64,000 bases of DNA, from NCBI GenBank assembly GCA_950054255.1, contig CATLOR010000001.1, positions 583,589 to 647,588 on the forward strand, in the 5' to 3' direction. Source of the stretch: an uncultured Rickettsiales bacterium (GTDB lineage: Bacteria > Pseudomonadota > Alphaproteobacteria > Micavibrionales > GCA-2720935). This document shows positions 1 through 64,000 of this stretch, piece after piece. How positions within the stretch are numbered: the first letter of the stretch is position 1; each line of letters opens with the position of its first letter. Both the position numbers and the translations under genes were made by a program. A model generated the notes under the pieces. It did not search any database. It saw only the letters and a list, made by a program, of their open reading frames with translations, and had not been told where the DNA came from.

Positions 1-313
1 CTGTTTGTGCAGGTGAAATATTTTGACCTTGAGGAATAAAGGTTACAAATCCTTCATCTTGTAAGTTTTGAATTAAGTGGTTAAATTCTGGATTGCGCGC
101 ACTTAATGTTTCAACCGCTGTTGGGTTTGATAGAGCCGATTGTAGTCCTGACACATTATTACCAGGCTCTAGCATAGCAAGTAATTGGCCTGCAAAGCTC
201 ATTTCATTATTAGGATTTTCAGAAATCGATGCACCAGCATTCGCATGCGCTTTTAAAGACGCAGCAATTGATGCGATATCAGAAGTTCCTAACTGGTTTA
301 TAAATTGTGTCAT
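1..313 (-). CDS. Partial CDS (N-terminal ~104 codons, continues off the left edge). Hypothetical, probably a member of the flagellar regulon.
   Basis: It is absent from the ORF track because it has no in-window stop. The reverse complement of 311-313 is ATG, and the frame stays open to base 1 (MTQFINQLGTSDIASIAASLKAHANAGASISENPNNEMSFAGQLLAMLEPGNN...). A near-consensus sigma-54 box lies about 40 nt upstream, and flagellar genes are adjacent. Confidence 0.45.
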   Translation of the reverse strand, partial: MTQFINQLGTSDIASIAASLKAHANAGASISENPNNEMSFAGQLLAMLEPGNNVSGLQSALSNPTAVETLSARNPEFNHLIQNLQDEGFVTFIPQGQNISPAQT

Positions 314-355
314 TTTACATTTCCTTACGAATTAAAAATTCTCACAGATAGTCTT

Positions 356-371
356 TGCACAAGGCGTGCCA
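356..371 (-). promoter_or_regulatory. Candidate sigma-54 (-24/-12) promoter
   Basis: The minus strand reads TGGCACGCCTTGTGCA. GG and GC are spaced as in the TGGCACG-N4-TTGC consensus, with one mismatch in the TTGC element. It lies upstream of the ATG at 313. Confidence 0.45.
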
Positions 372-501
372 ATTTTTAAGCTATTGATTTTAAATGATAA
401 CTTTTGATTTTTCAGGGTTGTGCAATAATTACCTATGTATGTTTTGCACAGTTTTAAAAAAAGAATTGGGTAAATTTTTCCCTGTGGTAATCACGGCCAA
501 G

Positions 502-531
502 AAAAAAGAAGCGTCTTAAAAAAAACGCTTC
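502..531 (-). terminator. Rho-independent terminator closing the flgI operon
   Basis: Stem GAAGCGT (508-514) pairs with ACGCTTC (525-531). On the minus strand the hairpin is followed by a T-run (plus-strand A-run 502-507). It sits just downstream of the stop at 563. Confidence 0.6.
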
Positions 532-562
532 TTTAGAGGTTTAGGGATGAATAGGGTTTTCT

Positions 563-1012
563 TTAGAGTGTTTCATTCACACTCATATAAACAGGGCGTG
601 TTGTTGCTTGTTTTTGCATCAAGCCATTTTGAGTATAACTTAGGCTTTTCTCTTGTAAGACTTGTTTAGCAACTGAAATCACACGCTCGGACAAGCGCCT
701 TGTTGTATATCCTGCGCGTTCTAAGGCGTTTTTGTTCTCTTCTATAGCGTGATCAAAAGAGGCTTTTTCTTTTTTAAAAATATCTTTTATAGATCCCGAC
801 GTCGCTTTAAGGCGTTCTTGGAAGGGCATGAGTTGCTGAATGGCTGATTGATAGCGCTCAAGAGCTGTTTTCTTTTTATCAGATAAGTCAGCGACCTCGG
901 TGAAACGGGCTTCTTTCAAGGCAGATGTTTCAGCTTCTATAACAGTTCGAAATGCTTTGGTTGCATCAAGTGTTTCTTTTACAAAATATTGAAATTGTGC
1001 TTGTGTTGTCAT
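563..1012 (-). CDS. FlgN/FlbY-like flagellar protein (helical, 149 aa)
   Basis: It is the last gene of the flgI / rod-binding-protein operon, with a 2-nt gap to the upstream gene. The sequence is helical and charged, with no enzymatic motifs. Its position matches the third gene of alphaproteobacterial flgI-cheL-flbY operons. The assignment is positional only. Confidence 0.4.
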   Translation of the reverse strand: MTTQAQFQYFVKETLDATKAFRTVIEAETSALKEARFTEVADLSDKKKTALERYQSAIQQLMPFQERLKATSGSIKDIFKKEKASFDHAIEENKNALERAGYTTRRLSERVISVAKQVLQEKSLSYTQNGLMQKQATTRPVYMSVNETL

Positions 1013-1014
1013 TC

Positions 1015-1353
1015 TTAAGATCCTTCTTGCATCATAATCATTTGTCTATGAATTTCATCAGATAAGCCAATACCGCCACGTTCGGTCATCAGGTTACCAT
1101 ATTCTTCAACCATAAAGCTTTGGAACATTTTCTCTTGGCTACCGCCACCAAAATACCCATCGGATTCTATGCCATTAAACATTTGCCCTAGCATTTGTGT
1201 AATGAACATCGATTCAAACTTCTTGGCAGCTTCTAATGCTTTTGTTCGGTCAGAGCCTTGGATCTCACCTTGTAAAGCATCCAAACTTTGGCGTGTTTGA
1301 TGTGCTTGTAATGTGCTTGTTGCGTGGTTTACTGTGTTTGTAATATCCATCAT
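1015..1353 (-). CDS. Flagellar rod-binding protein (FlgJ N-terminal domain / CheL-like)
   Basis: It is 112 aa. The central motif AAKKFESMFITQMLGQMF is typical of the rod-binding domain of FlgJ. It lies immediately downstream of flgI. Confidence 0.7.
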   Translation of the reverse strand: MMDITNTVNHATSTLQAHQTRQSLDALQGEIQGSDRTKALEAAKKFESMFITQMLGQMFNGIESDGYFGGGSQEKMFQSFMVEEYGNLMTERGGIGLSDEIHRQMIMMQEGS

Positions 1354-1368
1354 GATTGCTCAAACCTT

Positions 1369-2502
1369 TTAAAAGAGTTGAATTTCAGCTTGAAGAGCAC
1401 CAGCAGCTTTGATTGATTGTAAGATACTAATCATATCACGTGGGCCAACACCTAAGGCATTAAGAGAAGATACAAGCTCTTCTAAAGAAATGCCTTCTTC
1501 TAAGATTGCGAGTTTTTTATTGCGTTCATCATCAACACCAACATTGCTTTGTTCAACAATCGCAGTATCACCTGTTTGAGAGAAAGGCTGTGGTTGAGAA
1601 ACAAGCGGTGTGTCTGTAACGCGAATTGTTAAGTTTCCTTGTGCAATTGCAACCGTGCTAATTTTTACATCTTGTCCCATTACAATGATTCCAGAGCTTT
1701 GATCAATAACCACTTTGGCAATTTGATCTGGGGTCACGCGAAGTTGTTCGAGATCACTAATCATATTAAAGATTGTGCCTTCAAGCTCAGGTGTCCTTTT
1801 CAAGACGACGGTTCCTGGGTCTGTCGCTTCAGCAATTGGAATTTTGAAATATCCATTCACAACACCCTCAATACGACGTGCTGTTGTAAAATCGGGATTA
1901 CGAAGAGAGAGGCGCACTGTTTGTAATTCTTCTAGTGAGAAATCAATTTCACGCTCGATAATCGCACCGCCAGCAATACGGGCTTGTGTTGGAATGTTTT
2001 GAACGATTGAATCGCCTTCACCACCAGCCGTAAAACCAGAGGAAGAAATAGGGCCTTGTGCAACGGCGTAGACTTCACCATCTGCACCTAATAAAGGCGT
2101 CACAATCAAGGTACCGCCTTGTAAACTAACAGCATCTCCTAATGCAGAGATGGAAGCATCTATTGTAGAGCCTTGATTGGAGAAAGGAGGGAGTTTTGCG
2201 GTCACCATAACGGCGGCGATATTATTTGTTTTAAGGTTTTGATCTCGAACACTGACGCCCATGCGATCTAACATTGAAACTAAGCTTTGTTGCGTGAAAG
2301 GGGTGTTTGATAAATTATCACCGGTGCCATTTAAGCCAACAACCAAACCATATCCAACAAGTAAGTTATCTCTAACACCTTCGAATTCGACAATATCTTT
2401 GATACGAACAGTACCAGCTTCGGCAGAAGTTGGAATAAGTGTGATGCATACTGCGACGGTGAGTATTGCTGCTAGGGCTGTGTGTATAATTCTTATTATC
2501 AT
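1369..2502 (-). CDS. flgI: Flagellar P-ring protein FlgI
   Basis: It is 377 aa with a signal peptide. Hallmark FlgI segments are RIKDI..FEGVRDN.LVGYGLVVGLNGTGD, the ISTVAIAQGNLTI block, and the C-terminal LNALGVGPRDMISILQSIKAAGALQAEI. Confidence 0.95.
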   Translation of the reverse strand: MIIRIIHTALAAILTVAVCITLIPTSAEAGTVRIKDIVEFEGVRDNLLVGYGLVVGLNGTGDNLSNTPFTQQSLVSMLDRMGVSVRDQNLKTNNIAAVMVTAKLPPFSNQGSTIDASISALGDAVSLQGGTLIVTPLLGADGEVYAVAQGPISSSGFTAGGEGDSIVQNIPTQARIAGGAIIEREIDFSLEELQTVRLSLRNPDFTTARRIEGVVNGYFKIPIAEATDPGTVVLKRTPELEGTIFNMISDLEQLRVTPDQIAKVVIDQSSGIIVMGQDVKISTVAIAQGNLTIRVTDTPLVSQPQPFSQTGDTAIVEQSNVGVDDERNKKLAILEEGISLEELVSSLNALGVGPRDMISILQSIKAAGALQAEIQLF

Positions 2503-2570
2503 TTTAAACCACCTTATTTGTTTTTTAAGCGCTTCATGACGCTTTAAATTTTATCTCACCAGTTACAGAT

Positions 2571-2586
2571 ACAAAGAACGTGCCAA
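2571..2586 (-). promoter_or_regulatory. Candidate sigma-54 promoter upstream of flgI
   Basis: The minus strand reads TTGGCACGTTCTTTGT. The -24 TGGCAC is perfect. The -12 element is TTGT rather than TTGC. It lies about 70 nt upstream of the flgI start. Confidence 0.35.
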
Positions 2587-2767
2587 ATGCTAATATACTG
2601 ATTTAAAATAATTTTATAAGGGCTTAACTAGGTAAATATCACCATATGCATAGAGCGCATAGTGATGTAGGAAATATTTTCCGAGTGCAAAGCTCTATAA
2701 AAACACTATATTATGTTTACATGTGATTCTAAAATCATGTGAAAAAAGAATAAAAAGTGGAAGTAAC

Positions 2768-3208
2768 ATGGAAATTAAAGGCCCAAAAGGTCCTTCTAAA
2801 ACAGAGAAGACAGATAAAAGTAAAGGTGCTAAAAAGAGCACAGGTGCTGGTGCTGCGTTTCAATCTTTTTTAGAAAGCGGTGATGATAAGATTGAAGCTC
2901 AAGGCTCATTATCGTCAATGGCAGGAACGGCACCGCTTGACGCTATTCTTTCTTTGCAAGGGATTGATGCAGATGAATCACGCAAGCAAGCACATGCACG
3001 TGCGGCTCAAAAAGGCTTTGATATGCTCTCGATTTTAGATGATATCCAAATGGGTATTTTGATGGGAGAGATCTCGGGAAGTCGTTTGATAGCCTTACAA
3101 AGATTAATAGAAGAACAACGTGACTCAATCGATGATCCTAATCTGCAAGATGTGCTAGATGATATTGAATTACGTGCAGCGATTGAACTTGCAAAGTTAG
3201 AACGTTAA
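2768..3208 (+). CDS. fliX: Flagellar assembly regulator FliX
   Basis: It is divergent from flgI, as in Caulobacter. The N-terminus is low-complexity and basic. The C-terminal DPNLQDVLDDIELRAAIELAKLE matches my memory of the conserved FliX C-terminus. The ATG at 2768 is preferred over the GTG at 2723. Confidence 0.65.
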   Translation: MEIKGPKGPSKTEKTDKSKGAKKSTGAGAAFQSFLESGDDKIEAQGSLSSMAGTAPLDAILSLQGIDADESRKQAHARAAQKGFDMLSILDDIQMGILMGEISGSRLIALQRLIEEQRDSIDDPNLQDVLDDIELRAAIELAKLER

Positions 3209-3307
3209 CTTTTTTCAACAAGCAATATTGTCTTTTTCCCAAATATACCTATAATTTATCGTACTTTGATTAAAAAAGTGATTCGACCCTCTTATAAGGA
3301 GACTACT

Positions 3308-3724
3308 ATGCCCGTAACAGTACCTAATGATTATAAGCCAACTGACGAAGAAGAATTTATGAATCCAGTCATGTTGGAATATTTCCGTCATAAATTGATT
3401 GAGTGGCGTGAGGATTTACTCCGTGAATCTGGTGATACAATTAAAGAACTCCAAGAGCAGAATTTACAACAGCCGGATATCACAGATCGTGCCTCTGCTG
3501 AAACAGACCATAGATTAGAATTACGCGCGCGTGATCGCGAAAGAAAGCTGATTTCTAAAATAAATAAAGCCTTGCGCAAAATTGAAGAAGGCGAATATGG
3601 TTATTGTGAAGAAACTGGTGAAGAAATTGCGGTGGCTCGTTTAGATGCCCGTCCAATTGCACAATACACAATCGAAGCGCAAGAACGTCACGAACGCAAA
3701 GAAAAAGTCTCTCGCGACGAGTAA
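3308..3724 (+). CDS. dksA: RNA polymerase-binding transcription factor DksA
   Basis: It carries a coiled-coil with the DxxDxA tip (ITDRASAETD) and a C-terminal segment GEYGYCEETGEEI. AGGAG lies 7 nt before the ATG at 3308, so the TTG at 3266 is less likely as the start. Confidence 0.9.
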   Translation: MPVTVPNDYKPTDEEEFMNPVMLEYFRHKLIEWREDLLRESGDTIKELQEQNLQQPDITDRASAETDHRLELRARDRERKLISKINKALRKIEEGEYGYCEETGEEIAVARLDARPIAQYTIEAQERHERKEKVSRDE

Positions 3725-3745
3725 TGTGATATTAGAAATAGATTT

Positions 3746-3778
3746 AAAAAAAAGCGCCCCTGTGAGGCGCTTTTTTTA
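3746..3778. terminator. Bidirectional rho-independent terminator between convergent dksA and typA
   Basis: AGCGCC (3753-3758) pairs with GGCGCT (3766-3771) around a 7-nt loop. An A-run lies on the left and a T-run on the right. Confidence 0.75.
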
Positions 3779-3781
3779 TTT

Positions 3782-5602
3782 TTAAGCAGAAGCTTGTTTC
3801 TTCTCAGCTTTCTTACGCTCATTTGGATCAAGATAGACTTTTCTGAGGCGGATTGACTCAGGTGTGACCTCAACCATTTCATCATTATTGATGTAAGAGA
3901 TCGCTTTTTCTAATGTCATTTTCATTGGTGGAGTTAGTGCTACCGCTTCATCTTTACCGCTAGCACGCATATTTGTCAGCTTTTTGCCTTTTAAAACATT
4001 TACTTCCAAATCATTTTCACGTGAATGTTCACCAATAATCATGCCTTCATAGACTTTTTGACCTGAGGTAATGATCATTTTTCCACGATCTTCAAGGTTG
4101 AAAAGGGCGTAAGCAACTGCCTCGCCTGGGCTCATAGAAATAAGAACACCGTTACGACGACCAGGAACAGGGCCTTTGTACGGCGCATATTCATGGAAAA
4201 CGCGGTTCATGACACCTGTACCACGTGTATCTGTTAAGAACTCACCGTGATACCCAATAAGGCCGCGTGTTGGTGCGTAAAATACAAGGCGTTGTTTACC
4301 AGCGCCAGCTGATTTCATTTCAATCATCTCACCTTTACGCTCAGAGATTTTTTGAACAACAGCACCGCTATATTCTTCATCAACGTCAACAACGACTTCT
4401 TCAATAGGTTCTAATTTTTGACCGTTTTCTTCCTTAAAGACAACTTCTGGTTTTGAAATACATAGTTCAAATCCTTCACGGCGCATATTTTCAATTAAAA
4501 CAGCAAGTTGTAATTCACCACGACCAGAGACTTTGAAACTATCACGGTCTTCTGTTTCTTCGATACGTAGTGCCACATTGCCTTCTGCTTCTTTGAAGAG
4601 GCGGTCACGGATTACACGTGATGTAACTTTATCACCTTCTGTTCCCGCCAAAGGTCCATCATTAATGCGGAATGTCATTGTGAGTGTTGGTGGATCAATC
4701 GGTTGTGCTTCCATAGATGTTGTCACCTCGGGTGCACAGATCGTATCAGCAACTGTTGCTTTTGTAAGGCCGGCGATCGCAACGATATCACCTGCTTCAC
4801 CTTTTTCGATAGGCATGCGCTCCAATCCTCTAAAAGCAAGGATCTTTGCAGCGCGGCCTTGTTCAACCATTTCACCTTTAAGGTTGAGTGCTTTAATAGC
4901 CATATTGGGTGTTAATGTACCACTTTGGATGCGGCCTGTTAGGATGCGACCTAAGTAAGGGTCACTTTCAATCAAAACAGAGAGCATAGAAAATGGTGCG
5001 TCTTTTTCAACATCTGGGCTTGGGACATGCTCTAAAATCATATCAAGCATAGGTGTCAGTGTCGCATCAGCTGGTTTTTCAGGTTCACTATGAGCCCACC
5101 CATTTATACCAGATGCATATAAAACAGGAAAATCTAATTGATCATCATTCGCATCCAGAGCGACAAATAGATCAAAAATTTCATCTAAAACTTCGTCAGC
5201 ACGCGCAGCTGGCTTATCAATTTTATTGATAATAACCATTGGCTTTAATCCTTGCTTTAGGGCCTTTGCTAATACGAATTTTGTTTGTGGCATTGGACCT
5301 TCTGCTGCATCAACAAGAAGGGCAACACCGTCAACCATGTGTAAAATACGCTCAACCTCTGCGCCGAAATCTGCGTGACCTGGTGTATCAACAATATTGA
5401 TACGTGTGTCTTTCCAAACAATTGATGTGGCTTTGGCTAGAATGGTAATACCGCGTTCGCGTTCTAGGTCGTTACTATCCATCATACGTTCTGATGTGGA
5501 TTGGTTTGCTCTAAATGTTCCAGACTGTTTGAGGAGTTCATCAACAAGTGTTGTTTTACCGTGGTCAACGTGCGCGATAATCGCAATATTTCTTAAATCC
5601 AT
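3782..5602 (-). CDS. typA: Translational GTPase TypA/BipA
   Basis: It is 606 aa with G-motifs AHVDHGKTT, DTPGH and NKID. It has an EF-G-like domain order without domain IV and a BipA-specific C-terminus. Confidence 0.95.
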   Translation of the reverse strand: MDLRNIAIIAHVDHGKTTLVDELLKQSGTFRANQSTSERMMDSNDLERERGITILAKATSIVWKDTRINIVDTPGHADFGAEVERILHMVDGVALLVDAAEGPMPQTKFVLAKALKQGLKPMVIINKIDKPAARADEVLDEIFDLFVALDANDDQLDFPVLYASGINGWAHSEPEKPADATLTPMLDMILEHVPSPDVEKDAPFSMLSVLIESDPYLGRILTGRIQSGTLTPNMAIKALNLKGEMVEQGRAAKILAFRGLERMPIEKGEAGDIVAIAGLTKATVADTICAPEVTTSMEAQPIDPPTLTMTFRINDGPLAGTEGDKVTSRVIRDRLFKEAEGNVALRIEETEDRDSFKVSGRGELQLAVLIENMRREGFELCISKPEVVFKEENGQKLEPIEEVVVDVDEEYSGAVVQKISERKGEMIEMKSAGAGKQRLVFYAPTRGLIGYHGEFLTDTRGTGVMNRVFHEYAPYKGPVPGRRNGVLISMSPGEAVAYALFNLEDRGKMIITSGQKVYEGMIIGEHSRENDLEVNVLKGKKLTNMRASGKDEAVALTPPMKMTLEKAISYINNDEMVEVTPESIRLRKVYLDPNERKKAEKKQASA

Positions 5603-5704
5603 AGGATGGGGTCACTTTCTTCGTTAAAGAGGCATCTTAATTTAGGCGCACTATGACGAAAAAAGCAAAAAAAAGCAAGGTAAATCACATCATGGGAGGA
5701 TGGT

Positions 5705-6139
5705 TTAAGCGTATTTTGATAAGTTTTCACGTATAAAGGACGGAATTGGCGCTGCGCGGCGTTCTTTTTTATCAAAATAGACCGTGACACATTCACAAAG
5801 AGCACAGCATGTATCTTGTATAAAAAGACCACTTATTAGCTGCATAGAGCTATTACCAATCTTGGTTACAAGCGTTCCAATTTCAATATCTTGGTTCAGG
5901 CGTAATTCTTTTAAGAAACTAATATTGAGTTGTACGACGGCGGCGTCATAGCGTGGATCACTACCATCCATAGATCCTTTTATTTCAGCTAAAAGGCCAA
6001 CGCGTGCACTTTCGAAGTAAGTTGCATAAGCGGCATTATTAGCATGTCCAACAGGATCAAGGTCACCATAGCGAACATGTTCTTTAGACCAATGTTTATA
6101 AGAATCTCTTTTAGAAAATATATCTAAATCGATAGCCAT
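5705..6139 (-). CDS. Acyl-CoA thioesterase, 4HBT/YbgC-like hotdog fold
   Basis: It is 144 aa. The N-terminal VRYGDLDPVGHANNAAYATYFESAR motif is typical of the 4-hydroxybenzoyl-CoA thioesterase family. Confidence 0.75.
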   Translation of the reverse strand: MAIDLDIFSKRDSYKHWSKEHVRYGDLDPVGHANNAAYATYFESARVGLLAEIKGSMDGSDPRYDAAVVQLNISFLKELRLNQDIEIGTLVTKIGNSSMQLISGLFIQDTCCALCECVTVYFDKKERRAAPIPSFIRENLSKYA

Positions 6140-6144
6140 ATAGC

Positions 6145-6684
6145 TTACTTATTTGTATCAGGAGATAAAACCATCATCATTTGACGGCCTTCAAGTTTTG
6201 GCTGAAGATCAACTTTAGCCACTTCTTTTGTTTCTTCTTTGATACGTTCTAGAACGCGCATTCCAAATTCTTGGTGTGCCATTTCACGGCCTCTAAAGCG
6301 CATTGTGACTTTAACTTTGTTTTCTTTTTCAATGAATTCAAAAACTTTACGCATTTTTGTTTGGTAATCATGTTCTTCAATACCAGGGCGGAGTTTGATT
6401 TCTTTTGTTTCAACGACTTTTTGTTTTTTCTTGGCTTCTTGAGCTTTCTTTTGTTGCTCATATTTGTATTTGCCGTAGTCAAGAATCTTACAAACAGGTG
6501 GTTTAGCATTCGGAGATACTTCAACAAGATCTAAGCCAGCATCTTTGGCACGTCTAATTGCCTCTGCTGTTTTAATAACACCAACCATCTCTCCATTTTC
6601 ATCAACAAGTCTGACTTCATCAATCCGAATATTATCATTAATACGTGTTTCATCTTCTCTACGTTTTTGGAAAGGGGGTCTCAC
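6145..6684 (-). CDS. infC: Translation initiation factor IF-3
   Basis: It carries [21 protein letters not shown], the lysine-rich linker, and the C-domain [15 protein letters not shown]. It uses a non-ATG start (GTG at 6682-6684), as is usual for infC. Confidence 0.95.
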
Positions 6685-6917
6685 TGTGTTTTCTTCTCCT
6701 CGTTAAATTAAAAAATGAGTGTCTATCTCTTTCATAAGCACTCAATACAAGACACCATAATAGTTGCTAATTCTAAAGATTCAAGTGAATTCGCGCGTTA
6801 TTGTTTTTGTTTTACTCGGATCTTTACAAGTGAGGGAAAGTATTTTAAAAACAAAGAGTCGTGATTTAGCTGTGCGCTCGATCATATTTACATTCAATAA
6901 TCTATTAGGAAAATATC

Positions 6918-7376
6918 ATGGAAATAGAAAAAGTACTTATTGGCAAATCAGCGTCTGTAAGCATTCAAAAGGACGCGTTAGTATCAGAGGGGTTAGCAAT
7001 ACTTCAAGAGCATCGTGTTCGTAAAATTGTTGTCTTAGATGGCGACAAGTTTGTTGGTTTCTTTTCATTAAAAGGCATTATTCGTAACCTATTGCCGAAA
7101 GCGTTGACATTGTTAGAAGAAATTCCAGATATGGAATTTATTCATGGTGATGAAGCTGATGTGATTGAGCGTTTAGGTGATTTGGGAAATTCTTCATTAG
7201 CAGATGTTGTGATTGAACCGCCTGTTTTTGTAACAAATGAAACAGATTTGACGGAGATCCTAAGACATTTATATGTGCATGATAGCCCACTTCCTGTGAT
7301 TGATAAAACAACACGCGGATTTTTAGGACTGGTTACAGCGCAATCAATGCTTGAATATTTAAGCACACGCATGTAA
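6918..7376 (+). CDS. CBS-domain pair protein
   Basis: It is 152 aa with two CBS-like repeats (HRVRKIVVLDGDKFVGFFSLKGII and SPLPVIDKTTRGFLGLVTAQSML). Confidence 0.8.
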   Translation: MEIEKVLIGKSASVSIQKDALVSEGLAILQEHRVRKIVVLDGDKFVGFFSLKGIIRNLLPKALTLLEEIPDMEFIHGDEADVIERLGDLGNSSLADVVIEPPVFVTNETDLTEILRHLYVHDSPLPVIDKTTRGFLGLVTAQSMLEYLSTRM

Positions 7377-7424
7377 TAACTACGTAAATTTATTTAGAAA
7401 AACTAAAATAAGAGGTTTATAAAA

Positions 7425-8780
7425 ATGGTTCATGGTTCAGATACTTCTGGGTTTGTACAGAATGTACTTTTTGGGTGGGATCCTTTGATTGTTTCAACAG
7501 CAATCTTAGTGTTCGCCTATTTCTTTATTATCACAGAAAAAATTAACCGCGCGGCAATTGCTCTTGTCGGTGGCGGTTTGATGATTTTCTTTGGGATTTT
7601 AAACCAACAACTAGCAATTCAAGGAATTGACTTTAATACGATTTTCCTACTCATCGGGATGATGGCAATTGTTGGTGTTACGAAAAAATCGGGTGTTTTC
7701 CAATATGTTGCGATTAAATCTGCAAAAATTGTTAAAGGTTCTCCCAGACAATTACTTGTTGTGCTTGGTTTGGTAACGGCTGTTCTATCAGCTTTGCTTG
7801 ATAATGTTACAACAGTAATGTTGATTGTTCCTGTAACATTATTGCTAACAGATCAATTAAAACAGAATGCATATCCATTCTTATTCTCTCAGATTTTTGC
7901 ATCAAATATTGGTGGTATGGCAACTTTGATTGGTGATCCGCCAAATATCTTGATTGGATCGGCTGTTGGTTATTCATTTATGGATTTCGTTTATAATGTA
8001 GGCCCTGCCTCTGTTATTATTTTCATCATCACTACAGCCTTTTTTGATGTTCTTTGGGGGCGTAAAATGTCTGCGCCTGCTGAATTGCGTGAGAAGATTT
8101 TGGCGTTGAATGAAAATGAAGCGATCACAGATAAAACATTATTGTTTAAATCTCTTTTCACATTACTTCTTGTTTTGGCAGGCTTTATTGTTGGTCACGG
8201 TCACGGATTAGAGCCAGGAACAGTTGCTTTAACTGGGGCTGCTTTCTTAATGATTTTAGATGGTCTAGGACATGGTCCTGAAGAACAATCAAAGAAAGTC
8301 CACAGCGCTTTTGGGACTGTTGAATGGGAAACTATTTTCTTCTTCCTTGGTCTTTTTGTTATTGTTTACGGGGTTGAAGTTTCAGGTCTGTTAAAGATGA
8401 TGGCAGAAGAATTAATGGCGATCACAGAAGGTAATGTCGCGATGACAGGGATGTTGATCTTATGGTCCTCAGCTGTTTTATCAGCCATTGTTGATAATAT
8501 TCCATTTGTTGCGACAATGATTCCGATGATTAAAGCAATGGGACCTCAAATGGGTGGTGCTGAAGCATTAGATCCGTTCTGGTGGTGTTTATCTCTAGGG
8601 GGTTGCCTTGGGGGTAACGGTAGCTTGATCGGTGCGAGTGCGAATGTGATGGTTGCTGGAATGGCTGAGCGTGCTGGTAAGCGTATTGCGTTCATGCAAT
8701 TCTTTAAACTCGCATTCCCATTAATGCTTGTAACAATTGCGATTGCCTCTGTTTATGCATGGTTTGTCTTTTTAACCTAA
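7425..8780 (+). CDS. ArsB/NhaD-superfamily anion permease (YbiR-like)
   Basis: It is a 451-aa polytopic membrane protein. It has the duplicated motifs SALLDNVTT and SAIVDNIPF characteristic of this permease superfamily. Confidence 0.75.
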   Translation: MVHGSDTSGFVQNVLFGWDPLIVSTAILVFAYFFIITEKINRAAIALVGGGLMIFFGILNQQLAIQGIDFNTIFLLIGMMAIVGVTKKSGVFQYVAIKSAKIVKGSPRQLLVVLGLVTAVLSALLDNVTTVMLIVPVTLLLTDQLKQNAYPFLFSQIFASNIGGMATLIGDPPNILIGSAVGYSFMDFVYNVGPASVIIFIITTAFFDVLWGRKMSAPAELREKILALNENEAITDKTLLFKSLFTLLLVLAGFIVGHGHGLEPGTVALTGAAFLMILDGLGHGPEEQSKKVHSAFGTVEWETIFFFLGLFVIVYGVEVSGLLKMMAEELMAITEGNVAMTGMLILWSSAVLSAIVDNIPFVATMIPMIKAMGPQMGGAEALDPFWWCLSLGGCLGGNGSLIGASANVMVAGMAERAGKRIAFMQFFKLAFPLMLVTIAIASVYAWFVFLT

Positions 8781-8834
8781 GCAGATCAATAAAATCTTAA
8801 GATTTTATTGGCATTGTAGTACTATAAAAGAAAG

Positions 8835-8866
8835 AGGGCAGATTTCTTCTGCCCTTTCTCATTTTT
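8835..8866 (+). terminator. Rho-independent terminator after the permease gene
   Basis: GGGCAGA (8836-8842) pairs with TCTGCCC (8848-8854) around a 5-nt loop. It is followed by TTTCTCATTTTT. Confidence 0.65.
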
Positions 8867-8895
8867 AAAAAAAGATATTCAAGAAGGGATACTCC

Positions 8896-9789
8896 ATGGC
8901 AAATGATGACGGTTTTCGCGTTTCGGATGAGAAATTTGAGCATCTCATTAAATCCTATTGTAAGGATATTACAAAGCGCGTGGAAGATGGAAAAACCTCT
9001 CCTGTTGTTGGCCGTGCTGATGAAGTTGAGCAAATGACAACTATTTTGCTCCAAAAAGGGCGCTCTAACGTCTGTTTACTTGGGGGTGCTGGGGTCGGTA
9101 AAACGGCTGTGTTTATGGCGCTCGCACGTCATATTGTCTTAGAAGAACCGCCAACCTTTTTCAAAGGGGCGCGTGTTATTGAGATTGAATTTTCGATGGT
9201 GAGTGCTGGTTGTGAGAGTAAAGGTGAATTTTTAGGACGTTTACTTCCTTTGATTGAGGGGGCGTCTGAGCGTTCTGAGTCAGGACTTTATCCACCTATT
9301 ATTTTCTGTATTGATGAGATCCATTCCTGCTTTATGTCGAGTATGGCGGCTGGTGCTTCAGGGAACTCAGCAGCGGGTGTTGGTGATATTATGAAACCTT
9401 ATCTGACAACAGGAAACTTACGTGTCGTTGGTGCGACAACGTTGGATGAATTTAATTTATATATTAAGCCTGACCCTGCGATGGAGCGTCGTTTCCAAAA
9501 AGTTGTTTTGAAAGAGCCAAATGCCGATGAAACATTCCAAGTTTTACAAGGGATTAAAATTGGTTTTGAAAAGCATTTTGATATTGAGGTTCCTGATGAA
9601 GCATTAAGACGCATTATTGACTTAGGTATTGAGTTTATGCGTAATCGTAATAATCCAGATAAATCGATTATGATTATGGATGGTGCTTGTGCGCGCTCTG
9701 TAAAAGAAAAATCTCCCCGTATTACTATGCAGTCCATTGCTGAAACAGTGGCAAATGAAGTTGGTTTAGATGCTAAAGCTTTGATGTAG
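8896..9789 (+). CDS. Stand-alone AAA+ ATPase resembling the D1 module of ClpA/ClpB
   Basis: It is 297 aa. The sequence GKTSPVVGRADEVEQ...LLGGAGVGKTA (Walker A), IIFCIDEIH (Walker B), LRVVGATTLDEF and ERRFQKV follows Clp D1 in order. There is no N-domain, M-domain or D2. Confidence 0.7.
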   Translation: MANDDGFRVSDEKFEHLIKSYCKDITKRVEDGKTSPVVGRADEVEQMTTILLQKGRSNVCLLGGAGVGKTAVFMALARHIVLEEPPTFFKGARVIEIEFSMVSAGCESKGEFLGRLLPLIEGASERSESGLYPPIIFCIDEIHSCFMSSMAAGASGNSAAGVGDIMKPYLTTGNLRVVGATTLDEFNLYIKPDPAMERRFQKVVLKEPNADETFQVLQGIKIGFEKHFDIEVPDEALRRIIDLGIEFMRNRNNPDKSIMIMDGACARSVKEKSPRITMQSIAETVANEVGLDAKALM

Positions 9790-9860
9790 GCGTTGACACA
9801 GACTTTGTTTTTATGGTAAAGCTGTCCCATCTTAATCAAGAATGAGTGAAGGTGAGTGAT

Positions 9861-10694
9861 ATGGCGGGAATAAAAGCACATCATAGTAGCATGAGAGCAC
9901 GTTTTGGCGGTGCGTTTAACGAAGGCGCTGTAATGACATTTCAAAACTTAGCACGATCATCTCAAATTGTTGCCTCTGATATTGACTATAATTTTTTACC
10001 AGAGAAAAAAGGCTTTGTTGGTAGCTTTAAAGAAGCTTTTAATGGTGAAAAGATCAAAGGCGAGCTTTATCCACGTATTTCTAAACAATTAGATAGAATT
10101 GTAACAGCACTTGATATGGGGTCAGTGGATCTGTCTTCAGGTGGGTTTAGATCACGTATGGTCGATGCGGCTGTTGAAAATGCGGGCGAAATGATCGCAT
10201 TTGAAATGCCGATCGTCGTTGATATGAGTTATGTTCCGTGCCATACAGATTTTGAGAAAAAACCTTTGTCGTTACGAGAATCTTATAAAAGATTACTTGG
10301 AGTTGAAATACCTGCGGCTGTTAAAACAACAATTTATTTCATCGCACCAAAAGACAAACTCCGCGCTATTATGCAGATGGCAGATGCTTTAGCACTCCAA
10401 AATACAAGGAATGAAGGGGCTTTTAAAAGTGCACAATCTTTAGGGTTTCATGAACAGCTGGCTTATCAAGCACTCTCAACGGAAGCAAAAGCGTCTTTAG
10501 AGCATGCGCCGCAAGCAGTGGCTTGGTTTGAATTAAAAGAGCATTTCATCATGACATTTGATGCTGATATTTATCAAAAATTTGCTTCTGCTTTTAAAGC
10601 AACAGGATTGGATGATAAAAAATTACGCCAAACATATGATGATCAAATGGAAGCGCGTCGCAAGACAGGTGTGCTTGGTTGGCCAAACAAATAA
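9861..10694 (+). CDS. Hypothetical protein
   Basis: It is a long ORF co-directional with the Clp-like gene, and I recognised no motifs. The ATG at 9861 is preceded by AAGGTGA. A GTG at 9846 is also possible. Confidence 0.5.
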   Translation: MAGIKAHHSSMRARFGGAFNEGAVMTFQNLARSSQIVASDIDYNFLPEKKGFVGSFKEAFNGEKIKGELYPRISKQLDRIVTALDMGSVDLSSGGFRSRMVDAAVENAGEMIAFEMPIVVDMSYVPCHTDFEKKPLSLRESYKRLLGVEIPAAVKTTIYFIAPKDKLRAIMQMADALALQNTRNEGAFKSAQSLGFHEQLAYQALSTEAKASLEHAPQAVAWFELKEHFIMTFDADIYQKFASAFKATGLDDKKLRQTYDDQMEARRKTGVLGWPNK

Positions 10695-10771
10695 GAATTT
10701 ATTTGTCAGCTTTTTATAGAAATGGTATGGTCACTTCCGTTTAATCCTTTTTGTGGAAGAGCGAACCTATC

Positions 10772-11299
10772 ATGATTTTAACAGGTTCTAAAATTAAGCA
10801 AGAATACCAAGAGGGCAATATTGTCCTTGATCCTTATGATGAGGCAATGATTAATCCCAATAGTGTTGATTATCGTTTAGGACCTTCTTTAAAAAAATTC
10901 GATTATTTTGATGGCAAAAAATCATATTTTAAGGATATTGAGTTTCCTGAAGAAGGTGTCGTGCTTGAGCCTCATGAAATGTATCTCGGTCATACTTTAG
11001 AAGTCATCGGCAGTAAAAAATATGCGATGTCTTTGATTGGGCGTTCTTCAATTGGGCGTTTAGGGCTTTTCTTACAAGTTTCAGCGGATTTGCTTCACAC
11101 AACATCAGAACATCAAGTGACATTAGAAATTGTAGCCACAAAACCTATTCGTATTTATCCCAATATGATTATTGGTCAAGTTTCATTTTGGAAGAATTGC
11201 GGCGATGTCGTGGTAAGCCCTAAAACATATGCGTTGTTAAATGGCGCTCAAGAAAGCCGTCAAGCGGATAAAATAGCCCAAGAGAGAGGTGAGAAATGA
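10772..11299 (+). CDS. dcd: dCTP deaminase-fold protein, paralog 1 (catalytic Glu retained)
   Basis: MILTGSKI...NPNSVDYRLG, GRSSIGRLGL and VTLEI align with the E. coli Dcd motifs VDVRLG, GRSSLARLGL and IVLEF. The Glu codon is at 11126-11128. The ATG at 10772 is preferred over the TTG at 10751. Confidence 0.8.
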   Translation: MILTGSKIKQEYQEGNIVLDPYDEAMINPNSVDYRLGPSLKKFDYFDGKKSYFKDIEFPEEGVVLEPHEMYLGHTLEVIGSKKYAMSLIGRSSIGRLGLFLQVSADLLHTTSEHQVTLEIVATKPIRIYPNMIIGQVSFWKNCGDVVVSPKTYALLNGAQESRQADKIAQERGEK

Positions 11300-11811
11300 T
11301 CTTAACAGGTGCAGAAATTACAAAACAAGTTGCCAATAAACGCATTATTATTGAGCCTTTTTTACCAGAAGCCTCAACAACAAATTCATATGATGTACAT
11401 TTAGGAGATACTTTGTTGCGTTATACGGATGCCGTCTTAGATCCTAAAAAGGAGCAACATACAGAAGAGGTCAAAATTCCTGAGGGAGGGTTACTTTTAA
11501 ATCAGCATGATTTTTATTTAGGCGCAACACAAGAAATTGTTGGAAGTGATTTTTATGCACCAATTCTCCATGCAAAATCAGGGACAGCACGCCAAGGGCT
11601 TTTTGTGCATGTAACTTCAGACTTAGTCAATATTGGTTCAATTGGACAATTAACGCTTCAACTATATGCGACCTTACCCGTGAGAGTATATGCAGGGATG
11701 CGTATTGCTCAGGTGACGTTTTGGGTGCCTGAAGGGGATATCACCCTTTATGAGGGGAAATACCAAAACGCCAAAGGCCCAGGGGTTTCTCAAAATCATA
11801 AGGAATTTTAA
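11296..11811 (+). CDS. dCTP deaminase-fold protein, paralog 2 (catalytic Glu replaced by Gln)
   Basis: It begins MILTGAEI like paralog 1. It carries AKSGTARQGL and LTLQL, with the Gln codon CAA at 11659-11661 where Dcd has the catalytic Glu. Its start overlaps the stop of paralog 1 (ATGA at 11296-11299). Confidence 0.75.
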   Translation: MILTGAEITKQVANKRIIIEPFLPEASTTNSYDVHLGDTLLRYTDAVLDPKKEQHTEEVKIPEGGLLLNQHDFYLGATQEIVGSDFYAPILHAKSGTARQGLFVHVTSDLVNIGSIGQLTLQLYATLPVRVYAGMRIAQVTFWVPEGDITLYEGKYQNAKGPGVSQNHKEF

Positions 11812-12215
11812 AAACTGTACACTTTACGTCCAGACGATTCTTTGTAGGCAAAAGCCCTCTCTAAGATAATATCCTGGGCTGCATATCTGGGGGGATTGTC
11901 ATAGAGAGTGTATTCCATTTTTAAACGCTGTTTGTATGTTAGGTGATGATTATAATCCCGCATCATATGGTTTTGGGAGGCTGCATTTATAAATTCTATT
12001 CCGGACATAAACCCAACGATACCTAAGGTTTTACCCATCACTTTGAGAGCTTTAGGCACCGAGGCGTCTTTGTTGGTGCGCAGGGCCGCATAACGATTAA
12101 AAGCCTCTTTGCCATCAACTTCCAAAGCCTCAAAATAAGGCATCAAGACTTCTTGGTATTCCTTTTGGAAGCGATAAAATTCATCCCGTAATTTTTGATC
12201 TTGTTTTTGGGTCAT
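11808..12215 (-). CDS. Hypothetical protein, member of a tandem paralog pair
   Basis: It is 135 aa. It shares the pattern EF..F...Y.EVL.PYF.AL..D...AF..Y and L(T/S)YKQ(R/K) with the neighbouring ORF. Confidence 0.55.
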   Translation of the reverse strand: MTQKQDQKLRDEFYRFQKEYQEVLMPYFEALEVDGKEAFNRYAALRTNKDASVPKALKVMGKTLGIVGFMSGIEFINAASQNHMMRDYNHHLTYKQRLKMEYTLYDNPPRYAAQDIILERAFAYKESSGRKVYSF

Positions 12216-12226
12216 ATTTTAAAGTC

Positions 12227-12613
12227 CTAGCTGATAAATGGTTTTAATTGGCTTGGGGTTTTACTGAATTGGTTTGCTTTTTCTAAAATATCAACCTGCG
12301 TGTGGTACTCTACGACTTTTCCTAAAAGTACAAGAGAGAGCATATGTATCTTTTGCTTATATGATAAGTCTGTATGCGATTTTTGTATATTGAGAGCTTC
12401 TCGTGCGAAGTTAAGAACAGATAGACCTGTATAGCCCGCCAACTCAGTGTCTTCACGTTGCTGTTGATAATGTTCAACATACTGTGCGAAGGCGCGCGCT
12501 CTATCAATTTTAAGAGCGTCGAAGTAAGGGGACAGAACCTCATCATATGTTGTGGCAAAAACGTTAAATTCTTTGCGCAGTTTTCTAAGTGTTTTTTCTT
12601 TTGTATATGACAT
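12227..12613 (-). CDS. Hypothetical protein, member of a tandem paralog pair
   Basis: It is 128 aa and a paralog of 11808-12215, sharing the same motifs. The overlapping ORF 12322-12627 in another frame is rejected. Confidence 0.55.
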   Translation of the reverse strand: MSYTKEKTLRKLRKEFNVFATTYDEVLSPYFDALKIDRARAFAQYVEHYQQQREDTELAGYTGLSVLNFAREALNIQKSHTDLSYKQKIHMLSLVLLGKVVEYHTQVDILEKANQFSKTPSQLKPFIS

Positions 12614-12717
12614 TTTACATACCTCAAATTTTAATGTGTTGAGAGTAGTTTAATATGTAAATTAAGTCAAGGTTTTTATTTAAAAGGATGGTTGGCGCTT
12701 TTAAAGACTTTATTTAA

Positions 12718-13233
12718 TCAGTCATCATCTTTTTTCTTGCGGAAGGTGTCTAGGGAGACGACTTGGCCTTTTTCATCATCGTCTTTTTTGTTTGAAGACG
12801 GTGTTTTTTCATCTTCATTATCATCTAGCGCGTTTAAGAGCTCTTCTTCAAAGCCGAAATCATCGTCACTACCAAGTGGTTGGAATTGAAGTGCAAAGTT
12901 CACAGAAGGATCTGCAAAAATGCTAACAGCCTCAAGAGGTACAACAATATGTTCTGGCACATTGTTAAAACTTAATGATACAGAGAGTTTTTCATCATCA
13001 ATTTCCAAATCAAAGAATTGATATTGAAGAACGATTGTCATTTCTTCAGGATAGCTCTCTTTTAAATAATCAGGAATCTTTACACCCGGATATTGTGTGT
13101 AAAAGGTAATGTAGAAACGATGGTCGCCAAGCATCCCATCATCTTTAACTTCCTCAATGGCTTGTTTAACAACACCACGAAGTGCGAGTTCAACCATTCT
13201 GTCATATCTTAGGAAATTGTCTTCGTCGTACAT
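12718..13233 (-). CDS. sspB: SspB-like ClpXP adaptor (alphaproteobacterial type)
   Basis: The N-terminal fold motif is LRGVVKQAIEEV...GDHRFYITF.T..PGV.IP. An acidic linker follows, then a short basic C-terminal ClpX-binding-like tail (VVSLDTFRKKKDDD). Confidence 0.7.
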   Translation of the reverse strand: MYDEDNFLRYDRMVELALRGVVKQAIEEVKDDGMLGDHRFYITFYTQYPGVKIPDYLKESYPEEMTIVLQYQFFDLEIDDEKLSVSLSFNNVPEHIVVPLEAVSIFADPSVNFALQFQPLGSDDDFGFEEELLNALDDNEDEKTPSSNKKDDDEKGQVVSLDTFRKKKDDD

Positions 13234-13324
13234 GCTATTCCTTTTTAATAGTCTGATTCTTACTTCGTCTATTCATTGCAGATATAGAAAGGTAAGTCAA
13301 ACCGAAACACGTTTAAAAAAGTAA

Positions 13325-13645
13325 AAAATGGGACTGTCCTGTTGCTAGGCCGCCCCACGCCCCACCGGATCTAAACCATTAAATTCGGGATTTGCTTAGA
13401 AGTTTCTAACGCAATTAAGCTGCTAGACGTACTTCTGGTGCAAAGTTATCGTTTGCATTTATATTTAAAAGACTTTTTACGAGATCCACCTCGAGCAAAA
13501 ACTCAACCTTTATTACGCATGTCGATCCTATTTCATCCCCATAAACCTTAGCAGTGAGCCTTTAAAATGGTGGAGATGCCGGGTACCGCCCCCGGGTCCA
13601 TAACGCTTATTCCGAAAAGCGTTTATTGCCATAGTCATTGCTGAC
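13325..13645 (-). ncRNA. ssrA: tmRNA (ssrA), circularly permuted two-piece type. Ends are approximate.
   Basis: The following is read on the minus strand. The acceptor piece ends GGACCCGGGGGCGGTACCCGGCATCTCCACCA, a T-arm plus the 3-prime acceptor strand and CCA (CCA end at 13568). About 27 nt downstream the coding piece starts GGGGATGAAATAGGATCGAC at 13540, which pairs with CATCTCC. The tag ORF GCA AAC GAT AAC TTT GCA CCA GAA GTA CGT CTA GCA GCT TAA encodes ANDNFAPEVRLAA (13415-13456). Confidence 0.88.
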
Positions 13646-13760
13646 ATATCTATTATATAATAAGTAGAGATAAAAAATCAATGTATGCTTTGCTTAAAGG
13701 TGCATATTGTTATAATTAAGCTATACACACATTGATTCGGATTTTGAAAGGACTTTTGCT

Positions 13761-14567
13761 ATGCAAACTCAAGAAAACCAATATTTAGACCTTATTCGTA
13801 AAGTCCTTGATGAGGGGACTTTTAAAGGGGATCGTACAGGAACAGGGACATATTCTATTTTTGGACATCAAATGCGTTTTGATTTGTCGCAAGGCTTTCC
13901 GATGTTAACAACAAAGAAACTGCACCTAAAATCAATTATTCATGAACTAATTTGGTTTTTATCTGGGGATACAAATATTAAATATTTAACTGATAATGGT
14001 GTCCGTATTTGGAATGAATGGGCTGATGAAAATGGCGATTTAGGCCCTGTTTACGGGAAACAATGGCGTAGTTGGTCTGTGGGTGATGGCACAACAATTG
14101 ACCAAATCACAAATTTAGTTGAGCAAATTAAAACGAATCCAAATTCACGCCGTTTACTTGTCAATGCTTGGAATGTTGCTGATGTTGATACGATGGCTCT
14201 GCCTCCATGTCATTGTTTGTTCCAGTTTTATGTGGCTGATGGCAAATTATCGTGTCAGTTATATCAACGCTCGGCCGATATTTTCTTGGGCGTGCCGTTT
14301 AATATTGCTTCATATGCGCTCTTAACGATGATGATTGCACAGGTATGTGATTTAGAGGTGGGTGAGTTTGTGCATACATTTGGTGACGCACATATTTATT
14401 CAAATCATATGGATCAGGTGAAAGAACAAATTACAAGAGAGCCATATGCGTTCCCGACCATGAAAATTAACCCAGAAGTGACAGACTTATTTGCTTTCAC
14501 TTATGACGATTTTGAACTTGTAGGATATGAAGCACATCCCCATATCGCAGGAAAGGTTGCGGTTTAA
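13761..14567 (+). CDS. thyA: Thymidylate synthase ThyA
   Basis: It is 268 aa with DRTGTGT.SIFG.QMRFDL, the catalytic LPPCH, and [16 protein letters not shown]. Confidence 0.97.
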
Positions 14568-15073
14568 TGATTATTTCGATGATTGCAGCACGTGATAAAA
14601 ATGGGGTCATTGGCATCAAAAATGACTTGCCATGGCATATCCCTGAAGAATTTAAATATTTTAAAACCACGACAATGGGGAAGACCATTATCATGGGGCG
14701 CAAGACGTATGAGTCATTATCTGGTCATCCTTTGCCAAAACGATTTAATATCGTTGTGACCAGAACACCAGAGAAATTTGAAAATACAGATAAAGTGTTA
14801 TTTGTTAAAAGTTTAGAGCACGCCTTAGAAGCCGCGCATGATCGTTGCCTAGATGAAGAAGATGAGGTTTTTATCATTGGTGGACAGCAAATCTATACCC
14901 AAGGGCTCGAATTTGCTCAAAAGATTTATATCACCGAAGTTGATTTAGAAGTTGAAAATGGAGAAGCGTTTTTTCCTACATTTAATGAAAATGCATGGGA
15001 TGAAATCAAAAACGAACCTGCGAATAATGACACATATCGTTGGACCTATCGTGTTTTGCAAAGAAAACCGTAA
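14567..15073 (+). CDS. folA: Dihydrofolate reductase
   Basis: It carries ISMIAA...GVIG..NDLPW..PEEFKYFK..T.GK.IIMGRKTYESL. Its start overlaps the thyA stop (TAATG). Confidence 0.93.
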   Translation: MIISMIAARDKNGVIGIKNDLPWHIPEEFKYFKTTTMGKTIIMGRKTYESLSGHPLPKRFNIVVTRTPEKFENTDKVLFVKSLEHALEAAHDRCLDEEDEVFIIGGQQIYTQGLEFAQKIYITEVDLEVENGEAFFPTFNENAWDEIKNEPANNDTYRWTYRVLQRKP

Positions 15074-15074
15074 G

Positions 15075-16103
15075 TTATCTTTTTAATTGATTCACAATGT
15101 CTGAATATGTTTGTTCTATCGCTTGATTACTGAGACAAACGGGCTTTCCTTGGTCTGTTGCAAGACGAATGTCTTTGTTTAAAGGAATAGCGCCTAAAAA
15201 AGGAATGCCGTATTTCTCTGCATCTTGTTTTGCTCCTCCATGCCCAAAGATATCTTCTTCGTGACCACAGTTAGAACATATGTGATAGCTCATATTCTCA
15301 ATCAAACCTAGGACAGGGACATTCATTTTTTGGAACATCGCAAGTCCTTTGCGTGTGTCAATCAAGGCGATATCTTGCGGTGTTGATACAAGGATAGCAC
15401 CGTCTAACACCTCTTTTTGGGCAAGTGTCAATTGAATATCGCCTGTGCCAGGAGGCATATCAATGAATAAGACATCAAGCTCTCCCCAATCGACATCACG
15501 TAACAGTTGTACAAGCGCGCTTTGAGCCATAGGACCACGCCAAATCATGGCTTTGTTAGGGTCAATCATAAAGCCGATGGACATCACGGTTACATTGTGT
15601 GCTTTATGAGGGATGATTTTCTTTTGATCATTTAAAGTAATCTCACCTGAAATACCCATTGTAGTAGGAACTGAAGGGCCATAAATATCGGCATCAAGTA
15701 AGCCCACTTTTAACCCTGAGCGTGCGGCTTGGACGGCTAAATTACTAGCAACCGTTGATTTTCCAACCCCTCCTTTGGCACTCGATATCGCGATAATAGA
15801 TTTGATATTAGGGAAGTGAAGGGGATCTCCTTTAGGTTTTGTTTGTAGTTTTGGGGCTTCTTTTTTAGCTGTGACCATAATCCTGATTTGGTAAGAAGGA
15901 TATGTGTTCTCTAATAATTGTTCGACTTTCTGGCGTGTTTCTTCACTTTCGCTTAAGAGAAGGTGCGGAAATTCTAATGAGCAAAGAATGGTTTCATTTT
16001 CAATAGAGAGGCCGGATAAAAGCTCTGCGTCAATCAGGGTGCTTTTACCGACAGGAACTGTTTTTAATAAATCTATAATTTCATTTTGAAGAGAGCTTGT
16101 CAT
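15075..16103 (-). CDS. mrp: Fe-S cluster carrier ATPase Mrp/ApbC
   Basis: It has the deviant Walker A SAKGGVGKST, a CxxC motif (HICSNCGH), and an N-terminal DUF59-like segment. Confidence 0.93.
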   Translation of the reverse strand: MTSSLQNEIIDLLKTVPVGKSTLIDAELLSGLSIENETILCSLEFPHLLLSESEETRQKVEQLLENTYPSYQIRIMVTAKKEAPKLQTKPKGDPLHFPNIKSIIAISSAKGGVGKSTVASNLAVQAARSGLKVGLLDADIYGPSVPTTMGISGEITLNDQKKIIPHKAHNVTVMSIGFMIDPNKAMIWRGPMAQSALVQLLRDVDWGELDVLFIDMPPGTGDIQLTLAQKEVLDGAILVSTPQDIALIDTRKGLAMFQKMNVPVLGLIENMSYHICSNCGHEEDIFGHGGAKQDAEKYGIPFLGAIPLNKDIRLATDQGKPVCLSNQAIEQTYSDIVNQLKR

Positions 16104-16219
16104 GGGAGCTTTTTGGTATACCTTTTAAAAAATCATTTCGGTTTCGGTTTTTTTTGTATCAAAACCATGTTACAAAATAAAAGGATTTTTTTAATCGGTT
16201 TCAAAAAAGGAAGAAATAA

Positions 16220-17359
16220 ATGTCTTGGAATAATCAATCTGGTGGAAATGGCTCTGGCCCATGGGGGAAACGTCCTGGCGATAACAACCAAGGTCCTTGG
16301 GGACAAGGGGGCGGTAATCGCAATCAAGGAAACTCAGAGTTTGATGAGATGTTAAAAGCTTTCGATAAATTTTTTGGTCGTTTCGGCGGTAGCTCTAATG
16401 GAGGGGGCGGTCGTGTTTTTATGTCACTTGTTGTGATTGGTATTCTACTCGTTTGGTTGTCAAGTGGGTTTTATCGAGTTCAACCAGATGAGCATGGTGT
16501 TATTCTTCGTTTTGGCGAATGGAGTAGAACACAAACAGAGCCTGGTCTGGGCTATCATTTACCATGGCCTGTTGAAACAGTTTATACACCCAATGTTACA
16601 TTTCAACGCCGTATTGAGGTTGGTTTTAGAGGGAATATATCAACCGCGCGCCGGAACCAAGTGACTTATTCTTCTGTGAAAGACATTCCTCAAGAAAGTC
16701 TGATGCTGACAGGAGATGAAAATATTATTGATATTGATTTTGTTGTCGTTTGGTCTGTTAAAGATGCGAAAGACTTTTTGTTCAATGTACGTGACCCTGA
16801 AGGCACAATTAAAAAAGTTGCTGAGAGCACGATGCGCGAGGTTATTGGGCAGACAGATATTCAACCAGCTTTAACACAAGCGCGTACAAATATTGAAGAT
16901 CGCACAAAAGATCTGATGCAAAAGAGCCTAAATAGCTATATGGCCGGTGTTGCTATTGAAAAGATCCAACTTCAAAAAGTGGATCCACCTGAGGCTGTTG
17001 TTGATGCTTTTAACGAAGTTCAAAGAGCGCGTGCTGACCGCGAACGCCTTAGAAACGAAGCCGAAGCATACAGAAATGATATTCTACCAAAAGCACGTGG
17101 TCGTGCCGAAGAGCTTTTTCAACAAGCTGAGGCTTACCGTGAAAAAGTCGTGAGTGAGGCAGAAGGGGACGCCGAGCGTTTTCTCTCTATTTATAAAGCC
17201 TATTCAAAAGCAAAAGATGTAACGGCTAAACGTCTTTATTTAGAAACAATGGAAGAGATCTTCGAACAGTCAAATAAGTACATTGTGGATGATAAAATTG
17301 GCGGGAGCGGTCTTGTGCCTTATTTGCCAGTTAATAACAACGTAAAGACAAAGAAATAA
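16220..17359 (+). CDS. hflK: FtsH modulator HflK
   Basis: It has a Gly/Asn/Gln-rich N-terminus (GGNGSGPWG), a single TM segment, an SPFH domain and a C-terminal coiled coil. It is followed by hflC. Confidence 0.9.
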   Translation: MSWNNQSGGNGSGPWGKRPGDNNQGPWGQGGGNRNQGNSEFDEMLKAFDKFFGRFGGSSNGGGGRVFMSLVVIGILLVWLSSGFYRVQPDEHGVILRFGEWSRTQTEPGLGYHLPWPVETVYTPNVTFQRRIEVGFRGNISTARRNQVTYSSVKDIPQESLMLTGDENIIDIDFVVVWSVKDAKDFLFNVRDPEGTIKKVAESTMREVIGQTDIQPALTQARTNIEDRTKDLMQKSLNSYMAGVAIEKIQLQKVDPPEAVVDAFNEVQRARADRERLRNEAEAYRNDILPKARGRAEELFQQAEAYREKVVSEAEGDAERFLSIYKAYSKAKDVTAKRLYLETMEEIFEQSNKYIVDDKIGGSGLVPYLPVNNNVKTKK

Positions 17360-17374
17360 GAGGGGATTAAAATC

Positions 17375-18250
17375 ATGAAAACGAGTGTTATGAAACCGAT
17401 TATGCTTTTTGTGGTCGCTGTGGGACTGATTATTGGATCACAATCTGTCTTTACAGTTGATGAAACCGAGCAAGTTCTTGTGCTTCAATTTGGTAATCCT
17501 GTGAATGTGATTAATAAGCCAGGGCTTCAGTTCAAAATCCCGTTTATTCAAAACTTAAAATATATTGATAAGCGCATTTTAGATGTGGATCCAGATCCAG
17601 AAGAGCTTTTACTTGCCGATCAAAAACGTTTAGTTGTTGATACTTTTTTGCGTTATAAAATTGCTGATCCACTCTTATTTTATAAGACATTAACAACAGA
17701 ATCTGCTGCGCGTCGCCGTCTACAAGAACAGGTTAACTCATCGCTTCGTAGTAATTTGGGTAAAGCTTCTTTACCACAAATCTTATCACCAGAGCGTGAG
17801 CAAGTGATGATGAGTATTCGCCAAGAGGTCAACAAAGACGTTGAGCGTCTTGGATTAACAGTAACAGATGTACAAGTTGTTCGTGCCGATTTACCTGAGG
17901 AAACAAGCCAAGCGATTTATGCACGTATGGTATCAGAACGTCAAAGAGAAGCTTCTGAAGCGCGTGCGCAAGGTCAAGAATTGGCGCAACAAATTCGTTC
18001 GAAAGCAGAACGTGAGCGTACGATTTTGCTTGCAGAGGCGGATAAGCGTGCACAAATTATCCGTGGTCAAGGGGATGAGAAAGCGATTGAAATCTATGCG
18101 AACGCATATAATAAAGATAAAGAATTTTATAGCTTTACACGTTCCCTAGAAGCCTATCGTAAAAGTCTGAAAGGTGATGGAACAACACTCCTTCTCTCAC
18201 CTGACAGTGAATTCTTTGATTACTTTAAGGATCAAAAGAAAAAACGGTGA
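17375..18250 (+). CDS. hflC: FtsH modulator HflC
   Basis: It has an N-terminal TM segment and an SPFH domain (FTVDETEQVLVLQFG...PGLQFKIPFIQ). It is the partner of hflK. Confidence 0.9.
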   Translation: MKTSVMKPIMLFVVAVGLIIGSQSVFTVDETEQVLVLQFGNPVNVINKPGLQFKIPFIQNLKYIDKRILDVDPDPEELLLADQKRLVVDTFLRYKIADPLLFYKTLTTESAARRRLQEQVNSSLRSNLGKASLPQILSPEREQVMMSIRQEVNKDVERLGLTVTDVQVVRADLPEETSQAIYARMVSERQREASEARAQGQELAQQIRSKAERERTILLAEADKRAQIIRGQGDEKAIEIYANAYNKDKEFYSFTRSLEAYRKSLKGDGTTLLLSPDSEFFDYFKDQKKKR

Positions 18251-18627
18251 TGAAAAAAGTCACAGGCAGTTGTCATTGTGAAGCGGTGTCTTATGAGGCT
18301 GAGGTTGATCTCAAACAGACAGTGTTAAACTGTAACTGTTCTGTCTGTTCAAAAGGTGGGTTTGGTAATCATGTTATGGCACGTCATGAGCATTTTACGC
18401 TTTTGTCCGGAGCGGACGAGCTCACGACCTATCGCTTTGGCTCGGAGCAAGCAAACCACCTGTTTTGTCGCCGTTGCGGTGTGAAGTCTTTTTACCAACC
18501 ACGCTCTCACCCTGATTGTTGGAGTCTGAATTCAAATTGTATAGAGCATTTTGATGAGAGTGAGTGGCATATAGAGCCTTTTGATGGCCAAAATTGGGAA
18601 CAAGCAAAAGAAAATTTATCCAAGTGA
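18250..18627 (+). CDS. GFA-family (CENP-V/glutathione-dependent formaldehyde-activating-like) zinc protein
   Basis: The cysteine pattern CHC...CNCSVC...CRRCG is typical of the GFA family. The ATG at 18250 overlaps the hflC stop by 1 nt. Confidence 0.75.
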   Translation: MKKVTGSCHCEAVSYEAEVDLKQTVLNCNCSVCSKGGFGNHVMARHEHFTLLSGADELTTYRFGSEQANHLFCRRCGVKSFYQPRSHPDCWSLNSNCIEHFDESEWHIEPFDGQNWEQAKENLSK

Positions 18628-18712
18628 CGATCTTTTCAGCCTCTTGAATATTGGCTTATCTGTGATAAATTGTTTGATATTAATGTCTAATTTATGATGG
18701 AGTTTATGTGTT

Positions 18713-20227
18713 ATGAGATATGTTTTATATGGGATTAGTGTCTTTTTTCTGGTCTTGATAGCGCCTATGGCACAGGCTGCACAAACACCAGATAGTTTCG
18801 CGGATTTGGCTGAAAAACTGCTTCCTTCAGTTGTTAATATTTCAACTACTCAAAAAGTTGTTGAAGCGGCTAACCAAAACCCATATGGACAAAGACGCGA
18901 CTTTTTTTCTGACCTTCCTAAAAATTCTCCTTTAAATCGTATGTTGGAAGAGTTTTTTCAATTACCGATGCCTCAAGCGCCTCAAGAACAAGCTCCTGAG
19001 ATGGATGAAAATACACCAAAACACGAATATGATCGCCCAAATTCTTTAGGGTCTGGTTTTATTATTGATGCTGAAAAAGGGTATATCGTAACCAATAGCC
19101 ACGTGATTGAAGGGGCGGATGGTATTCAAGTAACACTTTCAGATGATACAACATTGGATGCTGTTTTAATTGGTGAGGATGAGAAAACAGATGTTGCTTT
19201 ACTGCAAGTGACAACGGACCACCCTTTAACCGCTGTTTCTTGGGGGGATAGTGATAAAATGCGTGTGGGTGATTGGATCTTAGCAATCGGAAACCCTTTT
19301 GGTTTAGGTGGAACGGTAACAGCTGGGATTATTTCTGCGCGCCAACGTGATATTAATGCAGGCCCTTATGATGACTTTATTCAAACAGATGCTTCTATTA
19401 ATAGAGGAAACTCTGGTGGGCCGATGTTTAATACTGACGGTGACGTGATCGGGATTAACACAGCTATTTTTTCACCCTCGGGTGGATCTGTCGGTATTGG
19501 CTTTGCTATTCCTGCAAGTATGGCAAAAACAGTCGTTAATCAATTGATTGAATATGGTCGTACCAGACGTGGCTGGATTGGTGTGCGTATTCAACATGTG
19601 ACAGAAGAAATTGCTCAAAGCTTTGATCTTGAAAAATCACGTGGCGCTCTGATCGCGAGTATTACAAAAGAGGGTCCTGCGGAGAAGGCTGGATTAAAGG
19701 CAGGCGATATTATTTTGTCTTTTAATGGCGTGAATATTGATCATATGAAAGATTTGCCACGTCTTGTTGCGGAAACAAAAATTGAAACAGAAGTACCTGT
19801 ACGTGTTTGGCGTGATGGAAAAGTAACAGGTTTGAAAATCAAGGTTGGTGAACTTGAAGTTGCAGAGAAAGAAGGCCAAATAGACGGTGTGAAAGAAGAT
19901 AAAGAGCCTCAAAAACAAGAAATTTCAAAAGTTGATTTGTTAGGACTGAGTGTTGCTCAACTTACAGATGATTTGAAAAAACGTTTTAATTTTGAAGCAT
20001 CGGCAAAAGGTGTGATTATTACAGATGTTCAGCCAGGAAGTGAAGCTGCGCGCAAACGCATTGCACCTGGTGTTCAAATTATTGAGTTTAATCAAGAAAT
20101 TGTCAAAACACCTGAACAGGTAAAAACGCTGTTTGAAAAAGCAAAAGAAGATAAGAAAAAAACAGTTTTACTTTTACTAAAACAAGGTTCTGTTTCTCGT
20201 TTTGTTGCCCTGAATATAGCCTCTTAA
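18713..20227 (+). CDS. degP: Periplasmic serine endoprotease DegP/HtrA family with two PDZ domains
   Basis: It has a signal peptide. The catalytic triad context is TNSHV, DVALLQV and GNSGGPM. Two PDZ-like segments follow. Confidence 0.93.
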   Translation: MRYVLYGISVFFLVLIAPMAQAAQTPDSFADLAEKLLPSVVNISTTQKVVEAANQNPYGQRRDFFSDLPKNSPLNRMLEEFFQLPMPQAPQEQAPEMDENTPKHEYDRPNSLGSGFIIDAEKGYIVTNSHVIEGADGIQVTLSDDTTLDAVLIGEDEKTDVALLQVTTDHPLTAVSWGDSDKMRVGDWILAIGNPFGLGGTVTAGIISARQRDINAGPYDDFIQTDASINRGNSGGPMFNTDGDVIGINTAIFSPSGGSVGIGFAIPASMAKTVVNQLIEYGRTRRGWIGVRIQHVTEEIAQSFDLEKSRGALIASITKEGPAEKAGLKAGDIILSFNGVNIDHMKDLPRLVAETKIETEVPVRVWRDGKVTGLKIKVGELEVAEKEGQIDGVKEDKEPQKQEISKVDLLGLSVAQLTDDLKKRFNFEASAKGVIITDVQPGSEAARKRIAPGVQIIEFNQEIVKTPEQVKTLFEKAKEDKKKTVLLLLKQGSVSRFVALNIAS

Positions 20228-20297
20228 TTCTTGATATAGATCAAATAAAAAATTTTCTTTTTTTGATATAAATAGTCTGTAATGGGAAGGACTATTT

Positions 20298-20705
20298 ATG
20301 AGCAATAAAAAGAAAACATTATGTGCATTATTCGCAGCTGTGATGCTATCGGCGGCATCAGTCATAGGGTATCAAGCATTATCACAAAAAACAGAGATAA
20401 AGATTCTTGATAGACAAGCTTATAAAAACTTGTCGGCAACATGGGCCTCTATTAAAGCAGATAATGGTTATTTTGAAACGCATGACGTTAAAAATGCAGC
20501 TGAGTGTTTTGATATTGCCATTTCTAGATCAGAAGCCTTAAGTGAGAGCTTTACGGTGCGTTGTTATGATGAACGTTGGATGTTATTTAAGTTTGAGGTG
20601 CGCAATGAGACGCGTATTACAGCAGAGGTTGATTTAGAGTCAATTAGAGGGTTTAGCGTCATGCCTTTGAAAAAGATTACAAAAAGGCAGTTTTTATTTT
20701 CTTAA
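20298..20705 (+). CDS. Hypothetical exported protein
   Basis: It is 135 aa with an N-terminal signal-like segment (KKKTLCALFAAVMLSAASVIG). I recognised no other motifs. Confidence 0.45.
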   Translation: MSNKKKTLCALFAAVMLSAASVIGYQALSQKTEIKILDRQAYKNLSATWASIKADNGYFETHDVKNAAECFDIAISRSEALSESFTVRCYDERWMLFKFEVRNETRITAEVDLESIRGFSVMPLKKITKRQFLFS

Positions 20706-21562
20706 TCTGCCCACACAATTTCGTCTTGTTTGAAACCTTGTGCATATAAGATGCTGGTTAAGTCAGTGTGATTGATTTGAAAACGGGCTTTCTCTTTTAA
20801 AATGTCTTTCCCATGAAAAGCAAAATTGAAAGCAGTCTGTTCAAGCATATTTACATCATTGGCGCCATCCCCTACTGAGATAGCATTTTCTTTTGTTGCT
20901 TTGTAACGATTTAAAACACGCTTGACGATATAGCTTTTTTCTTGCCCATCAAGAATTTTACCAGAAAGCTCGCCTGTAAATTTATTATCTCGGGTTACTA
21001 AATTATTCCCGTGATGTTCATCAAAAGAAAGACTACCAGCGATAGGAGCCGTGACATGGGTAAAGCCACCAGAGATTAAAACGCAAAAAGCACCATGGCG
21101 TTTCATTGTTTTCACAAGCGTTTGAGCGCCCTTTGAAAAAGGAAGGTTAGGAATTAATGTTTTAAAGAGGGTGGCATCAAGACCTTTTAAATAGCTAACA
21201 CGTCTTGTTAGCGCTTGGGTGAAGTCAAGCTCTCCTGCCATGGCTTGTTCGGTAATCGCAACGATTTTCTCATGAATGTCTTTTGGTAGATGCTCTGCTA
21301 ACTTATCCAACGTTTCATCTTGTAGAATGGTTGAATCCATATCACAAAAGAGAAATTGTTTTTTTCGATTGTCATCTAAAGGGTCTATTTCAAAGACATC
21401 GACAGGAAGGTTGCTTGGAATATTGATTGGCTCTTTTGTGATGATTTCACAAGCACGACCTTCATGGAGCCAACCTTTTCCTAAAAGAGAAAATTGGTCA
21501 ATAAAGGAATCTGATAAGCAAAAGCTCTCAGGGTTGCTCACAAGGACATAGCGCTTTGCCAT
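20702..21562 (-). CDS. serB: Phosphoserine phosphatase SerB (HAD family)
   Basis: It has HAD motif I DMDSTI, motif II SGGF and motif IV GDGANDV. It is divergent from miaA, as in many alphaproteobacteria. Confidence 0.85.
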   Translation of the reverse strand: MAKRYVLVSNPESFCLSDSFIDQFSLLGKGWLHEGRACEIITKEPINIPSNLPVDVFEIDPLDDNRKKQFLFCDMDSTILQDETLDKLAEHLPKDIHEKIVAITEQAMAGELDFTQALTRRVSYLKGLDATLFKTLIPNLPFSKGAQTLVKTMKRHGAFCVLISGGFTHVTAPIAGSLSFDEHHGNNLVTRDNKFTGELSGKILDGQEKSYIVKRVLNRYKATKENAISVGDGANDVNMLEQTAFNFAFHGKDILKEKARFQINHTDLTSILYAQGFKQDEIVWAD

Positions 21563-21600
21563 AGACAGCCTATTCTGTTTGCGTTAAGTTTCATATCACC

Positions 21601-22569
21601 ATGACCGAAAATGAACAAAAAAACAAATGTTTTGTGATCTTTGGCCCGACAGCAAGCGGGAAAACAGCCTTTTCTGCACAACTTGCTACTCTTTTAGGAA
21701 CAGATAAATCAGTTATTTTAAATGCTGATTCTATGCAGTTATATAAAGATCTTCCCATTTTAACAGCGTGTCCTGAGGAGGTAGAATATCAAGGAATTGA
21801 ACATCATTTATTTGAGATCTATGACCCTGATACGCATAATTCAGTAGCTTTATGGTGGGATCAATGCGTCACCTATATGAAGACAGCTTTTGAGCAGAAT
21901 AAAACGGTGATTATCATTGGAGGTACGGGGCTTTATTTAAAAAGTATTTTAAAAGGCTTACCTCAAACACCGCAACGAGATGAACATTTAGCTTTGAAAG
22001 CTAAAATACTATTTGATGAAATGGGTGCTTCAGCTTTTTATCAGATCTTAAAACAAGAAGACCCCTTGATTGAAGGCGCCATACAAGAGAGTGACACGCA
22101 ACGCTTAATACGTGCTTATGAGGTATTTCATGCAACAAGTAAAAGCTTACTAGAATGGCAAAAAGAGCCTTATCAGCAAGTGCCTTTTTCATGTGAGTTT
22201 GTTTATCATCAAATTATTCCTGATCGTGAGTGGCTCTATGATCGTTGTAATAGACGGTTTGATTATATGATTGAGCAAGGCGCTATAGAAGAAATAGATA
22301 ATTTTATTCATAAATATGGGCATGATGATTTTGATTTGTGCCGTAAAGTAATTGGTTTTGATGAGTTGCGCGATTATCAAGCTGGAAAATTATCATTAGA
22401 AGAGGCTAGAAATCAAGCAGCTCAACGCACAAGGCGTTATGCTAAAAGGCAATTGACATGGGCTCGTACGCAAATGAGCGAAAAAATATTAGAGCGGGAA
22501 GTAAAACAATGGTATGAATGGAATGAAGAAACAATAAAAACAAAAGCAGTAAAAACAATAGGGAGTTAA
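21601..22569 (+). CDS. miaA: tRNA dimethylallyltransferase MiaA
   Basis: It carries the P-loop GPTASGKT, DSMQLYKDL.ILTA and GGTGLYLK. Confidence 0.93.
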   Translation: MTENEQKNKCFVIFGPTASGKTAFSAQLATLLGTDKSVILNADSMQLYKDLPILTACPEEVEYQGIEHHLFEIYDPDTHNSVALWWDQCVTYMKTAFEQNKTVIIIGGTGLYLKSILKGLPQTPQRDEHLALKAKILFDEMGASAFYQILKQEDPLIEGAIQESDTQRLIRAYEVFHATSKSLLEWQKEPYQQVPFSCEFVYHQIIPDREWLYDRCNRRFDYMIEQGAIEEIDNFIHKYGHDDFDLCRKVIGFDELRDYQAGKLSLEEARNQAAQRTRRYAKRQLTWARTQMSEKILEREVKQWYEWNEETIKTKAVKTIGS

Positions 22570-22570
22570 A

Positions 22571-23311
22571 ATGAAAAAAATTGGTGTTATCGGTGGCATG
22601 AGCTGTGAATCTTCAGCGGTTTACTACACATATGCAAATGAATTAATACGCGCGCGCTTGGGAGGATTGAACTCAGCGCGTTTTTTAATGTCTTCGGTTA
22701 ATTTTGCAGAAGTAAAAACAATGCAAATGAGCGGGGATTGGGATCTCTCAGGGCAGTTTCTTGCTAATGAAGCAAAATTATTAGAACAAGGTGGTGCGGA
22801 TATTGTGCTATTAGCAACAAATACAATGCATAAAGTCGCTGATGCAATTGAATCGGCGATCTCAGTTCCATTTCTTCATATCGCAGATGCGGTCGCTTTG
22901 GCACTTAAGAAACAAAATGTTGAGACGGTTGGTTTAACAGGGACACGTTATACAATGCTTGAAGATTTCTACAAAACACGCCTAGAACACAAACATGGGT
23001 TGAAAGTTATTATTCCTAGTGATGATAAAATTGATGCGATGAATGATATTATTTTTGATGAACTTTGTCAGGGGAAAGTCAAGGATGAGTCCCGTGCTCT
23101 TTATGTTGAGGCAATGCGCGGTATGCAAAAACAAGGAGCCGAAGCGATGATTTTGGGCTGTACAGAAATTGGTTTATTGCTTCAAGAAGGTGATTTTGAC
23201 TTGCCTTTGATTTGTTCTACAAAAGCACATATTGAAGCAGCGGTTGATTTTGCGTTATCTGATGAGGGCGATTTAGTAGAGATCGAGCCCGTATCGCGTA
23301 TAGCTCCCTAA
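22571..23311 (+). CDS. Aspartate/glutamate racemase family protein, YgeA-like (Thr/Cys active-site pair)
   Basis: It carries IGVIGGMS..S...Y. LATNTMH has Thr where two-Cys racemases have the first Cys, and ILGCTEIGLL supplies the second catalytic Cys. Confidence 0.85.
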   Translation: MKKIGVIGGMSCESSAVYYTYANELIRARLGGLNSARFLMSSVNFAEVKTMQMSGDWDLSGQFLANEAKLLEQGGADIVLLATNTMHKVADAIESAISVPFLHIADAVALALKKQNVETVGLTGTRYTMLEDFYKTRLEHKHGLKVIIPSDDKIDAMNDIIFDELCQGKVKDESRALYVEAMRGMQKQGAEAMILGCTEIGLLLQEGDFDLPLICSTKAHIEAAVDFALSDEGDLVEIEPVSRIAP

Positions 23312-23698
23312 CACATTATCATCACGATCTTTTATTAAAAAGAGATTATATTGCTTGCCTTTACGGCCTTTATAGAGGCTGTGGATAGAATGTGCGATCA
23401 GGTTTTTATCACGAAATGATAAGTCTTTGAACAAATCATAAACTTCAACATATCCAATTTCGCCTTGGATCGCAATTTGTCTGATGATGCCGTTTGTGAG
23501 CGCATTTTTGATAATGGCATCAACATCAATCAGGGCAATATCGTTCCCTTCAACCGTGTTACTCCATTGATAGGGGTGGAAATTTTTTACATTTCTATTT
23601 TCAGGGTAGAGCGTGACTTTTTTGTTGAAAAAAGCAGCTTGTGCAGGTGAAATTGCCACAAAAAGTCCAAAAACCAATAATAATCCTAAAAAACGCAT
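23273..23698 (-). CDS. Hypothetical exported protein
   Basis: It is 141 aa with a clear signal peptide (MRFLGLLLVFGLFVAISPAQA). Its 3-prime end overlaps the convergent racemase gene by 39 nt. Confidence 0.5.
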   Translation of the reverse strand: MRFLGLLLVFGLFVAISPAQAAFFNKKVTLYPENRNVKNFHPYQWSNTVEGNDIALIDVDAIIKNALTNGIIRQIAIQGEIGYVEVYDLFKDLSFRDKNLIAHSIHSLYKGRKGKQYNLFLIKDRDDNVLGSYTRYGLDLY

Positions 23699-23787
23699 GA
23701 AAGTTGCTCACCTATCAAGAAAATGTTAAATTTTTTTTGTTACGCTATAGATTAGCTTAATTTATTTTATAAAGGATTAATAGCATA

Positions 23788-24069
23788 ATGGTTGATGCAA
23801 TACAATCAGCATTACAAGGCTTAACGACACAACACTCTCGTATTGATAAAGCGGCTGAGGATATCGCGACATATCCAGCTGTTACTCAAGAAAAAGCCGA
23901 TGAGTTTGCGTCGAATCCTTTGGCAGATTTTTCAAATGTGGAGGCAAGCCCTTCTTTAGATGAAAGTTTGATAACTGTCCTTGAGGCAACGTCTTTATAT
24001 AAAGCAAATGCCAGCGTTATTCGAACTGTTCAAGAAACAGAAGATGCTGTTCTTGATATTTTATCCTAA
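23788..24069 (+). CDS. Short flagellar rod-family-like protein (N- and C-terminal rod heptad motifs only)
   Basis: It is 93 aa. The C-terminus LEATSLYKANASVIRTVQETEDAVLDIL resembles the conserved C-terminal segment of FlgB/C/F/G rod proteins. The N-terminus AIQSALQGLTTQHSRIDKAAEDIA resembles the rod N-terminal segment. Confidence 0.4.
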   Translation: MVDAIQSALQGLTTQHSRIDKAAEDIATYPAVTQEKADEFASNPLADFSNVEASPSLDESLITVLEATSLYKANASVIRTVQETEDAVLDILS

Positions 24070-24167
24070 ATACATGTAGAATGATTACGTCTTATTAACC
24101 TTTTTCAAGGAAACTCTAGAGGCTTAATTTCTTTTAATGATCATTTAAATAAGGGGCTCGTATTATC

Positions 24168-25103
24168 ATGGAATTTTTCCCATCATCTTTTCTAACATTT
24201 GTTTTCCTATTCCTCAGTTTTGGTATTGTGTTAATTATCGCGGGTGTGAAAGTCGTACCACAAGGATCACAATGGACAGTTGAACGTTTTGGTCGTTATA
24301 CGCATACATTGCATCCTGGTCTTGGTTTGATTGTTCCGTTCTTAGATCGTGTTGGTCGTAAAATCAGCATGATGGAAACAGTTTTGGATGTACCGTCACA
24401 AGATGTGATTACAAAAGATAACGCAACAGTGCGTTGTGATGGTGTTGTTTTCTTCCAAGTGATTGATGCGCCGCGCGCGGCTTATGAGGTTCGTAATTTA
24501 CTTGTTGCGATTACAAACTTGGCTTTGACAAATTTGAGGACTGTGATCGGGAGTATGGATTTAGACGAAGTTCTCTCAAAAAGGGATGAAATTAATGCGC
24601 ATCTTTTAAAAATCGTTGATGAGGCGACAAACCCTTGGGGGATTAAGGTCACACGTATTGAAATTAAAGATTTGATGCCACCAAGAGACATTACTGAGGC
24701 GATGGCCCGCCAGTTAAAAGCGGATCGTGAGAAACGTGCTGAGATTTTAACAGCTGAGGGTGAAAAACAAGCCGCTATTTTAAGAGCTGAAGGACAAAAA
24801 CAATCAGCGATATTAGAGGCGGAAGGTCGCCGCGAAGCAGCCTTTAGAGATGCGGAAGCACGTGAAAGAGAAGCAGAAGCAGAGGCAAAAGCAACAGAGG
24901 CCGTATCCGTTGCTGTCGCAAATGGTGATATTCAAGCAATTAATTATTTCGTGGCTCAACAATATGTGAAGGCCTTACAACATATGGGATCAGCTGAAAA
25001 TTCAAAAGTTGTCTTCATGCCTTTAGAGGCTTCAAATGTGATTGGGTCAATTGGCGGTGTGGCAGAGCTTGCAAAAGAAGCCTTCTCACAAAAGAAAGGG
25101 TAA
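24168..25103 (+). CDS. SPFH/band-7 (stomatin-like, QmcA/YbbK-type) membrane protein
   Basis: It has an N-terminal TM segment, an SPFH core (VVPQGSQWTVERFGRY...PGL..IVPFLD) and an Ala/Glu-rich coiled coil. Confidence 0.9.
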   Translation: MEFFPSSFLTFVFLFLSFGIVLIIAGVKVVPQGSQWTVERFGRYTHTLHPGLGLIVPFLDRVGRKISMMETVLDVPSQDVITKDNATVRCDGVVFFQVIDAPRAAYEVRNLLVAITNLALTNLRTVIGSMDLDEVLSKRDEINAHLLKIVDEATNPWGIKVTRIEIKDLMPPRDITEAMARQLKADREKRAEILTAEGEKQAAILRAEGQKQSAILEAEGRREAAFRDAEAREREAEAEAKATEAVSVAVANGDIQAINYFVAQQYVKALQHMGSAENSKVVFMPLEASNVIGSIGGVAELAKEAFSQKKG

Positions 25104-25107
25104 CTAG

Positions 25108-25572
25108 ATGGAAGAATTTATTACCTATATTTGGGGCGATAATAGCTATTGGAGTTGGTGGGCATTAGCTGCTTTCTTATTTGTTATAGAAGTCTTTTTG
25201 CCTACTTTTTTCTTTATTTGGCCAGCGATGGCAGCTGTTTTTGTTGGTATATTAGCTTTTGTTCTTGATGACTGCGCGTGGGAATATCAGGTGATTGCTT
25301 TTACGATCATTGCTGTTATTGATACGATTATTGGGCGTTATTATTTTTCAAAACGCTTTCGAAAAGATACAGACCATCCAACGTTAAATAACCCTGACAA
25401 GGCCCTTGTAGGGCGTGTTGTTCGCGTTCAAGATGATTTTGTCATGGGGACGGGCGCTGTTGAAGTTGGCGATACGAGATGGCAAGCGCGTGAGCTCAAC
25501 AAAAGAAATCCTCAAAAAGATGATATGGTTGAAGTTGTTGATGTTGAGGGCATGATTTTAATTGTGAAGTAA
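25108..25572 (+). CDS. NfeD-family membrane protein
   Basis: It is 154 aa with N-terminal TM segments and a C-terminal OB-like segment (GRVVRV...G.GAVEVGDTRW.A). It is adjacent to the SPFH gene, the classical partnership. Confidence 0.8.
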   Translation: MEEFITYIWGDNSYWSWWALAAFLFVIEVFLPTFFFIWPAMAAVFVGILAFVLDDCAWEYQVIAFTIIAVIDTIIGRYYFSKRFRKDTDHPTLNNPDKALVGRVVRVQDDFVMGTGAVEVGDTRWQARELNKRNPQKDDMVEVVDVEGMILIVK

Positions 25573-25578
25573 GCGTTT

Positions 25579-25995
25579 TTATTTCAAATCATTTTTGTGA
25601 ATTTTTTCTCGTCCCAGTAAAAAAAGGGCGGCGCCACGTCCTGCTTTTAAAACAGGATAAGATAATTTGGAAATAGTTGGGGACTTAAACAAGGTCGCAC
25701 ACATTTTATTTAAGCATCCATTTTCAGAAGACATAAGGGCCAGACGATTTAAACATTCATCTCCGTGAAAATATTGGCCGTGATATTTTAAGATCATGCC
25801 GTCATCTAAATTATACCCAAGAGCAACGACTTCCTCATACTCAGCTGTTTTTTCACGTGCATCAATAAGGCGCACATCGCCAACGCTTTCTTTGAGATGT
25901 GTAAAGCGCATATAATTCTTACAAAAAGGGCAATCCCCATCATAGAGAATCCAATTCTCTTCAGTGTGATTTTGATTATTTGACGAAGATGTCAT
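25579..25995 (-). CDS. DCC-family thiol-disulfide oxidoreductase (DUF393-like)
   Basis: It has the N-terminal ILYDGDCPFC motif. The ATG at 25995 (preceded by AGGA) is preferred over the GTG at 26034. It overlaps the upstream gene stop by 20 nt. Confidence 0.75.
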   Translation of the reverse strand: MTSSSNNQNHTEENWILYDGDCPFCKNYMRFTHLKESVGDVRLIDAREKTAEYEEVVALGYNLDDGMILKYHGQYFHGDECLNRLALMSSENGCLNKMCATLFKSPTISKLSYPVLKAGRGAALFLLGREKIHKNDLK

Positions 25996-27712
25996 GTGAG
26001 TCCTTTGCGAGTACGTCCTTTGTAAATTCACCATCTTTAAAGCCTAAACATACGGCTTCAGTATTTAAGCGATAGCCTATAATATCATTGAAATCGAGTT
26101 TTTGGAACTCTGGATAGTGCCACCACCATGCATAAAAATGGTGTGGGTAGAGATAGAATTCAAGTTTTGAGGGCTGTTTTTCAAGTATGAAACGATGATG
26201 CCTTTGAAAAAAAGCATTTATTTTTTTATAGACACGTTCATCTTTTAAAATATTTTCTTCGTAATATTGAGAGGGATTGTAATTTTCTACCATATAGGGA
26301 TGGTCTTTTGCGTGTTCTTCGCTCATCCAAAGTTTGCAGTTATTTGCAGAGTGCATTCTTTCTGCTGAGCTTGTTGCCGCCATTGTTAAAGAATCAAAGT
26401 AAAAAGGACGGCGTCTTGTTTGTGTCCCCCATAATGTACCTTGCCCGATCAGACCTGAAGCTGACCAAAAATAAGAGAGCGGTAGAGGTACTATTTCATT
26501 GTTCTTTGTGATCGCTTCTATGTGATAACGATTAAATCCTTTTGTATCAAACCAGCCTAAGCGCGCGACAAAGAAAAGCATTGGCGCACATAAAACTACA
26601 AGGCATAGACCGTTTTTGAAATCGTTTGAAAGCTGTTTATTTCCAAAGGCTGTTAGCCCAATAACAATAGATGTATTTAATAAAATCCATTTCCAAAAAA
26701 AGATCCCAGTCGTTAAGAAGATGACAATATGCATGATGTCAAAGAAGAGCGTAATGAATAAGGTTGCTCTCACATTCCTTAGGATAAATAAAGACATGAG
26801 CTGGCTTATTAGGACGAGAATATTGAGAATAACATACCCTTTATCAAGGAATTGATATGTTAGTTTACTTAATGTTTCATTGAAACTAAGCGGGAAGAGC
26901 CCTAATTGATCATTTGTTAAGAGTAAATATTGGGTGTAATTCTCCGTTACCCAGTAAAAAGGATTTAAGCTATCAGGCGATAAAATGATTTTTTGCCAGC
27001 CAGAATAAAAATAATTAGACAGATGTACCGCGATCGCAAAGAAGGCAACATATTCCAGAAAATGTAATTTTTTATCAGAATACGATGTTAGTTCTTTTTC
27101 TATAGTATTGATATTTAAAGAGAATATGGTTTTTTTAGATTTTAAACGCTCACACAGACCGAGTATAATAAAAGCACAAATAAAAATTAGTCCCATTTCT
27201 GAAATATTGCCAAAATCTTCTAAGAAAAGGCGGTATCCAAAAACTTCACTTAGATCAGCTTTCTTCCAATTCATAAATAAAAGAGGGAAGCAAGCAAAGA
27301 TAGGGCGCCAAAATCCAACGATAAAACAAAGCAAAGTAGCTATAGGGATGAGATAAAGCTCTACTGCAATTTGAGCGCTGATTTCTTCGTACAGAAAAGG
27401 ACTGCGTGCAGTGATAATGTAAAAACTGGCCATGGCGCTTGATATATAGATCAAGGGAGGCATGATTTTAGGAAGATCCGATTTCTTTATCGAGAAAGCA
27501 ATATATCCTATGAGGGCGAGCACAAGACTTGCAAAAATGTGATTACTCTCACTCCAGCGATAATTTAAAAGGCAGGGTTTTAGAGCTGTAAAAAGAATCA
27601 AAAGACTAAGAATCGATAATAAAATCGTGTGGTTTTTATAAGAAAAGTCATCAACATATGTCGATTTCAAGTGTTTTGAGTAAGTTACAACAGGATCAAA
27701 CAGATGCAGCAT
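25976..27712 (-). CDS. Polytopic membrane protein of unknown function with a ~170-aa soluble C-terminal region
   Basis: It is 578 aa. Many hydrophobic segments fill the first ~400 aa, and I recognised no catalytic motif. It is translationally coupled to the DCC gene. Confidence 0.6.
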   Translation of the reverse strand: MLHLFDPVVTYSKHLKSTYVDDFSYKNHTILLSILSLLILFTALKPCLLNYRWSESNHIFASLVLALIGYIAFSIKKSDLPKIMPPLIYISSAMASFYIITARSPFLYEEISAQIAVELYLIPIATLLCFIVGFWRPIFACFPLLFMNWKKADLSEVFGYRLFLEDFGNISEMGLIFICAFIILGLCERLKSKKTIFSLNINTIEKELTSYSDKKLHFLEYVAFFAIAVHLSNYFYSGWQKIILSPDSLNPFYWVTENYTQYLLLTNDQLGLFPLSFNETLSKLTYQFLDKGYVILNILVLISQLMSLFILRNVRATLFITLFFDIMHIVIFLTTGIFFWKWILLNTSIVIGLTAFGNKQLSNDFKNGLCLVVLCAPMLFFVARLGWFDTKGFNRYHIEAITKNNEIVPLPLSYFWSASGLIGQGTLWGTQTRRRPFYFDSLTMAATSSAERMHSANNCKLWMSEEHAKDHPYMVENYNPSQYYEENILKDERVYKKINAFFQRHHRFILEKQPSKLEFYLYPHHFYAWWWHYPEFQKLDFNDIIGYRLNTEAVCLGFKDGEFTKDVLAKDSHDIFVK

Positions 27713-27814
27713 GCCTTATATTCCTTATGTTTTTTAGAAATTATATTTTTATTTAGGATAAATATGCACCAATTGCAAATAATGAATTGAGAATTGTTAA
27801 AAGCCTTGATAAGA

Positions 27815-27842
27815 TTCTTGTGCTTTAAGTGTTACTTATAAT
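27815..27842 (+). promoter_or_regulatory. Candidate sigma-70-type promoter for the stator/T1SS locus
   Basis: TTCTTG (27815-27820) is followed by a 16-nt spacer and TATAAT (27837-27842), 20 nt before the ATG at 27862. This is a sequence match only. Confidence 0.3.
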
Positions 27843-27861
27843 CTGATATGCGCAAGAAATA

Positions 27862-29310
27862 ATGATTAAAAATCTTAGAAAAAATGTAAGACTTCTTAGA
27901 AGTGGGAAGCGAAACAATAGACATTTGGGTGATCTAGATACACGTCTTTTGTCATTTGTTACGCCTGCAATGATTACAGTATTATTGATTGTCATCTATA
28001 TTGTTTCGACTTCTATTGATACATTAAGACAATATTACGAAACAAACATTGTTTTGAATGGCTTGATTATTGGTACATTGATCTTCACCATTGGTCTCGT
28101 CTTTAGTAATTTGATTGATCTATATAAGGCAGCACGCTTTTTAAAGTCTATTGATGAAAAAACGGTAGATGGCGATGCAAGCGATCAAGATATCGACCAG
28201 TTTCATGCGCAATTAAGAACACGCGGTAAGATCCTTAATATTAGTAATATGCATGATGCGATCGATCGTATTCGTAATTTCTCTGTAATTCAATTCACAG
28301 ATAATGATGCGCGTATTATTAAGTCTAAGCTTGGATTTAGAATGAACCTTGGTAGAGGCGGTGTTGGCTTCTTGGCGGGCCTTCTCGTTATGTTGGGGCT
28401 ACTTGGTACGTTCTTGGGTCTATTGAAAACGATTGATGCGGTGGGTGTCGCGATGGGCAGTATGTCCAATCTTGGTGCTGATGGCGGTATGGAAAGTTTC
28501 ATTGAATCGATTTCTGCTCCGTTACAAGGGATGGGTCTTGCGTTTAGTTCGTCGTTATTTGGTCTGTCAGGGTCTTTATTGTCTGGGTTTTTTAATTATC
28601 TCTCAAATGGTGCTCAAAACAGATTTATTGAGGATGCTGGACGTTGGATTGATAATAGAATTCCAAAGTTTGACGCTTCAAAAGTCCCGGATAAAGAAGT
28701 TAAAAAAGCGCCAAGCAAAGATGATATGCAATCATGGTTGTTGGGCTATGTTTATTTGGCGAATAAAACAAATAAAAGATTGGGGAGTTTGTTTGGTGCG
28801 TTGAGTGATTTAACGGATCAGACCAAAAAAGCATCTGAAAAAACGGACCAAGTTGTCGCTGTTGGGCAAGGCTCTAACGAGATTTTGGGTAAAATTGCTA
28901 CAGATTTAAGTGGACGTCAAGAAACGATGAAGAATATGGAAAGTCTGGTTGGTCAAGTCGGGCGTAATATTCAGGATATGACGCAAGTGAACATTGAGTC
29001 TAAATCCCTTCTATCGCAAATTGATACACGTTTTGAAAGTTTCCAGACGGACACGTCTAAAGAAAAAGCACAGTTGAAAGAGCTTTTAGGTCAGATTCAA
29101 ATGATGCGCAAAGTTGGGATCAAATTTGGAACAATACAAAAGACGCTAACCGATGAGCTTGGTGTTTTGGCTGTGGCTATGAAAGATCAATCAGGTGATC
29201 GTCATGCCGTTTTGAATGCGCTTAATGGTATTCAAAAAACACTAGAGAAAACAGCTCATGAACAAAAGAAAGAGAGTGCCCTTTCTAAAAAGAAAGGAAG
29301 TAGTCTTTAA
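27862..29310 (+). CDS. MotA/ExbB/TolQ-family proton-channel protein with a long C-terminal coiled-coil tail
   Basis: It is 482 aa. Two N-terminal TM segments, a ~80-aa loop and two further TM segments carry the family motifs GLLVMLGLLGTFLGLL and GMGLAFSSSLFGLSGSL. About 230 further residues are hydrophilic and heptad-like. Confidence 0.7.
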   Translation: MIKNLRKNVRLLRSGKRNNRHLGDLDTRLLSFVTPAMITVLLIVIYIVSTSIDTLRQYYETNIVLNGLIIGTLIFTIGLVFSNLIDLYKAARFLKSIDEKTVDGDASDQDIDQFHAQLRTRGKILNISNMHDAIDRIRNFSVIQFTDNDARIIKSKLGFRMNLGRGGVGFLAGLLVMLGLLGTFLGLLKTIDAVGVAMGSMSNLGADGGMESFIESISAPLQGMGLAFSSSLFGLSGSLLSGFFNYLSNGAQNRFIEDAGRWIDNRIPKFDASKVPDKEVKKAPSKDDMQSWLLGYVYLANKTNKRLGSLFGALSDLTDQTKKASEKTDQVVAVGQGSNEILGKIATDLSGRQETMKNMESLVGQVGRNIQDMTQVNIESKSLLSQIDTRFESFQTDTSKEKAQLKELLGQIQMMRKVGIKFGTIQKTLTDELGVLAVAMKDQSGDRHAVLNALNGIQKTLEKTAHEQKKESALSKKKGSSL

Positions 29311-30008
29311 TGTCGGGTGACAGCGAAAGTGACTTATCAGCGATTGCGTGGCCAGGGTTCGTGGATATTTTGTCTGCGGTTATTATCATGTTCGTCTTCT
29401 TCGTTTTGATTATTGCCGTTGTTCTTTATTTCCATGTTATTACATATAAGGCTAAGGTACAGACAGACGCGGTTAATCTTGCGATGGAGGCTGTCACTGA
29501 GTTAGAGATTGAAGATCCTAAGGCTGCTGGTGCGCCGCCTCCTACAGATGATCTCGTACAACAGGTTATCACTTTGCAGGTACGTAATGAGGCGTTAGAG
29601 CAAACAATCACAGATTTAAAAAAGTTGATGCAATCTCACGCGGAGTTCTCTGAATCTGAAAACCAGACATTTGAAGAGAATGTTGAAGAGGCACGTTTTG
29701 TGGTGTTTTTTGGGATCGATACGATTACTTTAACAGAAGATTCATTTAAAGCGTTGGAATCATTTGTCGAAAAGGTTTCGAATCGCTATAATCTTAGTGA
29801 ATCTCGAGCCGTTATTTATGGAGGTGTTGACGATAATGCCCGTCAGCCTACAGCTTCTAAGAAACTTGCTGTTGCTAGAATGCTGAATGCTAGAAACGTA
29901 TTATTGAAAACAGATCTACCAAAAGATGAAATTTCAGTGAAAATTGATGCTGGTCGAGAGATAGAAGAAGAGTTTAACTGGGTTGAGGTTGTAATAGAAC
30001 CTAAATAG
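29310..30008 (+). CDS. MotB-like protein with a single TM segment and a C-terminal OmpA-like peptidoglycan-binding domain
   Basis: It is 232 aa. WPGFVDILSAVIIMFVFFVLI places an Asp (D19, codon 29364-29366) at the cytoplasmic end of the TM segment, as in MotB/ExbD/TolR. The C-terminus ...GGVDDNARQPTASKKLAVARMLNARNVL is OmpA-like. The start overlaps the upstream stop by 1 nt (TAATG). Confidence 0.7.
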   Translation: MSGDSESDLSAIAWPGFVDILSAVIIMFVFFVLIIAVVLYFHVITYKAKVQTDAVNLAMEAVTELEIEDPKAAGAPPPTDDLVQQVITLQVRNEALEQTITDLKKLMQSHAEFSESENQTFEENVEEARFVVFFGIDTITLTEDSFKALESFVEKVSNRYNLSESRAVIYGGVDDNARQPTASKKLAVARMLNARNVLLKTDLPKDEISVKIDAGREIEEEFNWVEVVIEPK

Positions 30009-30017
30009 TTGAGTGGT

Positions 30018-31355
30018 ATGTTTTTTTTAAGACCAATTATAAATATAAGCATCATAGCGTGCGTTGCCTATATGTGCGCGTTTGGTGTTAATTCAGCTAA
30101 AGCTGAGCAAGCTGCAGGCTTTGAGTTGTCGCTTCCATCAGCAATTTTATTTGCATTGAATAATAACCCAGATGTTCAAATTTCTGAGGAAAGAGAAGAA
30201 CAAGGCTATTACTCAATTGAAGAGATCCGTGCTGATTTATATCCTCAAATTCAGATGGCAGCAGATATTGGTTTGCAATATAATGATCCTGCAACAGGGT
30301 TTACACCGTCTACTGGTAATATTAGAACATCAACAGAGGTGAGTTTTACAATTCAGCAGATTCTTTTTGATGGGTTTAGGACGTTAGAAAATATCAATCA
30401 ACAACACGCAACAAATAAATCGCTTTCTTATGAAACAGATGTTTTGACGCGTGATGTTATTTTAGAAGTGGTGACGGCCTATCTTAATATATTACAAGGG
30501 CAAAAAACACTGCGTGCTCAAGAGCGCTTAGTTGATCGTATCTCTGACTTGGTTTCAAAGATAGAGTTGCAATTCGAGGCTGGGGCGGCGAGTAAGACGG
30601 AGCTTGATTATGCATCGTCTCGTTTGCTTTTTGCGCAATCTCAATTAACAAATGTACGCTCAACTTTGAATGATTCTATTAGTGAGTTGGAGTCTCAGAC
30701 AGGTGCTTTGCCTGAATTTGTGACATTGGAACCAGAGTTTTTGTATGCTCAGAAAACGGAGCTTCAATCTTATTTGAACTATATGTTTAAGAATAATGCT
30801 GATTTCAAAGCGAACCAGTATAAAAAAAGAGCTTTAGAACATAAATATTATACAGAAGAAGCTGCGCGTTACCCGTCATTTAACGCACAAGTTGGTGGTA
30901 AGCAGACAACAGATGATGGCGGTGCTTCTGGTATGTATCGGGAATTTGAGGCGAGTGTTAAGATGAGCTACAAGATTTTTGATGGTCATTTACTGGATGC
31001 TACGCAAGATAAAATTATGTCGCAAATGCGTGAATTGGAATATACCGATTTAACTTTGGCAAAAGATTTGCGCCGTGATGCCGAACAGTTGTATAATCAA
31101 CTCGAATCAGTTGAAGATAATTTGCGTATTAATGCCGATGAGATTGCGACAAATGAGGTGCTGCAAGCACTGAATAGGAAAAATTTCGAATCAGGCTCTA
31201 TTGATATTATCGAATTGATCGAAGGAGAAGAGAGATTAGTTGATTCATTGTCTAGAAAATATGGCTTTGTGACAGATATTTATCGCAATACATATGAATT
31301 ATTACTTCTGGTCGGTGTATTAGATAAAACTTATTTTTGTAAAAGTTGTGAGTGA
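30018..31355 (+). CDS. TolC-family outer-membrane factor
   Basis: It is ~445 aa with a signal peptide. It has a two-fold internal repeat of long helical segments. N-terminal SLPSAILFALNNNPDV is typical of the start of OMF proteins. A TTG at 30009 directly abuts the upstream stop. Confidence 0.85.
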   Translation: MFFLRPIINISIIACVAYMCAFGVNSAKAEQAAGFELSLPSAILFALNNNPDVQISEEREEQGYYSIEEIRADLYPQIQMAADIGLQYNDPATGFTPSTGNIRTSTEVSFTIQQILFDGFRTLENINQQHATNKSLSYETDVLTRDVILEVVTAYLNILQGQKTLRAQERLVDRISDLVSKIELQFEAGAASKTELDYASSRLLFAQSQLTNVRSTLNDSISELESQTGALPEFVTLEPEFLYAQKTELQSYLNYMFKNNADFKANQYKKRALEHKYYTEEAARYPSFNAQVGGKQTTDDGGASGMYREFEASVKMSYKIFDGHLLDATQDKIMSQMRELEYTDLTLAKDLRRDAEQLYNQLESVEDNLRINADEIATNEVLQALNRKNFESGSIDIIELIEGEERLVDSLSRKYGFVTDIYRNTYELLLLVGVLDKTYFCKSCE

Positions 31356-31363
31356 TTTATTTC

Positions 31364-32281
31364 ATGAAGAAAAAGATAAACAAAAAGACATTATTTAATT
31401 GGGCTAAAAAGAGCGCGATTGTTTCTCTTTTTTCTGTGTTGATCTTATCTTCTTCAGTTTCTAGAGCATCTTGGAACCCTTTAGAAAAAGTGGAAGGGCA
31501 ATGCTTTAGTTACAAGTCTATAGATGCTGTTGGGGAGTTCTTTATTTATACAGAGGAAAAAGGGTTTAACTTTGTTTTAGCCTCTGAAACAGCATTAAAA
31601 TTAACGGGTGAAGACGACCTTGTTGCCTTCATTAAAAAAGACGGTTTCGCAGACTATTTTGATCTTATTCAATACGAAGATGATATTGTTAATTTTTCTG
31701 TTCCGTTAAGTTATTTTGAACAAAATGATTACCGCGATATTGCGAATGTGTTCTTTTATGTTGGTGATACGTACGAAAAATTAATTCCATTTGATATTCC
31801 TGCAGCAACATTTGCAGCACTTAATGCTTGTGAAGGGTTGCATGGTAAAGAAAAGTTCTTGGATAACCCTATGTTTTTTAACGAAAATGACGTAGCGGAA
31901 GCTGTGATTGAAGAGCAAAGATCTCCGTATGACTTTTCTAGGTTGCCTGCAAAAGAATTGCCTGACGCTGAATTAGCGCATGAGCAAACGTTAGAATATG
32001 TACAAACCCAAGAAAATGAAGGGCAAGATGTGGTTTTGGAAGACAAAGATGTTCCTTTCTTTGAAGAAGTACAGCGCCACATGCAAAAAAATATTTTTAT
32101 TCCAGTTGAATCAAGTATCACTGACGTTGACATAAGTTTAAACGAACAGCTTGAAATCATTGATTCTTTGACTGAAAAAATTAAACTTTTAGAGGTTGAA
32201 AAAGAGTTTCTACGTAAAAAGTTGGATTCTCAAGGTGATGAAATCATAAATGTAGTTGCCGATTCCTCAGAAAAGTCATAA
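31364..32281 (+). CDS. Exported protein of unknown function embedded in the T1SS locus
   Basis: It is ~305 aa with a basic N-terminus and a hydrophobic signal (AIVSLFSVLILSSSVSRA). The central region is acidic and the C-terminus is a coiled coil. I recognised no motifs. A GTG at 31352 would overlap the TolC-like stop. Confidence 0.55.
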   Translation: MKKKINKKTLFNWAKKSAIVSLFSVLILSSSVSRASWNPLEKVEGQCFSYKSIDAVGEFFIYTEEKGFNFVLASETALKLTGEDDLVAFIKKDGFADYFDLIQYEDDIVNFSVPLSYFEQNDYRDIANVFFYVGDTYEKLIPFDIPAATFAALNACEGLHGKEKFLDNPMFFNENDVAEAVIEEQRSPYDFSRLPAKELPDAELAHEQTLEYVQTQENEGQDVVLEDKDVPFFEEVQRHMQKNIFIPVESSITDVDISLNEQLEIIDSLTEKIKLLEVEKEFLRKKLDSQGDEIINVVADSSEKS

Positions 32282-32412
32282 GATACACTATATATCCGTT
32301 CGGGTATTTCTTAACTATTTCTTTCTTTTTGTGTGTCATACTTATTGATAATAGGACAGTTACGTCCCGATCTTAAAAGGACACAAGAATAGTTTTCGAG
32401 GAGCTGTAAGCA

Positions 32413-35400
32413 ATGAAAGACATACAAATGCCACAATCTGGCACCGAAGAAATGGTGGTCATTCAACCTGGTGAACACATTAATATTGTCGGTGTTTCTT
32501 TTGATCAAGTAAGTGTTGATATTGTTGGTACGGACATTGTGATCTTTAACGAAGCTGCTGGATCTAAGCTTGTATTCCCAGGTATGGGGCTTCTGATCTT
32601 TGAGCAAAGCTTGGCGCCTGAAATTTCTTTTGGTGGTGAATCTGTTGGTGTTAATAAGTTTGTATCTCGCGTTGGTGAGGTTGGTAACTTAACAGTAAAA
32701 GACTTTATCGCTATTTCGAGTATTTTGCCTCAGAAATCAGATTCTGAAGAAGAAAATTTACAAAGCGCTGAAGTTGATGCTAAGTCTGAAAAACAGCAAG
32801 AAACAGTAGCATCTTCTAGTTCAGCTCCAACAGAAGCACCTGTTGAGTCTCAATCTCAATCTTCTCAGAAAAAAGTTGAAGAAGATAAAGCGAAAACGAA
32901 AACACCGCCAAATGCGGTTGATGAAGAAGGGACATCGGATGGTACTTTTGAAGCTGTTGCTCAGTCTGATGGTGCGCCGCCTGCTTCTACAAATCCAAAT
33001 ATCTCTCCAACATTAGGGGAGGCGCCTGAAGAGCCAGTAACATCTCTTTCTATTGACGCGAATTTATTACAGGTTGCTGCTACTCAAGAAACACTGACTG
33101 TTGGTGCGCAAGATGTGCGCTTTATCTATGGTGGTGGTGGTTCAGCGACATCTTTCTTCGATCCTGAAAACCAACATCAATTCTCAACAGAAGCTATTGA
33201 TGCTTCTAATTCGTTATTATCAACGAACATTATTGCTGATAACCCAGATTATTATTCTGATGTACAAATGGCGCGTGTTCTACAGATTGAACCGACAGCG
33301 CCAGATGCTTTCTTTGTCACTGAAATCACGATTACAGGATTGCCTGATGGCTATGGTATTGTGGGACAAGAAAGACAAGAAGATGGTAGTTTCTTGATCG
33401 AAAACCCTGATTATACAGGACAAGGTGATATAAGATTTATTATCACATACCCGATCCCCGCATATGAATCATTTGTCTTAGAATTTGATTTTCTGGCTGA
33501 ATTTGATACACAATTCGCTGCTGATAACGGTATTCGAGCAACATCGATTACAGAGCTTGAGTTTTCTTTTGATCAAAAAGTTGAGCAAAATGATGTTTCT
33601 GGCCCAGATGATTTGAATTATACAGATATTGAAGGTGATTTCGTTTGGGTACTTGCAAATGCGCCAAATGACAACCGTATTGTTGGTTCAGCTCAAGATG
33701 ATGATATCACAGGTAATAGTGCTTCTGACTTTGTAACAGCAGGGGCTGGAAATGATATTGTTCGTGGTGGTGCAGGTGATGATACATTAGATGGTGAGGC
33801 TGGGAATGACACCTTAATTGGCGGTACAGGTTCTGATAGCTATATCGGTGGTGATGGCGTCGATGTTGTTGATTTCACAGACATAACAGCTGTTATTGAA
33901 GTTGATTTAAGTGATTTAAATGTTGATAATTTCGCTGTTATTGATATTGACCGTTTGGGCCCTGCGCCAGAACAAGATTTTATTAGAGAAGTTGAAAATA
34001 TTGACTCAGGGTCAGGAAGTGACGTCTTAACAGGGAATGCTTCTGATAACTATTTCCAAGGGAATGATGGGAATGATATTTTAGCGGGTCTTGGCGGTAA
34101 TGATATTTTAGATGGAGGAACAGGATCTGATACAGCAGATTACTCGAGAGAGGCGCAAGCTGTAACAGTTGATATGTCTTTGACAGTTGATCTTGAGAAT
34201 AAATTTGCAGTGATCGATTCTGAGACAAACCTTGATACTCTGATTAGCATTGAAAATATCATTGGTACAGATTTCGATGACTCTATTACAACAGATGAAA
34301 ATGATAACATTATTCAAGCAGGCTTAGGTGATGACTATATTAATGCTGGTGCTGGTGATGATACAATTGATGGTGGCGCTGGTGTTGATACATTGGATTA
34401 CTCTACATCAACAACGTCTGTTTCTATTGATTTAGGTGGGCCTCAGAACGGGAATGGTTATATTTCAGCCTCATCTGGTGTTGATAACGATCTTGTTATT
34501 AATGTTGAAAATATTATAGGGTCTCTTTTAAATGACAATATTTCTGGTGATGCGAATGACAACTTTCTTCGTGGACTAGATGGGTCTGATACACTACGTG
34601 GCGCGGATGGCGATGACACGATTGATGGTGGTATCGGTAGTGATTTAATTAATGGTGACGCTGGTGATGATACGATTATTGCGAGTATTGGTAGCGATGT
34701 TATTGATGGTGGTACAGGGTCTGATACGGTTGATTATTATAATTTAGCGACAATTAATCCTGGCGCTGAAGCTATTACAGTTTTACTGGATAATACAAAT
34801 GCTGTGACTGTGACAGTGATTAATGGTGATGATGATCAAATTCGTGGTGTTGAAAATATTCGCGGTACAACCTTTAATGACAATATCACAGGAGATGATG
34901 CGAATAACCATCTGCGTGGGATGGAGGGTGATGATACACTTTCTGGTCGTTTGGGCGATGATATCTTAGATGGTGGTGCAGGTATTGATACAGCTGATTA
35001 TACATTAGCGACAAGTGGTATTGATGTTGATTTGGCACTAAACACAGTCTTTGCTGATGGAGATGGTGGTAATGATACAATTATTTCGATCGAAAACATT
35101 CGTGGTTCTTCTTTTGATGATGTGATTTTAGGAAGTGGTAGCGCAGAAACATTAAGTGGTTTTGCGGGTAATGACCGTATTGCTGGCCGTGGTGGTAATG
35201 ATATCATTGATGGTGGTTTAGGGAATGATACAGTTGATTACGCAACACAGGCAAATGCTGTTATTGTTGATTTAATTGCTGGTACAGGACTGGATACGGT
35301 TGATTCTTCTGTAGATACATTGATTAGTATTGAAAATGTGATTGGTTCTGCGTTTGATGACCAAATTGTTACGGATGTTAACTTTAACGATATTAGAGCA

Positions 35401-38400
35401 GGCACTGGTGATGATATCATGATCGGTTCTGATGGTAGTGACACTTATGATGGTGGCGCTGGTGATGACTTTATTGATTATCTATTCTCAGGAGCAACGT
35501 CTTTAAGCGTAACATTGGATAGCAGTAATAATGCAAGTGTAACTCTTGCCGGCCTAGGAACAGTTGATACAATCCGTAATGTTGAAGGTATTGGCGGTAC
35601 TTTCGGCAATGATACGATGATTGGTGATGCATTGGCTAACACGTTCTCTGGAGATGATGGTGACGATTTCTTCCAAGGTGGTTTGGGTGCAGATTTAATC
35701 TTGGGTGGAACAGGAAATGATACCTTTAGTTTAGATGATTTAAGTGGCACAGGTTTTGGTGTGAACATGAACCTTGTTCTTGGAACAGCGGAAGATACAT
35801 TCTCAGGATCTATTGATAATTTTGTTGGGATTGAAACATATATTTTAACAGATGCGGCAGATACAGTTATTTCGTCAGCATTTGCTGAAACAGTGCAAGC
35901 TGGGGCAGGTGATGATGTTATTAATGCAAGCGCTGGTACGGATACATTTGATGGTGGCACAGGCGTTGATACATTAAGTTATACAAACTTTGCAGCAGGT
36001 AATGCGATTACAGTTGATCTTGATGCTGGTAACGCGGTTAGTGTTACAGTAAGTGGCGGTAGCGTTGACACAATCAGTAACATTGAAAATGTGACAGGAT
36101 CACAAGGTGATGATGTTATTTCAGGGGATGGTTTGATTAACCATCTTATTGGTGGTCAAGGGAATGACATTCTTGATGGTGAAGCCAATGATGACATCTT
36201 AGAAGGTGGATTTGGTAATGACACCCTAATTGGTGGTCTTGGTGATGATACCCTTATTGGTGGTACGGGATCGGATACTGCTGATTACTCTGGTGCAGCT
36301 GGAAATATCATTGTTGATATGACTGGTAATATTGCCTCAGCTGATGGTGATGGCGGCGTTGATATCTTTGATAGTATTGAAAATGTGATTGGTACAGACT
36401 TTAATGATACAATCGCTGGTAATGCGTTTGCTAACACATTAACCGGGGGCGCTGGTGACGATACGATTTCTGGTGGTTCTGGCTCGGATACATTAGATGG
36501 TGGCGCTGGCACAGGCGACAGACTGCGTTTTGATGAACTTGTTGATGGCTTTATTAACATTAATATTGGCACGGGTTCTGCGACTTATAGTGCGGATAGT
36601 AGTGTTGACAGTTTCATGAATTTTGAATTTTATGAATTAACAGCACAAAATGATATCGTAACTGGTTCAACGGGTATTGATGATGTTCAGACTTTAGCGG
36701 GTGATGATACAATCAACGCAAGTGCTGGTGATGATATTTATGATGGTGGTGATGGATCAGATACAATTGATTATTCTGCATCTGGTGCGACATCAATCAG
36801 TGTAGCTTTAGCAGGTACAAGCACGACAACAGTGACTGTGAGTGGTTTGGCTGGTGATGATACAATTAGAAATATTGAAAACGTAACAGGTTCAACTGGT
36901 AATGATACAATTACTGGGGATTCAAATGTGAATAGAATTTTAGGTCAAGCGGGTGATGATATCATTATCGGTGGTGCGGGCTCAGATATTCTTGATGGTG
37001 GTGCTGGTACAGATACGCTTCGTTTCGATGATCTTGTTGGTGCGGGTATCCAAATTGACTTTGATGTTAATCGTGCGACCTTCTTTGGGGATAGTTCTCA
37101 AGACGTATTCTCTAATTTTGAAATTTTTTACATGTCTAACCAAGATGATATTATCAATAGTTTCACAGGCGCTGAAACTGTCTTTGGCTTGGGTGGTGAT
37201 GATACCTTTAATGCAGATTCAGGTGCGGATACCTTTGATGGTGGCACAGGTACAGATACCGTTGATTATTCTGGTATGGCGACAGCCAACTTTATTACGG
37301 TTACTTTAAACGGGAATGCAGATGCGACTGTTACAATTAATGGTGATGCGTCTGTCGATACAATTCGTGATATTGAAAATGTGATTGGGACAGCCGGTGC
37401 TGATACGATCACAGGGGACGCCGAAGGAAATGATCTTTCAGGTCTAAGCGGTGCCGACATTCTTGATGGTGGTGATGGCGATGACTATTTACGTGGTGGA
37501 AATGATAATGATACTTTAATTGGTGGCGCGGGTTCTGATACGCTTGATGGTGGATTAGGAACAGATACGGCTGATTATTCTGGTGCGGCTGCTGGTATTA
37601 ACGCAAACCTTGGTGCGAATTCAGTATCAAATGATGGTGATGGCGGTGGAGATAACCTCATTAGCATTGAAAATATCCGTGGATCAAACTTTGCCGATAA
37701 CGTATTCGGTAATGCTTTTGTGAACTCTATCTTTGGTTTAGACGGAAATGACATTTTGCGTGGTGGTGAAGGTTCTGACTTCCTTGATGGTGGTGATGGA
37801 ACAGATACGCTTCGTTTCGATGACCTATTGAACAGCGGTATTACATTAGATTTACAAGCAGGCACAGCGAATTATAGTTTTGATAACAGTACTGATACAT
37901 TCACAAACTTTGAAAACTATGTAACAACAGCTCTTGATGATGTGATTTCAGGGTCAGCAGGTGTTGACATTGTTAATGCCGTTAGTGGACAAGATTTATT
38001 TAATGCAAGTGCTGGTAATGACCAATTAGATGGTGGTTTAGGTACGGATGAGGTTGATTATTCTGGTCTATCTGGCGTATCTATTACATTAACGCTTGAT
38101 ACATCAAATTACGCAACAGTGACAGTTACTGGCGGTGATGATGACCAAATCAGAAATATTGAAAACGTAACTGGGTCAACAGGAGCTGATGACATCACAG
38201 GCGATAGTTTTGTGAATGTGATCGATGGTGATGCTGGTGATGATACACTGCGTGGTCGCGGTGGTAATGACGTTTTAGATGGTGGCGCTGGCACAGATAC
38301 GGCCGATTACTCATTGGCTGCTGGTGCTGTAAATGTTGATTTATCAATTAACCGTGCTATTAGTGATGGTGATGGATCAACCGATACGCTGAACAATATT

Positions 38401-41400
38401 GAAAACGTGTCTGGATCTGTTGTTGATGATACATTAGCTGGGGATGCTGGAAATAACGTTCTATTTGGTAATACAGGGAATGATACACTGCGTGGCCGTG
38501 GTGGTGATGATACACTTGATGGTGGCGTGGGTACAGATGAAGCTGATTATTCATTAGCTGCAGCAGGTGTTACAATTGATCTCTTAAATGGGCAAACAAC
38601 CGATGATGGTGATGGTGGCGTTGATACGCTTGTGAATATTGAAGATCTGATCGGGTCTGGCTTTGATGATGATATTACTGGTGATGATGGCGCGAACACA
38701 ATTACTGGTGGTGCTGGTAATGATATTCTTCGCGGTGAAGGTGGAGATGACTTCCTTGCTGGTGGTAGTGGTACAGATACAATTGATTACCGTGTTGCAT
38801 CAGGGTCTGTGAGTGTTGATTTAACAAGCTCACAAACAAGTAATGATGGTGATGGTGGCGTTGATACATTAAGTAGTATCGAGAACGTGATTGGTTCTGC
38901 TGGGAATGACTTGATAATTGGTAACGCATTAGGAAACGTTTTAAACGGCGATGCGGGCAATGATGATCTTCGTGGCCGTGGTGGTGATGATACACTTGAT
39001 GGTGACGGTGGTATCGATACAGCAAACTACGTTCTTGCAACAAATGCAGTCACAGTCGACTTATCGGTTGGTCAAGCAACCGATGATGGTGATGGTGGCG
39101 TTGATACATTAATTGAAATTGAAAACGTAACAGGCTCTATCAATAATGATACTCTTACAGGGGATTCAGGCATTAACACGTTAAATGGTGGCGACGGTGA
39201 TGATCTGCTCGAAGGTCTTGGCGGCGATGACACAATTATTGGTGGTATTGGTACAGATACAGTAACATATGCGAATTCTACAGCAGGTGTGACTGTTGAC
39301 CTCTTTAACTCAACAACAACAAATGATGGTTTTGGCGGCGTTGATACACTTGTCACAATTGAAAATATTACAGGTTCTGGTAACGCGGATAGTTTGACAG
39401 GGGATAATTCAGCGAACTTAATTTCTGGTGGTGCTGGTAATGATACAATCCGTGGTCGTGGTGGTAATGATGATCTTCGCGGTGGCGCTGGTACAGATAC
39501 AGTTGATTATTCACTCGCATCTTCTGGTGTTGTTGTCGATTTAGCGATTAATAACACATCAAATGATGGTGATGGCGGTATTGATACATTATCTGGTTTT
39601 GAAAATATCCAAGGATCGAACTTTGCCGATGTGTTAAATGGTGATGCTGCTAATAATACGATTAATGGTGGTGTTGATAATGATACTTTATACGGTGCTG
39701 GTGGTAATGATACGATTATTGGTGGCGACGGTGATGATACAGTTAGTTATGATCGGGCAGCCGCAGCGGTAACGGTTGACTTAGCTCTTGGTTTAGCAGT
39801 CAATGATGGTGATGGTGGTATTGATACATTGACAACCATCGAAAATGTGCTTGGTTCTGACTTCGATGATACCTTAACAGGGGATAACTTAGCGAACACA
39901 TTATCTGGTGGCGCGGGCGTTGATACCCTTGATGGTGGCGACGGTGATGACTTGCTTCAAGGTGATGCTGGGAATGATAATTTCATTGCGAGTGCTGGTG
40001 CGGATACGTTTGATGGTGGTACAGGCTCTGATACATTAGATTATCAAAACTTAGCAGGAGCAAACTTTATTACAGTTTCTTTACTTGGGTCTTCTGATGC
40101 AACAGTCACAGTTGATGGAGGCTCAGCAGACACAGTTCGTAATGTTGAAAATATTACAGCCACAGCTGGTGCAGATACATTAATTGGTGATGGGAATGCT
40201 AATACATTCTTTGGCTTAGGCGGTGCGGACCGTTTAATTGGTGGTGGCGGTACAGATACGCTTGATGGTGGCGCTGGTACGGATGTTGTTGATTATTCAA
40301 CCTCTATCGCAGGTGTTAATGTAGATTTAAGCACAAATCAGGCTACAGATGATGGTCTTGGCGCAACAGATAATATCTTTAATGTTGAAAATATTAGAGG
40401 TTCTATCTATGGCGATACATTAAAAGGTGACGGCGCAACAAATACAGTTGATGGTGACCAAGGGAATGACACATTCTTATATTCTGGTGGGAATGATATC
40501 TTAGATGGTGGCGCAGATATTGATACTGTTGACTATTCTCAAGATGGTTCTGTGACATCTATCTCTGTTACTTTAACAAATTCAACACTTGCAACAGTTA
40601 CAGTTAATGGTGGCGACAATGACCAAGTTCGCAATATTGAAAACATCACAGCAACAAGCGGTAGTGATAGTATCTTTGGGGATACAGCTGATAACACAAT
40701 TACTTTATTGGGCGGAAATGACTTTGCTCGTGGTGGTCTAGGTTCAGATACCTTTGATGGTGGTGCTGGTTACGATATTTTATACTTTGATGATATAGCG
40801 GGTGGTGGAATTACACTTGATCTAGGTGCTGCGACAGCAACCTTTGATGGGGATGCATCAACAGATACATTTACTGGTTTTGAAGAATATTGGGGAAGTA
40901 ACCAAGGTGACCTCTTAACAGGATCTGCGAATGCTGACCTTATCTATGGTAATGGCGGCGATGATATTTTCTATGGTACAGCTGGTACAGATACGTTAGA
41001 TGGTAACGGTGGTTCGGATACAATTAACTTTGCCTCTTATGCGGCAGCGAATTTCATTACTGTGACATTAAATGGTGGAACAGCGGCAAATGTTGTTGTT
41101 AATGGCAGTGATACAGACAGTATCGTTAATATTGAAAACGTGACAGGGTCACAAGGTGATGACGTTATCACTGGGGACTCAGGTATTAACACGCTAAGCG
41201 GTGGCTTAGGAGATGATACGCTTGATGGCGGTTTAGGAAATGACTTCATCAATGGTGATGCTGGCGCGGATATGATTTTAGGAAATGATGGCGCGGATAA
41301 CATTGATGGTGGTGCGGGTGTCGATACACTTGACTATTCTGTGCACGGAAATGCAAATGCGATTACAGTAACGTTAAATGACTCTGGTAATGCAGGTGTT

Positions 41401-44400
41401 CAAATTGATGGCGCAGAAGATGATATTATTCGTAACATTGAAAATATTATTGGTACAGCTGGCGCGGACGTTATTATTGGTGATACACAGCAAAACTTAC
41501 TTGAAGGTCGTGATGGCAATGACTTTTTAACAGGGGGAACTGGTGCGGATACCCTTGATGGTGGTGATGGTATTGATACAGCTGATTATTCTGTATTTGG
41601 CTCTACAGGTGCTATTTCTGTGACATTGAATGGATCAAATGATGTTACAGTGAATGTCACTGGGGATGATAATGATACGATCAGAAATATCGAAAATGTG
41701 ATCGGTACTTTGAATAATGATACAATCATTGGTGATAGCCTTGATAACGAGTTAACAGGTAATGACGGCGATGATACATTAATTGGTAATGGTGGTATGG
41801 ATACACTCGATGGTGGTGATGGTAGTGATACGGTCGATTACTCATTAGATGTAACAGCAACGGCAATTTCTGTAATCTTAAATGCGGATGCGACAGCAAC
41901 AGTGACTGTTACAGGCTCACCAGATGTGGACCTTATTCGTAATATTGAAAATATTATAGCGACAGCTGGAAATGATACAATAGAAGGTGACTTCTTAGCT
42001 AATAACCTACGCGGTTTAGCTGGAGATGATACATTTAATAATATTGGTGATGGTGATGTTATCGATGGTGGTGCGGATACAGATACTATTTACAATGGCC
42101 TTTTAGGGAATGTAACCATTGATATGAGTACTATTTCAATGGGTTACGCCACAGCAACAAATGGTACAGAGAGCTATCAATTCATTAATGTTGAAAACTT
42201 CCGCTCATTTGAGAACCTAAATGCGACCTATGATATTACTGGGGATGCAAATGATAATATTATTACGACCTCAAATGATAGAAATAATAACGATACTGTC
42301 CGTGGTGGTGGCGGTAATGATACGATTTCTACCTATGAAGGTAATGATACGGTTTATGGGGATGCCGGGGATGATATTATCAACACAGGCAATGGAAATG
42401 ATACTGTATATGGTGGTGATGGTAATGACACAATTACCGGGAATGGTACAATGTACGGTGACGCTGGTGATGATGTCATTAATTTTTCTGGAACGGCGTA
42501 TGGTGGTGATGGCGATGACACGATTACTGGTACAAATAGTACAAGTAACGATACGATCTACGGTGGGGCAGGAAATGATACATTAAGCGGTGGTAATTAT
42601 AGCGATACCATTTATGGTGGGGATGATAATGATACTATTTATGGTGGTAATCATACAGATACTCTTTATGGGGATGCTGGCGATGATATTATCTATGGTG
42701 GTAATGAGCGAGATAGATTATATGGTGGTGATGGTGATGACCAACTGTTTGGACAAAATAATAACGACCGTTTCTATTTAAGTAATGGAACAGACCATAT
42801 TGATGGTGGTAGTCAAGGTGGTAATAATATTGGTGATGCGAACATTTTAAGTAATGGTAGCTATGGTGACTATATTATGGGTAGTGACTTGTCTGATGTG
42901 ACAGGTGCGACCCGTATTACAGTTGATTTACAAGCTGGTACATTCTCTACAGATGCAGGAACATCAGGGACATTAACAAATATCGAAAGTGTGATCGGTA
43001 ATACTGGAAATGATGTTGTTACAGATAATGGTTCAAATAATGATATTGAACTGGGTGCTGGCGACGATATTATTTATGCTGACGGCGGTGGAAACGATTA
43101 TTTCCGCGGTGATGCTGGGAGTGATACCCTTGATTATACAGGTGAAGCCGGCAATATCAGTGTGAATTTAAACACTGTTGCGGCGGGCGCGGTAACTGTA
43201 AGCGTTGATAGTGGCGCGGAAGCAGATATAATTTATGGTTTCGAGCGCTTTATCGGTGGTGAAGGGAATGATTATATTATTGCCCATGCATCGGATACGA
43301 CATATTTAGCTGGTGGTGCTGGGAATGATTATCTTTTAGGGGATGACGGCGTTCTTGTTGAGGCTGGCGATGGAAATGACAGATTAGGATCTCGTGCTTC
43401 AGGTGGTGCAACATTAGATGGTGGCGCTGGGAATGACACAGTTGAATATTCTGGTACAAATGGTCAATCATCTGGTACAGCGGGTATTTCTGTTACGCTT
43501 CAAGAGACTGGAGATACAACAGTTGATTATCTAGACGGATCAGCGACAGATGAAACAATTAGAAATATTGAAAACATCACAGGGAGTGACTATGCTGACC
43601 AAATTACAGGTAACTCTGTAACAAATATCTTAATTGGTGGTGCAGGTAACGATACATTTGGTGCTTCTGATGGGAATGATACTTATAATGGTGGTTCTGG
43701 TTCAGATACATTGGATTACTCTGGTTTCTTAACAGCAACAGCGATTACAGTGGCTCTGTTAGATTCTGGAACAGCAACAATTACCGTAACAGGTGTTGGT
43801 AACCAATTCGCAGATGGCATTGAGAATGTTACATCAACTGCTGGCGCAGATGATATTACAGGAAACGCATCAGCAAATACAATTAACACTGGCGCAGGGA
43901 ATGATATCGTACGTGTATCATCAGGCGCGGATGTTTTAAATGGTGGCGCGGATACAGATACATTCCGTGCAGATGCTCTTGCAACAGGAAATGGTATTTT
44001 AAACCTGACAGCTGGCACATTTACAAATGCTTCTGAGGGTGTAACAACATTCTTAAGTAATTTTGAAATCTATTATACAACGAACCAAGCAGATACAATT
44101 ACACTTCATACAACAGATGAAGAAGTCTATGCTCTTAATGGTGATGATACGATTATTGCATCAACAGGCGCTGACTTGATTGATGGTGGCGCTGGTACAG
44201 ATACATTGTCTTATAACTCAATATCAGGTCTAACAGGTATTACAGTAACACTGGATGGCTCGAATGATGCAACAGTGACAGTGAATGGTAATAGTGATCA
44301 AACAATCCGTAATATTGAGCATTTAACAGGATCTCAAGGGAATGATAATATTACAGGTGATGCCGGTAACAACATTTTAATTGGTGATATTGGTAATGAT

Positions 44401-47400
44401 ACAATTAATGGTGGTGACGGTGATGACACAATCGCTGGTGGCTTTGGTAATGATACATTAAATGGTGGTATCGGTACGGATTTACTTGACTATTCTGCAA
44501 CATCTGGAGGTCTTGATGTCAATCTTCAATCTGGTGTGGTTGCAAGTGATGGCCAAGGTGGTTCTGACACAGTTTCTAACTTTGAAGATGTTGATGGCGG
44601 TAGCGGTGATGACATTATTTCTGGTAACAACTTAGATAACGTGATTGATGGTGGTGTTGGTAATGACACAATTCAAGGTCGCGGTGGTGATGATACCCTT
44701 ATTGGTGGTGGCGGTAGTGATACATTATCATACGCGAATGCAGCCTCTGGTGTCACAGTTGATTTAACATCGGGCAATGTCGCAGATGATGGTGATGGTG
44801 GATCTGATACATTCTCTGGCTTTGAAAACTTAACAGGGTCAGCAAATGCTGATAACTTAACAGGTACAGGCTCAGCAAACATTATTACGGCAGGTGCTGG
44901 GAATGATACTATTGTTGCAACAGCTGGAGATGATACGCTTGATGGCGAAGGCGGAACTGATATCGTTGACTATTCAAATGCTGGTGGCGCAGTCACAGTG
45001 AACTTAGATGCTGGTACAGCTTCTGGATTTGGGAATGACACACTTGCAAATATTGAAAATGTAATTGCAACTGCGAATAACGATACTATTACACTGAATG
45101 CCCTTAATAATGACATTGATGCAGGTGCAGGCAATGACACGATTTTTGCTGGTTACGGCGGAACAAACGATATCGATGGCCAAGGCGGCGGTTTAGATAT
45201 TGTTGATTATAGTAACTCTGCAAATGCTGTCACAGTTGACCTAGATGCAGGGACTGCAACAGGTACTGGTATTAGTGATACATTATCAAATATTGAAGGC
45301 GCTGTTGGTACAAATGCAAATGATGTCTTTGATGGTGATGGAAATAACAACACATTCACAGGTGGTCTAGGTATTGATACAATTACGTATGCTGATGATA
45401 TCGCGCCAGTCTTAGTGGATCTCACAAATAACTTTGCGATTGATGGTAGTGCTTCTACAGACACGTTGGTTGGTATTGAGAATGTGATTGGTACCGTTGG
45501 TGATGATACGATCTTTGGTGATGGTCAGGCCAATGTAATTACAGGCAACGGGGGTACAGATTTTATTGCAACAGCCGCTGGGAATGATACGATCATTATG
45601 TCTAACATCTTAAATAGCACACTTGATGGTGGTGCTGGTTTTGATTTGATTGATTTCTCTGGTTTTGGTTCAGCGTTAACAATTGATTTACTAGCAGGTG
45701 GTCAAACAGCCACAGACGGCGTTAATACAGATACATTGGTAAGTATTGAAAATATTATCGCGACTGACTTTAATGACATTATTATTGGAAGTTCGGTCAA
45801 TAATGATATTGATGGTGGTGCTGGTACAGATACGATCGCATTCTTGAATGCGACAGGTGGCGTTGTGGTCAGTCTATTAGCGGGCACAGCAACAGGTGAT
45901 GGTAGCGATACATTCTCTAACATTGAAAATGTCGTTGGATCGACTAATAATGATACGATTGCTGGTGACGCTGGAGATAACGATTTAGATGGTGATACTG
46001 GTACGGATACACTTACATACGCAGCAGCAGCTGGCGGTGTAACAATTGATCTAGATGCGGGCACAGTAACTGGTGATGGTAATGACACAATTTCTAACTT
46101 TGAAAATGTCATTGGTAGTGCGAATGCAGATACAATCGGTGGTGACTCTGGTAATAACGACCTAAATGGTGGTGCTGGTACAGATACATTAACATATGCA
46201 TCTGCTGCGGGGAGTGTTAATATTGATTTAACAGCTGGCACAGTAACTGGTGATGGTAATGATACAGTATCGAACTTTGAAAATGTTATCGGTTCATCAA
46301 ATGACGATACAATTAAAGGAGATACTGGCAATAACAACTTAAATGGTGGCGCTGGTACTGATACGGTTTCTTATGCAGGTGTCGGTTCTTCAGTTTCTGT
46401 TGATTTACAAGCAGGAACAGCTACTGGCCATGGTAATGATACACTTTCTAACTTTGAAAATATTATTGGTGGTAACAATGCGGACATTCTTGTTGGTGAT
46501 ACAGGCGTTAACTCTATCCAAGGTGGCGCGGGCGATGATATCTTAGAGGGTGGCGCTGGTAACGATACACTAGACGGTGGTGCTGGTGGTACTGATACAG
46601 CAAGTTATACAAATGGTACAGAAGGCGCTAATATTAACATGGGTACAGGTGTTGTTAGTAATGATGGTTACGGTAACTCTGATACATTAATTGATATTGA
46701 GCGTGTTGAAGGTACAAATTTCGCAGATACAATCGTTGGTAGCGCGAATAATGATACAATTATTTCAAACTCAGGTAATGATACAATTACAGCGGGCGAT
46801 GGCAACGATACGATTAATGCGGGCCTCGGGAATGATACAATTTTTGCTGGCGCTGGTAATGACAACATTAATGGTGGTGGTGGTGTAGATACCATTAATT
46901 ATAGTGCAGCAACAGGTGCTGTAACGGTTAATCTTCAAAATAGTACAGCGAGTAATGATGGTTTTGGTGATGCTGATACGATTAATGGTGTTGAGAACGT
47001 AGTTGGTTCTGCTCAAAATGATACAATCGGTGGTGATACAGGCGATAATAACCTTGATGGTGGCGCTGGTACAGATACATTATCATATGCATCAACAGGA
47101 TCAGCAGTTACAGTTGATTTAGACGCAGGCACAGCAACAGGTCATGGTACCGATACGATTTCTAACTTCGAAAACGTCACAGGTGGTACAGGTAATGATA
47201 CAATAGGTGGTGATAGTGGAAATAATGTCATCAATGGTGGTAGTGGTAATGATACAGTGACTTATGCATCTGCTGCGGGTGGTGTTACAATTAACTTTAA
47301 CACAAACCAAGTGACAGGCGATGGTACAGATACATTGATCAGTATTGAAGATGCGATTGGTAGTGATAACGCAGATACTTTCATCGCAGGATCATCTAGT

Positions 47401-50298
47401 AATGATATGGATGGTGGCGCTGGTGTTGATACTGTTGATTATTCTAATGCTGGTGGCAATGTTACGATTAACCTTGCAACGGGTTCTGTGACTGGTTTTG
47501 GTACAGATACTGTTACAAATATTGAAAATGTGATTGGTTCGGATAACAATGATACGATTGTAAGTGGCTCTGGTAATAATGATCTAGATGGTGGCGCTGG
47601 TACAGATACACTTTCATTTGCGAATGCTGGATCAGGTGTCACAGTTGATATGGGTGCAGGCACAGCAACAGGTGATGGTAGTGATACATTCTCTAACTTT
47701 GAAAACTTAACAGGTTCAAGTAATGCTGACAGCTTAACAGGTGATGCTAACGTTAATACAATCAATGGTGGCGGCGGTACCGATACAATTGATGGTGCTG
47801 GTGGTGCAGATGTGATTAATGCTGGTGGCGGTAATGATACAATCATCTTTGATGCAAGCGATACATCTGTTGATGGTGGCGCTGGTACTGATACCTTAGT
47901 TGCAAGCAACTCTGGTGATACAATTGATCTAAGTGTTGGTTCAATCACAAATGTTGAAAATATTACAGGTGGTACAGGTGCTGACACCTTAACAGGTGAT
48001 GCTGCTGTAAACACAATTAATGCAGGTGCTGGTGCGGATATCATCGATGGTGGCGCTGGGGCAGATATCATTAATGCTGGATCAGGGAATGATACAATCA
48101 TCTTTGACGCAAGCGATACATCGGTTGATGGTGGTGCAGATACTGACACAATTCAATTAAGCAACTCAGGCGATACGATTGATTTAAGTGTTGGTTCAAT
48201 CACAAATGTTGAAAATATTACAGGTGGTACAGGCGCTGATAACATTACTGGTGATAATGCAGCAAACGTTATTAATGCAGGTGCTGGTGCGGATATCATT
48301 GATGGTGGCGCTGGGGCGGATACAATTGATGCAGGGGCTGGGAATGATACCGTTTCTTATGATGCATCAGATGTTTCAATTGACGGTGGCGCGGACACAG
48401 ATACGCTTCAATTAGGTAACGGTGGTGTGACTTATACGCTTAACACAGGAAACACGAGCAATTTTGAAAACATTACAGGTGGTACAGGTAACGATACATT
48501 AACTGGTGATGGTTCTGCAAACGTGATTAACGGTGGATCAGGGAATGATACGCTTGATGGTGCTGGCGGTGCGGATACGCTTAACGGCGGTGCTGGTAAT
48601 GATACAATTATCTATGACGCAGCGGATACATCAATTGATGGTGGCGCGGATACTGATACGCTTCAATTAAGTAATGCTGGTGATACAGTTGATTTAAGTT
48701 CTGGATCAATTAGCAATATTGAAATTGTTCAAGGTGGTACAGGCGCTGATAATATTACTGGTGATGGTAATGCAAATACAATCAATGGCGGTAATGGTAA
48801 TGATACAATTAATGCTGGTGGCGGTGCCGATATCATTGATGGTGAAGGCGGATCAGATACAATTGATGCTGGCGCTGGTAATGATACAATCATCTTTGAC
48901 GCGGCTGATACATCGGTTAATGGTGGCAGTGGGACAGATACCTTAGTTGCAAGCAACTCAGGTGATACAATTGACCTAAGTGTTGGTTCGATCACAAATG
49001 TTGAAAATATTACAGGTGGCACAGGTGCTGATACCTTAACAGGTGATGCGACTGTGAACACAATTAATGCAGGTGCTGGTGCGGATATCATTGATGGTGG
49101 CGCTGGGGCAGATATCATTAATGCTGGATCTGGTGATGATACAATTATCTTTGATGCAAGTGATACATCAATTAATGGTGGTGCGGACACAGATACAATT
49201 CAATTAAGCAATGCTGGTGATACAATTGACCTAAGTGTTGGTTCGATCACAAATGTTGAAAATATCACAGGTGGTACAGGTGCGGATAACATTACTGGTG
49301 ATGGCAGTGCAAATGTGATTAATGCAGGTGCTGGTGCGGATACTATTGACGGTGGTGCGGGCGCAGACACAATTGATGCTGGTGCTGGGAATGATACAGT
49401 TGCTTATGATGCACTTGATGTGTCAATTGATGGTGGCGCGGATACAGATACACTTGTTACAGATAATAGCGGTGTCACAGTAACATTGAATTCAGGTAAC
49501 ATTAGTAACTTTGAAAACTTAACTGGTGGTACAGGTAACGATACTTTAACGGGTGATGCTTTTGATAATACCATTAATGGTGGTGACGGTAATGATACGT
49601 TAGATGGCGCTGCGGGTACAGATATTTTAAATGGTGGTGCTGGTAATGATATCTTAGATGGTGGTGTTGGTGCAGATACGTTAAACGGTGGCTCAGGTAA
49701 TGATACATTAGATGGTGGTGCTGGTTCGGATATTTTAAATGGTGGTGATGATATTGATACAGCTGATTATTCTTCATCTGCGGCCGTTTCTGGTGGTGAG
49801 ATCAGAGGCGCGACATCAACATTCTTAAATGTTGGTCCTGCAACAGATACATTAAATGACATTGAAATCATCGATTTATCAGGTAATGATGATACCATCA
49901 ACATTGACGCCGATGGTTTAGCAGATCTAACAACACTTGATGGTCAAGGTGGTACAGATACCTTTATCTGGTTAGATACTTCTGGTGGTGCTGATCTGAC
50001 AGACTCTGGTATTGATGGTGTTGATATGGCTTCTGTCTTTAGAAATGTTGAGACAATCGACTTTAGAAATACAGATATCACAGGTATAGATACATTTGAT
50101 ATTGGTGATGATGAGATCCGTGCAATGACAGATGGTGGCGATAGCTTGACAATCTTAATTGATGGTACAAATATCACATTGAATGACTTCTCATTCTTGG
50201 ATCAAACATCAAGCGTTGATACAAATAATACAGATAACACAACATTCCGTACTGTTACTTGGGCAGATGGAACACAAGTTGATATTCAAGTTAGCTAA
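32413..50298 (+). CDS. Giant RTX (repeats-in-toxin) calcium-binding beta-roll protein, a probable T1SS-secreted adhesin, 5961 aa
   Basis: It is a single uninterrupted 17,886-nt ORF with GAGGAG 8 nt before the ATG. From about residue 430 onward it contains GGxGxDxL/I nonapeptides throughout. These are organised in modules of the form ...DYS..A..V.VDL..G.A..DG.G..DTL..IENV.GS..(N/D)D.(I/L).GD. The N-terminal ~430 aa and the C-terminal ~170 aa are non-repetitive, and there is no Cys-rich or enzymatic domain. T1SS genes flank it. Confidence 0.9.
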   Translation: MKDIQMPQSGTEEMVVIQPGEHINIVGVSFDQVSVDIVGTDIVIFNEAAGSKLVFPGMGLLIFEQSLAPEISFGGESVGVNKFVSRVGEVGNLTVKDFIAISSILPQKSDSEEENLQSAEVDAKSEKQQETVASSSSAPTEAPVESQSQSSQKKVEEDKAKTKTPPNAVDEEGTSDGTFEAVAQSDGAPPASTNPNISPTLGEAPEEPVTSLSIDANLLQVAATQETLTVGAQDVRFIYGGGGSATSFFDPENQHQFSTEAIDASNSLLSTNIIADNPDYYSDVQMARVLQIEPTAPDAFFVTEITITGLPDGYGIVGQERQEDGSFLIENPDYTGQGDIRFIITYPIPAYESFVLEFDFLAEFDTQFAADNGIRATSITELEFSFDQKVEQNDVSGPDDLNYTDIEGDFVWVLANAPNDNRIVGSAQDDDITGNSASDFVTAGAGNDIVRGGAGDDTLDGEAGNDTLIGGTGSDSYIGGDGVDVVDFTDITAVIEVDLSDLNVDNFAVIDIDRLGPAPEQDFIREVENIDSGSGSDVLTGNASDNYFQGNDGNDILAGLGGNDILDGGTGSDTADYSREAQAVTVDMSLTVDLENKFAVIDSETNLDTLISIENIIGTDFDDSITTDENDNIIQAGLGDDYINAGAGDDTIDGGAGVDTLDYSTSTTSVSIDLGGPQNGNGYISASSGVDNDLVINVENIIGSLLNDNISGDANDNFLRGLDGSDTLRGADGDDTIDGGIGSDLINGDAGDDTIIASIGSDVIDGGTGSDTVDYYNLATINPGAEAITVLLDNTNAVTVTVINGDDDQIRGVENIRGTTFNDNITGDDANNHLRGMEGDDTLSGRLGDDILDGGAGIDTADYTLATSGIDVDLALNTVFADGDGGNDTIISIENIRGSSFDDVILGSGSAETLSGFAGNDRIAGRGGNDIIDGGLGNDTVDYATQANAVIVDLIAGTGLDTVDSSVDTLISIENVIGSAFDDQIVTDVNFNDIRAGTGDDIMIGSDGSDTYDGGAGDDFIDYLFSGATSLSVTLDSSNNASVTLAGLGTVDTIRNVEGIGGTFGNDTMIGDALANTFSGDDGDDFFQGGLGADLILGGTGNDTFSLDDLSGTGFGVNMNLVLGTAEDTFSGSIDNFVGIETYILTDAADTVISSAFAETVQAGAGDDVINASAGTDTFDGGTGVDTLSYTNFAAGNAITVDLDAGNAVSVTVSGGSVDTISNIENVTGSQGDDVISGDGLINHLIGGQGNDILDGEANDDILEGGFGNDTLIGGLGDDTLIGGTGSDTADYSGAAGNIIVDMTGNIASADGDGGVDIFDSIENVIGTDFNDTIAGNAFANTLTGGAGDDTISGGSGSDTLDGGAGTGDRLRFDELVDGFININIGTGSATYSADSSVDSFMNFEFYELTAQNDIVTGSTGIDDVQTLAGDDTINASAGDDIYDGGDGSDTIDYSASGATSISVALAGTSTTTVTVSGLAGDDTIRNIENVTGSTGNDTITGDSNVNRILGQAGDDIIIGGAGSDILDGGAGTDTLRFDDLVGAGIQIDFDVNRATFFGDSSQDVFSNFEIFYMSNQDDIINSFTGAETVFGLGGDDTFNADSGADTFDGGTGTDTVDYSGMATANFITVTLNGNADATVTINGDASVDTIRDIENVIGTAGADTITGDAEGNDLSGLSGADILDGGDGDDYLRGGNDNDTLIGGAGSDTLDGGLGTDTADYSGAAAGINANLGANSVSNDGDGGGDNLISIENIRGSNFADNVFGNAFVNSIFGLDGNDILRGGEGSDFLDGGDGTDTLRFDDLLNSGITLDLQAGTANYSFDNSTDTFTNFENYVTTALDDVISGSAGVDIVNAVSGQDLFNASAGNDQLDGGLGTDEVDYSGLSGVSITLTLDTSNYATVTVTGGDDDQIRNIENVTGSTGADDITGDSFVNVIDGDAGDDTLRGRGGNDVLDGGAGTDTADYSLAAGAVNVDLSINRAISDGDGSTDTLNNIENVSGSVVDDTLAGDAGNNVLFGNTGNDTLRGRGGDDTLDGGVGTDEADYSLAAAGVTIDLLNGQTTDDGDGGVDTLVNIEDLIGSGFDDDITGDDGANTITGGAGNDILRGEGGDDFLAGGSGTDTIDYRVASGSVSVDLTSSQTSNDGDGGVDTLSSIENVIGSAGNDLIIGNALGNVLNGDAGNDDLRGRGGDDTLDGDGGIDTANYVLATNAVTVDLSVGQATDDGDGGVDTLIEIENVTGSINNDTLTGDSGINTLNGGDGDDLLEGLGGDDTIIGGIGTDTVTYANSTAGVTVDLFNSTTTNDGFGGVDTLVTIENITGSGNADSLTGDNSANLISGGAGNDTIRGRGGNDDLRGGAGTDTVDYSLASSGVVVDLAINNTSNDGDGGIDTLSGFENIQGSNFADVLNGDAANNTINGGVDNDTLYGAGGNDTIIGGDGDDTVSYDRAAAAVTVDLALGLAVNDGDGGIDTLTTIENVLGSDFDDTLTGDNLANTLSGGAGVDTLDGGDGDDLLQGDAGNDNFIASAGADTFDGGTGSDTLDYQNLAGANFITVSLLGSSDATVTVDGGSADTVRNVENITATAGADTLIGDGNANTFFGLGGADRLIGGGGTDTLDGGAGTDVVDYSTSIAGVNVDLSTNQATDDGLGATDNIFNVENIRGSIYGDTLKGDGATNTVDGDQGNDTFLYSGGNDILDGGADIDTVDYSQDGSVTSISVTLTNSTLATVTVNGGDNDQVRNIENITATSGSDSIFGDTADNTITLLGGNDFARGGLGSDTFDGGAGYDILYFDDIAGGGITLDLGAATATFDGDASTDTFTGFEEYWGSNQGDLLTGSANADLIYGNGGDDIFYGTAGTDTLDGNGGSDTINFASYAAANFITVTLNGGTAANVVVNGSDTDSIVNIENVTGSQGDDVITGDSGINTLSGGLGDDTLDGGLGNDFINGDAGADMILGNDGADNIDGGAGVDTLDYSVHGNANAITVTLNDSGNAGVQIDGAEDDIIRNIENIIGTAGADVIIGDTQQNLLEGRDGNDFLTGGTGADTLDGGDGIDTADYSVFGSTGAISVTLNGSNDVTVNVTGDDNDTIRNIENVIGTLNNDTIIGDSLDNELTGNDGDDTLIGNGGMDTLDGGDGSDTVDYSLDVTATAISVILNADATATVTVTGSPDVDLIRNIENIIATAGNDTIEGDFLANNLRGLAGDDTFNNIGDGDVIDGGADTDTIYNGLLGNVTIDMSTISMGYATATNGTESYQFINVENFRSFENLNATYDITGDANDNIITTSNDRNNNDTVRGGGGNDTISTYEGNDTVYGDAGDDIINTGNGNDTVYGGDGNDTITGNGTMYGDAGDDVINFSGTAYGGDGDDTITGTNSTSNDTIYGGAGNDTLSGGNYSDTIYGGDDNDTIYGGNHTDTLYGDAGDDIIYGGNERDRLYGGDGDDQLFGQNNNDRFYLSNGTDHIDGGSQGGNNIGDANILSNGSYGDYIMGSDLSDVTGATRITVDLQAGTFSTDAGTSGTLTNIESVIGNTGNDVVTDNGSNNDIELGAGDDIIYADGGGNDYFRGDAGSDTLDYTGEAGNISVNLNTVAAGAVTVSVDSGAEADIIYGFERFIGGEGNDYIIAHASDTTYLAGGAGNDYLLGDDGVLVEAGDGNDRLGSRASGGATLDGGAGNDTVEYSGTNGQSSGTAGISVTLQETGDTTVDYLDGSATDETIRNIENITGSDYADQITGNSVTNILIGGAGNDTFGASDGNDTYNGGSGSDTLDYSGFLTATAITVALLDSGTATITVTGVGNQFADGIENVTSTAGADDITGNASANTINTGAGNDIVRVSSGADVLNGGADTDTFRADALATGNGILNLTAGTFTNASEGVTTFLSNFEIYYTTNQADTITLHTTDEEVYALNGDDTIIASTGADLIDGGAGTDTLSYNSISGLTGITVTLDGSNDATVTVNGNSDQTIRNIEHLTGSQGNDNITGDAGNNILIGDIGNDTINGGDGDDTIAGGFGNDTLNGGIGTDLLDYSATSGGLDVNLQSGVVASDGQGGSDTVSNFEDVDGGSGDDIISGNNLDNVIDGGVGNDTIQGRGGDDTLIGGGGSDTLSYANAASGVTVDLTSGNVADDGDGGSDTFSGFENLTGSANADNLTGTGSANIITAGAGNDTIVATAGDDTLDGEGGTDIVDYSNAGGAVTVNLDAGTASGFGNDTLANIENVIATANNDTITLNALNNDIDAGAGNDTIFAGYGGTNDIDGQGGGLDIVDYSNSANAVTVDLDAGTATGTGISDTLSNIEGAVGTNANDVFDGDGNNNTFTGGLGIDTITYADDIAPVLVDLTNNFAIDGSASTDTLVGIENVIGTVGDDTIFGDGQANVITGNGGTDFIATAAGNDTIIMSNILNSTLDGGAGFDLIDFSGFGSALTIDLLAGGQTATDGVNTDTLVSIENIIATDFNDIIIGSSVNNDIDGGAGTDTIAFLNATGGVVVSLLAGTATGDGSDTFSNIENVVGSTNNDTIAGDAGDNDLDGDTGTDTLTYAAAAGGVTIDLDAGTVTGDGNDTISNFENVIGSANADTIGGDSGNNDLNGGAGTDTLTYASAAGSVNIDLTAGTVTGDGNDTVSNFENVIGSSNDDTIKGDTGNNNLNGGAGTDTVSYAGVGSSVSVDLQAGTATGHGNDTLSNFENIIGGNNADILVGDTGVNSIQGGAGDDILEGGAGNDTLDGGAGGTDTASYTNGTEGANINMGTGVVSNDGYGNSDTLIDIERVEGTNFADTIVGSANNDTIISNSGNDTITAGDGNDTINAGLGNDTIFAGAGNDNINGGGGVDTINYSAATGAVTVNLQNSTASNDGFGDADTINGVENVVGSAQNDTIGGDTGDNNLDGGAGTDTLSYASTGSAVTVDLDAGTATGHGTDTISNFENVTGGTGNDTIGGDSGNNVINGGSGNDTVTYASAAGGVTINFNTNQVTGDGTDTLISIEDAIGSDNADTFIAGSSSNDMDGGAGVDTVDYSNAGGNVTINLATGSVTGFGTDTVTNIENVIGSDNNDTIVSGSGNNDLDGGAGTDTLSFANAGSGVTVDMGAGTATGDGSDTFSNFENLTGSSNADSLTGDANVNTINGGGGTDTIDGAGGADVINAGGGNDTIIFDASDTSVDGGAGTDTLVASNSGDTIDLSVGSITNVENITGGTGADTLTGDAAVNTINAGAGADIIDGGAGADIINAGSGNDTIIFDASDTSVDGGADTDTIQLSNSGDTIDLSVGSITNVENITGGTGADNITGDNAANVINAGAGADIIDGGAGADTIDAGAGNDTVSYDASDVSIDGGADTDTLQLGNGGVTYTLNTGNTSNFENITGGTGNDTLTGDGSANVINGGSGNDTLDGAGGADTLNGGAGNDTIIYDAADTSIDGGADTDTLQLSNAGDTVDLSSGSISNIEIVQGGTGADNITGDGNANTINGGNGNDTINAGGGADIIDGEGGSDTIDAGAGNDTIIFDAADTSVNGGSGTDTLVASNSGDTIDLSVGSITNVENITGGTGADTLTGDATVNTINAGAGADIIDGGAGADIINAGSGDDTIIFDASDTSINGGADTDTIQLSNAGDTIDLSVGSITNVENITGGTGADNITGDGSANVINAGAGADTIDGGAGADTIDAGAGNDTVAYDALDVSIDGGADTDTLVTDNSGVTVTLNSGNISNFENLTGGTGNDTLTGDAFDNTINGGDGNDTLDGAAGTDILNGGAGNDILDGGVGADTLNGGSGNDTLDGGAGSDILNGGDDIDTADYSSSAAVSGGEIRGATSTFLNVGPATDTLNDIEIIDLSGNDDTINIDADGLADLTTLDGQGGTDTFIWLDTSGGADLTDSGIDGVDMASVFRNVETIDFRNTDITGIDTFDIGDDEIRAMTDGGDSLTILIDGTNITLNDFSFLDQTSSVDTNNTDNTTFRTVTWADGTQVDIQVS
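47842..49653 (+). repeat. In-frame higher-order tandem duplication inside the giant gene (1047-nt period)
   Basis: The block 47842-48888 consists of four ~85-94-aa units. Its first three units recur at 48889-49653 with only scattered substitutions. For example, GATACCTTAGTTGCAAGCAAC occurs at 47890 and again at 48937. Confidence 0.85.
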
Positions 50299-50440
50299 GA
50301 TCTTGAAATAAAGTTTGTATTACGACAAGTCTATAGAGGTTTTTTTAAGACTCTTGTTTCAAAATAGAGTAGGATAACAAAAGTTGTCTCCTTCATCTCT
50401 TGAAGGTGTGTCTGAGTATCATTAAGAAAATCTACGGGTC

Positions 50441-52552
50441 ATGGAACACGGAAATATATTAAAATGCGCGCATTATATCCTCACTTTTTATGGAGTTGAG
50501 GTGGATTTTGATGGTGTTCTTTCTCAATTAGATATTGATAGAGAAAATTTAACGGGCAAAGATCTCGAAAAAATCGCAACTAAGACACATATGAGCTTTA
50601 AAAAAGAAGAGCTATCGATCAAACGTATCGTTCAAATGAATGTGCCTCTCATTCTTAAGGTTTCAAAAGATTTATATGCTGTTTTCCGCCCAGGTATGGG
50701 AGGGCAGAATGAATTCTTAGTCCCTGGTGGGCAACCAGAAGATCAAGAACGTCTTCATGCAGAAATTCAAAATTATGAAGGCGAAGTATATTTTTTATAT
50801 CCAGAAAGTGCTGAAAATGATCTTGATATAGAGCATATGATTAAAGGTAATAAGTTAGATTGGTTTTGGAAACCGATTATTGACTATTGGGGACATTATT
50901 CCGAAATTCTTATTTGCTCGCTTTTCATCAATTTATTTGGGCTTATCATGCCTGTTTATACATTGAATGTGTATGACCGTGTAATTGTAAATTTTGCTGA
51001 ATCCACCTTAATTGTTTTGTTGGTGGGGGTTTTAATTGCTCTGACATTTGATTTCTTATTCAAAAATGTGCGGGCCTATATTTTAGAAAAAGTAGCCTCA
51101 TCCATTGGGACAAAGCATGATCGAGAATTGATGGAGAAATTTATGTTATTGCGTGCCCCTGGCTTGCAATTAACGGTTGGTGAGAAAGCGTATTTATTTA
51201 AAGAATTACAAGGTATTAGAGATTTTTATTCAACAAAGCTTGTGCCAGCATGCGTGGATTTCCCATTCTTTTTATTATTCTTATGGGTGATTTATTTCTT
51301 GGCACCAACATTGGTTTGGGTTCCGATCACGATTGCTGTTGTTATCTTCTGTGTTGATATTTTTATTCAAATTCCTTTAAATCATGCAATTAAAAGTTAT
51401 TTCTCGGCTATGAAAGATAAGTCAACGATGATGTATGAAACATTATCAGGACTTCGCACAATGCAATTATTTAATGGTGTTGGTCAGCGTTTATTTAAAT
51501 GGAATCTTGTAACATCGAAATCTTTTGAAGCGCGTCGCTATAATCAGGTCATTATGACGGTGGTTGCGAATTTCTCAGGTTATATGATCCAGCTATCAAA
51601 TGTGTTGGTTGTCTTTTTTGGTGCTTATGAGATCAGTGAAGGGAATTTGACAATTGGGGGCTTGATCGCGTGTTCTATTTTATCAGGAAGAGCTTTAGCG
51701 CCTGTTATGAATTTGTCTTCGATTATTTCAAACTATAAACTAACAAAAGATGTATTAGACACAGTAGATCAGATCTTTAAATTGCCTGATGATAATATTT
51801 ATAACCGTGGTTTAGGTATTAAGAAGGATAAATTTAATGGTGATATAGAGGCGCGCAATTTATTTTTCCAATATACAGGACAAGAACGTATGGCCTTAGA
51901 AGATATTTCCTTCAAAATTACAGCAGGTGAGAAAGTCGGTTTGATTGGTCGTTCTGGTGCGGGTAAGTCAACGCTTACAAATGTTATTCTTGGTATATAT
52001 CCTCCAACAAAAGGAATGGTTTACTTTGATAATTATATGAGCCAAGCAATTGCTTCGACAGAATTGCGTCGAAATATGGGCTATGTGCCACAACATTCTT
52101 TCTTTTTTAAAGGAACGATCAAAGAAAATATCATGATGGGTCGTGATATTGCTTATGAAGAGAATTTAGAAGAAATCATTCATATTTCTGGTGTTGATCT
52201 GATCTTGCAACAAAGCGGTGAAGGTCTTGATATGGCGATTGAAGAAAATGGTGAAAATTTATCAGGAGGGCAACGTCAATCAATAGCAATCGCACGTGCT
52301 CTTATTACAAAACCAAATATTTTACTGTTTGATGAGCCTACAACAGGTATGGATATGATGTTGGAACAACATATTAAAAAGACATTATCAGCCTACTTAA
52401 AGAATAGAACATTGATTATGATTACACACCGCACAAGCTTGATGCCCCTTATTGATCGCATTATATTGCTGGATAATGGTCGTAGAGTTGCTGATGGACC
52501 GCGTGATGATGTTTTGGCAAAATTAGCAGGAAAAGGAAAGAAAGGAGAGTAA
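50441..52552 (+). CDS. Type I secretion ABC transporter (HlyB-like) with an N-terminal C39-like domain
   Basis: It is 703 aa. It has an N-terminal ~130-aa peptidase-C39-like region without the Q-x-ECG catalytic context, a six-TM domain, Walker A GRSGAGKST, signature LSGGQRQ and Walker B ILLFDEPT. Confidence 0.93.
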   Translation: MEHGNILKCAHYILTFYGVEVDFDGVLSQLDIDRENLTGKDLEKIATKTHMSFKKEELSIKRIVQMNVPLILKVSKDLYAVFRPGMGGQNEFLVPGGQPEDQERLHAEIQNYEGEVYFLYPESAENDLDIEHMIKGNKLDWFWKPIIDYWGHYSEILICSLFINLFGLIMPVYTLNVYDRVIVNFAESTLIVLLVGVLIALTFDFLFKNVRAYILEKVASSIGTKHDRELMEKFMLLRAPGLQLTVGEKAYLFKELQGIRDFYSTKLVPACVDFPFFLLFLWVIYFLAPTLVWVPITIAVVIFCVDIFIQIPLNHAIKSYFSAMKDKSTMMYETLSGLRTMQLFNGVGQRLFKWNLVTSKSFEARRYNQVIMTVVANFSGYMIQLSNVLVVFFGAYEISEGNLTIGGLIACSILSGRALAPVMNLSSIISNYKLTKDVLDTVDQIFKLPDDNIYNRGLGIKKDKFNGDIEARNLFFQYTGQERMALEDISFKITAGEKVGLIGRSGAGKSTLTNVILGIYPPTKGMVYFDNYMSQAIASTELRRNMGYVPQHSFFFKGTIKENIMMGRDIAYEENLEEIIHISGVDLILQQSGEGLDMAIEENGENLSGGQRQSIAIARALITKPNILLFDEPTTGMDMMLEQHIKKTLSAYLKNRTLIMITHRTSLMPLIDRIILLDNGRRVADGPRDDVLAKLAGKGKKGE

Positions 52553-52558
52553 GTCACT

Positions 52559-53827
52559 ATGTTTGAAACCATAGATAAAATGTGGTCGTACAGGCCTGTA
52601 TTATTACTTGTGATTTGTTTGTTTTTTTCTTTCATTTCATGGGCATCATTAACAGAAATTGATCAACAAGTGCGTGGGACTGGGCGTGTTATCCCCTCTG
52701 GTAAAGCGCGTATGATTCAACATCTTGAGGGTGGTATTATTGATAAAATTCTCATCAAAGAAGGTCAAAAAATAGAAGCTGATCAGCCTATGTTTATTAT
52801 TAGTAATGAACGTGCAGAAAATGATTTGGACGAACTGGATATTACGCTTGCCTCATATACGATCAAGCAAACACGCTTGAAAGCGGAATTAAATAAACAA
52901 AATACGATTGATTTCGACCCTGAATCGATTGAAAAATATCCATCAATTGTTGTTTCAGAAAAACAATTATTCGAGGCGCGTCGTTCAAGCTTCAAAGAAA
53001 AAATCAAAAGTATGGAAGAAAAATTCCGTCAAAAATCCTTAAAGCTTGTTGATTTAAATACACGCGTGAAAAACTTAAAAGAAGAATTGGAAATTGCAAA
53101 AGAGCAATTAGAGATTAAGCGGCGTTTATTTGAGGCAGGTGCTATGTCGCGTAGCCGTTTTCTTGATGCACAAAGTGAGGTCAAAGATTTCAATACGCGT
53201 ATTTCTAGAGTTGACAAAGAAATACCTGTAGTCATTGCTGAGCGTGCTGAGGCGGATAATTTATTGGAAGAATATCGCCAAGCTTATTATTCAGAAGTCT
53301 TAGATCAACTTCAAGAAGTGCAGTTTGATATTAAAAAGGTGAGCGAACGTATAGCCTCTCTCCAAGACCAGGTGACAAGAACATCTGTTAAATCTCCTAT
53401 TAAAGGAATTGTGAATAAACTTCATATTAATACAATTGGCGGAGTTGTTCAGCCAGGAGCTGTGATGGCTGAGGTTATTCCAGTTGATGAAACACTTATT
53501 GTTGAAGGACAAATTTCAACGGAAGATCGTGGTAAGGTATGGCCATCACTTCCTGTAACGGTTAAGATTACGGCTTATGATTACACAATTTATGGTGGGC
53601 TAGACGGGACATTGACGAATGTGAGTGCTGATAGTTTTCTTGATAAGCAGAATAATGAATATTACCAAGTGTTTGTCACATTAGAAGGACAAAGCCTTGG
53701 CCCTGATAAACCCGTCTACCCAGGGATGATCGCAGAGATTAATATTAAAACAGGTAAAATCTCTGTCTTAAGCTCAATCCTAAGACCTTTTTGGGAAATT
53801 AAAGATAACGCTTTAAGAGAAAAATAA
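52559..53827 (+). CDS. Type I secretion membrane fusion protein (HlyD family)
   Basis: It is 422 aa with an N-terminal TM segment. VRGTGRVIPSGKARMIQHLEGGII is the lipoyl/beta-barrel start. A long coiled-coil hairpin follows, and the C-terminal GM.AEINIKTGK is typical of HlyD. Confidence 0.93.
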   Translation: MFETIDKMWSYRPVLLLVICLFFSFISWASLTEIDQQVRGTGRVIPSGKARMIQHLEGGIIDKILIKEGQKIEADQPMFIISNERAENDLDELDITLASYTIKQTRLKAELNKQNTIDFDPESIEKYPSIVVSEKQLFEARRSSFKEKIKSMEEKFRQKSLKLVDLNTRVKNLKEELEIAKEQLEIKRRLFEAGAMSRSRFLDAQSEVKDFNTRISRVDKEIPVVIAERAEADNLLEEYRQAYYSEVLDQLQEVQFDIKKVSERIASLQDQVTRTSVKSPIKGIVNKLHINTIGGVVQPGAVMAEVIPVDETLIVEGQISTEDRGKVWPSLPVTVKITAYDYTIYGGLDGTLTNVSADSFLDKQNNEYYQVFVTLEGQSLGPDKPVYPGMIAEINIKTGKISVLSSILRPFWEIKDNALREK

Positions 53828-53839
53828 AATATCCACTTA

Positions 53840-54466
53840 TTATGATGCTTTTGGAGAACGATTTTTAGGCGTTTTCTGTTGCGTTGGAACGGAGGTTTTG
53901 CTTTGCTCTAATGCATTATCAATCCATTCTTGTGCGATCTCAGAACTGGTGCACACTTTATGGGCGATATAACGCTTAAGTAGACCGTCAATACCATTGG
54001 GTAACTGTTGATAAAAGCTATCTGGGATAAAGAGTGAGGCAACTTTATAGCGCCTATAATCTGTTCCTTGATAAAAATCTAATACATGAAAGAAAGCATC
54101 TTCATCTTCTGGTGTGGCGTCTGAAAAAATAACAGGAATATCAAAAGAGGTATTTTGGGCAGCGTCATACATATCTACTTTTGAATGGTTAAAAGCACTG
54201 TTTAAGTCATGTAGTGTCAAGCTTGTTGCCTCTAAACGTTTCTCCATAATGGTATCAGGTGTATTTAAAATAGCGCAAATATCACGAATAAAATTAAGGC
54301 CAGCTCTTTTGTGAGCAGCTTGTTTCCAATGTTGGAGGTTTGTATTGATAAAAATAACAGGAAGAGCAAAGCCATTATCTTGAACTTCACAAATTTCCAA
54401 ATCATTCTTGTTTTTTAAGATGGCAACATAGTTTTTGTGTTTATTCGCTGTGCTCATAATCATCAA
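53840..54466 (-). CDS. Hypothetical protein
   Basis: It is 208 aa with no recognised motifs and a polar/basic C-terminal tail. It is divergent from the zeta-toxin-like gene. Confidence 0.45.
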   Translation of the reverse strand: MMIMSTANKHKNYVAILKNKNDLEICEVQDNGFALPVIFINTNLQHWKQAAHKRAGLNFIRDICAILNTPDTIMEKRLEATSLTLHDLNSAFNHSKVDMYDAAQNTSFDIPVIFSDATPEDEDAFFHVLDFYQGTDYRRYKVASLFIPDSFYQQLPNGIDGLLKRYIAHKVCTSSEIAQEWIDNALEQSKTSVPTQQKTPKNRSPKAS

Positions 54467-54580
54467 TCTCCCTTTAATTGTATGTGATTGATAAGAGCAT
54501 ATCGCTATATAAATTTCATGTCAATTAATTATTAACATAATTTTGAGATAATTGCTTTTTATACGAATGTAGGGGGAAGT

Positions 54581-55429
54581 ATGAATTATCTTTTGGATCC
54601 AAAAATTGTTGAGTCTTTATTAGAAAAGCCAATTGAACTTAATGGTAAAAGTTTCCATTATACTAACGAAGAATTAGATCATATTAAGCAAGAAGCGAAC
54701 CGTCTATTCAACGAGTTTACAGCTGGGAAAACACCAAGACCAGAAAATGAGAGACGTTATTTTATTACAGCCGGAGGACCAGGATCTGGAAAAAGCACAC
54801 TTGTAGAACAATTGATTGAAGTAGATCCTGTTATGAAGAATGCGGTATATGTGGATCCGGATGAAACGATTATGCGTAATATGCCAGCTTTTAAAAAGGA
54901 TGTTTCTAAGAATGGTGTCGAAGATGCTTATTCAAAATGGCGTTGGGCTTCTCAATATATCTGGCATAGTATTAGAAACCGAGCCGCTCAAGAGGGATAT
55001 GATATTATTAATGGAACAACGGCAACCAGTGATTTAGTGAACTTAGAATATGAAAATGTTTTAAAGGCTGGTTATAAGCCAGTAACGATTGCTGTTTGTG
55101 CTTCAGAACAAGTCAGAAGAGAAAGCGTTCAAAAACGATATGATGTAACAGGCGAACGTTATGTGCCAGAAGAAGATATAAAAAATAAAGGGGCTGCTTT
55201 TTTTGATAAGATTCCTCTGTATATACGCTATTCTAGTGCGGTACATTTTTACCATAGAGATGAAATGTCTAAAGATGCCGAACTCGCTTTAACAAGCGTT
55301 AAAGGGCGTGCGAATGAAAGAGGAAAAGCCTATGAAAAATTCATAGCGGAACTCGTTGATAATGGGGTTGAAGTGCAAGCATTGTTTGACATACCACGTA
55401 GAAAGCCACATACTAAGTTGGGATTATAA
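54581..55429 (+). CDS. Zeta-toxin-like / AAA_33-type P-loop kinase
   Basis: It is 282 aa. Walker A ITAGGPGSGKSTL is followed by VYVDPDE..., the zeta-toxin-type arrangement. No small epsilon-like antitoxin ORF is adjacent. Confidence 0.55.
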   Translation: MNYLLDPKIVESLLEKPIELNGKSFHYTNEELDHIKQEANRLFNEFTAGKTPRPENERRYFITAGGPGSGKSTLVEQLIEVDPVMKNAVYVDPDETIMRNMPAFKKDVSKNGVEDAYSKWRWASQYIWHSIRNRAAQEGYDIINGTTATSDLVNLEYENVLKAGYKPVTIAVCASEQVRRESVQKRYDVTGERYVPEEDIKNKGAAFFDKIPLYIRYSSAVHFYHRDEMSKDAELALTSVKGRANERGKAYEKFIAELVDNGVEVQALFDIPRRKPHTKLGL

Positions 55430-55449
55430 CTTTAAAAAAAGGTATAAAT

Positions 55450-55791
55450 ATGATCTTTCGTATATTATTCATCTGTATATTATTTTCTTTTATAGCACCT
55501 GTGAGCGCCAATCAGGTGGATTTTCGTAATGATGAAACATTAGAAGAAAGCTTCTTGCCTCCTGGGGCTGTTTTTGACCCTAGTTGGATGATGTGTAAGC
55601 AAGCAAAAGATTGCACAGCTATTGAAGGGCCTTGTGAAACGTTTTTACCAATTAATAAAAAATATAAGCGTGAAGGCAAGAAGTTTTACGAAGCTTTATC
55701 TGAAAGAGTAAAATGTCCTGAAGGCATGAATGTGCCAATCCCTAAAAATTTAGGATGTTTGCAAGGCCAATGTGCGGTAACTGCACAGTAG
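55450..55791 (+). CDS. Small exported cysteine-containing protein
   Basis: It is 113 aa with a signal peptide (ILFICILFSFIAPVSA). The mature part contains six Cys residues. Confidence 0.5.
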   Translation: MIFRILFICILFSFIAPVSANQVDFRNDETLEESFLPPGAVFDPSWMMCKQAKDCTAIEGPCETFLPINKKYKREGKKFYEALSERVKCPEGMNVPIPKNLGCLQGQCAVTAQ

Positions 55792-55819
55792 TTGGAAAGA
55801 TTTTATATTTTTTGAAGAG

Positions 55820-55894
55820 TGGTGCCGGAGAAGGGATTTGAACCCCCAACCTTTCGATTACAAATCGACTGCACTACCGTTGTGCTACTCCGGC
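55820..55894 (-). tRNA. tRNA-Thr (anticodon UGU), with CCA encoded
   Basis: The minus strand reads GCCGGAGTAGCACAACGGTAGTGCAGTCGATTTGTAATCGAAAGGTTGGGGGTTCAAATCCCTTCTCCGGCACCA. It has a 7-bp acceptor stem, a D arm, an anticodon stem GTCGA/TCGAA with loop TTTGTAA, and a T-loop TTCAAAT. Confidence 0.9.
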
Positions 55895-56101
55895 TCAGAT
55901 ATCAACGTCACTAGGTGAAGTTTTATTCGAGTGGGATCTTTTTGCAATATTTTTCGTATAAGATCAAGAAAAAAATTAATAAAAAATGATATTAAGATGT
56001 TTTTTATGTTTCTGCTTCACTATAATATTGATCTAGTAGTTGTTTCTCTTTAAAAAGAGAGGAGCAAATGAGGCGTAACGAGAAAATAAAAAGGAGATCG
56101 T

Positions 56102-57277
56102 GTGGCTCAAGGTGATGGAGATGACACCCCTGTTGTCTTAACAATGATCATATTAATTACCTGTGGTGTGTGTTTTGCCATTTGGTGGTTTTTTAGTGCG
56201 GAGCTTATGAGCTTTGTGCGATGGATACGTTTTGGTCAAATACAGCTTGCTGCGTGGATTTTTGGAACAGATTATGTTCATTCAGATTATGTGATCTTAG
56301 GTGATTTTTCCTTAGCTCAGCTTTTAGAATTTATGAATACTGTGGATGCATATGAACTGCTCCCAGAGCATATTGGTTTATTTACAAGAGCCAGCCTTGA
56401 ATTTTGGCGTCCATTATTTGCTGTTATATTGTTATCATTCTCGGTGTGGGCTTACTTAAGAGGCCCGGGAACTAAATTTCATAGAAAAATGGATCTCAAT
56501 GGTGTTTTAGAAGAACATTCAAAATCTTTCCCAAGTATTCGCCCTTTTGTGAATTTTGACCCTTTAAAGCAACAGGTGCGCGCACCTGGAACACCTGTTC
56601 CTGCAAAGCTGCCTTTATTTGCGGAATCACTCTCTCCAGAAGAATGGGTGTCTTTTAATATGATTCCTATCTCAGAGAAACGAAAATTAGATGAGCAATC
56701 AACTTATGGTGCATTTGTTCAACAATTAGGACGTCGCTGGAAAGGATTGTCACATTTAAAGCCTCATGAGCGCGCTCTATTTGCTGTTTGCGCACTTAAG
56801 TCAGTAAGACGTCGTGAACAAGCAGATGGTCTTCTAGATGAAATGGCTTTGTGTTGGGACCCTAAAAAAGGTTGGAAACAAACACCAGCATTAAAAGAAA
56901 AAGTAAATCGTATTTTAAAAGATCCAAAAATTTCAAAAGAATGTTATTTGAAAGCTAATCAGCATGCCTATGTTAAGACAGCTTTGTTACGTGCTTTACA
57001 ATATGCACGTCAAGAAGGCGGGGTTTTGGCTTCTGCTCAATTCGTTTGGCTTAGAGGGTTTGATAGAGGCTTGTGGTATCCTCTTAATAATTTAGGGCGC
57101 CGCTCATTCCATACAGAAGCAATGTCTGTTATGGCTCATTTTCAAGCTGAAAAATCGATGGAACGTCCAATTCCTGTCCCTCAAGTTATGACAGCAATTG
57201 AGTCTTTACAACGCTATTTTGATACGCATCCACTTATTGTTATTCCTGAAATTTCAAGACAAGGAGGTAAGAAATGA
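56102..57277 (+). CDS. Putative type IVB coupling-complex protein (DotM/IcmP-like by position and topology)
   Basis: It is 391 aa with N-terminal TM segments and a large cytoplasmic domain. It lies immediately upstream of the DotL-like gene, as icmP lies before icmO. The GTG start is preceded by AGGAG with a 5-nt spacing. I cannot verify homology by eye. Confidence 0.45.
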   Translation: MAQGDGDDTPVVLTMIILITCGVCFAIWWFFSAELMSFVRWIRFGQIQLAAWIFGTDYVHSDYVILGDFSLAQLLEFMNTVDAYELLPEHIGLFTRASLEFWRPLFAVILLSFSVWAYLRGPGTKFHRKMDLNGVLEEHSKSFPSIRPFVNFDPLKQQVRAPGTPVPAKLPLFAESLSPEEWVSFNMIPISEKRKLDEQSTYGAFVQQLGRRWKGLSHLKPHERALFAVCALKSVRRREQADGLLDEMALCWDPKKGWKQTPALKEKVNRILKDPKISKECYLKANQHAYVKTALLRALQYARQEGGVLASAQFVWLRGFDRGLWYPLNNLGRRSFHTEAMSVMAHFQAEKSMERPIPVPQVMTAIESLQRYFDTHPLIVIPEISRQGGKK

Positions 57278-57813
57278 TATCTTTCATGAAGCCTGTTATT
57301 GATTTTTTTAAAGAACAAGAAGAGCCGTCTTACGCCGCTCTTGTTGGTACAAATTTAGTTGTTTCTTTGACCCAGTCTGAAAAACCAATTGTCTGGCGTG
57401 TTGATTTTCAAGAGATTAAATCTGCTTTCTTTTCGATTGAAGCAAAAGGCAAGAAGCATCAACTTGTGATGCAAGATAAAGGAAATAATAAAAAAGACGT
57501 TATCGCAGAATTCCAAGAAGAAGTGCATGCTCGCCACGCATATCATTTGATTTCAAAAGCCTTACTTGGTCAACCGATGAAAGAAAGCCAAGCAAGTTTT
57601 TTTCAAACCTTCGTGATCTTTGTGGTGTCTTTTATTCTTCTCTATTGGATCATGGATAGTTTGTTTTTTAGCGCAGACACAGATCAAAATGCGACTAAAG
57701 TTGTAAAGGAAATGACGCCTATGACAATGGAGCGAAATGAAAAACAACCAACGATTCCTGAGGATACCCAAAAAGGTGTTCCTTTATCAGTTGATGATTT
57801 ATTGAGTAGATAA
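57274..57813 (+). CDS. Hypothetical single-pass membrane protein between the DotM-like and DotL-like genes
   Basis: It is 179 aa. AGGAGG lies before the ATG, and the start overlaps the upstream stop (ATGA). One TM segment (FFQTFVIFVVSFILLYWIM) is present. Confidence 0.5.
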   Translation: MISFMKPVIDFFKEQEEPSYAALVGTNLVVSLTQSEKPIVWRVDFQEIKSAFFSIEAKGKKHQLVMQDKGNNKKDVIAEFQEEVHARHAYHLISKALLGQPMKESQASFFQTFVIFVVSFILLYWIMDSLFFSADTDQNATKVVKEMTPMTMERNEKQPTIPEDTQKGVPLSVDDLLSR

Positions 57814-57827
57814 GATTAGATTAGATA

Positions 57828-60545
57828 ATGGCAATAGATAAGAGATATCATTATAAACATAAGAATACGTTGCGCGATCTACGTAGTCCGTATGAAAAGA
57901 TACGTGATTATTTTATTAAGCCAAAAGTACAATATATGACGTTTATTGTGATGGCTGTTGCAATGTTTATCGAGCCATATGTTTATTATGCGACAGATAT
58001 TATTTTTATTATTGGTGTTTTATATTTTCTAGGACTAAAAACGAGAGGGCATAAACTTCCGTCAAAATTGCCTCTTTCTGCAGCTAAAATGGGTATGAAA
58101 GATCCAAATAATGATGGACCAGGTAAGAATAAACAACCTGAAGGTATTTTGTATTTAGGAAATACCAAAGATAGCAAAGAAGAAATCTGGTTTTCGAGCA
58201 GTGATATTAAGACACATATTTTGTATTTAGGAACAACGGGTGCTGGTAAAACAGAAGGGCTAAAATCGTTGGTCAGTAATGCATTATGCTGGGGGTCTGG
58301 TTACGTATATGTTGATGGTAAGGCCGATACTGGATTATGGAGCTCTTTATCAGCCATGGCACGTCGTTTTGGTCGTGATGATGATTTGCTTGTTTTAAAT
58401 TACATGACGGGAAATAAAGATGGTCATGGAGCTTCGAATACACTTAACCCATTTTCTGGTGGATCATCCTCATATTTAACGCAGTTGATGGTTTCTTTGA
58501 TGCCTGATGCAGGTGGTGATAATGCCATGTGGAAAGAGCGTGCGGTTGCTTTGATTGGATCGGTCTTACCGGCTTTGACATGGCGCCGTGATGAACAAGA
58601 ATTCCCTTTAAATGTAGGAACCATTCGTGAATATTTAAATCTACCTAAAATTATTGCGCTTTCTAGAAATCCAGATTTACCTGAAAAAATTAAAGCTGGG
58701 ATTAGAGGATACTTAGATACACTTCCTGGCTTTGTTGATGAAGCCTTTGATGATGATGGTAATGAAAAACCAATGCCACCTGATGCACCGATGGTTGATA
58801 CATCAACGATTCACCAACAACATGGTTATCTATCGATGCAGTTTACGCGCTCTTTGCAATCATTAGCAGATGATTATGGGTATGTTTTTGAAACGGAATG
58901 TGCCGATATTGATATGACAGATGTTGTCTTAAACCGTCGTATTTTGGTTGTTCTTATTCCGGCCCTTGAAAAATCAAGTGATGAGGCTGCGAATTTGGGT
59001 AAAATTGTTGCCGCAACGATTAAGGGCATGATGGGCTCTACTTTGGGTGCCGATGTTGAGGGGGCTGCTGAAAAAACAATTGATAACAAACCATCTGAAT
59101 CAAAAACACCTTTTATGACTGTGTTTGATGAGGTTGGTTATTATGCTTCGCAAGGAATGGCCGTGATGGCGGCACAGGCGCGTAGCTTAGGGTTCTGCCT
59201 TGTATATGCGGCGCAGGATTTACCAGCAATGGAAAAACGTGTGAAAGAAGAAGCGCGTTCAATTACAGCGAACTGTAATGTTAAAATCTTTGGTAAGTTA
59301 GAAGATCCTACACAAACGAAAGAATTTTTTGAAAAAACAGTCGGGGATATTTTAGTCGCTGAAGTGTCTGGTTTCCAAACAAGTAGTAACTCTTTGACCG
59401 GTGGTTTTCATGGTAAAGGGGACGCATCGGTACAATCACGCTCGCGTGCATCTTATGATGGTTTGCGCGGTTTTAAGGAAGGGGACGCGGTTGTTACATT
59501 TGGAGGAATGTTAGAAGAAATTAATGTCTTTTATTCTAATCCAGGGAATGCGAAAGCAATGCGTGTTCAAAAAATGCTTGAACCGCCTAAACCAGATGAA
59601 GCAAAGCTCCGCCAAAAGCCAGCGATTATCACTTTCTTAGACAATTATCGTCGCCAAGACTGGACCGCTGCAAATGCTTTGGAAGAAGTTCAAACTGAAA
59701 AAGAGTTAACCTCTCTTTTAGAAGGGTTTAAATTAGCGAAAAAGGCAAATTACTCTCCTTTACAATGTGGAGCGATGGCGATTGCTCAGCTCGGTGAAAT
59801 GTTTATGGATGATTATCCTGAAATGAAAACAGTTTCTCCTGTTGCTGCATCACCAACCGTTTCAGCCCCAGCACAGCCAACTGTTTCACAACAAGAGGCA
59901 GAGGATGTTTCTGAGAATACGAGCTGGTCTGATATGATGGGAAGTGAAGCGAGTGAACCTGATGAAACACCTTCTGATGATGGCGGTTTTTCTTGGGGAG
60001 ATATTATGTCTGATGATGTGCCGTCAGTTACTCCTGAAGCACCGAATAATAATGTTGAAACAGCAGGACACGTATCTATCCAAGAAGTATCAGATGTGGG
60101 AACACAGGAGAATGATGATGATGGTTTCTCTTGGGGAGATATGATGGGCGCATCGGATGATGGTGCAGATGAGGAAAATATAATAGCGGAGCAAGAAGAA
60201 ATTCCAGCGACAGAAGTAGCTGATGCTGGTGTGGATGTTACAACGCTTACACCAGAAGAAGCATTAGCACAAATTTCAAACGAATTAAAACAAGGTGCGT
60301 CTGACTCTCAAGAGATTGAAGATATGTTAGAAGAAACAAATTTCTATAAAGCGCCTGAAAAAACAGAAGCATTAGAGCAAGCTTCTTTGGATTTGGAACA
60401 ACCTATGGAAGAGATCGTAGCCCCAACGCATGAGCGCCCAGAAGGTATGAGCGATGAGGTTGAGGAATTGTTAAAATCAACAGCTGAAGAGCTCTCAGAA
60501 GGATTGACAGGTAATGATAATCCTTTAGAGAAAAAAGAAAAATAA
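57828..60545 (+). CDS. dotL: Type IVB secretion coupling protein DotL/IcmO (TraD/TrbC-type T4CP)
   Basis: It is 905 aa with two N-terminal TM segments. It has Walker A LYLGTTGAGKTEG, Walker B-like FMTVFDEVGYY, a VYAAQD motif, and a long acidic C-terminal extension. Confidence 0.78.
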   Translation: MAIDKRYHYKHKNTLRDLRSPYEKIRDYFIKPKVQYMTFIVMAVAMFIEPYVYYATDIIFIIGVLYFLGLKTRGHKLPSKLPLSAAKMGMKDPNNDGPGKNKQPEGILYLGNTKDSKEEIWFSSSDIKTHILYLGTTGAGKTEGLKSLVSNALCWGSGYVYVDGKADTGLWSSLSAMARRFGRDDDLLVLNYMTGNKDGHGASNTLNPFSGGSSSYLTQLMVSLMPDAGGDNAMWKERAVALIGSVLPALTWRRDEQEFPLNVGTIREYLNLPKIIALSRNPDLPEKIKAGIRGYLDTLPGFVDEAFDDDGNEKPMPPDAPMVDTSTIHQQHGYLSMQFTRSLQSLADDYGYVFETECADIDMTDVVLNRRILVVLIPALEKSSDEAANLGKIVAATIKGMMGSTLGADVEGAAEKTIDNKPSESKTPFMTVFDEVGYYASQGMAVMAAQARSLGFCLVYAAQDLPAMEKRVKEEARSITANCNVKIFGKLEDPTQTKEFFEKTVGDILVAEVSGFQTSSNSLTGGFHGKGDASVQSRSRASYDGLRGFKEGDAVVTFGGMLEEINVFYSNPGNAKAMRVQKMLEPPKPDEAKLRQKPAIITFLDNYRRQDWTAANALEEVQTEKELTSLLEGFKLAKKANYSPLQCGAMAIAQLGEMFMDDYPEMKTVSPVAASPTVSAPAQPTVSQQEAEDVSENTSWSDMMGSEASEPDETPSDDGGFSWGDIMSDDVPSVTPEAPNNNVETAGHVSIQEVSDVGTQENDDDGFSWGDMMGASDDGADEENIIAEQEEIPATEVADAGVDVTTLTPEEALAQISNELKQGASDSQEIEDMLEETNFYKAPEKTEALEQASLDLEQPMEEIVAPTHERPEGMSDEVEELLKSTAEELSEGLTGNDNPLEKKEK

Positions 60546-60560
60546 GAACATAGATCTGTT

Positions 60561-60656
60561 TTATCTTTCATCTAGTATTGGATTACGCCATTTATCCCAA
60601 AAATAATAACAACATACCATAAGTATGAGAGCGATAAGAATCATGATGCCTCTCAT
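60561..60656 (-). CDS. Candidate 31-codon hydrophobic small ORF
   Basis: The minus-strand ORF encodes MRGIMILIALILMVCCYYFWDKWRNPILDER, with AGGGG 8 nt before the ATG. It is below the ORF-track size cut-off, and I have no conservation evidence. Confidence 0.3.
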   Translation of the reverse strand: MRGIMILIALILMVCCYYFWDKWRNPILDER

Positions 60657-60813
60657 TAAATGACCCCTTTCTAAGTTATGAAAAGGTCACCAATAAGACG
60701 TATCTCTTGGTGACCGGGAGTCAAAAAACCGTAACAATCAGGAAACGGCATGACAGCTTTTAGCTGATGCCTGGACATATGCTATCATCTCCCGGTCAGA
60801 ACCGAGACATGAC

Positions 60814-60853
60814 ATCTTTGACACGTTTTTGAGAAACGCATCAATATCGGTTG
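60814..60853. repeat. Direct repeat, copy A
   Basis: ATCTTTGACACGTTTTTGAGAAACGCATCAATATCGGTTG recurs at 61647-61687 with one substitution and one extra T. Confidence 0.9.
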
Positions 60854-60993
60854 ATGCCAACCGCTGATTGTATTAGAGGTTTTTGAAGCCCCAGCGCTTA
60901 AGCTTTTAAGCACATAAGGCAATAATATAGGTTGTGATAAATTATTCAATTAAAAACTTGGTGTAGGCTAAATAGTGAAAGAAACCAAAGAGC

Positions 60994-61605
60994 TTAAAGA
61001 GGTTTTAGATCTCGTGGTTTACCGTGAACCCCAGAAGGAAAATGATGAAGCCATTTTTGCAATGTATCAATGCTTGTTGGTGTTGTTGTTATACGATGCC
61101 CTCTTCTGTAAGTGTCATTTAGTGTTAGTTTTGTACCGTGCAAAGCTATGGGTAATATGGGCGCATTTCTACCAAAATACCAAAATTGTTTTCCAACAAT
61201 AGAAAAAGGTGTTTTTAAATCTCGTTGTATCGCGATCTCTTTGCCGTAGTGAGCCGCATTTTTGAAAGCGATTTGTAATTGATTTTGATTTTTGCTGAAA
61301 AAATTATCCCCATTGCTGAGATATATAGGCTTCTTACATTGAAATCGAGGGTCGTTAAAGTAATCTTCGTATAAGATCTTTTCATCAACATACATGGCAT
61401 ATATGACTTTATGACGATCATCTCTAGCTGTTGAAAAGCCGACAATGAGATCACCTGTTCTAGCAACTCTTCGAATAACAGGTTTACAAACTGTCAGTGT
61501 GCATATTTCACCCATAATATTGGGAGCCAAGCCTGTATCGCTTGCCACGACATATGAAATAACTCTACCACTAAAATTAGAATACATCGCATCAGTATAA
61601 GGCAC
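60994..61605 (-). CDS. Hypothetical protein, possibly of the Nmad2 (nucleotide-modification-associated domain 2) type
   Basis: It is 203 aa. The N-terminal ISYVVASDTGLAPNIMGEICTLTVCKPVIRRVARTGDLIVGFS resembles the YSYVV..D.GFAPNP....CTLA.CKP.IR pattern I recall for that family. The call rests on memory only. Confidence 0.5.
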   Translation of the reverse strand: MPYTDAMYSNFSGRVISYVVASDTGLAPNIMGEICTLTVCKPVIRRVARTGDLIVGFSTARDDRHKVIYAMYVDEKILYEDYFNDPRFQCKKPIYLSNGDNFFSKNQNQLQIAFKNAAHYGKEIAIQRDLKTPFSIVGKQFWYFGRNAPILPIALHGTKLTLNDTYRRGHRITTTPTSIDTLQKWLHHFPSGVHGKPRDLKPL

Positions 61606-61646
61606 TTTGTTTTTATGTCAATAAATATTAGAAATCCAAATTAGAT

Positions 61647-61687
61647 ATCTTTGACATGTTTTTTGAGAAACGCATCAATATCGGTTG
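61647..61687. repeat. Direct repeat, copy B
   Basis: ATCTTTGACATGTTTTTTGAGAAACGCATCAATATCGGTTG is the near-identical partner of 60814-60853. Confidence 0.9.
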
Positions 61688-61774
61688 TGTTTTTAAAAGC
61701 AAGACTAAAACATATATGACTAGTTCATCTTTTTTTAAGATAAAAACTATAAACTTTTCTAAAAGGAAAATTAT

Positions 61775-62518
61775 ATGAAGACATTAGGAATTACTGGTGG
61801 TTTAAGCCCAGAATCAACAAGACATTACTATGAATGGATTTGTGATGATGTGCGCAAGACTCTCGGTGGTTTGAATTATCCAGAAATTGTAATGGCAACC
61901 GTTAATCAGCAATTTGTTTATGAGAATAAAAAAAGTGGGGATTGGGATGCTATTGCAGAAAAAATTATATCTAAAGCACAATTGTTAGAGCGAGCAGGTG
62001 CAGAGTATTTATTAATTGCCAGCAATACTATGCATAATGTTGCACCTCAAGTTGAAGCAGCAATTAATATTCCTTTGCTGCATGTTGCGGATGTGACAGC
62101 GAAAGCTGTTGTTGCACAGGGGTTAACACAAGTTGCAATGCTTTCAACAATAGAAAGTGCGGAATTAGATTTTTATAAAGATCGATTTATACAATATGGT
62201 GTCGAGCTTATATTTCCTAAATTGAAAGAAGAGCGGGAAGCTGTTGATCAGATTATTTGTGGGGAATTGTGCAAAGGCGAAGTTAGTCCAGATTCAAAGC
62301 TTTATTTTATTGAGCAAGCAGAACAAATGTTTGATTGTGGTGCGCAAGGTCTTATTTTAGGGTGCACAGAAGTTAATATGCTTGTTGGCCAAGAAGATTT
62401 TTCAAAACCCGTATTTGATACAACGAAATTGCATGTTGATGCCGCAGTTTCTAAAATATTATCCGCTGTTCCCTCTCAAAAAAAAACGCTAACACATAGC
62501 TCTAAACATCTAAGTTAA
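61775..62518 (+). CDS. Aspartate/glutamate racemase family protein, second YgeA-like paralog
   Basis: It carries LGITGGLSPEST..YY, IASNTMH and ILGCTEVNML, the same architecture as 22571-23311. Confidence 0.85.
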   Translation: MKTLGITGGLSPESTRHYYEWICDDVRKTLGGLNYPEIVMATVNQQFVYENKKSGDWDAIAEKIISKAQLLERAGAEYLLIASNTMHNVAPQVEAAINIPLLHVADVTAKAVVAQGLTQVAMLSTIESAELDFYKDRFIQYGVELIFPKLKEEREAVDQIICGELCKGEVSPDSKLYFIEQAEQMFDCGAQGLILGCTEVNMLVGQEDFSKPVFDTTKLHVDAAVSKILSAVPSQKKTLTHSSKHLS

Positions 62519-62570
62519 AGATGACGATCCCTAGGGAATGAATGGATTCTTTGGCTGTATGATGATTTAT

Positions 62571-64000
<1,430 letters not shown>

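Follow-up and report, generated by a model that had tools for sequence, protein, structure and literature searches.

Type I secretion in Salmonella SPI-4 is accompanied by the stator-like pair SiiA and SiiB, for which a proton channel, retention of SiiE dependent on the proton-motive force (PMF), contact between SiiB and SiiF, and peptidoglycan binding through Arg162/Arg167 have been described (10.1101/641415; PMC6272769; PMC12607715). Deletion of siiA or siiB does not abolish the secretion of SiiE, and how SiiAB uses the PMF is still unknown (PMC12607715). Expressed SiiAB has been shown to acidify the cytoplasm. No other stator-like pair with a link to type I secretion was found in the literature searched. 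Legionella lssXYZ was considered as another such pair, and the source gives no indication for or against it (PMC6959600).

A comparable locus is found at 27862-53827 of the window (the whole 64,000-nucleotide stretch of DNA that was analysed), where seven co-directional, tightly packed ORFs occupy the + strand in the order A-B-TolC-x-cargo-ABC-HlyD, x being an exported protein of unknown function:

27862..29310, + strand: A subunit, 482-aa MotA/ExbB/TolQ/ZorA-like inner-membrane protein (PADLOC ZorA models, fold search)
29310..30008, + strand: B subunit, 232-aa MotB/SiiA-like protein (D19, fold search, sub-threshold OmpA match)
30009..31355, + strand: TolC-like outer-membrane factor with a signal peptide (PF02321, TIGR01844)
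31352..32281, + strand: exported 309-aa unknown (signal-peptide-like N-terminus, no family match)
32413..50298, + strand: giant RTX cargo, 5961 aa (HemolysinCabind, GxGxD motifs)
50441..52552, + strand: ABC transporter of the T1SS, LssB/LapB type, carrying a C39-like domain at its N-terminus (TIGR03375)
52559..53827, + strand: HlyD-family membrane fusion protein, the periplasmic adaptor (TIGR01843)

This layout agrees with an earlier note on the same DNA, which had described seven co-directional genes, a 1-nt overlap between the MotA-like and MotB-like genes, and a TolC-like gene abutting the MotB-like stop. The first two genes have one base in common (TAATG), and the B stop TAG is directly followed by TTG at 30009, the TolC start (an alternative ATG lies at 30018). 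The note had also suspected an overlap between the TolC-like gene and the exported unknown, which exists (4 nt) only if the latter starts at GTG 31352; from ATG 31364 the ORF begins 8 nt past the TolC stop. Gaps of 131 nt precede the RTX gene and 142 nt the ABC gene, and 6 nt separate ABC from HlyD. The packing of the seven genes is operon-like (co-transcription is untested), and a 17.9-kb ORF in such a gene set cannot have arisen by chance. Promoter and terminator scans performed overall no better than on shuffled sequence; one promoter-like site was found at 27787-27815, and no + strand terminator was found in the intergenic gaps. The host is a marine alphaproteobacterium, and the alphaproteobacterial assignment made in the note is borne out by a two-piece alpha_tmRNA at 13327-13685 of the window (218 bits).

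The A subunit has four hydrophobic segments (about 30-52, 63-85, 166-190, and 220-250) and a C-terminal helical tail of ~200 aa. The MotA-like call made for it earlier finds support in the PADLOC ZorA profiles (ZorA3 E 7.7e-14, ZorA1 E 6e-13; these models are uncurated) and in the fold search, but not in Pfam, where no family, MotA_ExbB included, was matched at E<=0.01. NCBIfam ZorA_2 gave 19.6 bits, below its cutoff of 100. An AlphaFold (AF2) model (pLDDT 79, core >90) compared with the PDB using Foldseek retrieved ZorA best (8qyk, 8qyd, and 8vvn; 8qyk_A at E 5.5e-4 and TMt 0.53, 8vvn_D at TMt 0.51), followed by ExbB 5sv0 and TolQ 9ddn, and the best 50 matches were all A subunits. Judged by this predicted fold, the protein belongs to the MotA/ExbB/TolQ/ZorA superfamily; A5B2 assembly and ion conduction are untested. 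G179, L180, G182, and T183 (GLxGT) are invariant in 117 sequences, as are the P220/G223-S231 motifs of TM4. T183 was aligned with E. coli ExbB T148, a weak alignment (prob 10%) that is not significant. Searches of A and B against PDB sequences, with single sequences and with full-length profiles, yielded only coiled-coil noise, and hhalign against single E. coli MotA, MotB, ExbB, ExbD, and TolQ sequences gave no significant score, the registers being sensible. No match to the A subunit was found by tblastn among 72,556 plasmids.

The B subunit consists of an N-terminal TM helix with D19, a disordered or coiled linker, and a minimal OmpA-like domain (about 120-232), with a single hydrophobic segment at 20-38. 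D19, R190, N193, and R195 are invariant among 108 homologues, and AWPGFVDILS is near-invariant; the alignment of D19 with ExbD D25 (E 0.078) is not significant. With the AF2 model (pLDDT 80, domain >90), Foldseek returned 93 PDB matches at E<=1e-3, the best 50 of which were all OmpA-like, MotB, Pal, or SiiA domains or chains that include one, and full-length ZorB (8qyd_F) was aligned over 218 columns. The periplasmic domain superposes on SiiA-PD (6qvp) with a TM-score of 0.78-0.85, an rmsd of 2.3-3.3, and 8-10% identity, better than on any other OmpA-like structure, and the analogy with SPI-4 first drawn in the note is strengthened by this. At the level of sequence the match to Pfam OmpA is sub-threshold (E 6e-4, 20.5 bits against a cutoff of 27.2), and a profile restricted to the periplasmic domain is borderline against AbOmpA (3td3, E 0.031), where R190 falls on the arginine of LSLAR. 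No PADLOC ZorB match was obtained, and the score against NCBIfam PRK09039 lay below the curated cutoff (32.5 bits, cutoff 305). The MotB/OmpA-like call can thus be kept on the invariant D19, the fold, and the sub-threshold OmpA match, and the C-terminal domain is predicted from its model to have the OmpA-like fold. Binding of peptidoglycan is not assured because the canonical aspartate motif GHTD is replaced by NPNA, with R190 kept.

Among the secretion genes, the TolC-like and HlyD calls of the note were both correct. The TolC-like protein matches PF02321 (E 4e-45) and TIGR01844 (E 5e-44), and the adaptor exceeds the cutoff of TIGR01843 (E 2e-104). The transporter contains ABC_membrane and ABC_tran domains and matches the LssB-type family TIGR03375 (E 2e-199; 664 bits, cutoff 693); its C39-like domain, also claimed earlier, scores exactly at the Peptidase_C39 threshold (22 bits). 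The N-terminus of the 309-aa protein resembles a signal peptide, its C-terminus is acidic and coiled, and no family in Pfam, NCBIfam, or PADLOC matches it. It is present here, as the note had it, and is a variable accessory; it was rejected as a core component, with a homologue only in the related locus L081 (34%), weak matches in L117 and L091, and no ORF at all at this position in many surveyed loci.

The 5961-aa cargo, about 600 kDa, was matched only by HemolysinCabind, in 57 stretches (E 4.5e-177 and 1e-166), so that the earlier description of a calcium-binding beta-roll protein rather than a BIg-repeat adhesin is upheld. It has 149 GxGxD and 103 GGxGxD motifs and is rich in Asp (14.5%) and Gly (17%) and poor in Lys (0.3%). 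The N-terminal part comprises a conserved domain of ~100 aa, an acidic low-complexity linker (about 105-205), and a second conserved domain (about 210-430). Periodicity analysis resolves ~5,300 aa of diverged beta-roll modules with a period of 80-85 aa, and the C-terminal ~150 aa are free of repeats. Tandem GGxGxD repeats, a repeat-free C-terminus, and ABC and HlyD genes directly downstream together meet the criteria for an RTX substrate of type I secretion. Over its N-terminal 500 aa the protein shares 27-42% identity with the products of the cargo genes in the first nine close loci, and the N-terminus is conserved across 21 loci; a homologue search with it gave only 4 matches, its word filter being saturated. 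A LapG-type cleavage site was considered and rejected, since EAAG at 47-50 is not conserved in the 21 cargo homologues.

The linkage of these genes was examined in a survey of 167 related loci, in which a close clade (34 clusters at 80% identity) was distinguished from 117 remaining loci with a more distant paralogous pair. Within the close clade, B follows A in 40/40 loci, TolC comes directly after the pair in all 32 assessable loci, and a homologous giant RTX gene was located no more than 10 kb away in 20/20. The ABC and HlyD genes were both present at this distance in 12/20; in the others the flank may be filled by the giant gene, as was seen in L081 and not followed locus by locus. Counted per 80%-identity cluster, the linkage stands at 22/22, 24/24, and 17/23. 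Seven different gene orders were observed in the close clade. The stator-T1SS family takes in ~88 clusters at 50% identity, and no fewer than 34 of its lineages were surveyed. The pair-linked cargoes range from 1708 to 5961 aa, at least five of them being ~5,500-5,960 aa. The motor pair with a giant-RTX T1SS thus recurs in dozens of other uncultured bacteria, whose hosts are marine Alpha- and Gammaproteobacteria. Conversely, the distant paralogous loci (~30% identity) lack the association (TolC 0/69, RTX 0/44, HlyD 0/44), and the partner there was NCBIfam PRK09039 in 5/5 scanned. The note had proposed that its idea would fail if homologues of the pair occurred mainly outside T1SS loci; the close clade withstands this test on its TolC and RTX linkage across the seven orders, whereas the wider paralogues are not T1SS-linked.

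The locus is best read as a giant-RTX T1SS with a SiiAB-like, PMF-coupled accessory, a reading to which a probability of about 0.72 is given; proton conduction, use of the PMF, and an effect on the cargo are inferred, and homology with SiiB was not compared. Here the ABC transporter, HlyD, and the dedicated TolC would secrete the giant RTX protein to the surface or the medium, and A and B would form a dedicated accessory complex of the kind known as 5:2 ion motors (a stoichiometry that is itself inferred). D19 of the B subunit would carry protons, and its SiiA-like OmpA domain would bind peptidoglycan. Next to the TolC-like channel, the complex would conduct protons and draw on the PMF to control the giant cargo; this coupling is an inference from the conserved residues and has not been shown. 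If SiiAB is taken as a guide, the complex would most likely hold or release the conserved N-terminal domain of the cargo in the channel, which would amount to surface retention, and assistance in translocation would be the less likely role. The A tail would be in contact with the ABC transporter, the counterpart of the contact between SiiB and SiiF. The pair itself is a diverged paralogue of the widespread MotA-like/PRK09039 pair, recruited to type I secretion; the paralogy is drawn from hhalign (97.8%) and the shared WPGFVD motif. A broader proposal can be put forward only tentatively: that these loci represent an unrecognised class of T1SS, common among uncultured Alpha- and Gammaproteobacteria of marine origin, in which a tail-bearing 5:2 proton motor, recruited from the PRK09039-partnered pair independently of SiiAB, supplies integral fourth and fifth components and, through physical coupling to both the TolC-like channel and the ABC transporter, mechanically gates, retains, or pulls giant beta-roll proteins.

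It is conceivable, if unlikely, that the pair powers export itself, the PMF being a second energy source besides ATP hydrolysis by the ABC transporter for threading or pulling cargoes of ~1,700-6,000 residues. The length of the linked cargoes, the constant contiguity of the A-B genes with the TolC channel gene, and the ability of 5:2 motors to perform mechanical work at a distance (PMC12204202) would fit such a role, but in SPI-4, the one analogue to have been studied, SiiE is still secreted without siiA/siiB (PMC12607715), many giant RTX and LapA-like adhesins need no such pair for their export, and the locus encodes no periplasm-spanning transducer like TonB or TolA. There is less to be said for a static peptidoglycan anchor or brace of the T1SS envelope complex, without ion flow, like the lone OmpA-like genes of some RTX-adhesin operons. 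The Shewanella bpfA operon has an OmpA-like gene without a MotA-like partner (PMC3672883), and model confidence in the B subunit is highest for the periplasmic domain; however, conservation at the counterparts of ExbD D25 and ExbB T148 is not expected for an anchor, and improbability follows from the invariance of D19 in all 108 B sequences and of the TM3/TM4 Thr/Gly/Pro/Ser motifs in all 117 A sequences. That an unrelated system, be it a phage-defence motor akin to Zorya or an envelope system of the Tol/Ton kind, merely lies beside the T1SS is very hard to credit despite the ZorA matches and ZorA-like tail of the A subunit, given the ZorA_2 shortfall, the missing ZorB match, the absence of ZorC/D/E-like genes from the locus and the ORFs scanned beside it and of TonB/TolA/Pal/TolB partners among the neighbouring ORFs scanned, and TolC and RTX linkage maintained across seven gene orders and 34 sequence clusters.

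Under the preferred SiiAB-like reading, an oddity of SPI-4 so far known only from Salmonella looks like a wider design. The close clade provides a second, diverse stator-T1SS family, with a different cargo chemistry and several gene orders, and comparative evidence that the coupling of motor and T1SS is functional rather than a Salmonella peculiarity. The conserved A-B-TolC block points to where the motor acts, the conserved N-terminal domain of the cargo is its likely target, and the invariant D19, T183, R190, and R195 offer targets for mutation. An uncharacterised paralogous motor pair, mainly in Alphaproteobacteria, is flagged as well. If a T1SS class with an integral motor does exist, PMF-driven mechanics would be a general solution for megadalton-scale cargo.

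Among known systems, the closest sequence relative of A-B is the MotA-like/PRK09039 pair. The A subunits are ~30% identical over the TM core, and the B subunits share the WPGFVD-LS signature (hhalign E 1e-12), a relation limited to the TM segment. The PRK09039-partnered A subunit is shorter (~300-440 aa), with a short or absent tail, whereas its B subunit in the scanned loci is longer (~340-500 aa) and combines a long coiled coil with a canonical, GHTD-bearing OmpA domain; the pair has no TolC, HlyD, or RTX neighbours, and an MsbA-like ABC gene is often nearby. By profile and by structure alike, the A subunit is closest to the anti-phage 5:2 motor ZorAB of Zorya, with which it shares a C-terminal helical tail into the cytoplasm, and both ZorB and the B subunit combine a TM aspartate with a putative peptidoglycan-binding domain. 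However, the tail here is much shorter, and the close-clade context is always that of a T1SS; the neighbours in this locus are TolC, RTX, ABC, and HlyD. LapA/LapBCE systems likewise have an LssB/LapB-type ABC transporter with a C39-like domain, a dedicated TolC, and a giant repetitive cargo whose folded N-terminal domain could plug the channel. Unlike LapA, the cargo here lacks a conserved di-alanine cleavage motif; the flanking ORFs scanned (not every ORF of the window) contained neither LapG nor LapD domains, and control of retention would come from the motor pair instead of proteolysis.

The resemblance to SPI-4 is the most extensive. Both are T1SS operons in which a MotA-like and MotB-like pair adjoins a TolC-like gene, and the subunits are of similar size (SiiB 462 and SiiA 210 aa; A 482 and B 232 aa). 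The B-type subunits share a TM helix with an early aspartate (SiiA D13, here D19), a disordered linker, a minimal OmpA-like domain, and two arginines five residues apart (SiiA R162/R167, here the invariant R190/R195). In both systems the ABC transporter carries a C39-like domain, and the giant cargo, of ~600 kDa, binds Ca2+ and has an N-terminal region free of repeats. The cargo here is built of RTX beta-roll modules, whereas SiiE is built of BIg domains, and the gene order, as the note had recognised, is unlike siiA(B-like)-siiB(A-like)-C-D-E-F. Between the B periplasmic domain and SiiA-PD identity is only ~10%, the A subunit bears a long helical tail of variable length, and in place of an enteric pathogen the hosts are marine Alpha- and Gammaproteobacteria.

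The pair formed by the A subunit (27862-29310) and the B subunit (29310-30008) combines the folds and key residues of 5:2-motor subunits with a genetic lock to a TolC-like gene and to a giant RTX cargo family with its ABC transporter and HlyD adaptor. The seven co-directional ORFs claimed between 27862 and 53827 were all found exactly there on the + strand, with opposite-strand genes on both sides (25976-27712 and 53840-54466). The junctions were likewise as described in the earlier note: A and B have one base in common (TAATG), the TolC ORF abuts the B stop (TAG, then directly TTG, with an alternative ATG nine bases further), and the fourth ORF either reaches 4 nt into the TolC stop from a GTG or starts at an ATG at 31364, 8 nt past that stop. 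The first four genes are tightly packed, the giant RTX gene has a gap of 131 nt on one side and of 142 nt on the other, and 6 nt separate ABC from HlyD. Consensus scans, which perform no better than shuffles, showed no + strand terminator in the locus gaps and a promoter-like site only at 27787-27815; the transcription units are thus unresolved. The GC content is ~0.39, and a two-piece (permuted) alpha_tmRNA (RF01849, 13327-13685, - strand, 218 bits) confirms that the host is alphaproteobacterial.

The proposal would have failed had homologues of the pair occurred mainly without T1SS linkage, and for the close clade it withstood a survey of 167 loci (80 from a set of one genome per species, 80 JGI metagenome loci and seven contigs with diverse homologues), all scored by tblastn with the window's proteins. 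The outcome was bimodal, with the two groups split at an A-subunit score of 120 bits. Loci scoring at least 120 bits form a clade (n=50; 36-62% identity over the aligned core; 34 clusters at 80% and 22 at 60%) in which a B homologue lies directly downstream of A (40/40 assessable loci), TolC then follows the pair (32/32), a homologue of the cargo N-terminal region occurs within 10 kb (20/20) and ABC plus HlyD genes occur within 10 kb (12/20). At L081, a TARA scaffold with a 45%-identical homologue (P0004), the giant gene extends beyond the fetched flank; such overrun may explain the other ABC plus HlyD misses, which were not checked per locus. Counted per 80% cluster, the linkage is 22/22 for TolC, 24/24 for the cargo and 17/23 for HlyD. 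Seven gene orders were seen (e.g., X-C-D-A-B-T, D-C-X divergent from A-B-T, and A-B-T-X), every one of them with A-B-TolC as one block, and the cargoes seen measure 1708, 2231, 5491, 5853, 5855, 5922 and 5961 aa. Among the organisms with such loci are Granulosicoccus, a Rickettsiales-labelled MAG and MAGs of Alphaproteobacteria and Pseudomonadales. Among 1.84 billion 50%-identity representatives, relatives of the A subunit number 88 at E<=1e-30, 606 at <=1e-10 and 1596 at <=1e-3.

The 117 loci below 120 bits (L003-L080 and L129-L167; e.g., L013:9944-11959 and L065:9944-12509) form a distant group with no TolC gene downstream (0/69), no RTX neighbour (0/44) and no HlyD neighbour (0/44). Their A gene (~300-440 aa) encodes a MotA-like protein without a Pfam or NCBIfam family, and it is followed in 5/5 loci scanned by a protein matching NCBIfam PRK09039 'peptidoglycan-binding protein' (E 1e-116 to 1e-139), which in these five loci has a TM Asp within a WPGFVD motif, a long coiled coil and a canonical OmpA domain. 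In many distant loci the opposite strand also carries an ABC-exporter gene, 2-5 kb downstream; the sole one scanned (L013) is MsbA-related. The WPGFVD TM signature is common to the B subunits of both groups (hhalign 97.8%, E 1e-12). On this sequence evidence, the bimodal linkage and the shared signature make the T1SS-linked pair a specialised paralogue of a widespread, uncharacterised, mainly alphaproteobacterial pair, and the MotA-like/PRK09039 pair itself looks like an uncharacterised 5:2 motor.

The earlier description of A as MotA/ExbB-like was borne out by PADLOC ZorA models (E 7.7e-14 to 6e-13) but not by Pfam, which returned no family; NCBIfam gave only ZorA_2, far sub-threshold. With 117 homologues as input, AlphaFold2 modelled residues 30-270 at pLDDT >90 and the C-terminal tail (286-476) as entirely helical. 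Among the model's best 50 Foldseek matches in the PDB, ZorA takes the top four places and two more, the remainder are ExbB or TolQ chains, and flagellar MotA is absent. Because A resembles ZorA, ExbB and TolQ, not flagellar MotA, the pair is unlikely to be a flagellar stator. The window does encode the flagellar P-ring protein FlgI (1369-2502, - strand, E 3e-133), from which the organism is probably flagellated. Residues G179, L180, G182, T183, P220, G223, M224, G225, A227, F228, S229 and S231 are invariant in the A family, and T183 falls on E. coli ExbB T148 in a weak hhalign match. The hydropathy profile shows a basic N-terminus and four hydrophobic segments, from which a MotA-like topology with a cytoplasmic tail is inferred. 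For the tail (28717-29307, residues ~286-476), the family profile hits both designed coiled coils and the cytoplasmic signalling domains of methyl-accepting chemotaxis proteins (3ja6_H, E 3.8e-9; 2ch7). Pfam MCPsignal finds nothing in the tail, so this probably reflects coiled-coil composition; it is curious in that for SiiAB, the stator-like pair of Salmonella SPI-4, an interaction with the chemoreceptor CheM has been reported (10.1101/2021.05.14.443827).

Across 108 homologues of B, the N-terminal motif AWPGFVDILS keeps P15, G16, F17, V18, D19, L21 and S22 without exception, and R190, N193 and R195 are likewise invariant; D19 falls on ExbD D25 in an hhalign alignment that is not significant. 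In the model, a TM helix is followed by a low-confidence linker, by a further helix and then by a compact alpha/beta domain (120-231, pLDDT >90). The MotB/OmpA-like assignment holds at the level of fold but only below cutoff in Pfam (OmpA, E 6e-4). Foldseek gave 93 PDB matches at E<=1e-3, and each of the 50 listed is, or contains, an OmpA-like domain. The best TM-score among the matches listed belongs to the peptidoglycan-binding domain of Salmonella SiiA (6qvp, TM 0.78-0.85, rmsd 2.3-3.3 A), against ~0.45-0.68 for other OmpA, MotB and Pal domains; full-length ZorB aligned over 218 columns. The periplasmic-domain profile matches A. baumannii OmpA at E 0.031, with R190 on the conserved LSLAR arginine, and NPNA stands in place of the canonical GHTD; sequence-level support for an OmpA-like B is only borderline.

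The remaining secretion genes are canonical. TolC (PF02321, E 4e-45; TIGR01844, E 5e-44) and HlyD (TIGR01843, E 2e-104) are joined by an ABC transporter of LssB/LapB type (TIGR03375, E 2e-199, 664 bits vs a cutoff of 693), whose Peptidase_C39 match exactly at threshold is consistent with the C39-like domain noted before. The cargo (32413-50298, 5961 aa) is the calcium-binding beta-roll protein that had been proposed: HemolysinCabind is its sole Pfam match, in 57 stretches, NCBIfam matches only RTX-repeat-containing families, each below its own cutoff, and there are 149 GxGxD motifs in an extremely acidic composition (D 14.5%, G 17%, K 0.3%). The repeats are old and diverged, with a module period of 80-85 aa, and DNA-level arrays are only short, so an assembly artefact is unlikely. 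The N-terminal 430 residues are non-RTX and the last ~150 lack repeats. Conserved across 21 loci, the N-terminus contains a ~100-aa domain with the signature VDI(I/L)G-D(I/V)(I/V) ... FPG(L/M)G ... AP ... K(V/I)G-(V/I)-N, then a low-complexity linker and a second domain with a YGGGG motif. LapG-type release is unlikely, since EAAG at 47-50 is not conserved in these loci and the flanking ORFs scanned contain no LapG or LapD domain. In a gammaproteobacterial clade member (L084:4097-6183, a Pseudomonadales MAG), a glycosyltransferase gene and a methyltransferase gene separate the giant RTX gene from that of the ABC transporter, which may indicate cargo modification. The extra exported protein (309 aa, 31352-32281) is present as claimed but is a variable accessory: its only clear homologue is in L081 (34%), matches in L117 and L091 are faint, and other loci have at its place a different, weakly inter-related exported ORF or none.

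Upstream of the locus, window 16220-25572 and L081:364-8479 encode the same families in the same order (Band_7, DegP-like Trypsin/PDZ, HAD hydrolase, MiaA (IPPT), Band_7, NfeD), which suggests a conserved chromosomal position in this lineage. Directly downstream, 54581-60545 holds a zeta-toxin/AAA_33 gene and the following:

55823-55894, - strand, tRNA
within 54581-60545, DotM_C-domain protein (E 2e-49)
within 54581-60545, TraG/DotL-like coupling protein, 905 aa

The latter two belong to a type IVB (Dot/Icm-like) system or a conjugative element and, lying next to a tRNA in an alphaproteobacterium of GC 0.39, hint at an integrated element or a host-associated lifestyle. Two Asp/Glu/hydantoin racemase paralogues (22571-23311 and 61775-62518) bracket the T1SS locus and the T4SS-like genes.

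Judging from their families, A and B would form an inner-membrane proton channel, with B binding peptidoglycan. Salmonella that lacks SiiAB still secretes but loses adhesion and PMF-dependent surface retention, and the ABC transporter SiiF is contacted by SiiB (PMC6272769, PMC12607715). If the complex described here works analogously, it would control whether the N-terminal domain of the cargo is retained in the channel or released, and the A tail could be the part that touches the ABC transporter. That A, B and TolC always form one block suggests a motor acting together with the outer-membrane factor. Alternatively, the pair could provide PMF-assisted export of the cargo, or could be no more than a passive anchor. 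The synteny statistics contradict an unrelated Zorya-like system, as do the missing PADLOC match to ZorB and the absence of effector-like genes among the ORFs scanned.

Within the 5:2 motor family, the searchable literature lists no T1SS-associated member other than SiiAB (PMC12204202), and no account of a stator-like pair with an RTX cargo was found there. Stator-like subunits go unmentioned in a large T1SS review, and one survey of the relatives of MotAB treats all non-flagellar forms simply as generic ion transporters (PMC12505986). A SiiAB-type accessory is thus already known, and the RTX-cargo-linked pair may share its origin with SiiAB or may have been recruited independently. SiiA binds peptidoglycan via Arg162 and Arg167 and conducts protons via Asp13 (10.1101/641415; PMC12607715), and these arginines are five residues apart, as are R190 and R195 of B. 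Similarly, siiA, siiB and siiC are the first three genes of SPI-4, which resembles the A-B-TolC block described here.

Follow-up and report, generated by a model that had tools for sequence, protein, structure and literature searches.

Two adjoining genes encode a large membrane subunit (A) and a small one (B) that are distantly, but demonstrably, homologous to SiiB and SiiA, which together make up the MotAB-like proton channel accessory to the type I secretion system (T1SS) of Salmonella SPI-4. In the window, the whole stretch of 64,000 nucleotides that was analyzed, they belong to a set of T1SS genes spanning 27862-53827. We consider it likely that the two proteins form a proton-driven motor of 5:2 stoichiometry that controls the retention or release of a 5961-aa RTX protein encoded in the same locus. 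In public records the A/B family is described as "hypothetical", and Pfam yields no match above threshold. An earlier note on this DNA had read the pair as stator-like, and every detail that it observed in the pair proved correct on re-checking; that reading was right, and the channel Asp, the OmpA-type anchor, and the unusually long tail on the MotA-like subunit are all present. The function, which the same note held to be genuinely ambiguous, is not so: the SiiA/SiiB precedent had been missed, and to this homology is added a linkage to T1SS genes across 69 loci.

The gene pair and its homology to SiiB and SiiA

ORF A (27862-29310, forward strand, 482 aa) encodes a SiiB/ZorA-like A subunit of the 5:2 motor type, and ORF B (29310-30008, forward strand, 232 aa) encodes a SiiA/MotB/ZorB-like B subunit. 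The two reading frames overlap by one base, the last A of the stop codon of A (TAA, 29308-29310) being the first base of the ATG of B, and this TAATG arrangement suggests translational coupling. Promoter and terminator scans returned background level only.

The SiiB sequence used for comparison was taken from a Salmonella contig (locus L083). The core of A aligns with SiiB in hhalign with a probability of 97.3% (E 1.7e-11), and BLASTP with A gives SiiB an E of 4e-11, with 37% identity across TM3-TM4 (SiiB 131-200). For the small subunit, hhalign of the B family with SiiA gives a probability of 94.5% (E 7.9e-8), and the HMM of the B family scores SiiA at 41.6 bits. D19 of B, which lies in WPGFVDILS, aligns with D13 of SiiA in WPSFVDTFS, the common motif being WP[GS]FVD. 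This sequence likeness extends over the membrane helices and the beginnings of the tail and of the periplasmic domain, and no further. At the sequence level nothing in SiiA matches the C-terminal domain of B, and the two are compared by fold only; profiles of B (full-length, or of the C-terminal domain alone) run against the PDB likewise failed to retrieve the SiiA periplasmic domain, and searching the PDB directly with the sequences of A and B gave nothing.

The codon of D19, the predicted proton-accepting Asp, is GAT at 29364-29366 on the forward strand, exactly where it had been placed before. It stands in the context WPGFVDILSAVII, just before the single membrane helix, and a check among homologues found no exception to it in 69 of 69 family members, so that it is invariant. 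B, like SiiA, has an acidic N-terminus, contrary to the positive-inside rule.

The OmpA-like periplasmic domain of B comprises residues ~118-232 (29661..30005, forward strand) and holds the invariant residues R190, N193, R195, and N196. In Pfam its sequence stays under the OmpA cut-off of 27.2 bits (20.5 bits, E 6e-4), whereas its fold is confidently predicted, with an AlphaFold2 pLDDT >92 for residues 120-232, and Foldseek matches this domain to OmpA-like peptidoglycan-binding domains only, in agreement with the OmpA-like end that had been described. The best fold match is the SiiA periplasmic domain (6qvp, TM 0.85, rmsd 2.2 Å), with further matches to OmpA, MotB, Pal, and ZorB (8qyd_F). In alignment, R190 falls on the Arg that binds diaminopimelate in the OmpA domain of A. 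baumannii. The B family does not keep the canonical Asp of the OmpA peptidoglycan-binding pair, its consensus at that place being KNP, and peptidoglycan binding by B therefore remains a prediction.

Membrane core and cytoplasmic tail of the large subunit

Hydropathy and charge fit an arrangement of A with the N-terminus inside, four helices, and a cytoplasmic tail. The N-terminus is placed in the cytoplasm because it is rich in K/R (nine, against two D/E); the loop 193-222 has zero K/R. TM1 (residues 30-48) and TM2 (63-81), which lie within 27949..28104 on the forward strand, have hydropathies of 2.5 and 2.4, respectively. A conserved loop, predicted to be cytoplasmic, covers residues 88-168 (28123..28365, forward strand) and ends in the near-invariant TDNDARxIKSKxGxR; within it, D147, A150, I153, K154, K156, G158, and R160 are invariant or nearly so. 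TM3 (LVMLGLLGTFLGLL), a periplasmic loop, and TM4 (GMGLAFSSSLFGLSGSL) occupy 28369..28602 on the forward strand, contain invariant columns, and form the presumed ion pathway. The motifs LVMLGLLGTFLGLL and GLAFSSSLFGLSGSLL, in which the TM3/TM4 signature of the family had previously been recognized, are its best-conserved parts: G179, L180, G182, T183, F184, G186, L187, and L188 are invariant in 34 homologues, as are A227, F228, S229, S231, L232, F233, G234, and L235 of the second motif. In an alignment that is statistically weak, T183 and S231 correspond to T147 and S184 of E. coli ZorA.

The AlphaFold2 monomer model of A, with a pLDDT of 80-90 in the core, is folded as A subunits of 5:2 motors are, in agreement with the MotA-like fold proposed for it. 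All of the top 50 Foldseek matches of this model are ZorA, ExbB, or TolQ chains, the top ones with a probability of 1.0 and E of 2e-3 to 1e-2. The Pfam MotA_ExbB model (PF01618) did not match the window's A at E up to 0.1; it matches weakly in three of 18 A-family members (best E 1.3e-4).

The coiled-coil cytoplasmic tail predicted after TM4 comprises residues 249-482 (28606..29307, forward strand). Its base is conserved (E257, R261, W262, D264, W292, L293, and G295) and its distal part is variable, the length across 54 loci ranging from 190 to 396 residues. The heptad-like character attributed to these ~230 residues is confirmed by three long helices in the AlphaFold2 prediction (286-372, 379-441, and 447-479) and by a hydrophobic periodicity at 3.5 residues with a power of 4.2, against 0.40 +/- 0.25 in 500 shuffles (maximum 1.5), which places it ~15 SD over the shuffles. 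When the full-length A profile was compared with the PDB, the matches were coiled-coil and chemoreceptor entries only, all from the tail. These PDB matches are taken as compositional and not as a sign of a chemoreceptor domain in the tail.

The type I secretion locus and the proposed motor

The remaining genes of the locus are all on the forward strand. Directly after B lies a gene for a TolC-like outer-membrane channel (30009..31355; Pfam OEP E 4e-45; TIGR01844 E 5e-44, under the model cut-off), which is followed by that for a 309-aa protein with a signal-peptide-like N-terminus (31352..32281). The latter is lineage-specific, with no Pfam or NCBIfam match and with a homologue, among the related loci, in the closest one only (L001). 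The presumed substrate is an RTX-repeat protein of 5961 aa with HemolysinCabind repeats (32413..50298). It is followed by the ABC transporter of the T1SS (50441..52552), an LssB-type protein whose N-terminal domain is C39-like (TIGR03375 E 2e-199, with 664 bits where the cut-off is 693; Pfam domains Peptidase_C39, ABC_membrane, and ABC_tran), and by a HlyD-family periplasmic adaptor (52559..53827; TIGR01843 E 2e-104, passing the cut-off) that is 20% identical to SiiD over its full length (E 1.5e-20). On its other flank in the window, the pair adjoins a gene for a 578-aa membrane protein that has no Pfam match.

This setting is shared by the family. The order A-B-TolC is kept at 69 related loci (L001-L069) wherever the contig permits; the TolC-like gene, present in 65 of them, is in every such case directly downstream of B. 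Giant RTX ORFs were found in 61 related loci, and at nearly all 69 a giant RTX, ABC transporter, or adaptor gene lies at most 10 kb from the pair. The gene families conserved around the pair number only six, namely A, B, TolC, RTX, ABC, and adaptor. The extreme N-terminus of the RTX substrate is conserved across 39 substrates. In some lineages, genes for GGDEF (diguanylate cyclase) and HDOD proteins, or autotransporter genes, adjoin the module, pointing to a role in adhesion. The family occurs in uncultured Alphaproteobacteria, in Bdellovibrionota, and in marine Gammaproteobacteria, and the isolate Granulosicoccus sp. 3-233 (L064) is one of its carriers; with a full core it amounts to ~90 clusters at 50% identity within ~2500 related clusters. 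The LssB type of the ABC transporter prompted a look at Legionella lssXYZABD, and no Legionella locus is among the 80 matches listed. Micavibrio aeruginosavorus ARL-13 has a secretion cluster at GMV0107-0111.

In the motor that we propose, A subunits, probably five of them, would form a ring around a dimer of B fixed to peptidoglycan through its OmpA-like domain. D19 of B would face a proton path lined by TM3/TM4 residues of A (T183, S229-S231), and proton flow through this path would move the A ring around B. The tails of A would form a cytoplasmic coiled-coil shaft that, together with the conserved loop, may relay this movement, or a conformational state, to the secretion machinery. By analogy with SiiAB, the motor would thereby set whether the 5961-aa RTX protein is held in the conduit of TolC, adaptor, and ABC transporter, displayed on the surface, or released. 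SiiAB is a proton channel that depends on D13 of SiiA, and it binds peptidoglycan via R162 (bioRxiv 10.1101/641415); SiiB binds the ABC transporter SiiF (PMC12607715); and the retention of SiiE goes up with a higher proton-motive force and down with CCCP (PMC6272769). The retention function is an extrapolation here because the substrate, unlike SiiE, is an RTX-repeat protein and no known retention module was detected in its N-terminus, the first 500 residues having been searched for modules of the LapA and BapA types.

The same homology, fold, and invariant Asp would also apply if A and B, instead of regulating retention and release, were needed for secretion itself, through proton-driven threading, unfolding, or pulling of the ~600 kDa substrate or through opening of the TolC-like channel. 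The strict A-B-TolC adjacency hints that the pair is coupled to the outer-membrane component, the substrates of the module are exceptionally large (1000 to >5900 aa), and several of its TolC homologues carry large extra regions. However, many giant RTX adhesins, LapA for example, are exported with no such pair. In Salmonella, the source of the sole studied homologue, deletion of siiA and siiB leaves the secretion of SiiE running while adhesion and invasion are abolished (PMC12607715), and we regard a direct part in secretion as unlikely.

A pair that merely tethers or positions the T1SS on peptidoglycan, with no ion-driven work, appears quite improbable. Such an anchor would agree with the OmpA-like domain of B, and single OmpA-like proteins with no MotA-like partner are found in RTX-adhesin operons, e.g., Shewanella bpfA (PMC3672883); however, a scaffold leaves unexplained both the absolute conservation of D19 and that of the polar TM3/TM4 residues T183 and S229-S231, and proton conduction by SiiAB is dependent on D13 (10.1101/641415).

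The way in which SiiAB draws on the proton-motive force to control a T1SS has been a question since 2014, and the device has been studied in one organism only. The SiiAB-type device is not peculiar to Salmonella: several phyla have it as a fixed part of a six-gene module for giant calcium-binding (RTX) surface proteins, and this module is found in many uncultured, predatory, and host-associated bacteria. The family offers comparative constraints on its operation: the invariant Asp, the polar TM3/TM4 residues, the conserved loop and tail base, the variable tail length, the obligatory adjacency of the TolC gene, and the conserved N-terminus of the substrate.

Comparison with Zorya and other 5:2 motors

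By profile, the A family is nearer to ZorA than to MotA. The strongest library matches of A are the PADLOC ZorA3/ZorA1 profiles (E ~1e-13), and the PADLOC ZorA profiles match 34 of 34 A-family members (best E 4e-20), so that the likeness to ZorA pointed out in the earlier note is real at the sequence level. These matches do not indicate Zorya because SiiB itself also matches ZorA profiles. Against the NCBIfam ZorA model, A scores 19.6 bits with a cut-off of 100; the single ZorA match of the A core profile in the PDB is non-significant (E 0.5); and the A-core HMM, normalised to PDB size, scores SiiB at 48.5 bits, far above the 12.7 bits of E. coli ZorA. The PADLOC ZorB profiles do not match the window's B, and ZorB1 matches 14 of 39 B-family members (best E 1e-7). 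No zorC/D/E/F/G-like gene is conserved near the pair at the 69 loci or flanks it in the window, where the surroundings are not Zorya-like.

The pair thus does not belong to Zorya, as the earlier note had thought it might, because it is tied to TolC, RTX, ABC, and adaptor genes rather than to effector genes and is homologous to SiiB/SiiA; the other option of that note, a tail linked to the T1SS, is the one supported by this homology and gene linkage. Even though the ZorA profiles are the best library matches of A, some B-family members match ZorB1, and ZorA has a long tail as its hallmark (PMC11946911), the missing zor neighbours, the low NCBIfam score, the lack of a ZorB match for the window's B, and the higher score of SiiB make it highly improbable that A and B are an anti-phage sensor of the Zorya type that detects envelope perturbation and signals through the tail to cytoplasmic effectors. 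As a caution for annotation, ZorA-profile matches beside T1SS genes are not defence systems.

The A family nevertheless links SiiB and ZorA by sequence. It is possible, although we would lean against it, that SiiB, ZorA, and the A family are one lineage of tailed motors in which the tail is the output shaft, and that in the A family a rotating tail mechanically gates the ABC transporter and in this way holds or releases megadalton RTX adhesins. If this were true, the Zorya phage sensor and the accessory motor of a secretion system would be two uses of one device, and RTX adhesins would be used by epibiotic predators (Micavibrio, Bdellovibrionota) and host-associated bacteria to grip their prey or host.

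ZorA/ZorB resemble A/B in the 5:2-motor fold, in the long alpha-helical cytoplasmic tail on the A subunit, and in a B subunit of the peptidoglycan-binding type (the binding being predicted for B), and chemoreceptor-like coiled-coil matches are obtained with the tails of both ZorA and A (PMC11946911). They differ in the length of the tail, 190-396 residues in the A family against ~500 in E. coli ZorA, and in the extra N-terminal membrane helix of A, the alignment with the ZorA1 profile beginning at residue 72.

MotA/PomA share with A the four helices and a cytoplasmic loop between TM2 and TM3, and MotB/PomB share with B an Asp immediately ahead of the single membrane helix (pattern [YF][AV]D[FI][ML][TS]A) and an OmpA-like peptidoglycan anchor. 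Unlike MotA and PomA, A has a long C-terminal tail and no Pfam MotA_ExbB match; MotA is not among the top 50 structural matches of A in Foldseek, and no flagellar gene is among the conserved neighbours of the pair. A flagellar stator was ruled out by the gene context and the tail. In Foldseek, ExbB and TolQ can also be superposed on the membrane core of A (probability 1.0), and ExbBD/TolQR use the proton-motive force for work on the envelope, the same principle that is proposed for A/B. In contrast to these systems, A/B have no gene for a TonB- or TolA-like transducer, B carries its own OmpA-like domain, predicted to bind peptidoglycan, and A is long-tailed.

A sister family is found in Alphaproteobacteria and other bacteria, where a MotA-like protein is paired with a PRK09039-type "peptidoglycan-binding protein" and the two stand alone. 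Its A-like core is 30-35% identical and its B-like partner contains the same motif, WPG[FY]VD[IV]LS; compared with the pair described here, the A protein is shorter (350-430 aa), the B protein is longer (340-383 aa), and linkage to a T1SS is absent.

With SiiB/SiiA the identity is only 35-37% and limited to the membrane helices, and sequence alone does not align the periplasmic domains. The gene order is large-then-small in A/B and small-then-large in Salmonella siiA-siiB; the Pfam MotA_ExbB threshold is passed by SiiB but not by A; the linker of SiiA is disordered, and that of B is predicted to be helical and coiled-coil; and the substrate is an RTX-repeat protein in the present locus, whereas SiiE is an adhesin of bacterial-Ig domains. 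In both systems, however, the large subunit (462 aa in SiiB, 482 aa in A) combines a membrane core with a coiled-coil tail of ~250 residues, and the small one carries the WPxFVD Asp motif and a single membrane helix, with a linker leading to a compact OmpA-like domain of ~100 residues. The pair likewise lies, in both, directly upstream of the gene for a TolC-like T1SS component (siiC in Salmonella), and the exported protein exceeds 5500 aa.

The A/B gene pair and its surroundings

Seven closely packed genes, all on the + strand, run from A to an HlyD-type adaptor among the ORFs of the window. A, the large MotA-like subunit (27862-29310, 482 aa), is followed by the small subunit B (29310-30008, 232 aa), a TolC-like gene (30009-31355), a gene for a 309-aa protein with a signal-peptide-like N-terminus (31352-32281), an RTX-repeat gene (32413-50298, 5961 aa), an ABC transporter gene (50441-52552), and the adaptor gene (52559-53827). 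A and B share a TAATG overlap, and the codon of the channel aspartate of B, D19, is GAT at 29364-29366 in the context WPGFVDILSAVII. The 309-aa protein has no family match in Pfam or NCBIfam, and its one homologue among the related loci lies in the closest of them, L001. The gene divergent from A (25976-27712, - strand) encodes a 578-aa polytopic membrane protein that has no Pfam match and is not among the widely conserved families of related loci.

Library searches classify the A/B pair poorly. For A, there is no Pfam MotA_ExbB match and no PDB match by sequence; the PADLOC ZorA profiles are matched at E about 1e-13, the NCBIfam ZorA model is matched far below its cut-off, and no other match is meaningful. 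B gives a sub-threshold match to Pfam OmpA and weak matches to PRK09039 "peptidoglycan-binding protein" models.

Elsewhere in the window, a DotM homologue (56102-57277; Pfam DotM_C, E 2.4e-49) lies beside a 905-aa DotL/TraD-like type IV coupling protein (57828-60545). A type IVB (Dot/Icm-type) secretion system is therefore present in the organism and is consistent with a host- or prey-associated lifestyle. The 64 kb also contain two paralogous Asp/Glu racemase-family genes, one backed by a precomputed Pfam Asp_Glu_race annotation (22571-23311) and one judged from its translation only (61775-62518). The window matches the 865-kb ENA metagenome scaffold ACIN21-1_SAMN05421699_METAG-scaffold_1. 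Records in NCBI, JGI, Logan, and ENA place an identical B protein on 43 contigs, so repeated sampling has picked up this uncultured organism.

Predicted fold and conserved residues

A contains four hydrophobic segments (residues 30-48, 63-81, 170-192, and about 223-247), a K/R-rich N-terminus, and a loop at 193-222 without K/R, which together fit an N-in orientation that leaves the last ~234 residues on the cytoplasmic side. In this tail, three long helices are predicted by structure prediction, and hydrophobic periodicity at 3.5 residues lies ~15 SD above shuffled controls. The model of A (mean pLDDT 72.5, core 80-90) matches only A subunits of 5:2 motors in the PDB, namely ZorA, ExbB, and TolQ. 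The model of B (mean pLDDT 83, C-terminal domain above 92) finds OmpA-like peptidoglycan-binding domains and superposes most tightly on the periplasmic domain of Salmonella SiiA (6qvp, target-normalised TM 0.85, rmsd 2.2 Å), with the other OmpA-like matches at TM 0.45-0.68; full-length ZorB is also matched. The ORFs, topology, and periodicity confirm every descriptive claim of the earlier note on the pair, and its reading as a stator-like pair was right, with the models predicting a 5:2-motor A fold and an OmpA-like B fold.

In the family alignment of A, the core (residues ~55-300) is very conserved, with invariant motifs in the third and fourth membrane helices (TM3 and TM4), and the tail is variable both in sequence and in length. 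A statistically weak alignment places T183 and S231 of A on T147 and S184 of E. coli ZorA, which form its ion-selectivity filter according to the Zorya structure paper (PMC11946911). D19 of B is invariant in 69/69 sequences within the near-invariant motif WPGFVDILS. In the C-terminal domain of B, R190, N193, R195, and N196 show no or almost no variation; R190 corresponds in alignment to the Arg that binds diaminopimelate in the OmpA domain of A. baumannii, and the partner Asp of the OmpA-type pair is replaced in the B family, where the consensus is KNP.

A family linked to giant RTX proteins

More than 1300 database relatives of A carry no Pfam domain and are named "hypothetical" wherever the source gives a name. 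With an E limit of 1e-3, an exhaustive profile search with A returned 2466 clusters at 50% identity; about 90 cover the full core and score above 200 bits. In all, 80 genomic loci (L001-L080) were recovered. The main hosts are metagenome-assembled Alphaproteobacteria, many of them Micavibrio, Rickettsiales, and Holosporales, together with Pseudobdellovibrionaceae and Bdellovibrionales; gammaproteobacterial hosts are Granulosicoccus (including one isolate), Pseudomonadales, and Halioglobus.

In the family proper (L001-L069), the A-B-TolC order is preserved wherever the contig allows, and giant RTX ORFs (61 loci), ABC transporters (49), and adaptors (46) lie within 10 kb. When all neighbour ORFs are clustered, wide conservation is limited to six families, A, B, TolC, RTX, ABC, and adaptor; the one next in frequency occurs in 11 loci. 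This six-gene module for giant RTX-protein secretion is widely distributed and was previously unannotated. The remaining neighbours are lineage-specific (for example, L052 15790-17682, L030 10447-11313, and L005 1011-3239): 7TMR-DISM/GGDEF diguanylate cyclases and HDOD proteins adjoin the module in Granulosicoccus, and autotransporter beta-domain proteins occur in ten alphaproteobacterial loci. These neighbours hint at cyclic-di-GMP control and a role in adhesion.

Some TolC homologues after B are enlarged to 680-1075 aa (L043, also L016, L018, and L047); in that of L043 (11939-15166), the OEP domain begins at residue 663, preceded by ~660 residues without a Pfam match. The giant substrates share an extreme N-terminus, ..MPxxGE..V.PGD.I.L.G[IV].., in the window (32413-32640, RTX residues 1-75) and in the RTX ORFs of 39 related loci. 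This segment has no Pfam or NCBIfam match and may act as a plug or a retention element suited to the A/B motor.

The 11 most distant loci (L070-L080) encode a shorter A-like protein (350-430 aa) followed, where readable, by a PRK09039-type protein with the same WPG[FY]VD[IV]LS motif (annotated as a "peptidoglycan-binding protein" beside the A-like protein in L071, L073, L074, L077, L079, and L080). Type I secretion genes linked to the pair were not found in these loci, and for these reasons they constitute a sister family, with hosts that include Ferrovibrio, Rhodomicrobium, and Thiotrichaceae.

Relation to SiiAB and proposed mechanism

The same arrangement has a published precedent in Salmonella SPI-4, where SiiA (210 aa, MotB-like, with an essential D13 and an R162-dependent peptidoglycan-binding domain) and SiiB (462 aa, MotA-like) form a proton channel beside the SiiCDF secretion system of the 595-kDa adhesin SiiE (10.1101/641415). 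SiiB binds the ABC transporter SiiF, and loss of SiiAB abolishes adhesion and invasion and leaves secretion intact (PMC12607715). A higher proton-motive force increases the retention of SiiE on the surface, and CCCP decreases it (PMC6272769). For comparison, the siiA start was located from a published primer on a Salmonella contig, from which siiA, siiB, siiC, and siiD were read. The A core matches SiiB by hhalign (probability 97.3%, E 1.7e-11) and BLASTP (E 4e-11, 37% identity across TM3-TM4), and the A-core family HMM scores SiiB at 48.5 bits versus 12.7 for E. coli ZorA (PDB-size normalisation). The B family matches SiiA by hhalign (probability 94.5%, E 7.9e-8) and BLASTP (E 1e-7 over WP[GS]FVD and the membrane helix), and its HMM scores SiiA at 41.6 bits under the same normalisation. 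SiiB itself matches ZorA profiles weakly and lies above the Pfam MotA_ExbB threshold. A/B belongs to the 5:2 motor superfamily and by profile is nearer ZorA than MotA, ExbB, or TolQ. The homology, the fold, the invariant residues, and the linkage of the genes are shown by these analyses. A/B is a new and distant member of the SiiAB-type accessory motors of type I secretion systems, and its function is, contrary to the earlier note, not ambiguous.

By analogy with SiiAB, ZorAB, and MotAB, from which stoichiometry, proton flux, tail partner, and outcome are taken, the pair most likely forms an A5B2 complex that B would hold to peptidoglycan. Proton flow via D19 would drive movement of the A ring, which the cytoplasmic loop and coiled-coil tail would relay to the ABC transporter/adaptor/TolC machine, and the giant RTX protein would as a result be kept on the surface or let go. 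The chief alternative is a motor required for secretion as such of very large substrates. A purely structural anchor is unlikely because the Asp of B is invariant. Membership in the Zorya anti-phage system fails, since no Zorya effector gene is conserved around the pair in L001-L069, the NCBIfam ZorA score is sub-threshold, and A is more closely related to SiiB.

Natural variants of such motors are plentiful in the A/B family, which also connects to ZorAB by sequence. Like A/B, the Salmonella pair lies directly upstream of a TolC-like gene; however, the gene order of A/B is inverted, the periplasmic domains of B and SiiA have no sequence-level similarity, and the linker of B is predicted to be helical. 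The A family differs further in its strongly conserved cytoplasmic loop motif TDNDARxIKSKxGxR and in tails that vary from 190 to 396 residues. Unlike the SiiAB system, the A/B modules have RTX-type substrates with a conserved extreme N-terminus, in some loci a greatly enlarged TolC partner, and hosts that include epibiotic predators and intracellular-type lineages.

Follow-up and report, generated by a model that had tools for sequence, protein, structure and literature searches.

The window, meaning the whole 64,000-nucleotide stretch that was analysed, carries a single 17.9-kb gene for a giant repeat protein. Its building block is, judging from profile searches and predicted structure, the RTX block plus linker of CyaA, the adenylate cyclase toxin of Bordetella pertussis. 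The recurring landmark ...DTL..IENV.GS...D.L.GD..., which a previous sequence-only reading had picked out, is on this evidence the conserved inter-block linker of the CyaA RTX domain. The protein is probably a Ca2+-ratcheted, kinked β-roll fibre used for surface adhesion or contact by a small-genome bacterium of the Micavibrio order, meaning a T1SS cargo and not a toxin or an enzyme.

As claimed before, the gene is a single one: the frame runs unbroken from an ATG start over 5,961 aa with zero internal stops, a Shine-Dalgarno sequence precedes it, and the start of the protein (MK.I.MP.SG) is kept in homologues. The protein has a computed mass of 593 kDa, a pI of 4.05, a net charge of −923, and 0 Cys; it contains 17.2% G, 14.5% D, 11.4% T, and 9.2% N. 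RTX proteins are acidic, with a pI of about 3.2–4.9 (Linhartova et al. 2010, PMC3034196). [quoted passage not shown] It is extremely improbable that the gene is a nonfunctional relic or an assembly chimera whose frame stays open by chance in low-complexity DNA. Nothing specific speaks for this, and the other strand of this GGT/GAT-rich sequence is open over long frames too; against it stand the 17.9-kb stop-free frame, a head and tail conserved with homologues from several lineages at 31–48% identity, the conserved synteny with secretion genes, and modules that have diverged yet retain their invariant structural residues. The features of the gene and its neighbours are collected in Table 1.

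Table 1. Features of the giant RTX gene and the flanking secretion genes (positions in the window; residues of the giant protein where applicable).
Feature	Position	Strand	Residues	Evidence
MotA/ZorA-like membrane protein, 482 aa, T1SS accessory	27862..29310	+		weak NCBIfam ZorA match, E 3.8e-4
OmpA/MotB-like peptidoglycan-binding protein, 232 aa	29310..30008	+		matches to Pfam OmpA (E 6e-4) and to the NCBIfam model for peptidoglycan-binding proteins (E 8e-8), neither reaching its cut-off
TolC-like outer membrane factor, 448 aa	30009..31355	+		PF02321 OEP E 3.7e-45; orthologues in L001, L003, G018
309-aa protein without family match, between TolC-like and cargo genes	31352..32281	+		no Pfam/NCBIfam match
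Shine-Dalgarno sequence GAGGAG	32398..32403	+		9 nt 5' of ATG; read directly from sequence
Giant RTX gene, 5,961 codons plus stop	32413..50298	+		
Conserved N-terminal β-module, invariant GEVGNL..D.I.IS.I	32413..32727	+	1–105	AF2 pLDDT 80–91 (aa 1–90); invariant columns in 9 homologues
Acidic Ser/Gln/Pro-rich tether, predicted disordered	32728..33024	+	106–204	pLDDT 27–48
β-sandwich head domain, invariant LLQ, GGGG, QxSxE, MxRV	33025..33681	+	205–423	AF2 pLDDT 82–95 except loop aa 244–257
~62 tandem modules (short RTX block plus CyaA-type linker)	33679..49785	+	423–5791	module HMM tiles the region almost without gaps
Single long linker-free nonapeptide run, 'YGG' variant (GGxGNDTIY)	42196..42852	+	3262–3480	weak module matches; TRF arrays of period 27/54
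Sub-array of mostly short 59–62-aa modules	45724..47682	+	4438–5090	linker spacing; 177-nt DNA repeat family, 62–73% identity
85-aa-module sub-array that contains an older higher-order duplication	47680..49782	+	5090–5790	255-nt repeat family, 63–87% identity
C-terminal nonrepetitive region, presumed cap and T1SS secretion signal	49786..50295	+	5792–5961	PDB matches end at last RTX block
T1SS ABC transporter, 703 aa, LssB type, N-terminal C39-like domain	50441..52552	+		TIGR03375 E 2.2e-199
HlyD-family T1SS membrane fusion protein, 422 aa	52559..53827	+		TIGR01843 E 2.3e-104, above cut-off

Repeat modules and their linkers

HemolysinCabind (PF00353) is the sole Pfam family on the giant protein and occupies ~80 stretches between aa ~445 and aa ~5,800, with E-values of 1e-146, 3e-116, and 2e-101 on three pieces of the protein. 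Pfam and NCBIfam searches find no Ig-like, cadherin, vWA, lectin, PA14, or enzyme family on it, which agrees with the earlier statement that Ig-like, cadherin-like, vWA, lectin, and enzymatic domains are missing. The protein contains 183 GxxGxD turns and 245 GxDx[LIVFMY] motifs, the latter spread evenly at ~9 per 200 aa. A linker HMM finds 62–63 copies of the landmark. Herein, the E of 'IEN' (62/62) and a D (63/63) are invariant, and the 'DYS' position is Tyr or Phe in 59 of the 62 linkers. The linkers are spaced 59–121 aa apart, most commonly 80 aa (12 times), with 84, 59, and 85 aa also occurring. About two thirds of an 80-aa module follow a 9-residue register, consisting of three canonical GGxGxD turns and two or three degenerate ones, and the rest is the non-nonapeptide linker. 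Describing the protein as almost pure nonapeptides passes over this ~26-aa linker of the CyaA type, with which the landmark is equated.

The AF2 model of three modules (aa 1988–2227) is all-β; per 80 aa, six strands keep to the 9-residue register, and four irregular ones come after them. Its pLDDT of 96.5 may be inflated, as the alignment was drawn from paralogous modules. Compared with solved structures, the module matches the CyaA RTX domain best: a phmmer search of the PDB gives 7usl (E 1.5e-46), 7rah (7e-29), and 6sus (1e-18), with the alignment taking in the IENxxGSxxxDxIxGD segment, and the same three entries are the top Foldseek matches of the three-module model. The likeness to this domain (7USL, 7RAH, 6SUS, 5CVW) lies in a series of GGxGxDxUx nonapeptides that leads into a Tyr/Phe linker with ..D.L..IEN..GS...D.L.GD.. 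and would extend to folding that is driven by Ca2+, templated from C to N, and coupled to export by the T1SS. In CyaA, the conserved Tyr/Phe of linkers L1–L4 adds an antiparallel strand and kinks the roll, and it is at these linkers that antibodies, and probably also the receptor, bind (PMC8486122). The Tyr/Phe found in nearly all linkers of the giant protein agrees with this conserved residue. The repeat unit corresponds to a structurally solved block plus linker, which offers a concrete fold and a model of folding to an entire class of megaproteins annotated only as 'calcium-binding'. Linker arrays have been proposed as designed scaffolds (PMC8486122), and RTX giants would be natural ones.

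CyaA (1,706 aa) has five blocks of about 8–11 repeats, whereas the giant protein has about 62 blocks of 5–6 repeats, and the adenylate cyclase, hydrophobic, and acylated domains of CyaA are missing from it, as is an acyltransferase gene nearby. In addition, its C-terminal cap has no detectable similarity to that of CyaA. These points bear on the reading as a pore-forming or cytolytic toxin of the HlyA/CyaA type that lyses prey or host. Such a toxin would fit the CyaA RTX domains being the closest solved structures and an earlier speculation that Micavibrio RTX proteins form pores in prey (PMC3189940). However, the similarity to CyaA is limited to the RTX part, there is no acylation domain or other Pfam family besides PF00353, and no HlyC-type acyltransferase is encoded among the neighbours of the gene. 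A search of the genome for the acyltransferase family PF02794 also found nothing, a search that was silent in every control genome as well. No hydrophobic pore-forming segment is seen in the protein: the 19-residue Kyte-Doolittle mean peaks at 1.66, in one window that lies inside a linker. Because the hydrophobic domain is absent, the toxin reading is rejected as very improbable.

Secondary sequence and fold matches are the R-modules of AlgE mannuronan C5-epimerase and the C-terminal β-rolls of serralysin, which share the parallel β-roll with Ca2+ in the GGxGxD turns. Those rolls are single, short, and attached to an enzyme, whereas the giant protein contains no catalytic domain.

The array is not uniform. 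The linkers on either side of the 'YGG' run lie 354 aa apart, and similar nonapeptide runs occur in two homologues (P0087 and P0067). Within the sub-array of 85-aa modules, two 765-nt blocks (47842–48606 and 48889–49653) are 83% identical.

N-terminal head and C-terminal region

The N terminus consists of two predicted β-domains joined by a disordered tether of roughly 110 aa. The first, the β-module, is a candidate retention or secretion-coupling module. In hhalign, it aligns with the N termini of further RTX-only giants, encoded by Sphingomonas, Bradyrhizobium, Methyloradius, and Halarcobacter (probability 97.5%, E 5.5e-12). The tether occurs in all homologues, and its sequence is not conserved. 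Among 1.84 billion representatives, the two-domain head as a whole marks out a small family, with 121 clusters, in which it is nearly always N-terminal.

A resemblance of the N terminus to the prefix of Bap/Lap-type adhesins had been suggested from the letters alone. This membership is not supported and was rejected: Pfam gives zero matches on the heads of four family members even at E ≤ 10, PF22783 included; NCBIfam finds no retention module in aa 1–500; a sequence/profile search of the PDB with the head returns zero matches at E ≤ 10; and the best Foldseek matches are generic Ig-like or adhesin-type structures, all with E ≥ 0.01. The segment EAAG at aa 46–49 (AAG 47–49), a possible di-alanine LapG site, is not conserved in eight homologues. 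The β-module with its tether may still act as a functional analogue of a retention module.

The last ~170 aa are nonrepetitive as described before, and the ABC and MFP genes follow directly 3', as would suit a T1SS signal region. RTX proteins carry an uncleaved C-terminal secretion signal (PMC3034196), for which this stretch is the candidate. No Pfam or NCBIfam model and no solved structure matches this region, which is conserved in the homologues P0002–P0007 and weakly similar to that of a Bradyrhizobium giant (P0101, BLASTP E 7e-4). Conserved as they are, the C-terminal region and the ~90-aa module of the N terminus belong to no curated family, and each would merit one.

Secretion genes and the proposed surface fibre

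The giant gene is embedded in a set of secretion genes, and its linkage to the ABC, MFP, TolC, and MotA/OmpA-like genes is kept in L001, L003, L007, and the closed genome G018. With these genes on both sides and no BIg or cadherin domains in the protein, the proposal of a T1SS cargo with an RTX-type extender is borne out. The ABC transporter scores 664 bits against TIGR03375, just below the cut-off of 693, and also matches ABC_tran, ABC_membrane, and Peptidase_C39 (E 1.5e-4). Orthologues of the MotA-like protein adjoin the giant gene in L001 (44% identity), L003 (43%), and G018 (45%); the OmpA-like protein, for which a PDB sequence search gave no useful match, is kept in L001 (47%) and L003 (37%). 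The 309-aa gene has a counterpart at the equivalent position in L001 (31% identity, E 5e-41). Promoter and terminator scans stayed at about shuffle level, with no convincing terminator between the genes of the cluster.

A LapG-like gene (PF06035) lies at G000:C1:677537-678292, ~44 kb from the cargo gene. It was rejected as a specific partner of the cargo since it is distant, has no LapD-like neighbour, and is nearly universal in the order: among 41 genomes, PF06035 occurs in 40 and the cargo head in six, and PF06035 is present with or without the cargo.

With LapA, MpIBP, SiiE, FrhA, and the 5,047-aa adhesin of Aeromonas, the giant protein shares its rank as a megadalton-class T1SS cargo, a presumed Ca2+ dependence, and a nonrepetitive N-terminal head. 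As in LapA/MpIBP/SiiE-type systems, the cargo gene lies next to TolC, HlyD, and an ABC transporter of the LssB type with a C39-like domain. The putative MotA/OmpA-like pair may be a counterpart of the MotA/MotB-like pair of SPI-4 (SiiABCDF with the cargo SiiE); both assignments come here from weak matches (E 3.8e-4 and 6e-4). The pair of Salmonella SPI-4 goes with an adhesin that is retained at the surface. In contrast to the LapA/MpIBP/SiiE-type adhesins, whose extenders are BIg or cadherin domains, the extender of the giant protein is made of RTX modules, and neither a retention module nor split or C-terminal ligand-binding domains are recognised in it, nor is a di-alanine LapG site conserved. 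Unlike in Lap-type systems, a LapG/LapD release system is not linked to the gene.

Knowledge of T1SS and RTX proteins suggests the following course for the fibre. The unfolded chain would leave by the ABC/MFP/TolC channel with its C terminus leading. Once it is outside, the binding of Ca2+ would fold the modules one by one and so act as a ratchet. By analogy with CyaA, the product would be a Ca2+-loaded β-roll filament with a contour of ~0.15 µm that is kinked at each linker. Least certain are the two remaining steps, in which the N-terminal module and the tether, being the last parts to leave, might hold the fibre at the surface, possibly under MotA/OmpA-like control, and the ~62 protruding linkers might form a multivalent binding surface. 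As a retention module, a LapG site, and a ligand-binding domain are not recognised, surface retention and adhesion are proposed by analogy.

The same lack of a retention-module or LapG-site signature would suit a fully released exoprotein, whose head passes the channel and is left untethered and which coats the cell or forms a Ca2+-dependent matrix like RTX S-layers. RTX-type S-layer proteins are a known class of T1SS cargo (PMC3034196). The extreme acidity and the about 180–250 Ca sites could also support Ca-bridged lattices. This alternative is nevertheless unlikely. The conserved N-terminal module followed by a long disordered tether is reminiscent of a plug-and-tether layout, the MotA/OmpA-like genes next to the cargo are conserved and a pair of this kind accompanies a surface-retained adhesin in SPI-4, and known RTX S-layer monomers are far smaller than the 5,961-aa protein. 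A surface-held fibre remains the preferred reading. A wider proposal goes further and is put forward tentatively, as possible but doubtful: such proteins might constitute a distinct and widespread class of T1SS surface fibres, in which CyaA-type modules form the extender, the ~90-aa module and tether retain it, and the MotA/OmpA-like pair controls it. Kinked by the regularly spaced linkers, the roll would herein take the shape of a superhelical rod, the linkers would serve as multivalent binding sites, and epibionts or predators of the Micavibrio order would use these sites to cling to other cells.

Gene length and relatives

The length of 5,961 aa may be a lower bound, as suggested by a relative that measures 6,917 aa in a closed genome and 4,367 aa in a short-read assembly. 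The homologue in the closed genome (G018) spans 20,754 nt and repeats an 849-nt unit about 10 times at ~99% identity, whereas a short-read contig that is 99.9% identical to it (L007) has one copy and a gene of 13,104 nt. For the gene described here, this gap of ten copies versus one raises the alternative that the gene is real and its assembled length wrong, near-identical modules having been collapsed and the true protein being longer. The longest exact repeat in the gene is 50 nt. Its lack of long repeats proves nothing about collapse, because the L007 gene, although reduced to a single copy of the unit, likewise contains no exact repeat of ≥50 nt. A collapse is nonetheless improbable: the genome comprises five contigs and is 99.78% complete, the gene lies well inside a contig of 1.04 Mb, the repeats seen within it are diverged, at 60–87% identity, and the difference between G018 and L007 could be strain variation. 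More generally, the comparison of closed and short-read sequences indicates that MAGs can grossly understate how long such genes are.

The exact 5,961-aa protein is absent from a collection of 15 billion proteins. Giant homologues occur in six of 41 genomes of the order, the 6,917-aa ORF in a closed genome of 2.24 Mb being one of them. RTX proteins of Micavibrio have been proposed to act in prey recognition and adhesion (PMC3189940). A literature search of limited coverage found no paper characterising an RTX-only giant. The kind has been listed in genome surveys since 2010 and has hundreds of database entries; putative RTX proteins of 4,334 and 5,107 residues, with about 200 and 170 Ca sites, were reported in that year (Linhartova et al., PMC3034196). 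At least 814 clusters of proteins of 3.3–10.4 kaa contain equivalent modules (E ≤ 1e-10). The sequence-only reading had called the RTX-type extender unusual, which these clusters and the 2010 review contradict; going by sequence comparison, the protein is an unremarkable member of a little-studied class. The giants of the type described by Linhartova et al., annotated as 'Ca2+-binding RTX toxin-like', 'calcium-binding protein', or 'beta strand repeat-containing protein', measure 3.3–8 kaa and share PF00353 as the only family, a like module, and an acidic pI. Several also have the ~90-aa module at the N terminus and the C-terminal region in common with it, whereas the two-domain head sets the sub-family of the 5,961-aa protein apart. 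Among the best 120 module-bearing giants, PF00353 is the only Pfam family in 62, and the PF00353-only giants include proteins of cultured Sphingomonas, Methyloradius, Bradyrhizobium, and Arcobacter.

Repeat modules of the giant RTX protein

The giant RTX gene is preceded by the Shine–Dalgarno sequence GAGGAG, 9 nt ahead of its ATG, and the start peptide MK.I.MP.SG of its product is kept in homologues. The protein has a mass of 593 kDa, a pI of 4.05, and a net charge of −923; cysteine is absent, whereas G, D, T, and N are abundant. Pfam places ~80 stretches of PF00353 between aa ~445 and ~5,800, and the NCBIfam matches are all to RTX-bearing families, with scores far under the cut-offs. Neither library finds any family other than RTX nonapeptides on the protein, nor any match on aa 1 to 430. 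Hence, with an intact ORF of this content, the sequence-only reading described one huge RTX-repeat gene correctly.

The further description as almost pure nonapeptides stands insofar as RTX is the only family found, but fails on the recurring landmark ...DTL..IENV.GS...D.L.GD..., which is a CyaA-type linker. The landmark is counted 57 times by regular expression and 62 to 63 times by an iterated HMM. Its spacing is 80 aa in 12 cases, 84, 85, and 59 aa in five or six cases each, and otherwise up to 121 aa, with a single gap of 354 aa. The module HMM tiles aa 423 to 5,800 nearly gap-free. Among all PDB chains, three modules match the RTX domain of CyaA by phmmer (7usl, E = 1.5e-46; 7rah, 7e-29; 6sus, 1e-18), whereby the segment ...D.L..IEN..GS...D.L.GD.. 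aligns with the CyaA interblock linkers. AlphaFold2 modeling of aa 1988 to 2227, based on an alignment of 22 in-phase module triplets from the giant gene and three homologues, yields an all-β structure with a pLDDT of 96.5. Per 80 aa, it shows six strands in a strict 9-residue register followed by four at +11, +7, +11, and +6. Foldseek ranks these three CyaA RTX structures on top, followed by serralysins and lipases.

In CyaA, the linkers L1 to L4 share one common fold with a conserved Tyr/Phe, contribute an antiparallel strand, kink the roll, and form the surfaces bound by neutralizing antibodies and probably by the receptor (Goldsmith et al., PMC8486122). Of the 62 linkers of the giant protein, 59 have Tyr or Phe at the matching position, and all retain the Glu of "IEN". 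By sequence, fold, and these residues, the protein is thus not purely nonapeptide: it consists of ~62 copies of the CyaA unit of RTX block plus linker, whereas its blocks, as a difference from CyaA, comprise only five to six repeats. In the giants of Methyloradius (P0087) and Halarcobacter (P0067), runs similar to its one long linker-free "YGG" roll are located near the C-terminal part.

N-terminal head and C terminus

The AlphaFold2 model of the head, built on nine homologues, comprises a β module (aa 1–90, pLDDT 80–91), an acidic tether predicted to be disordered (aa 92–204, pLDDT ~30), and a β-sandwich (aa 205–430, pLDDT 82–95). The proposed resemblance to the prefix of Bap/Lap-type adhesins is unsupported: no Pfam family (four family members tried) or PDB chain matches at E ≤ 10, Foldseek returns just generic Ig-like matches at E ≥ 0.01, and the AAG at aa 47 to 49 is not conserved. 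The two-domain head forms a small family: a search of 1.84 billion representatives yields 121 clusters, in nearly all of which the head begins no later than residue ~40 of the protein. It occurs in six of 41 genomes and five of 25 genera of the host's order, in open frames of 4,616 to 6,917 aa.

Over its first ~90 residues, the protein shares homology (hhalign 97.5%, E = 5.5e-12) with the N termini of other RTX-only giants of Sphingomonas, Bradyrhizobium, Methyloradius, and Halarcobacter. This module is common to the database giants P0009, P0018, P0087, P0101, and P0067, and its carriers are Alpha-, Beta-, and Epsilonproteobacteria-type organisms. Pfam and NCBIfam have no model for this module, in the other giants' N termini either, which makes it a candidate for a family of its own. 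Past the final RTX block, neither structures nor models match the ~170 C-terminal residues, a region that is kept within the family and has weak similarity to the giant from Bradyrhizobium.

Occurrence of RTX-only giants and assembled length

Relatives were searched with aa 1900 to 2480 among proteins of 0.55 to 1.75 times the length. At least 814 clusters match the modules at E ≤ 1e-10, a floor because only 996 candidates were scored. By our count, PF00353 is the sole Pfam family in 62 of the best 120 relatives (3.3–7.9 kaa), and several that were inspected are RTX-plus-linker over their full length. "Very extensive RTX repeat domains" in putative proteins were already listed in 2010, with examples of 4,334 residues and almost 200 Ca sites and of 5,107 residues and ~170 (Linhartova et al. 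2010, PMC3034196). An all-RTX giant is hence not the unusual case that had been supposed. A search of the available literature found no paper characterizing one; the kind is known yet unstudied, and the present gene adds one more.

The ORF is real. Its longest exact repeat is 50 nt, and its repeat families are 60 to 87% identical. In the closed 2.24-Mb genome of a relative (G018), the homologue contains ~10 copies of an 849-nt unit (283 aa, three modules) at ~99% identity; the same gene on a short-read metagenome contig (L007), with flanks 99.9% identical, contains one. This difference reflects either assembly collapse or strain variation. As the L007 gene has no repeat ≥50 nt, short repeats are no proof of a correct length. 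A repeat number collapsed in the present assembly is unlikely, albeit compatible with the other readings, and the true length may exceed 5,961 aa.

Secretion cluster, putative mechanism, and host genome

By Pfam and NCBIfam assignment of its neighbors, the giant gene lies within a same-strand T1SS cluster, and the same partner genes accompany its homologues in three related loci (L001, L003, L007) and in G018.

Features of the giant gene, its surroundings, and related genomes (unprefixed positions refer to the window)
Feature	Position	Strand	Description
Cluster gene 1		+	482 aa; weak ZorA/MotA-like match
Cluster gene 2		+	232 aa; OmpA/MotB-like
Cluster gene 3		+	TolC-like OMF
Cluster gene 4		+	309 aa; no assigned family; directly before giant gene
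Giant RTX gene	32413-50298	+	Single stop-free ORF, 5,961 codons
β module	32413-32727		~90 aa, N-terminal
"YGG" roll	42196-42852	+	aa 3262-3480; mid-protein; ~20 "GGxGNDTIY" nonapeptides ending in Tyr
Cluster gene 6		+	After giant gene; LssB-type ABC transporter with C39-like domain; TIGR03375, E 2e-199
Cluster gene 7		+	HlyD-family MFP; TIGR01843, above cut-off
Flanking ORF	53840-54466	−	No family match
Kinase gene	54581-55429		Zeta-toxin/AAA_33-like; PF06414, E 5.6e-16
Flanking ORF	55450-55791		No family match
LapG-like gene	G000:C1:677537-678292		Peptidase_C93, PF06035, E 1.8e-18; 251 aa
Further large ORFs	G000:C3:155911; G000:C1:862211; G000:C4:158562	+; +; −
Adjoining ORFs	G018:C1:988545-990478		Between TolC-like and MFP/ABC genes
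G018 homologue (L013/L014)	G018:C1:994653-1015406		20,754 nt; 6,917 aa
L007 genes beside giant gene	L007:1-1911; 4806-6989		911-aa serralysin-type RTX metalloprotease (Peptidase_M10 + HemolysinCabind); autotransporter (PF03797)
L007 homologue	L007:9001-22104		13,104 nt; 4,367 aa

The T1SS-linked, acidic, Cys-free, all-β chain of CyaA-type modules, in which no hydrophobic domain is found, would, by analogy with known RTX/T1SS systems (PMC8486122, PMC3034196), be exported C terminus first. Sequential, Ca2+-driven folding would ratchet it outward and produce a kinked β-roll filament, for which we estimate a contour length of ~0.15 μm (roughly 300 layers × 4.8 Å). Least certain are the steps in which the N-terminal module and tether may retain the fiber and the linker array may mediate contact with other cells. 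That the product is instead released, as a matrix or S-layer-like protein, is improbable, and a toxin is very improbable indeed.

The kinase gene follows shortly after the T1SS cluster. With the metalloprotease in L007, a second T1SS-type cargo is present near the same ABC/MFP pair. The two adjoining ORFs in G018 are identical over their first ~40 residues, are overlapped by opposite-strand ORFs, and look like duplicated insertion-sequence copies.

The host genome (G000) comprises 1.99 Mb in five contigs with 38.5% GC and is 99.78% complete. Its LapG-like gene, outside the window and ~44 kb farther downstream than the giant gene, encodes a protein with a signal-peptide-like start. LapG-type proteases are normally tied to LapA-type adhesins, and for such a protease the occurrence of PF06035 in 40 of the 41 genomes of the order is unusual. 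This spread and the lack of a LapD-like neighbor in G000 rule the protein out as a specific partner of the giant protein. The large G000 frames include a second RTX protein of 1,671 aa with 67 GxDxU motifs; two others measure 2,217 and 2,735 aa.
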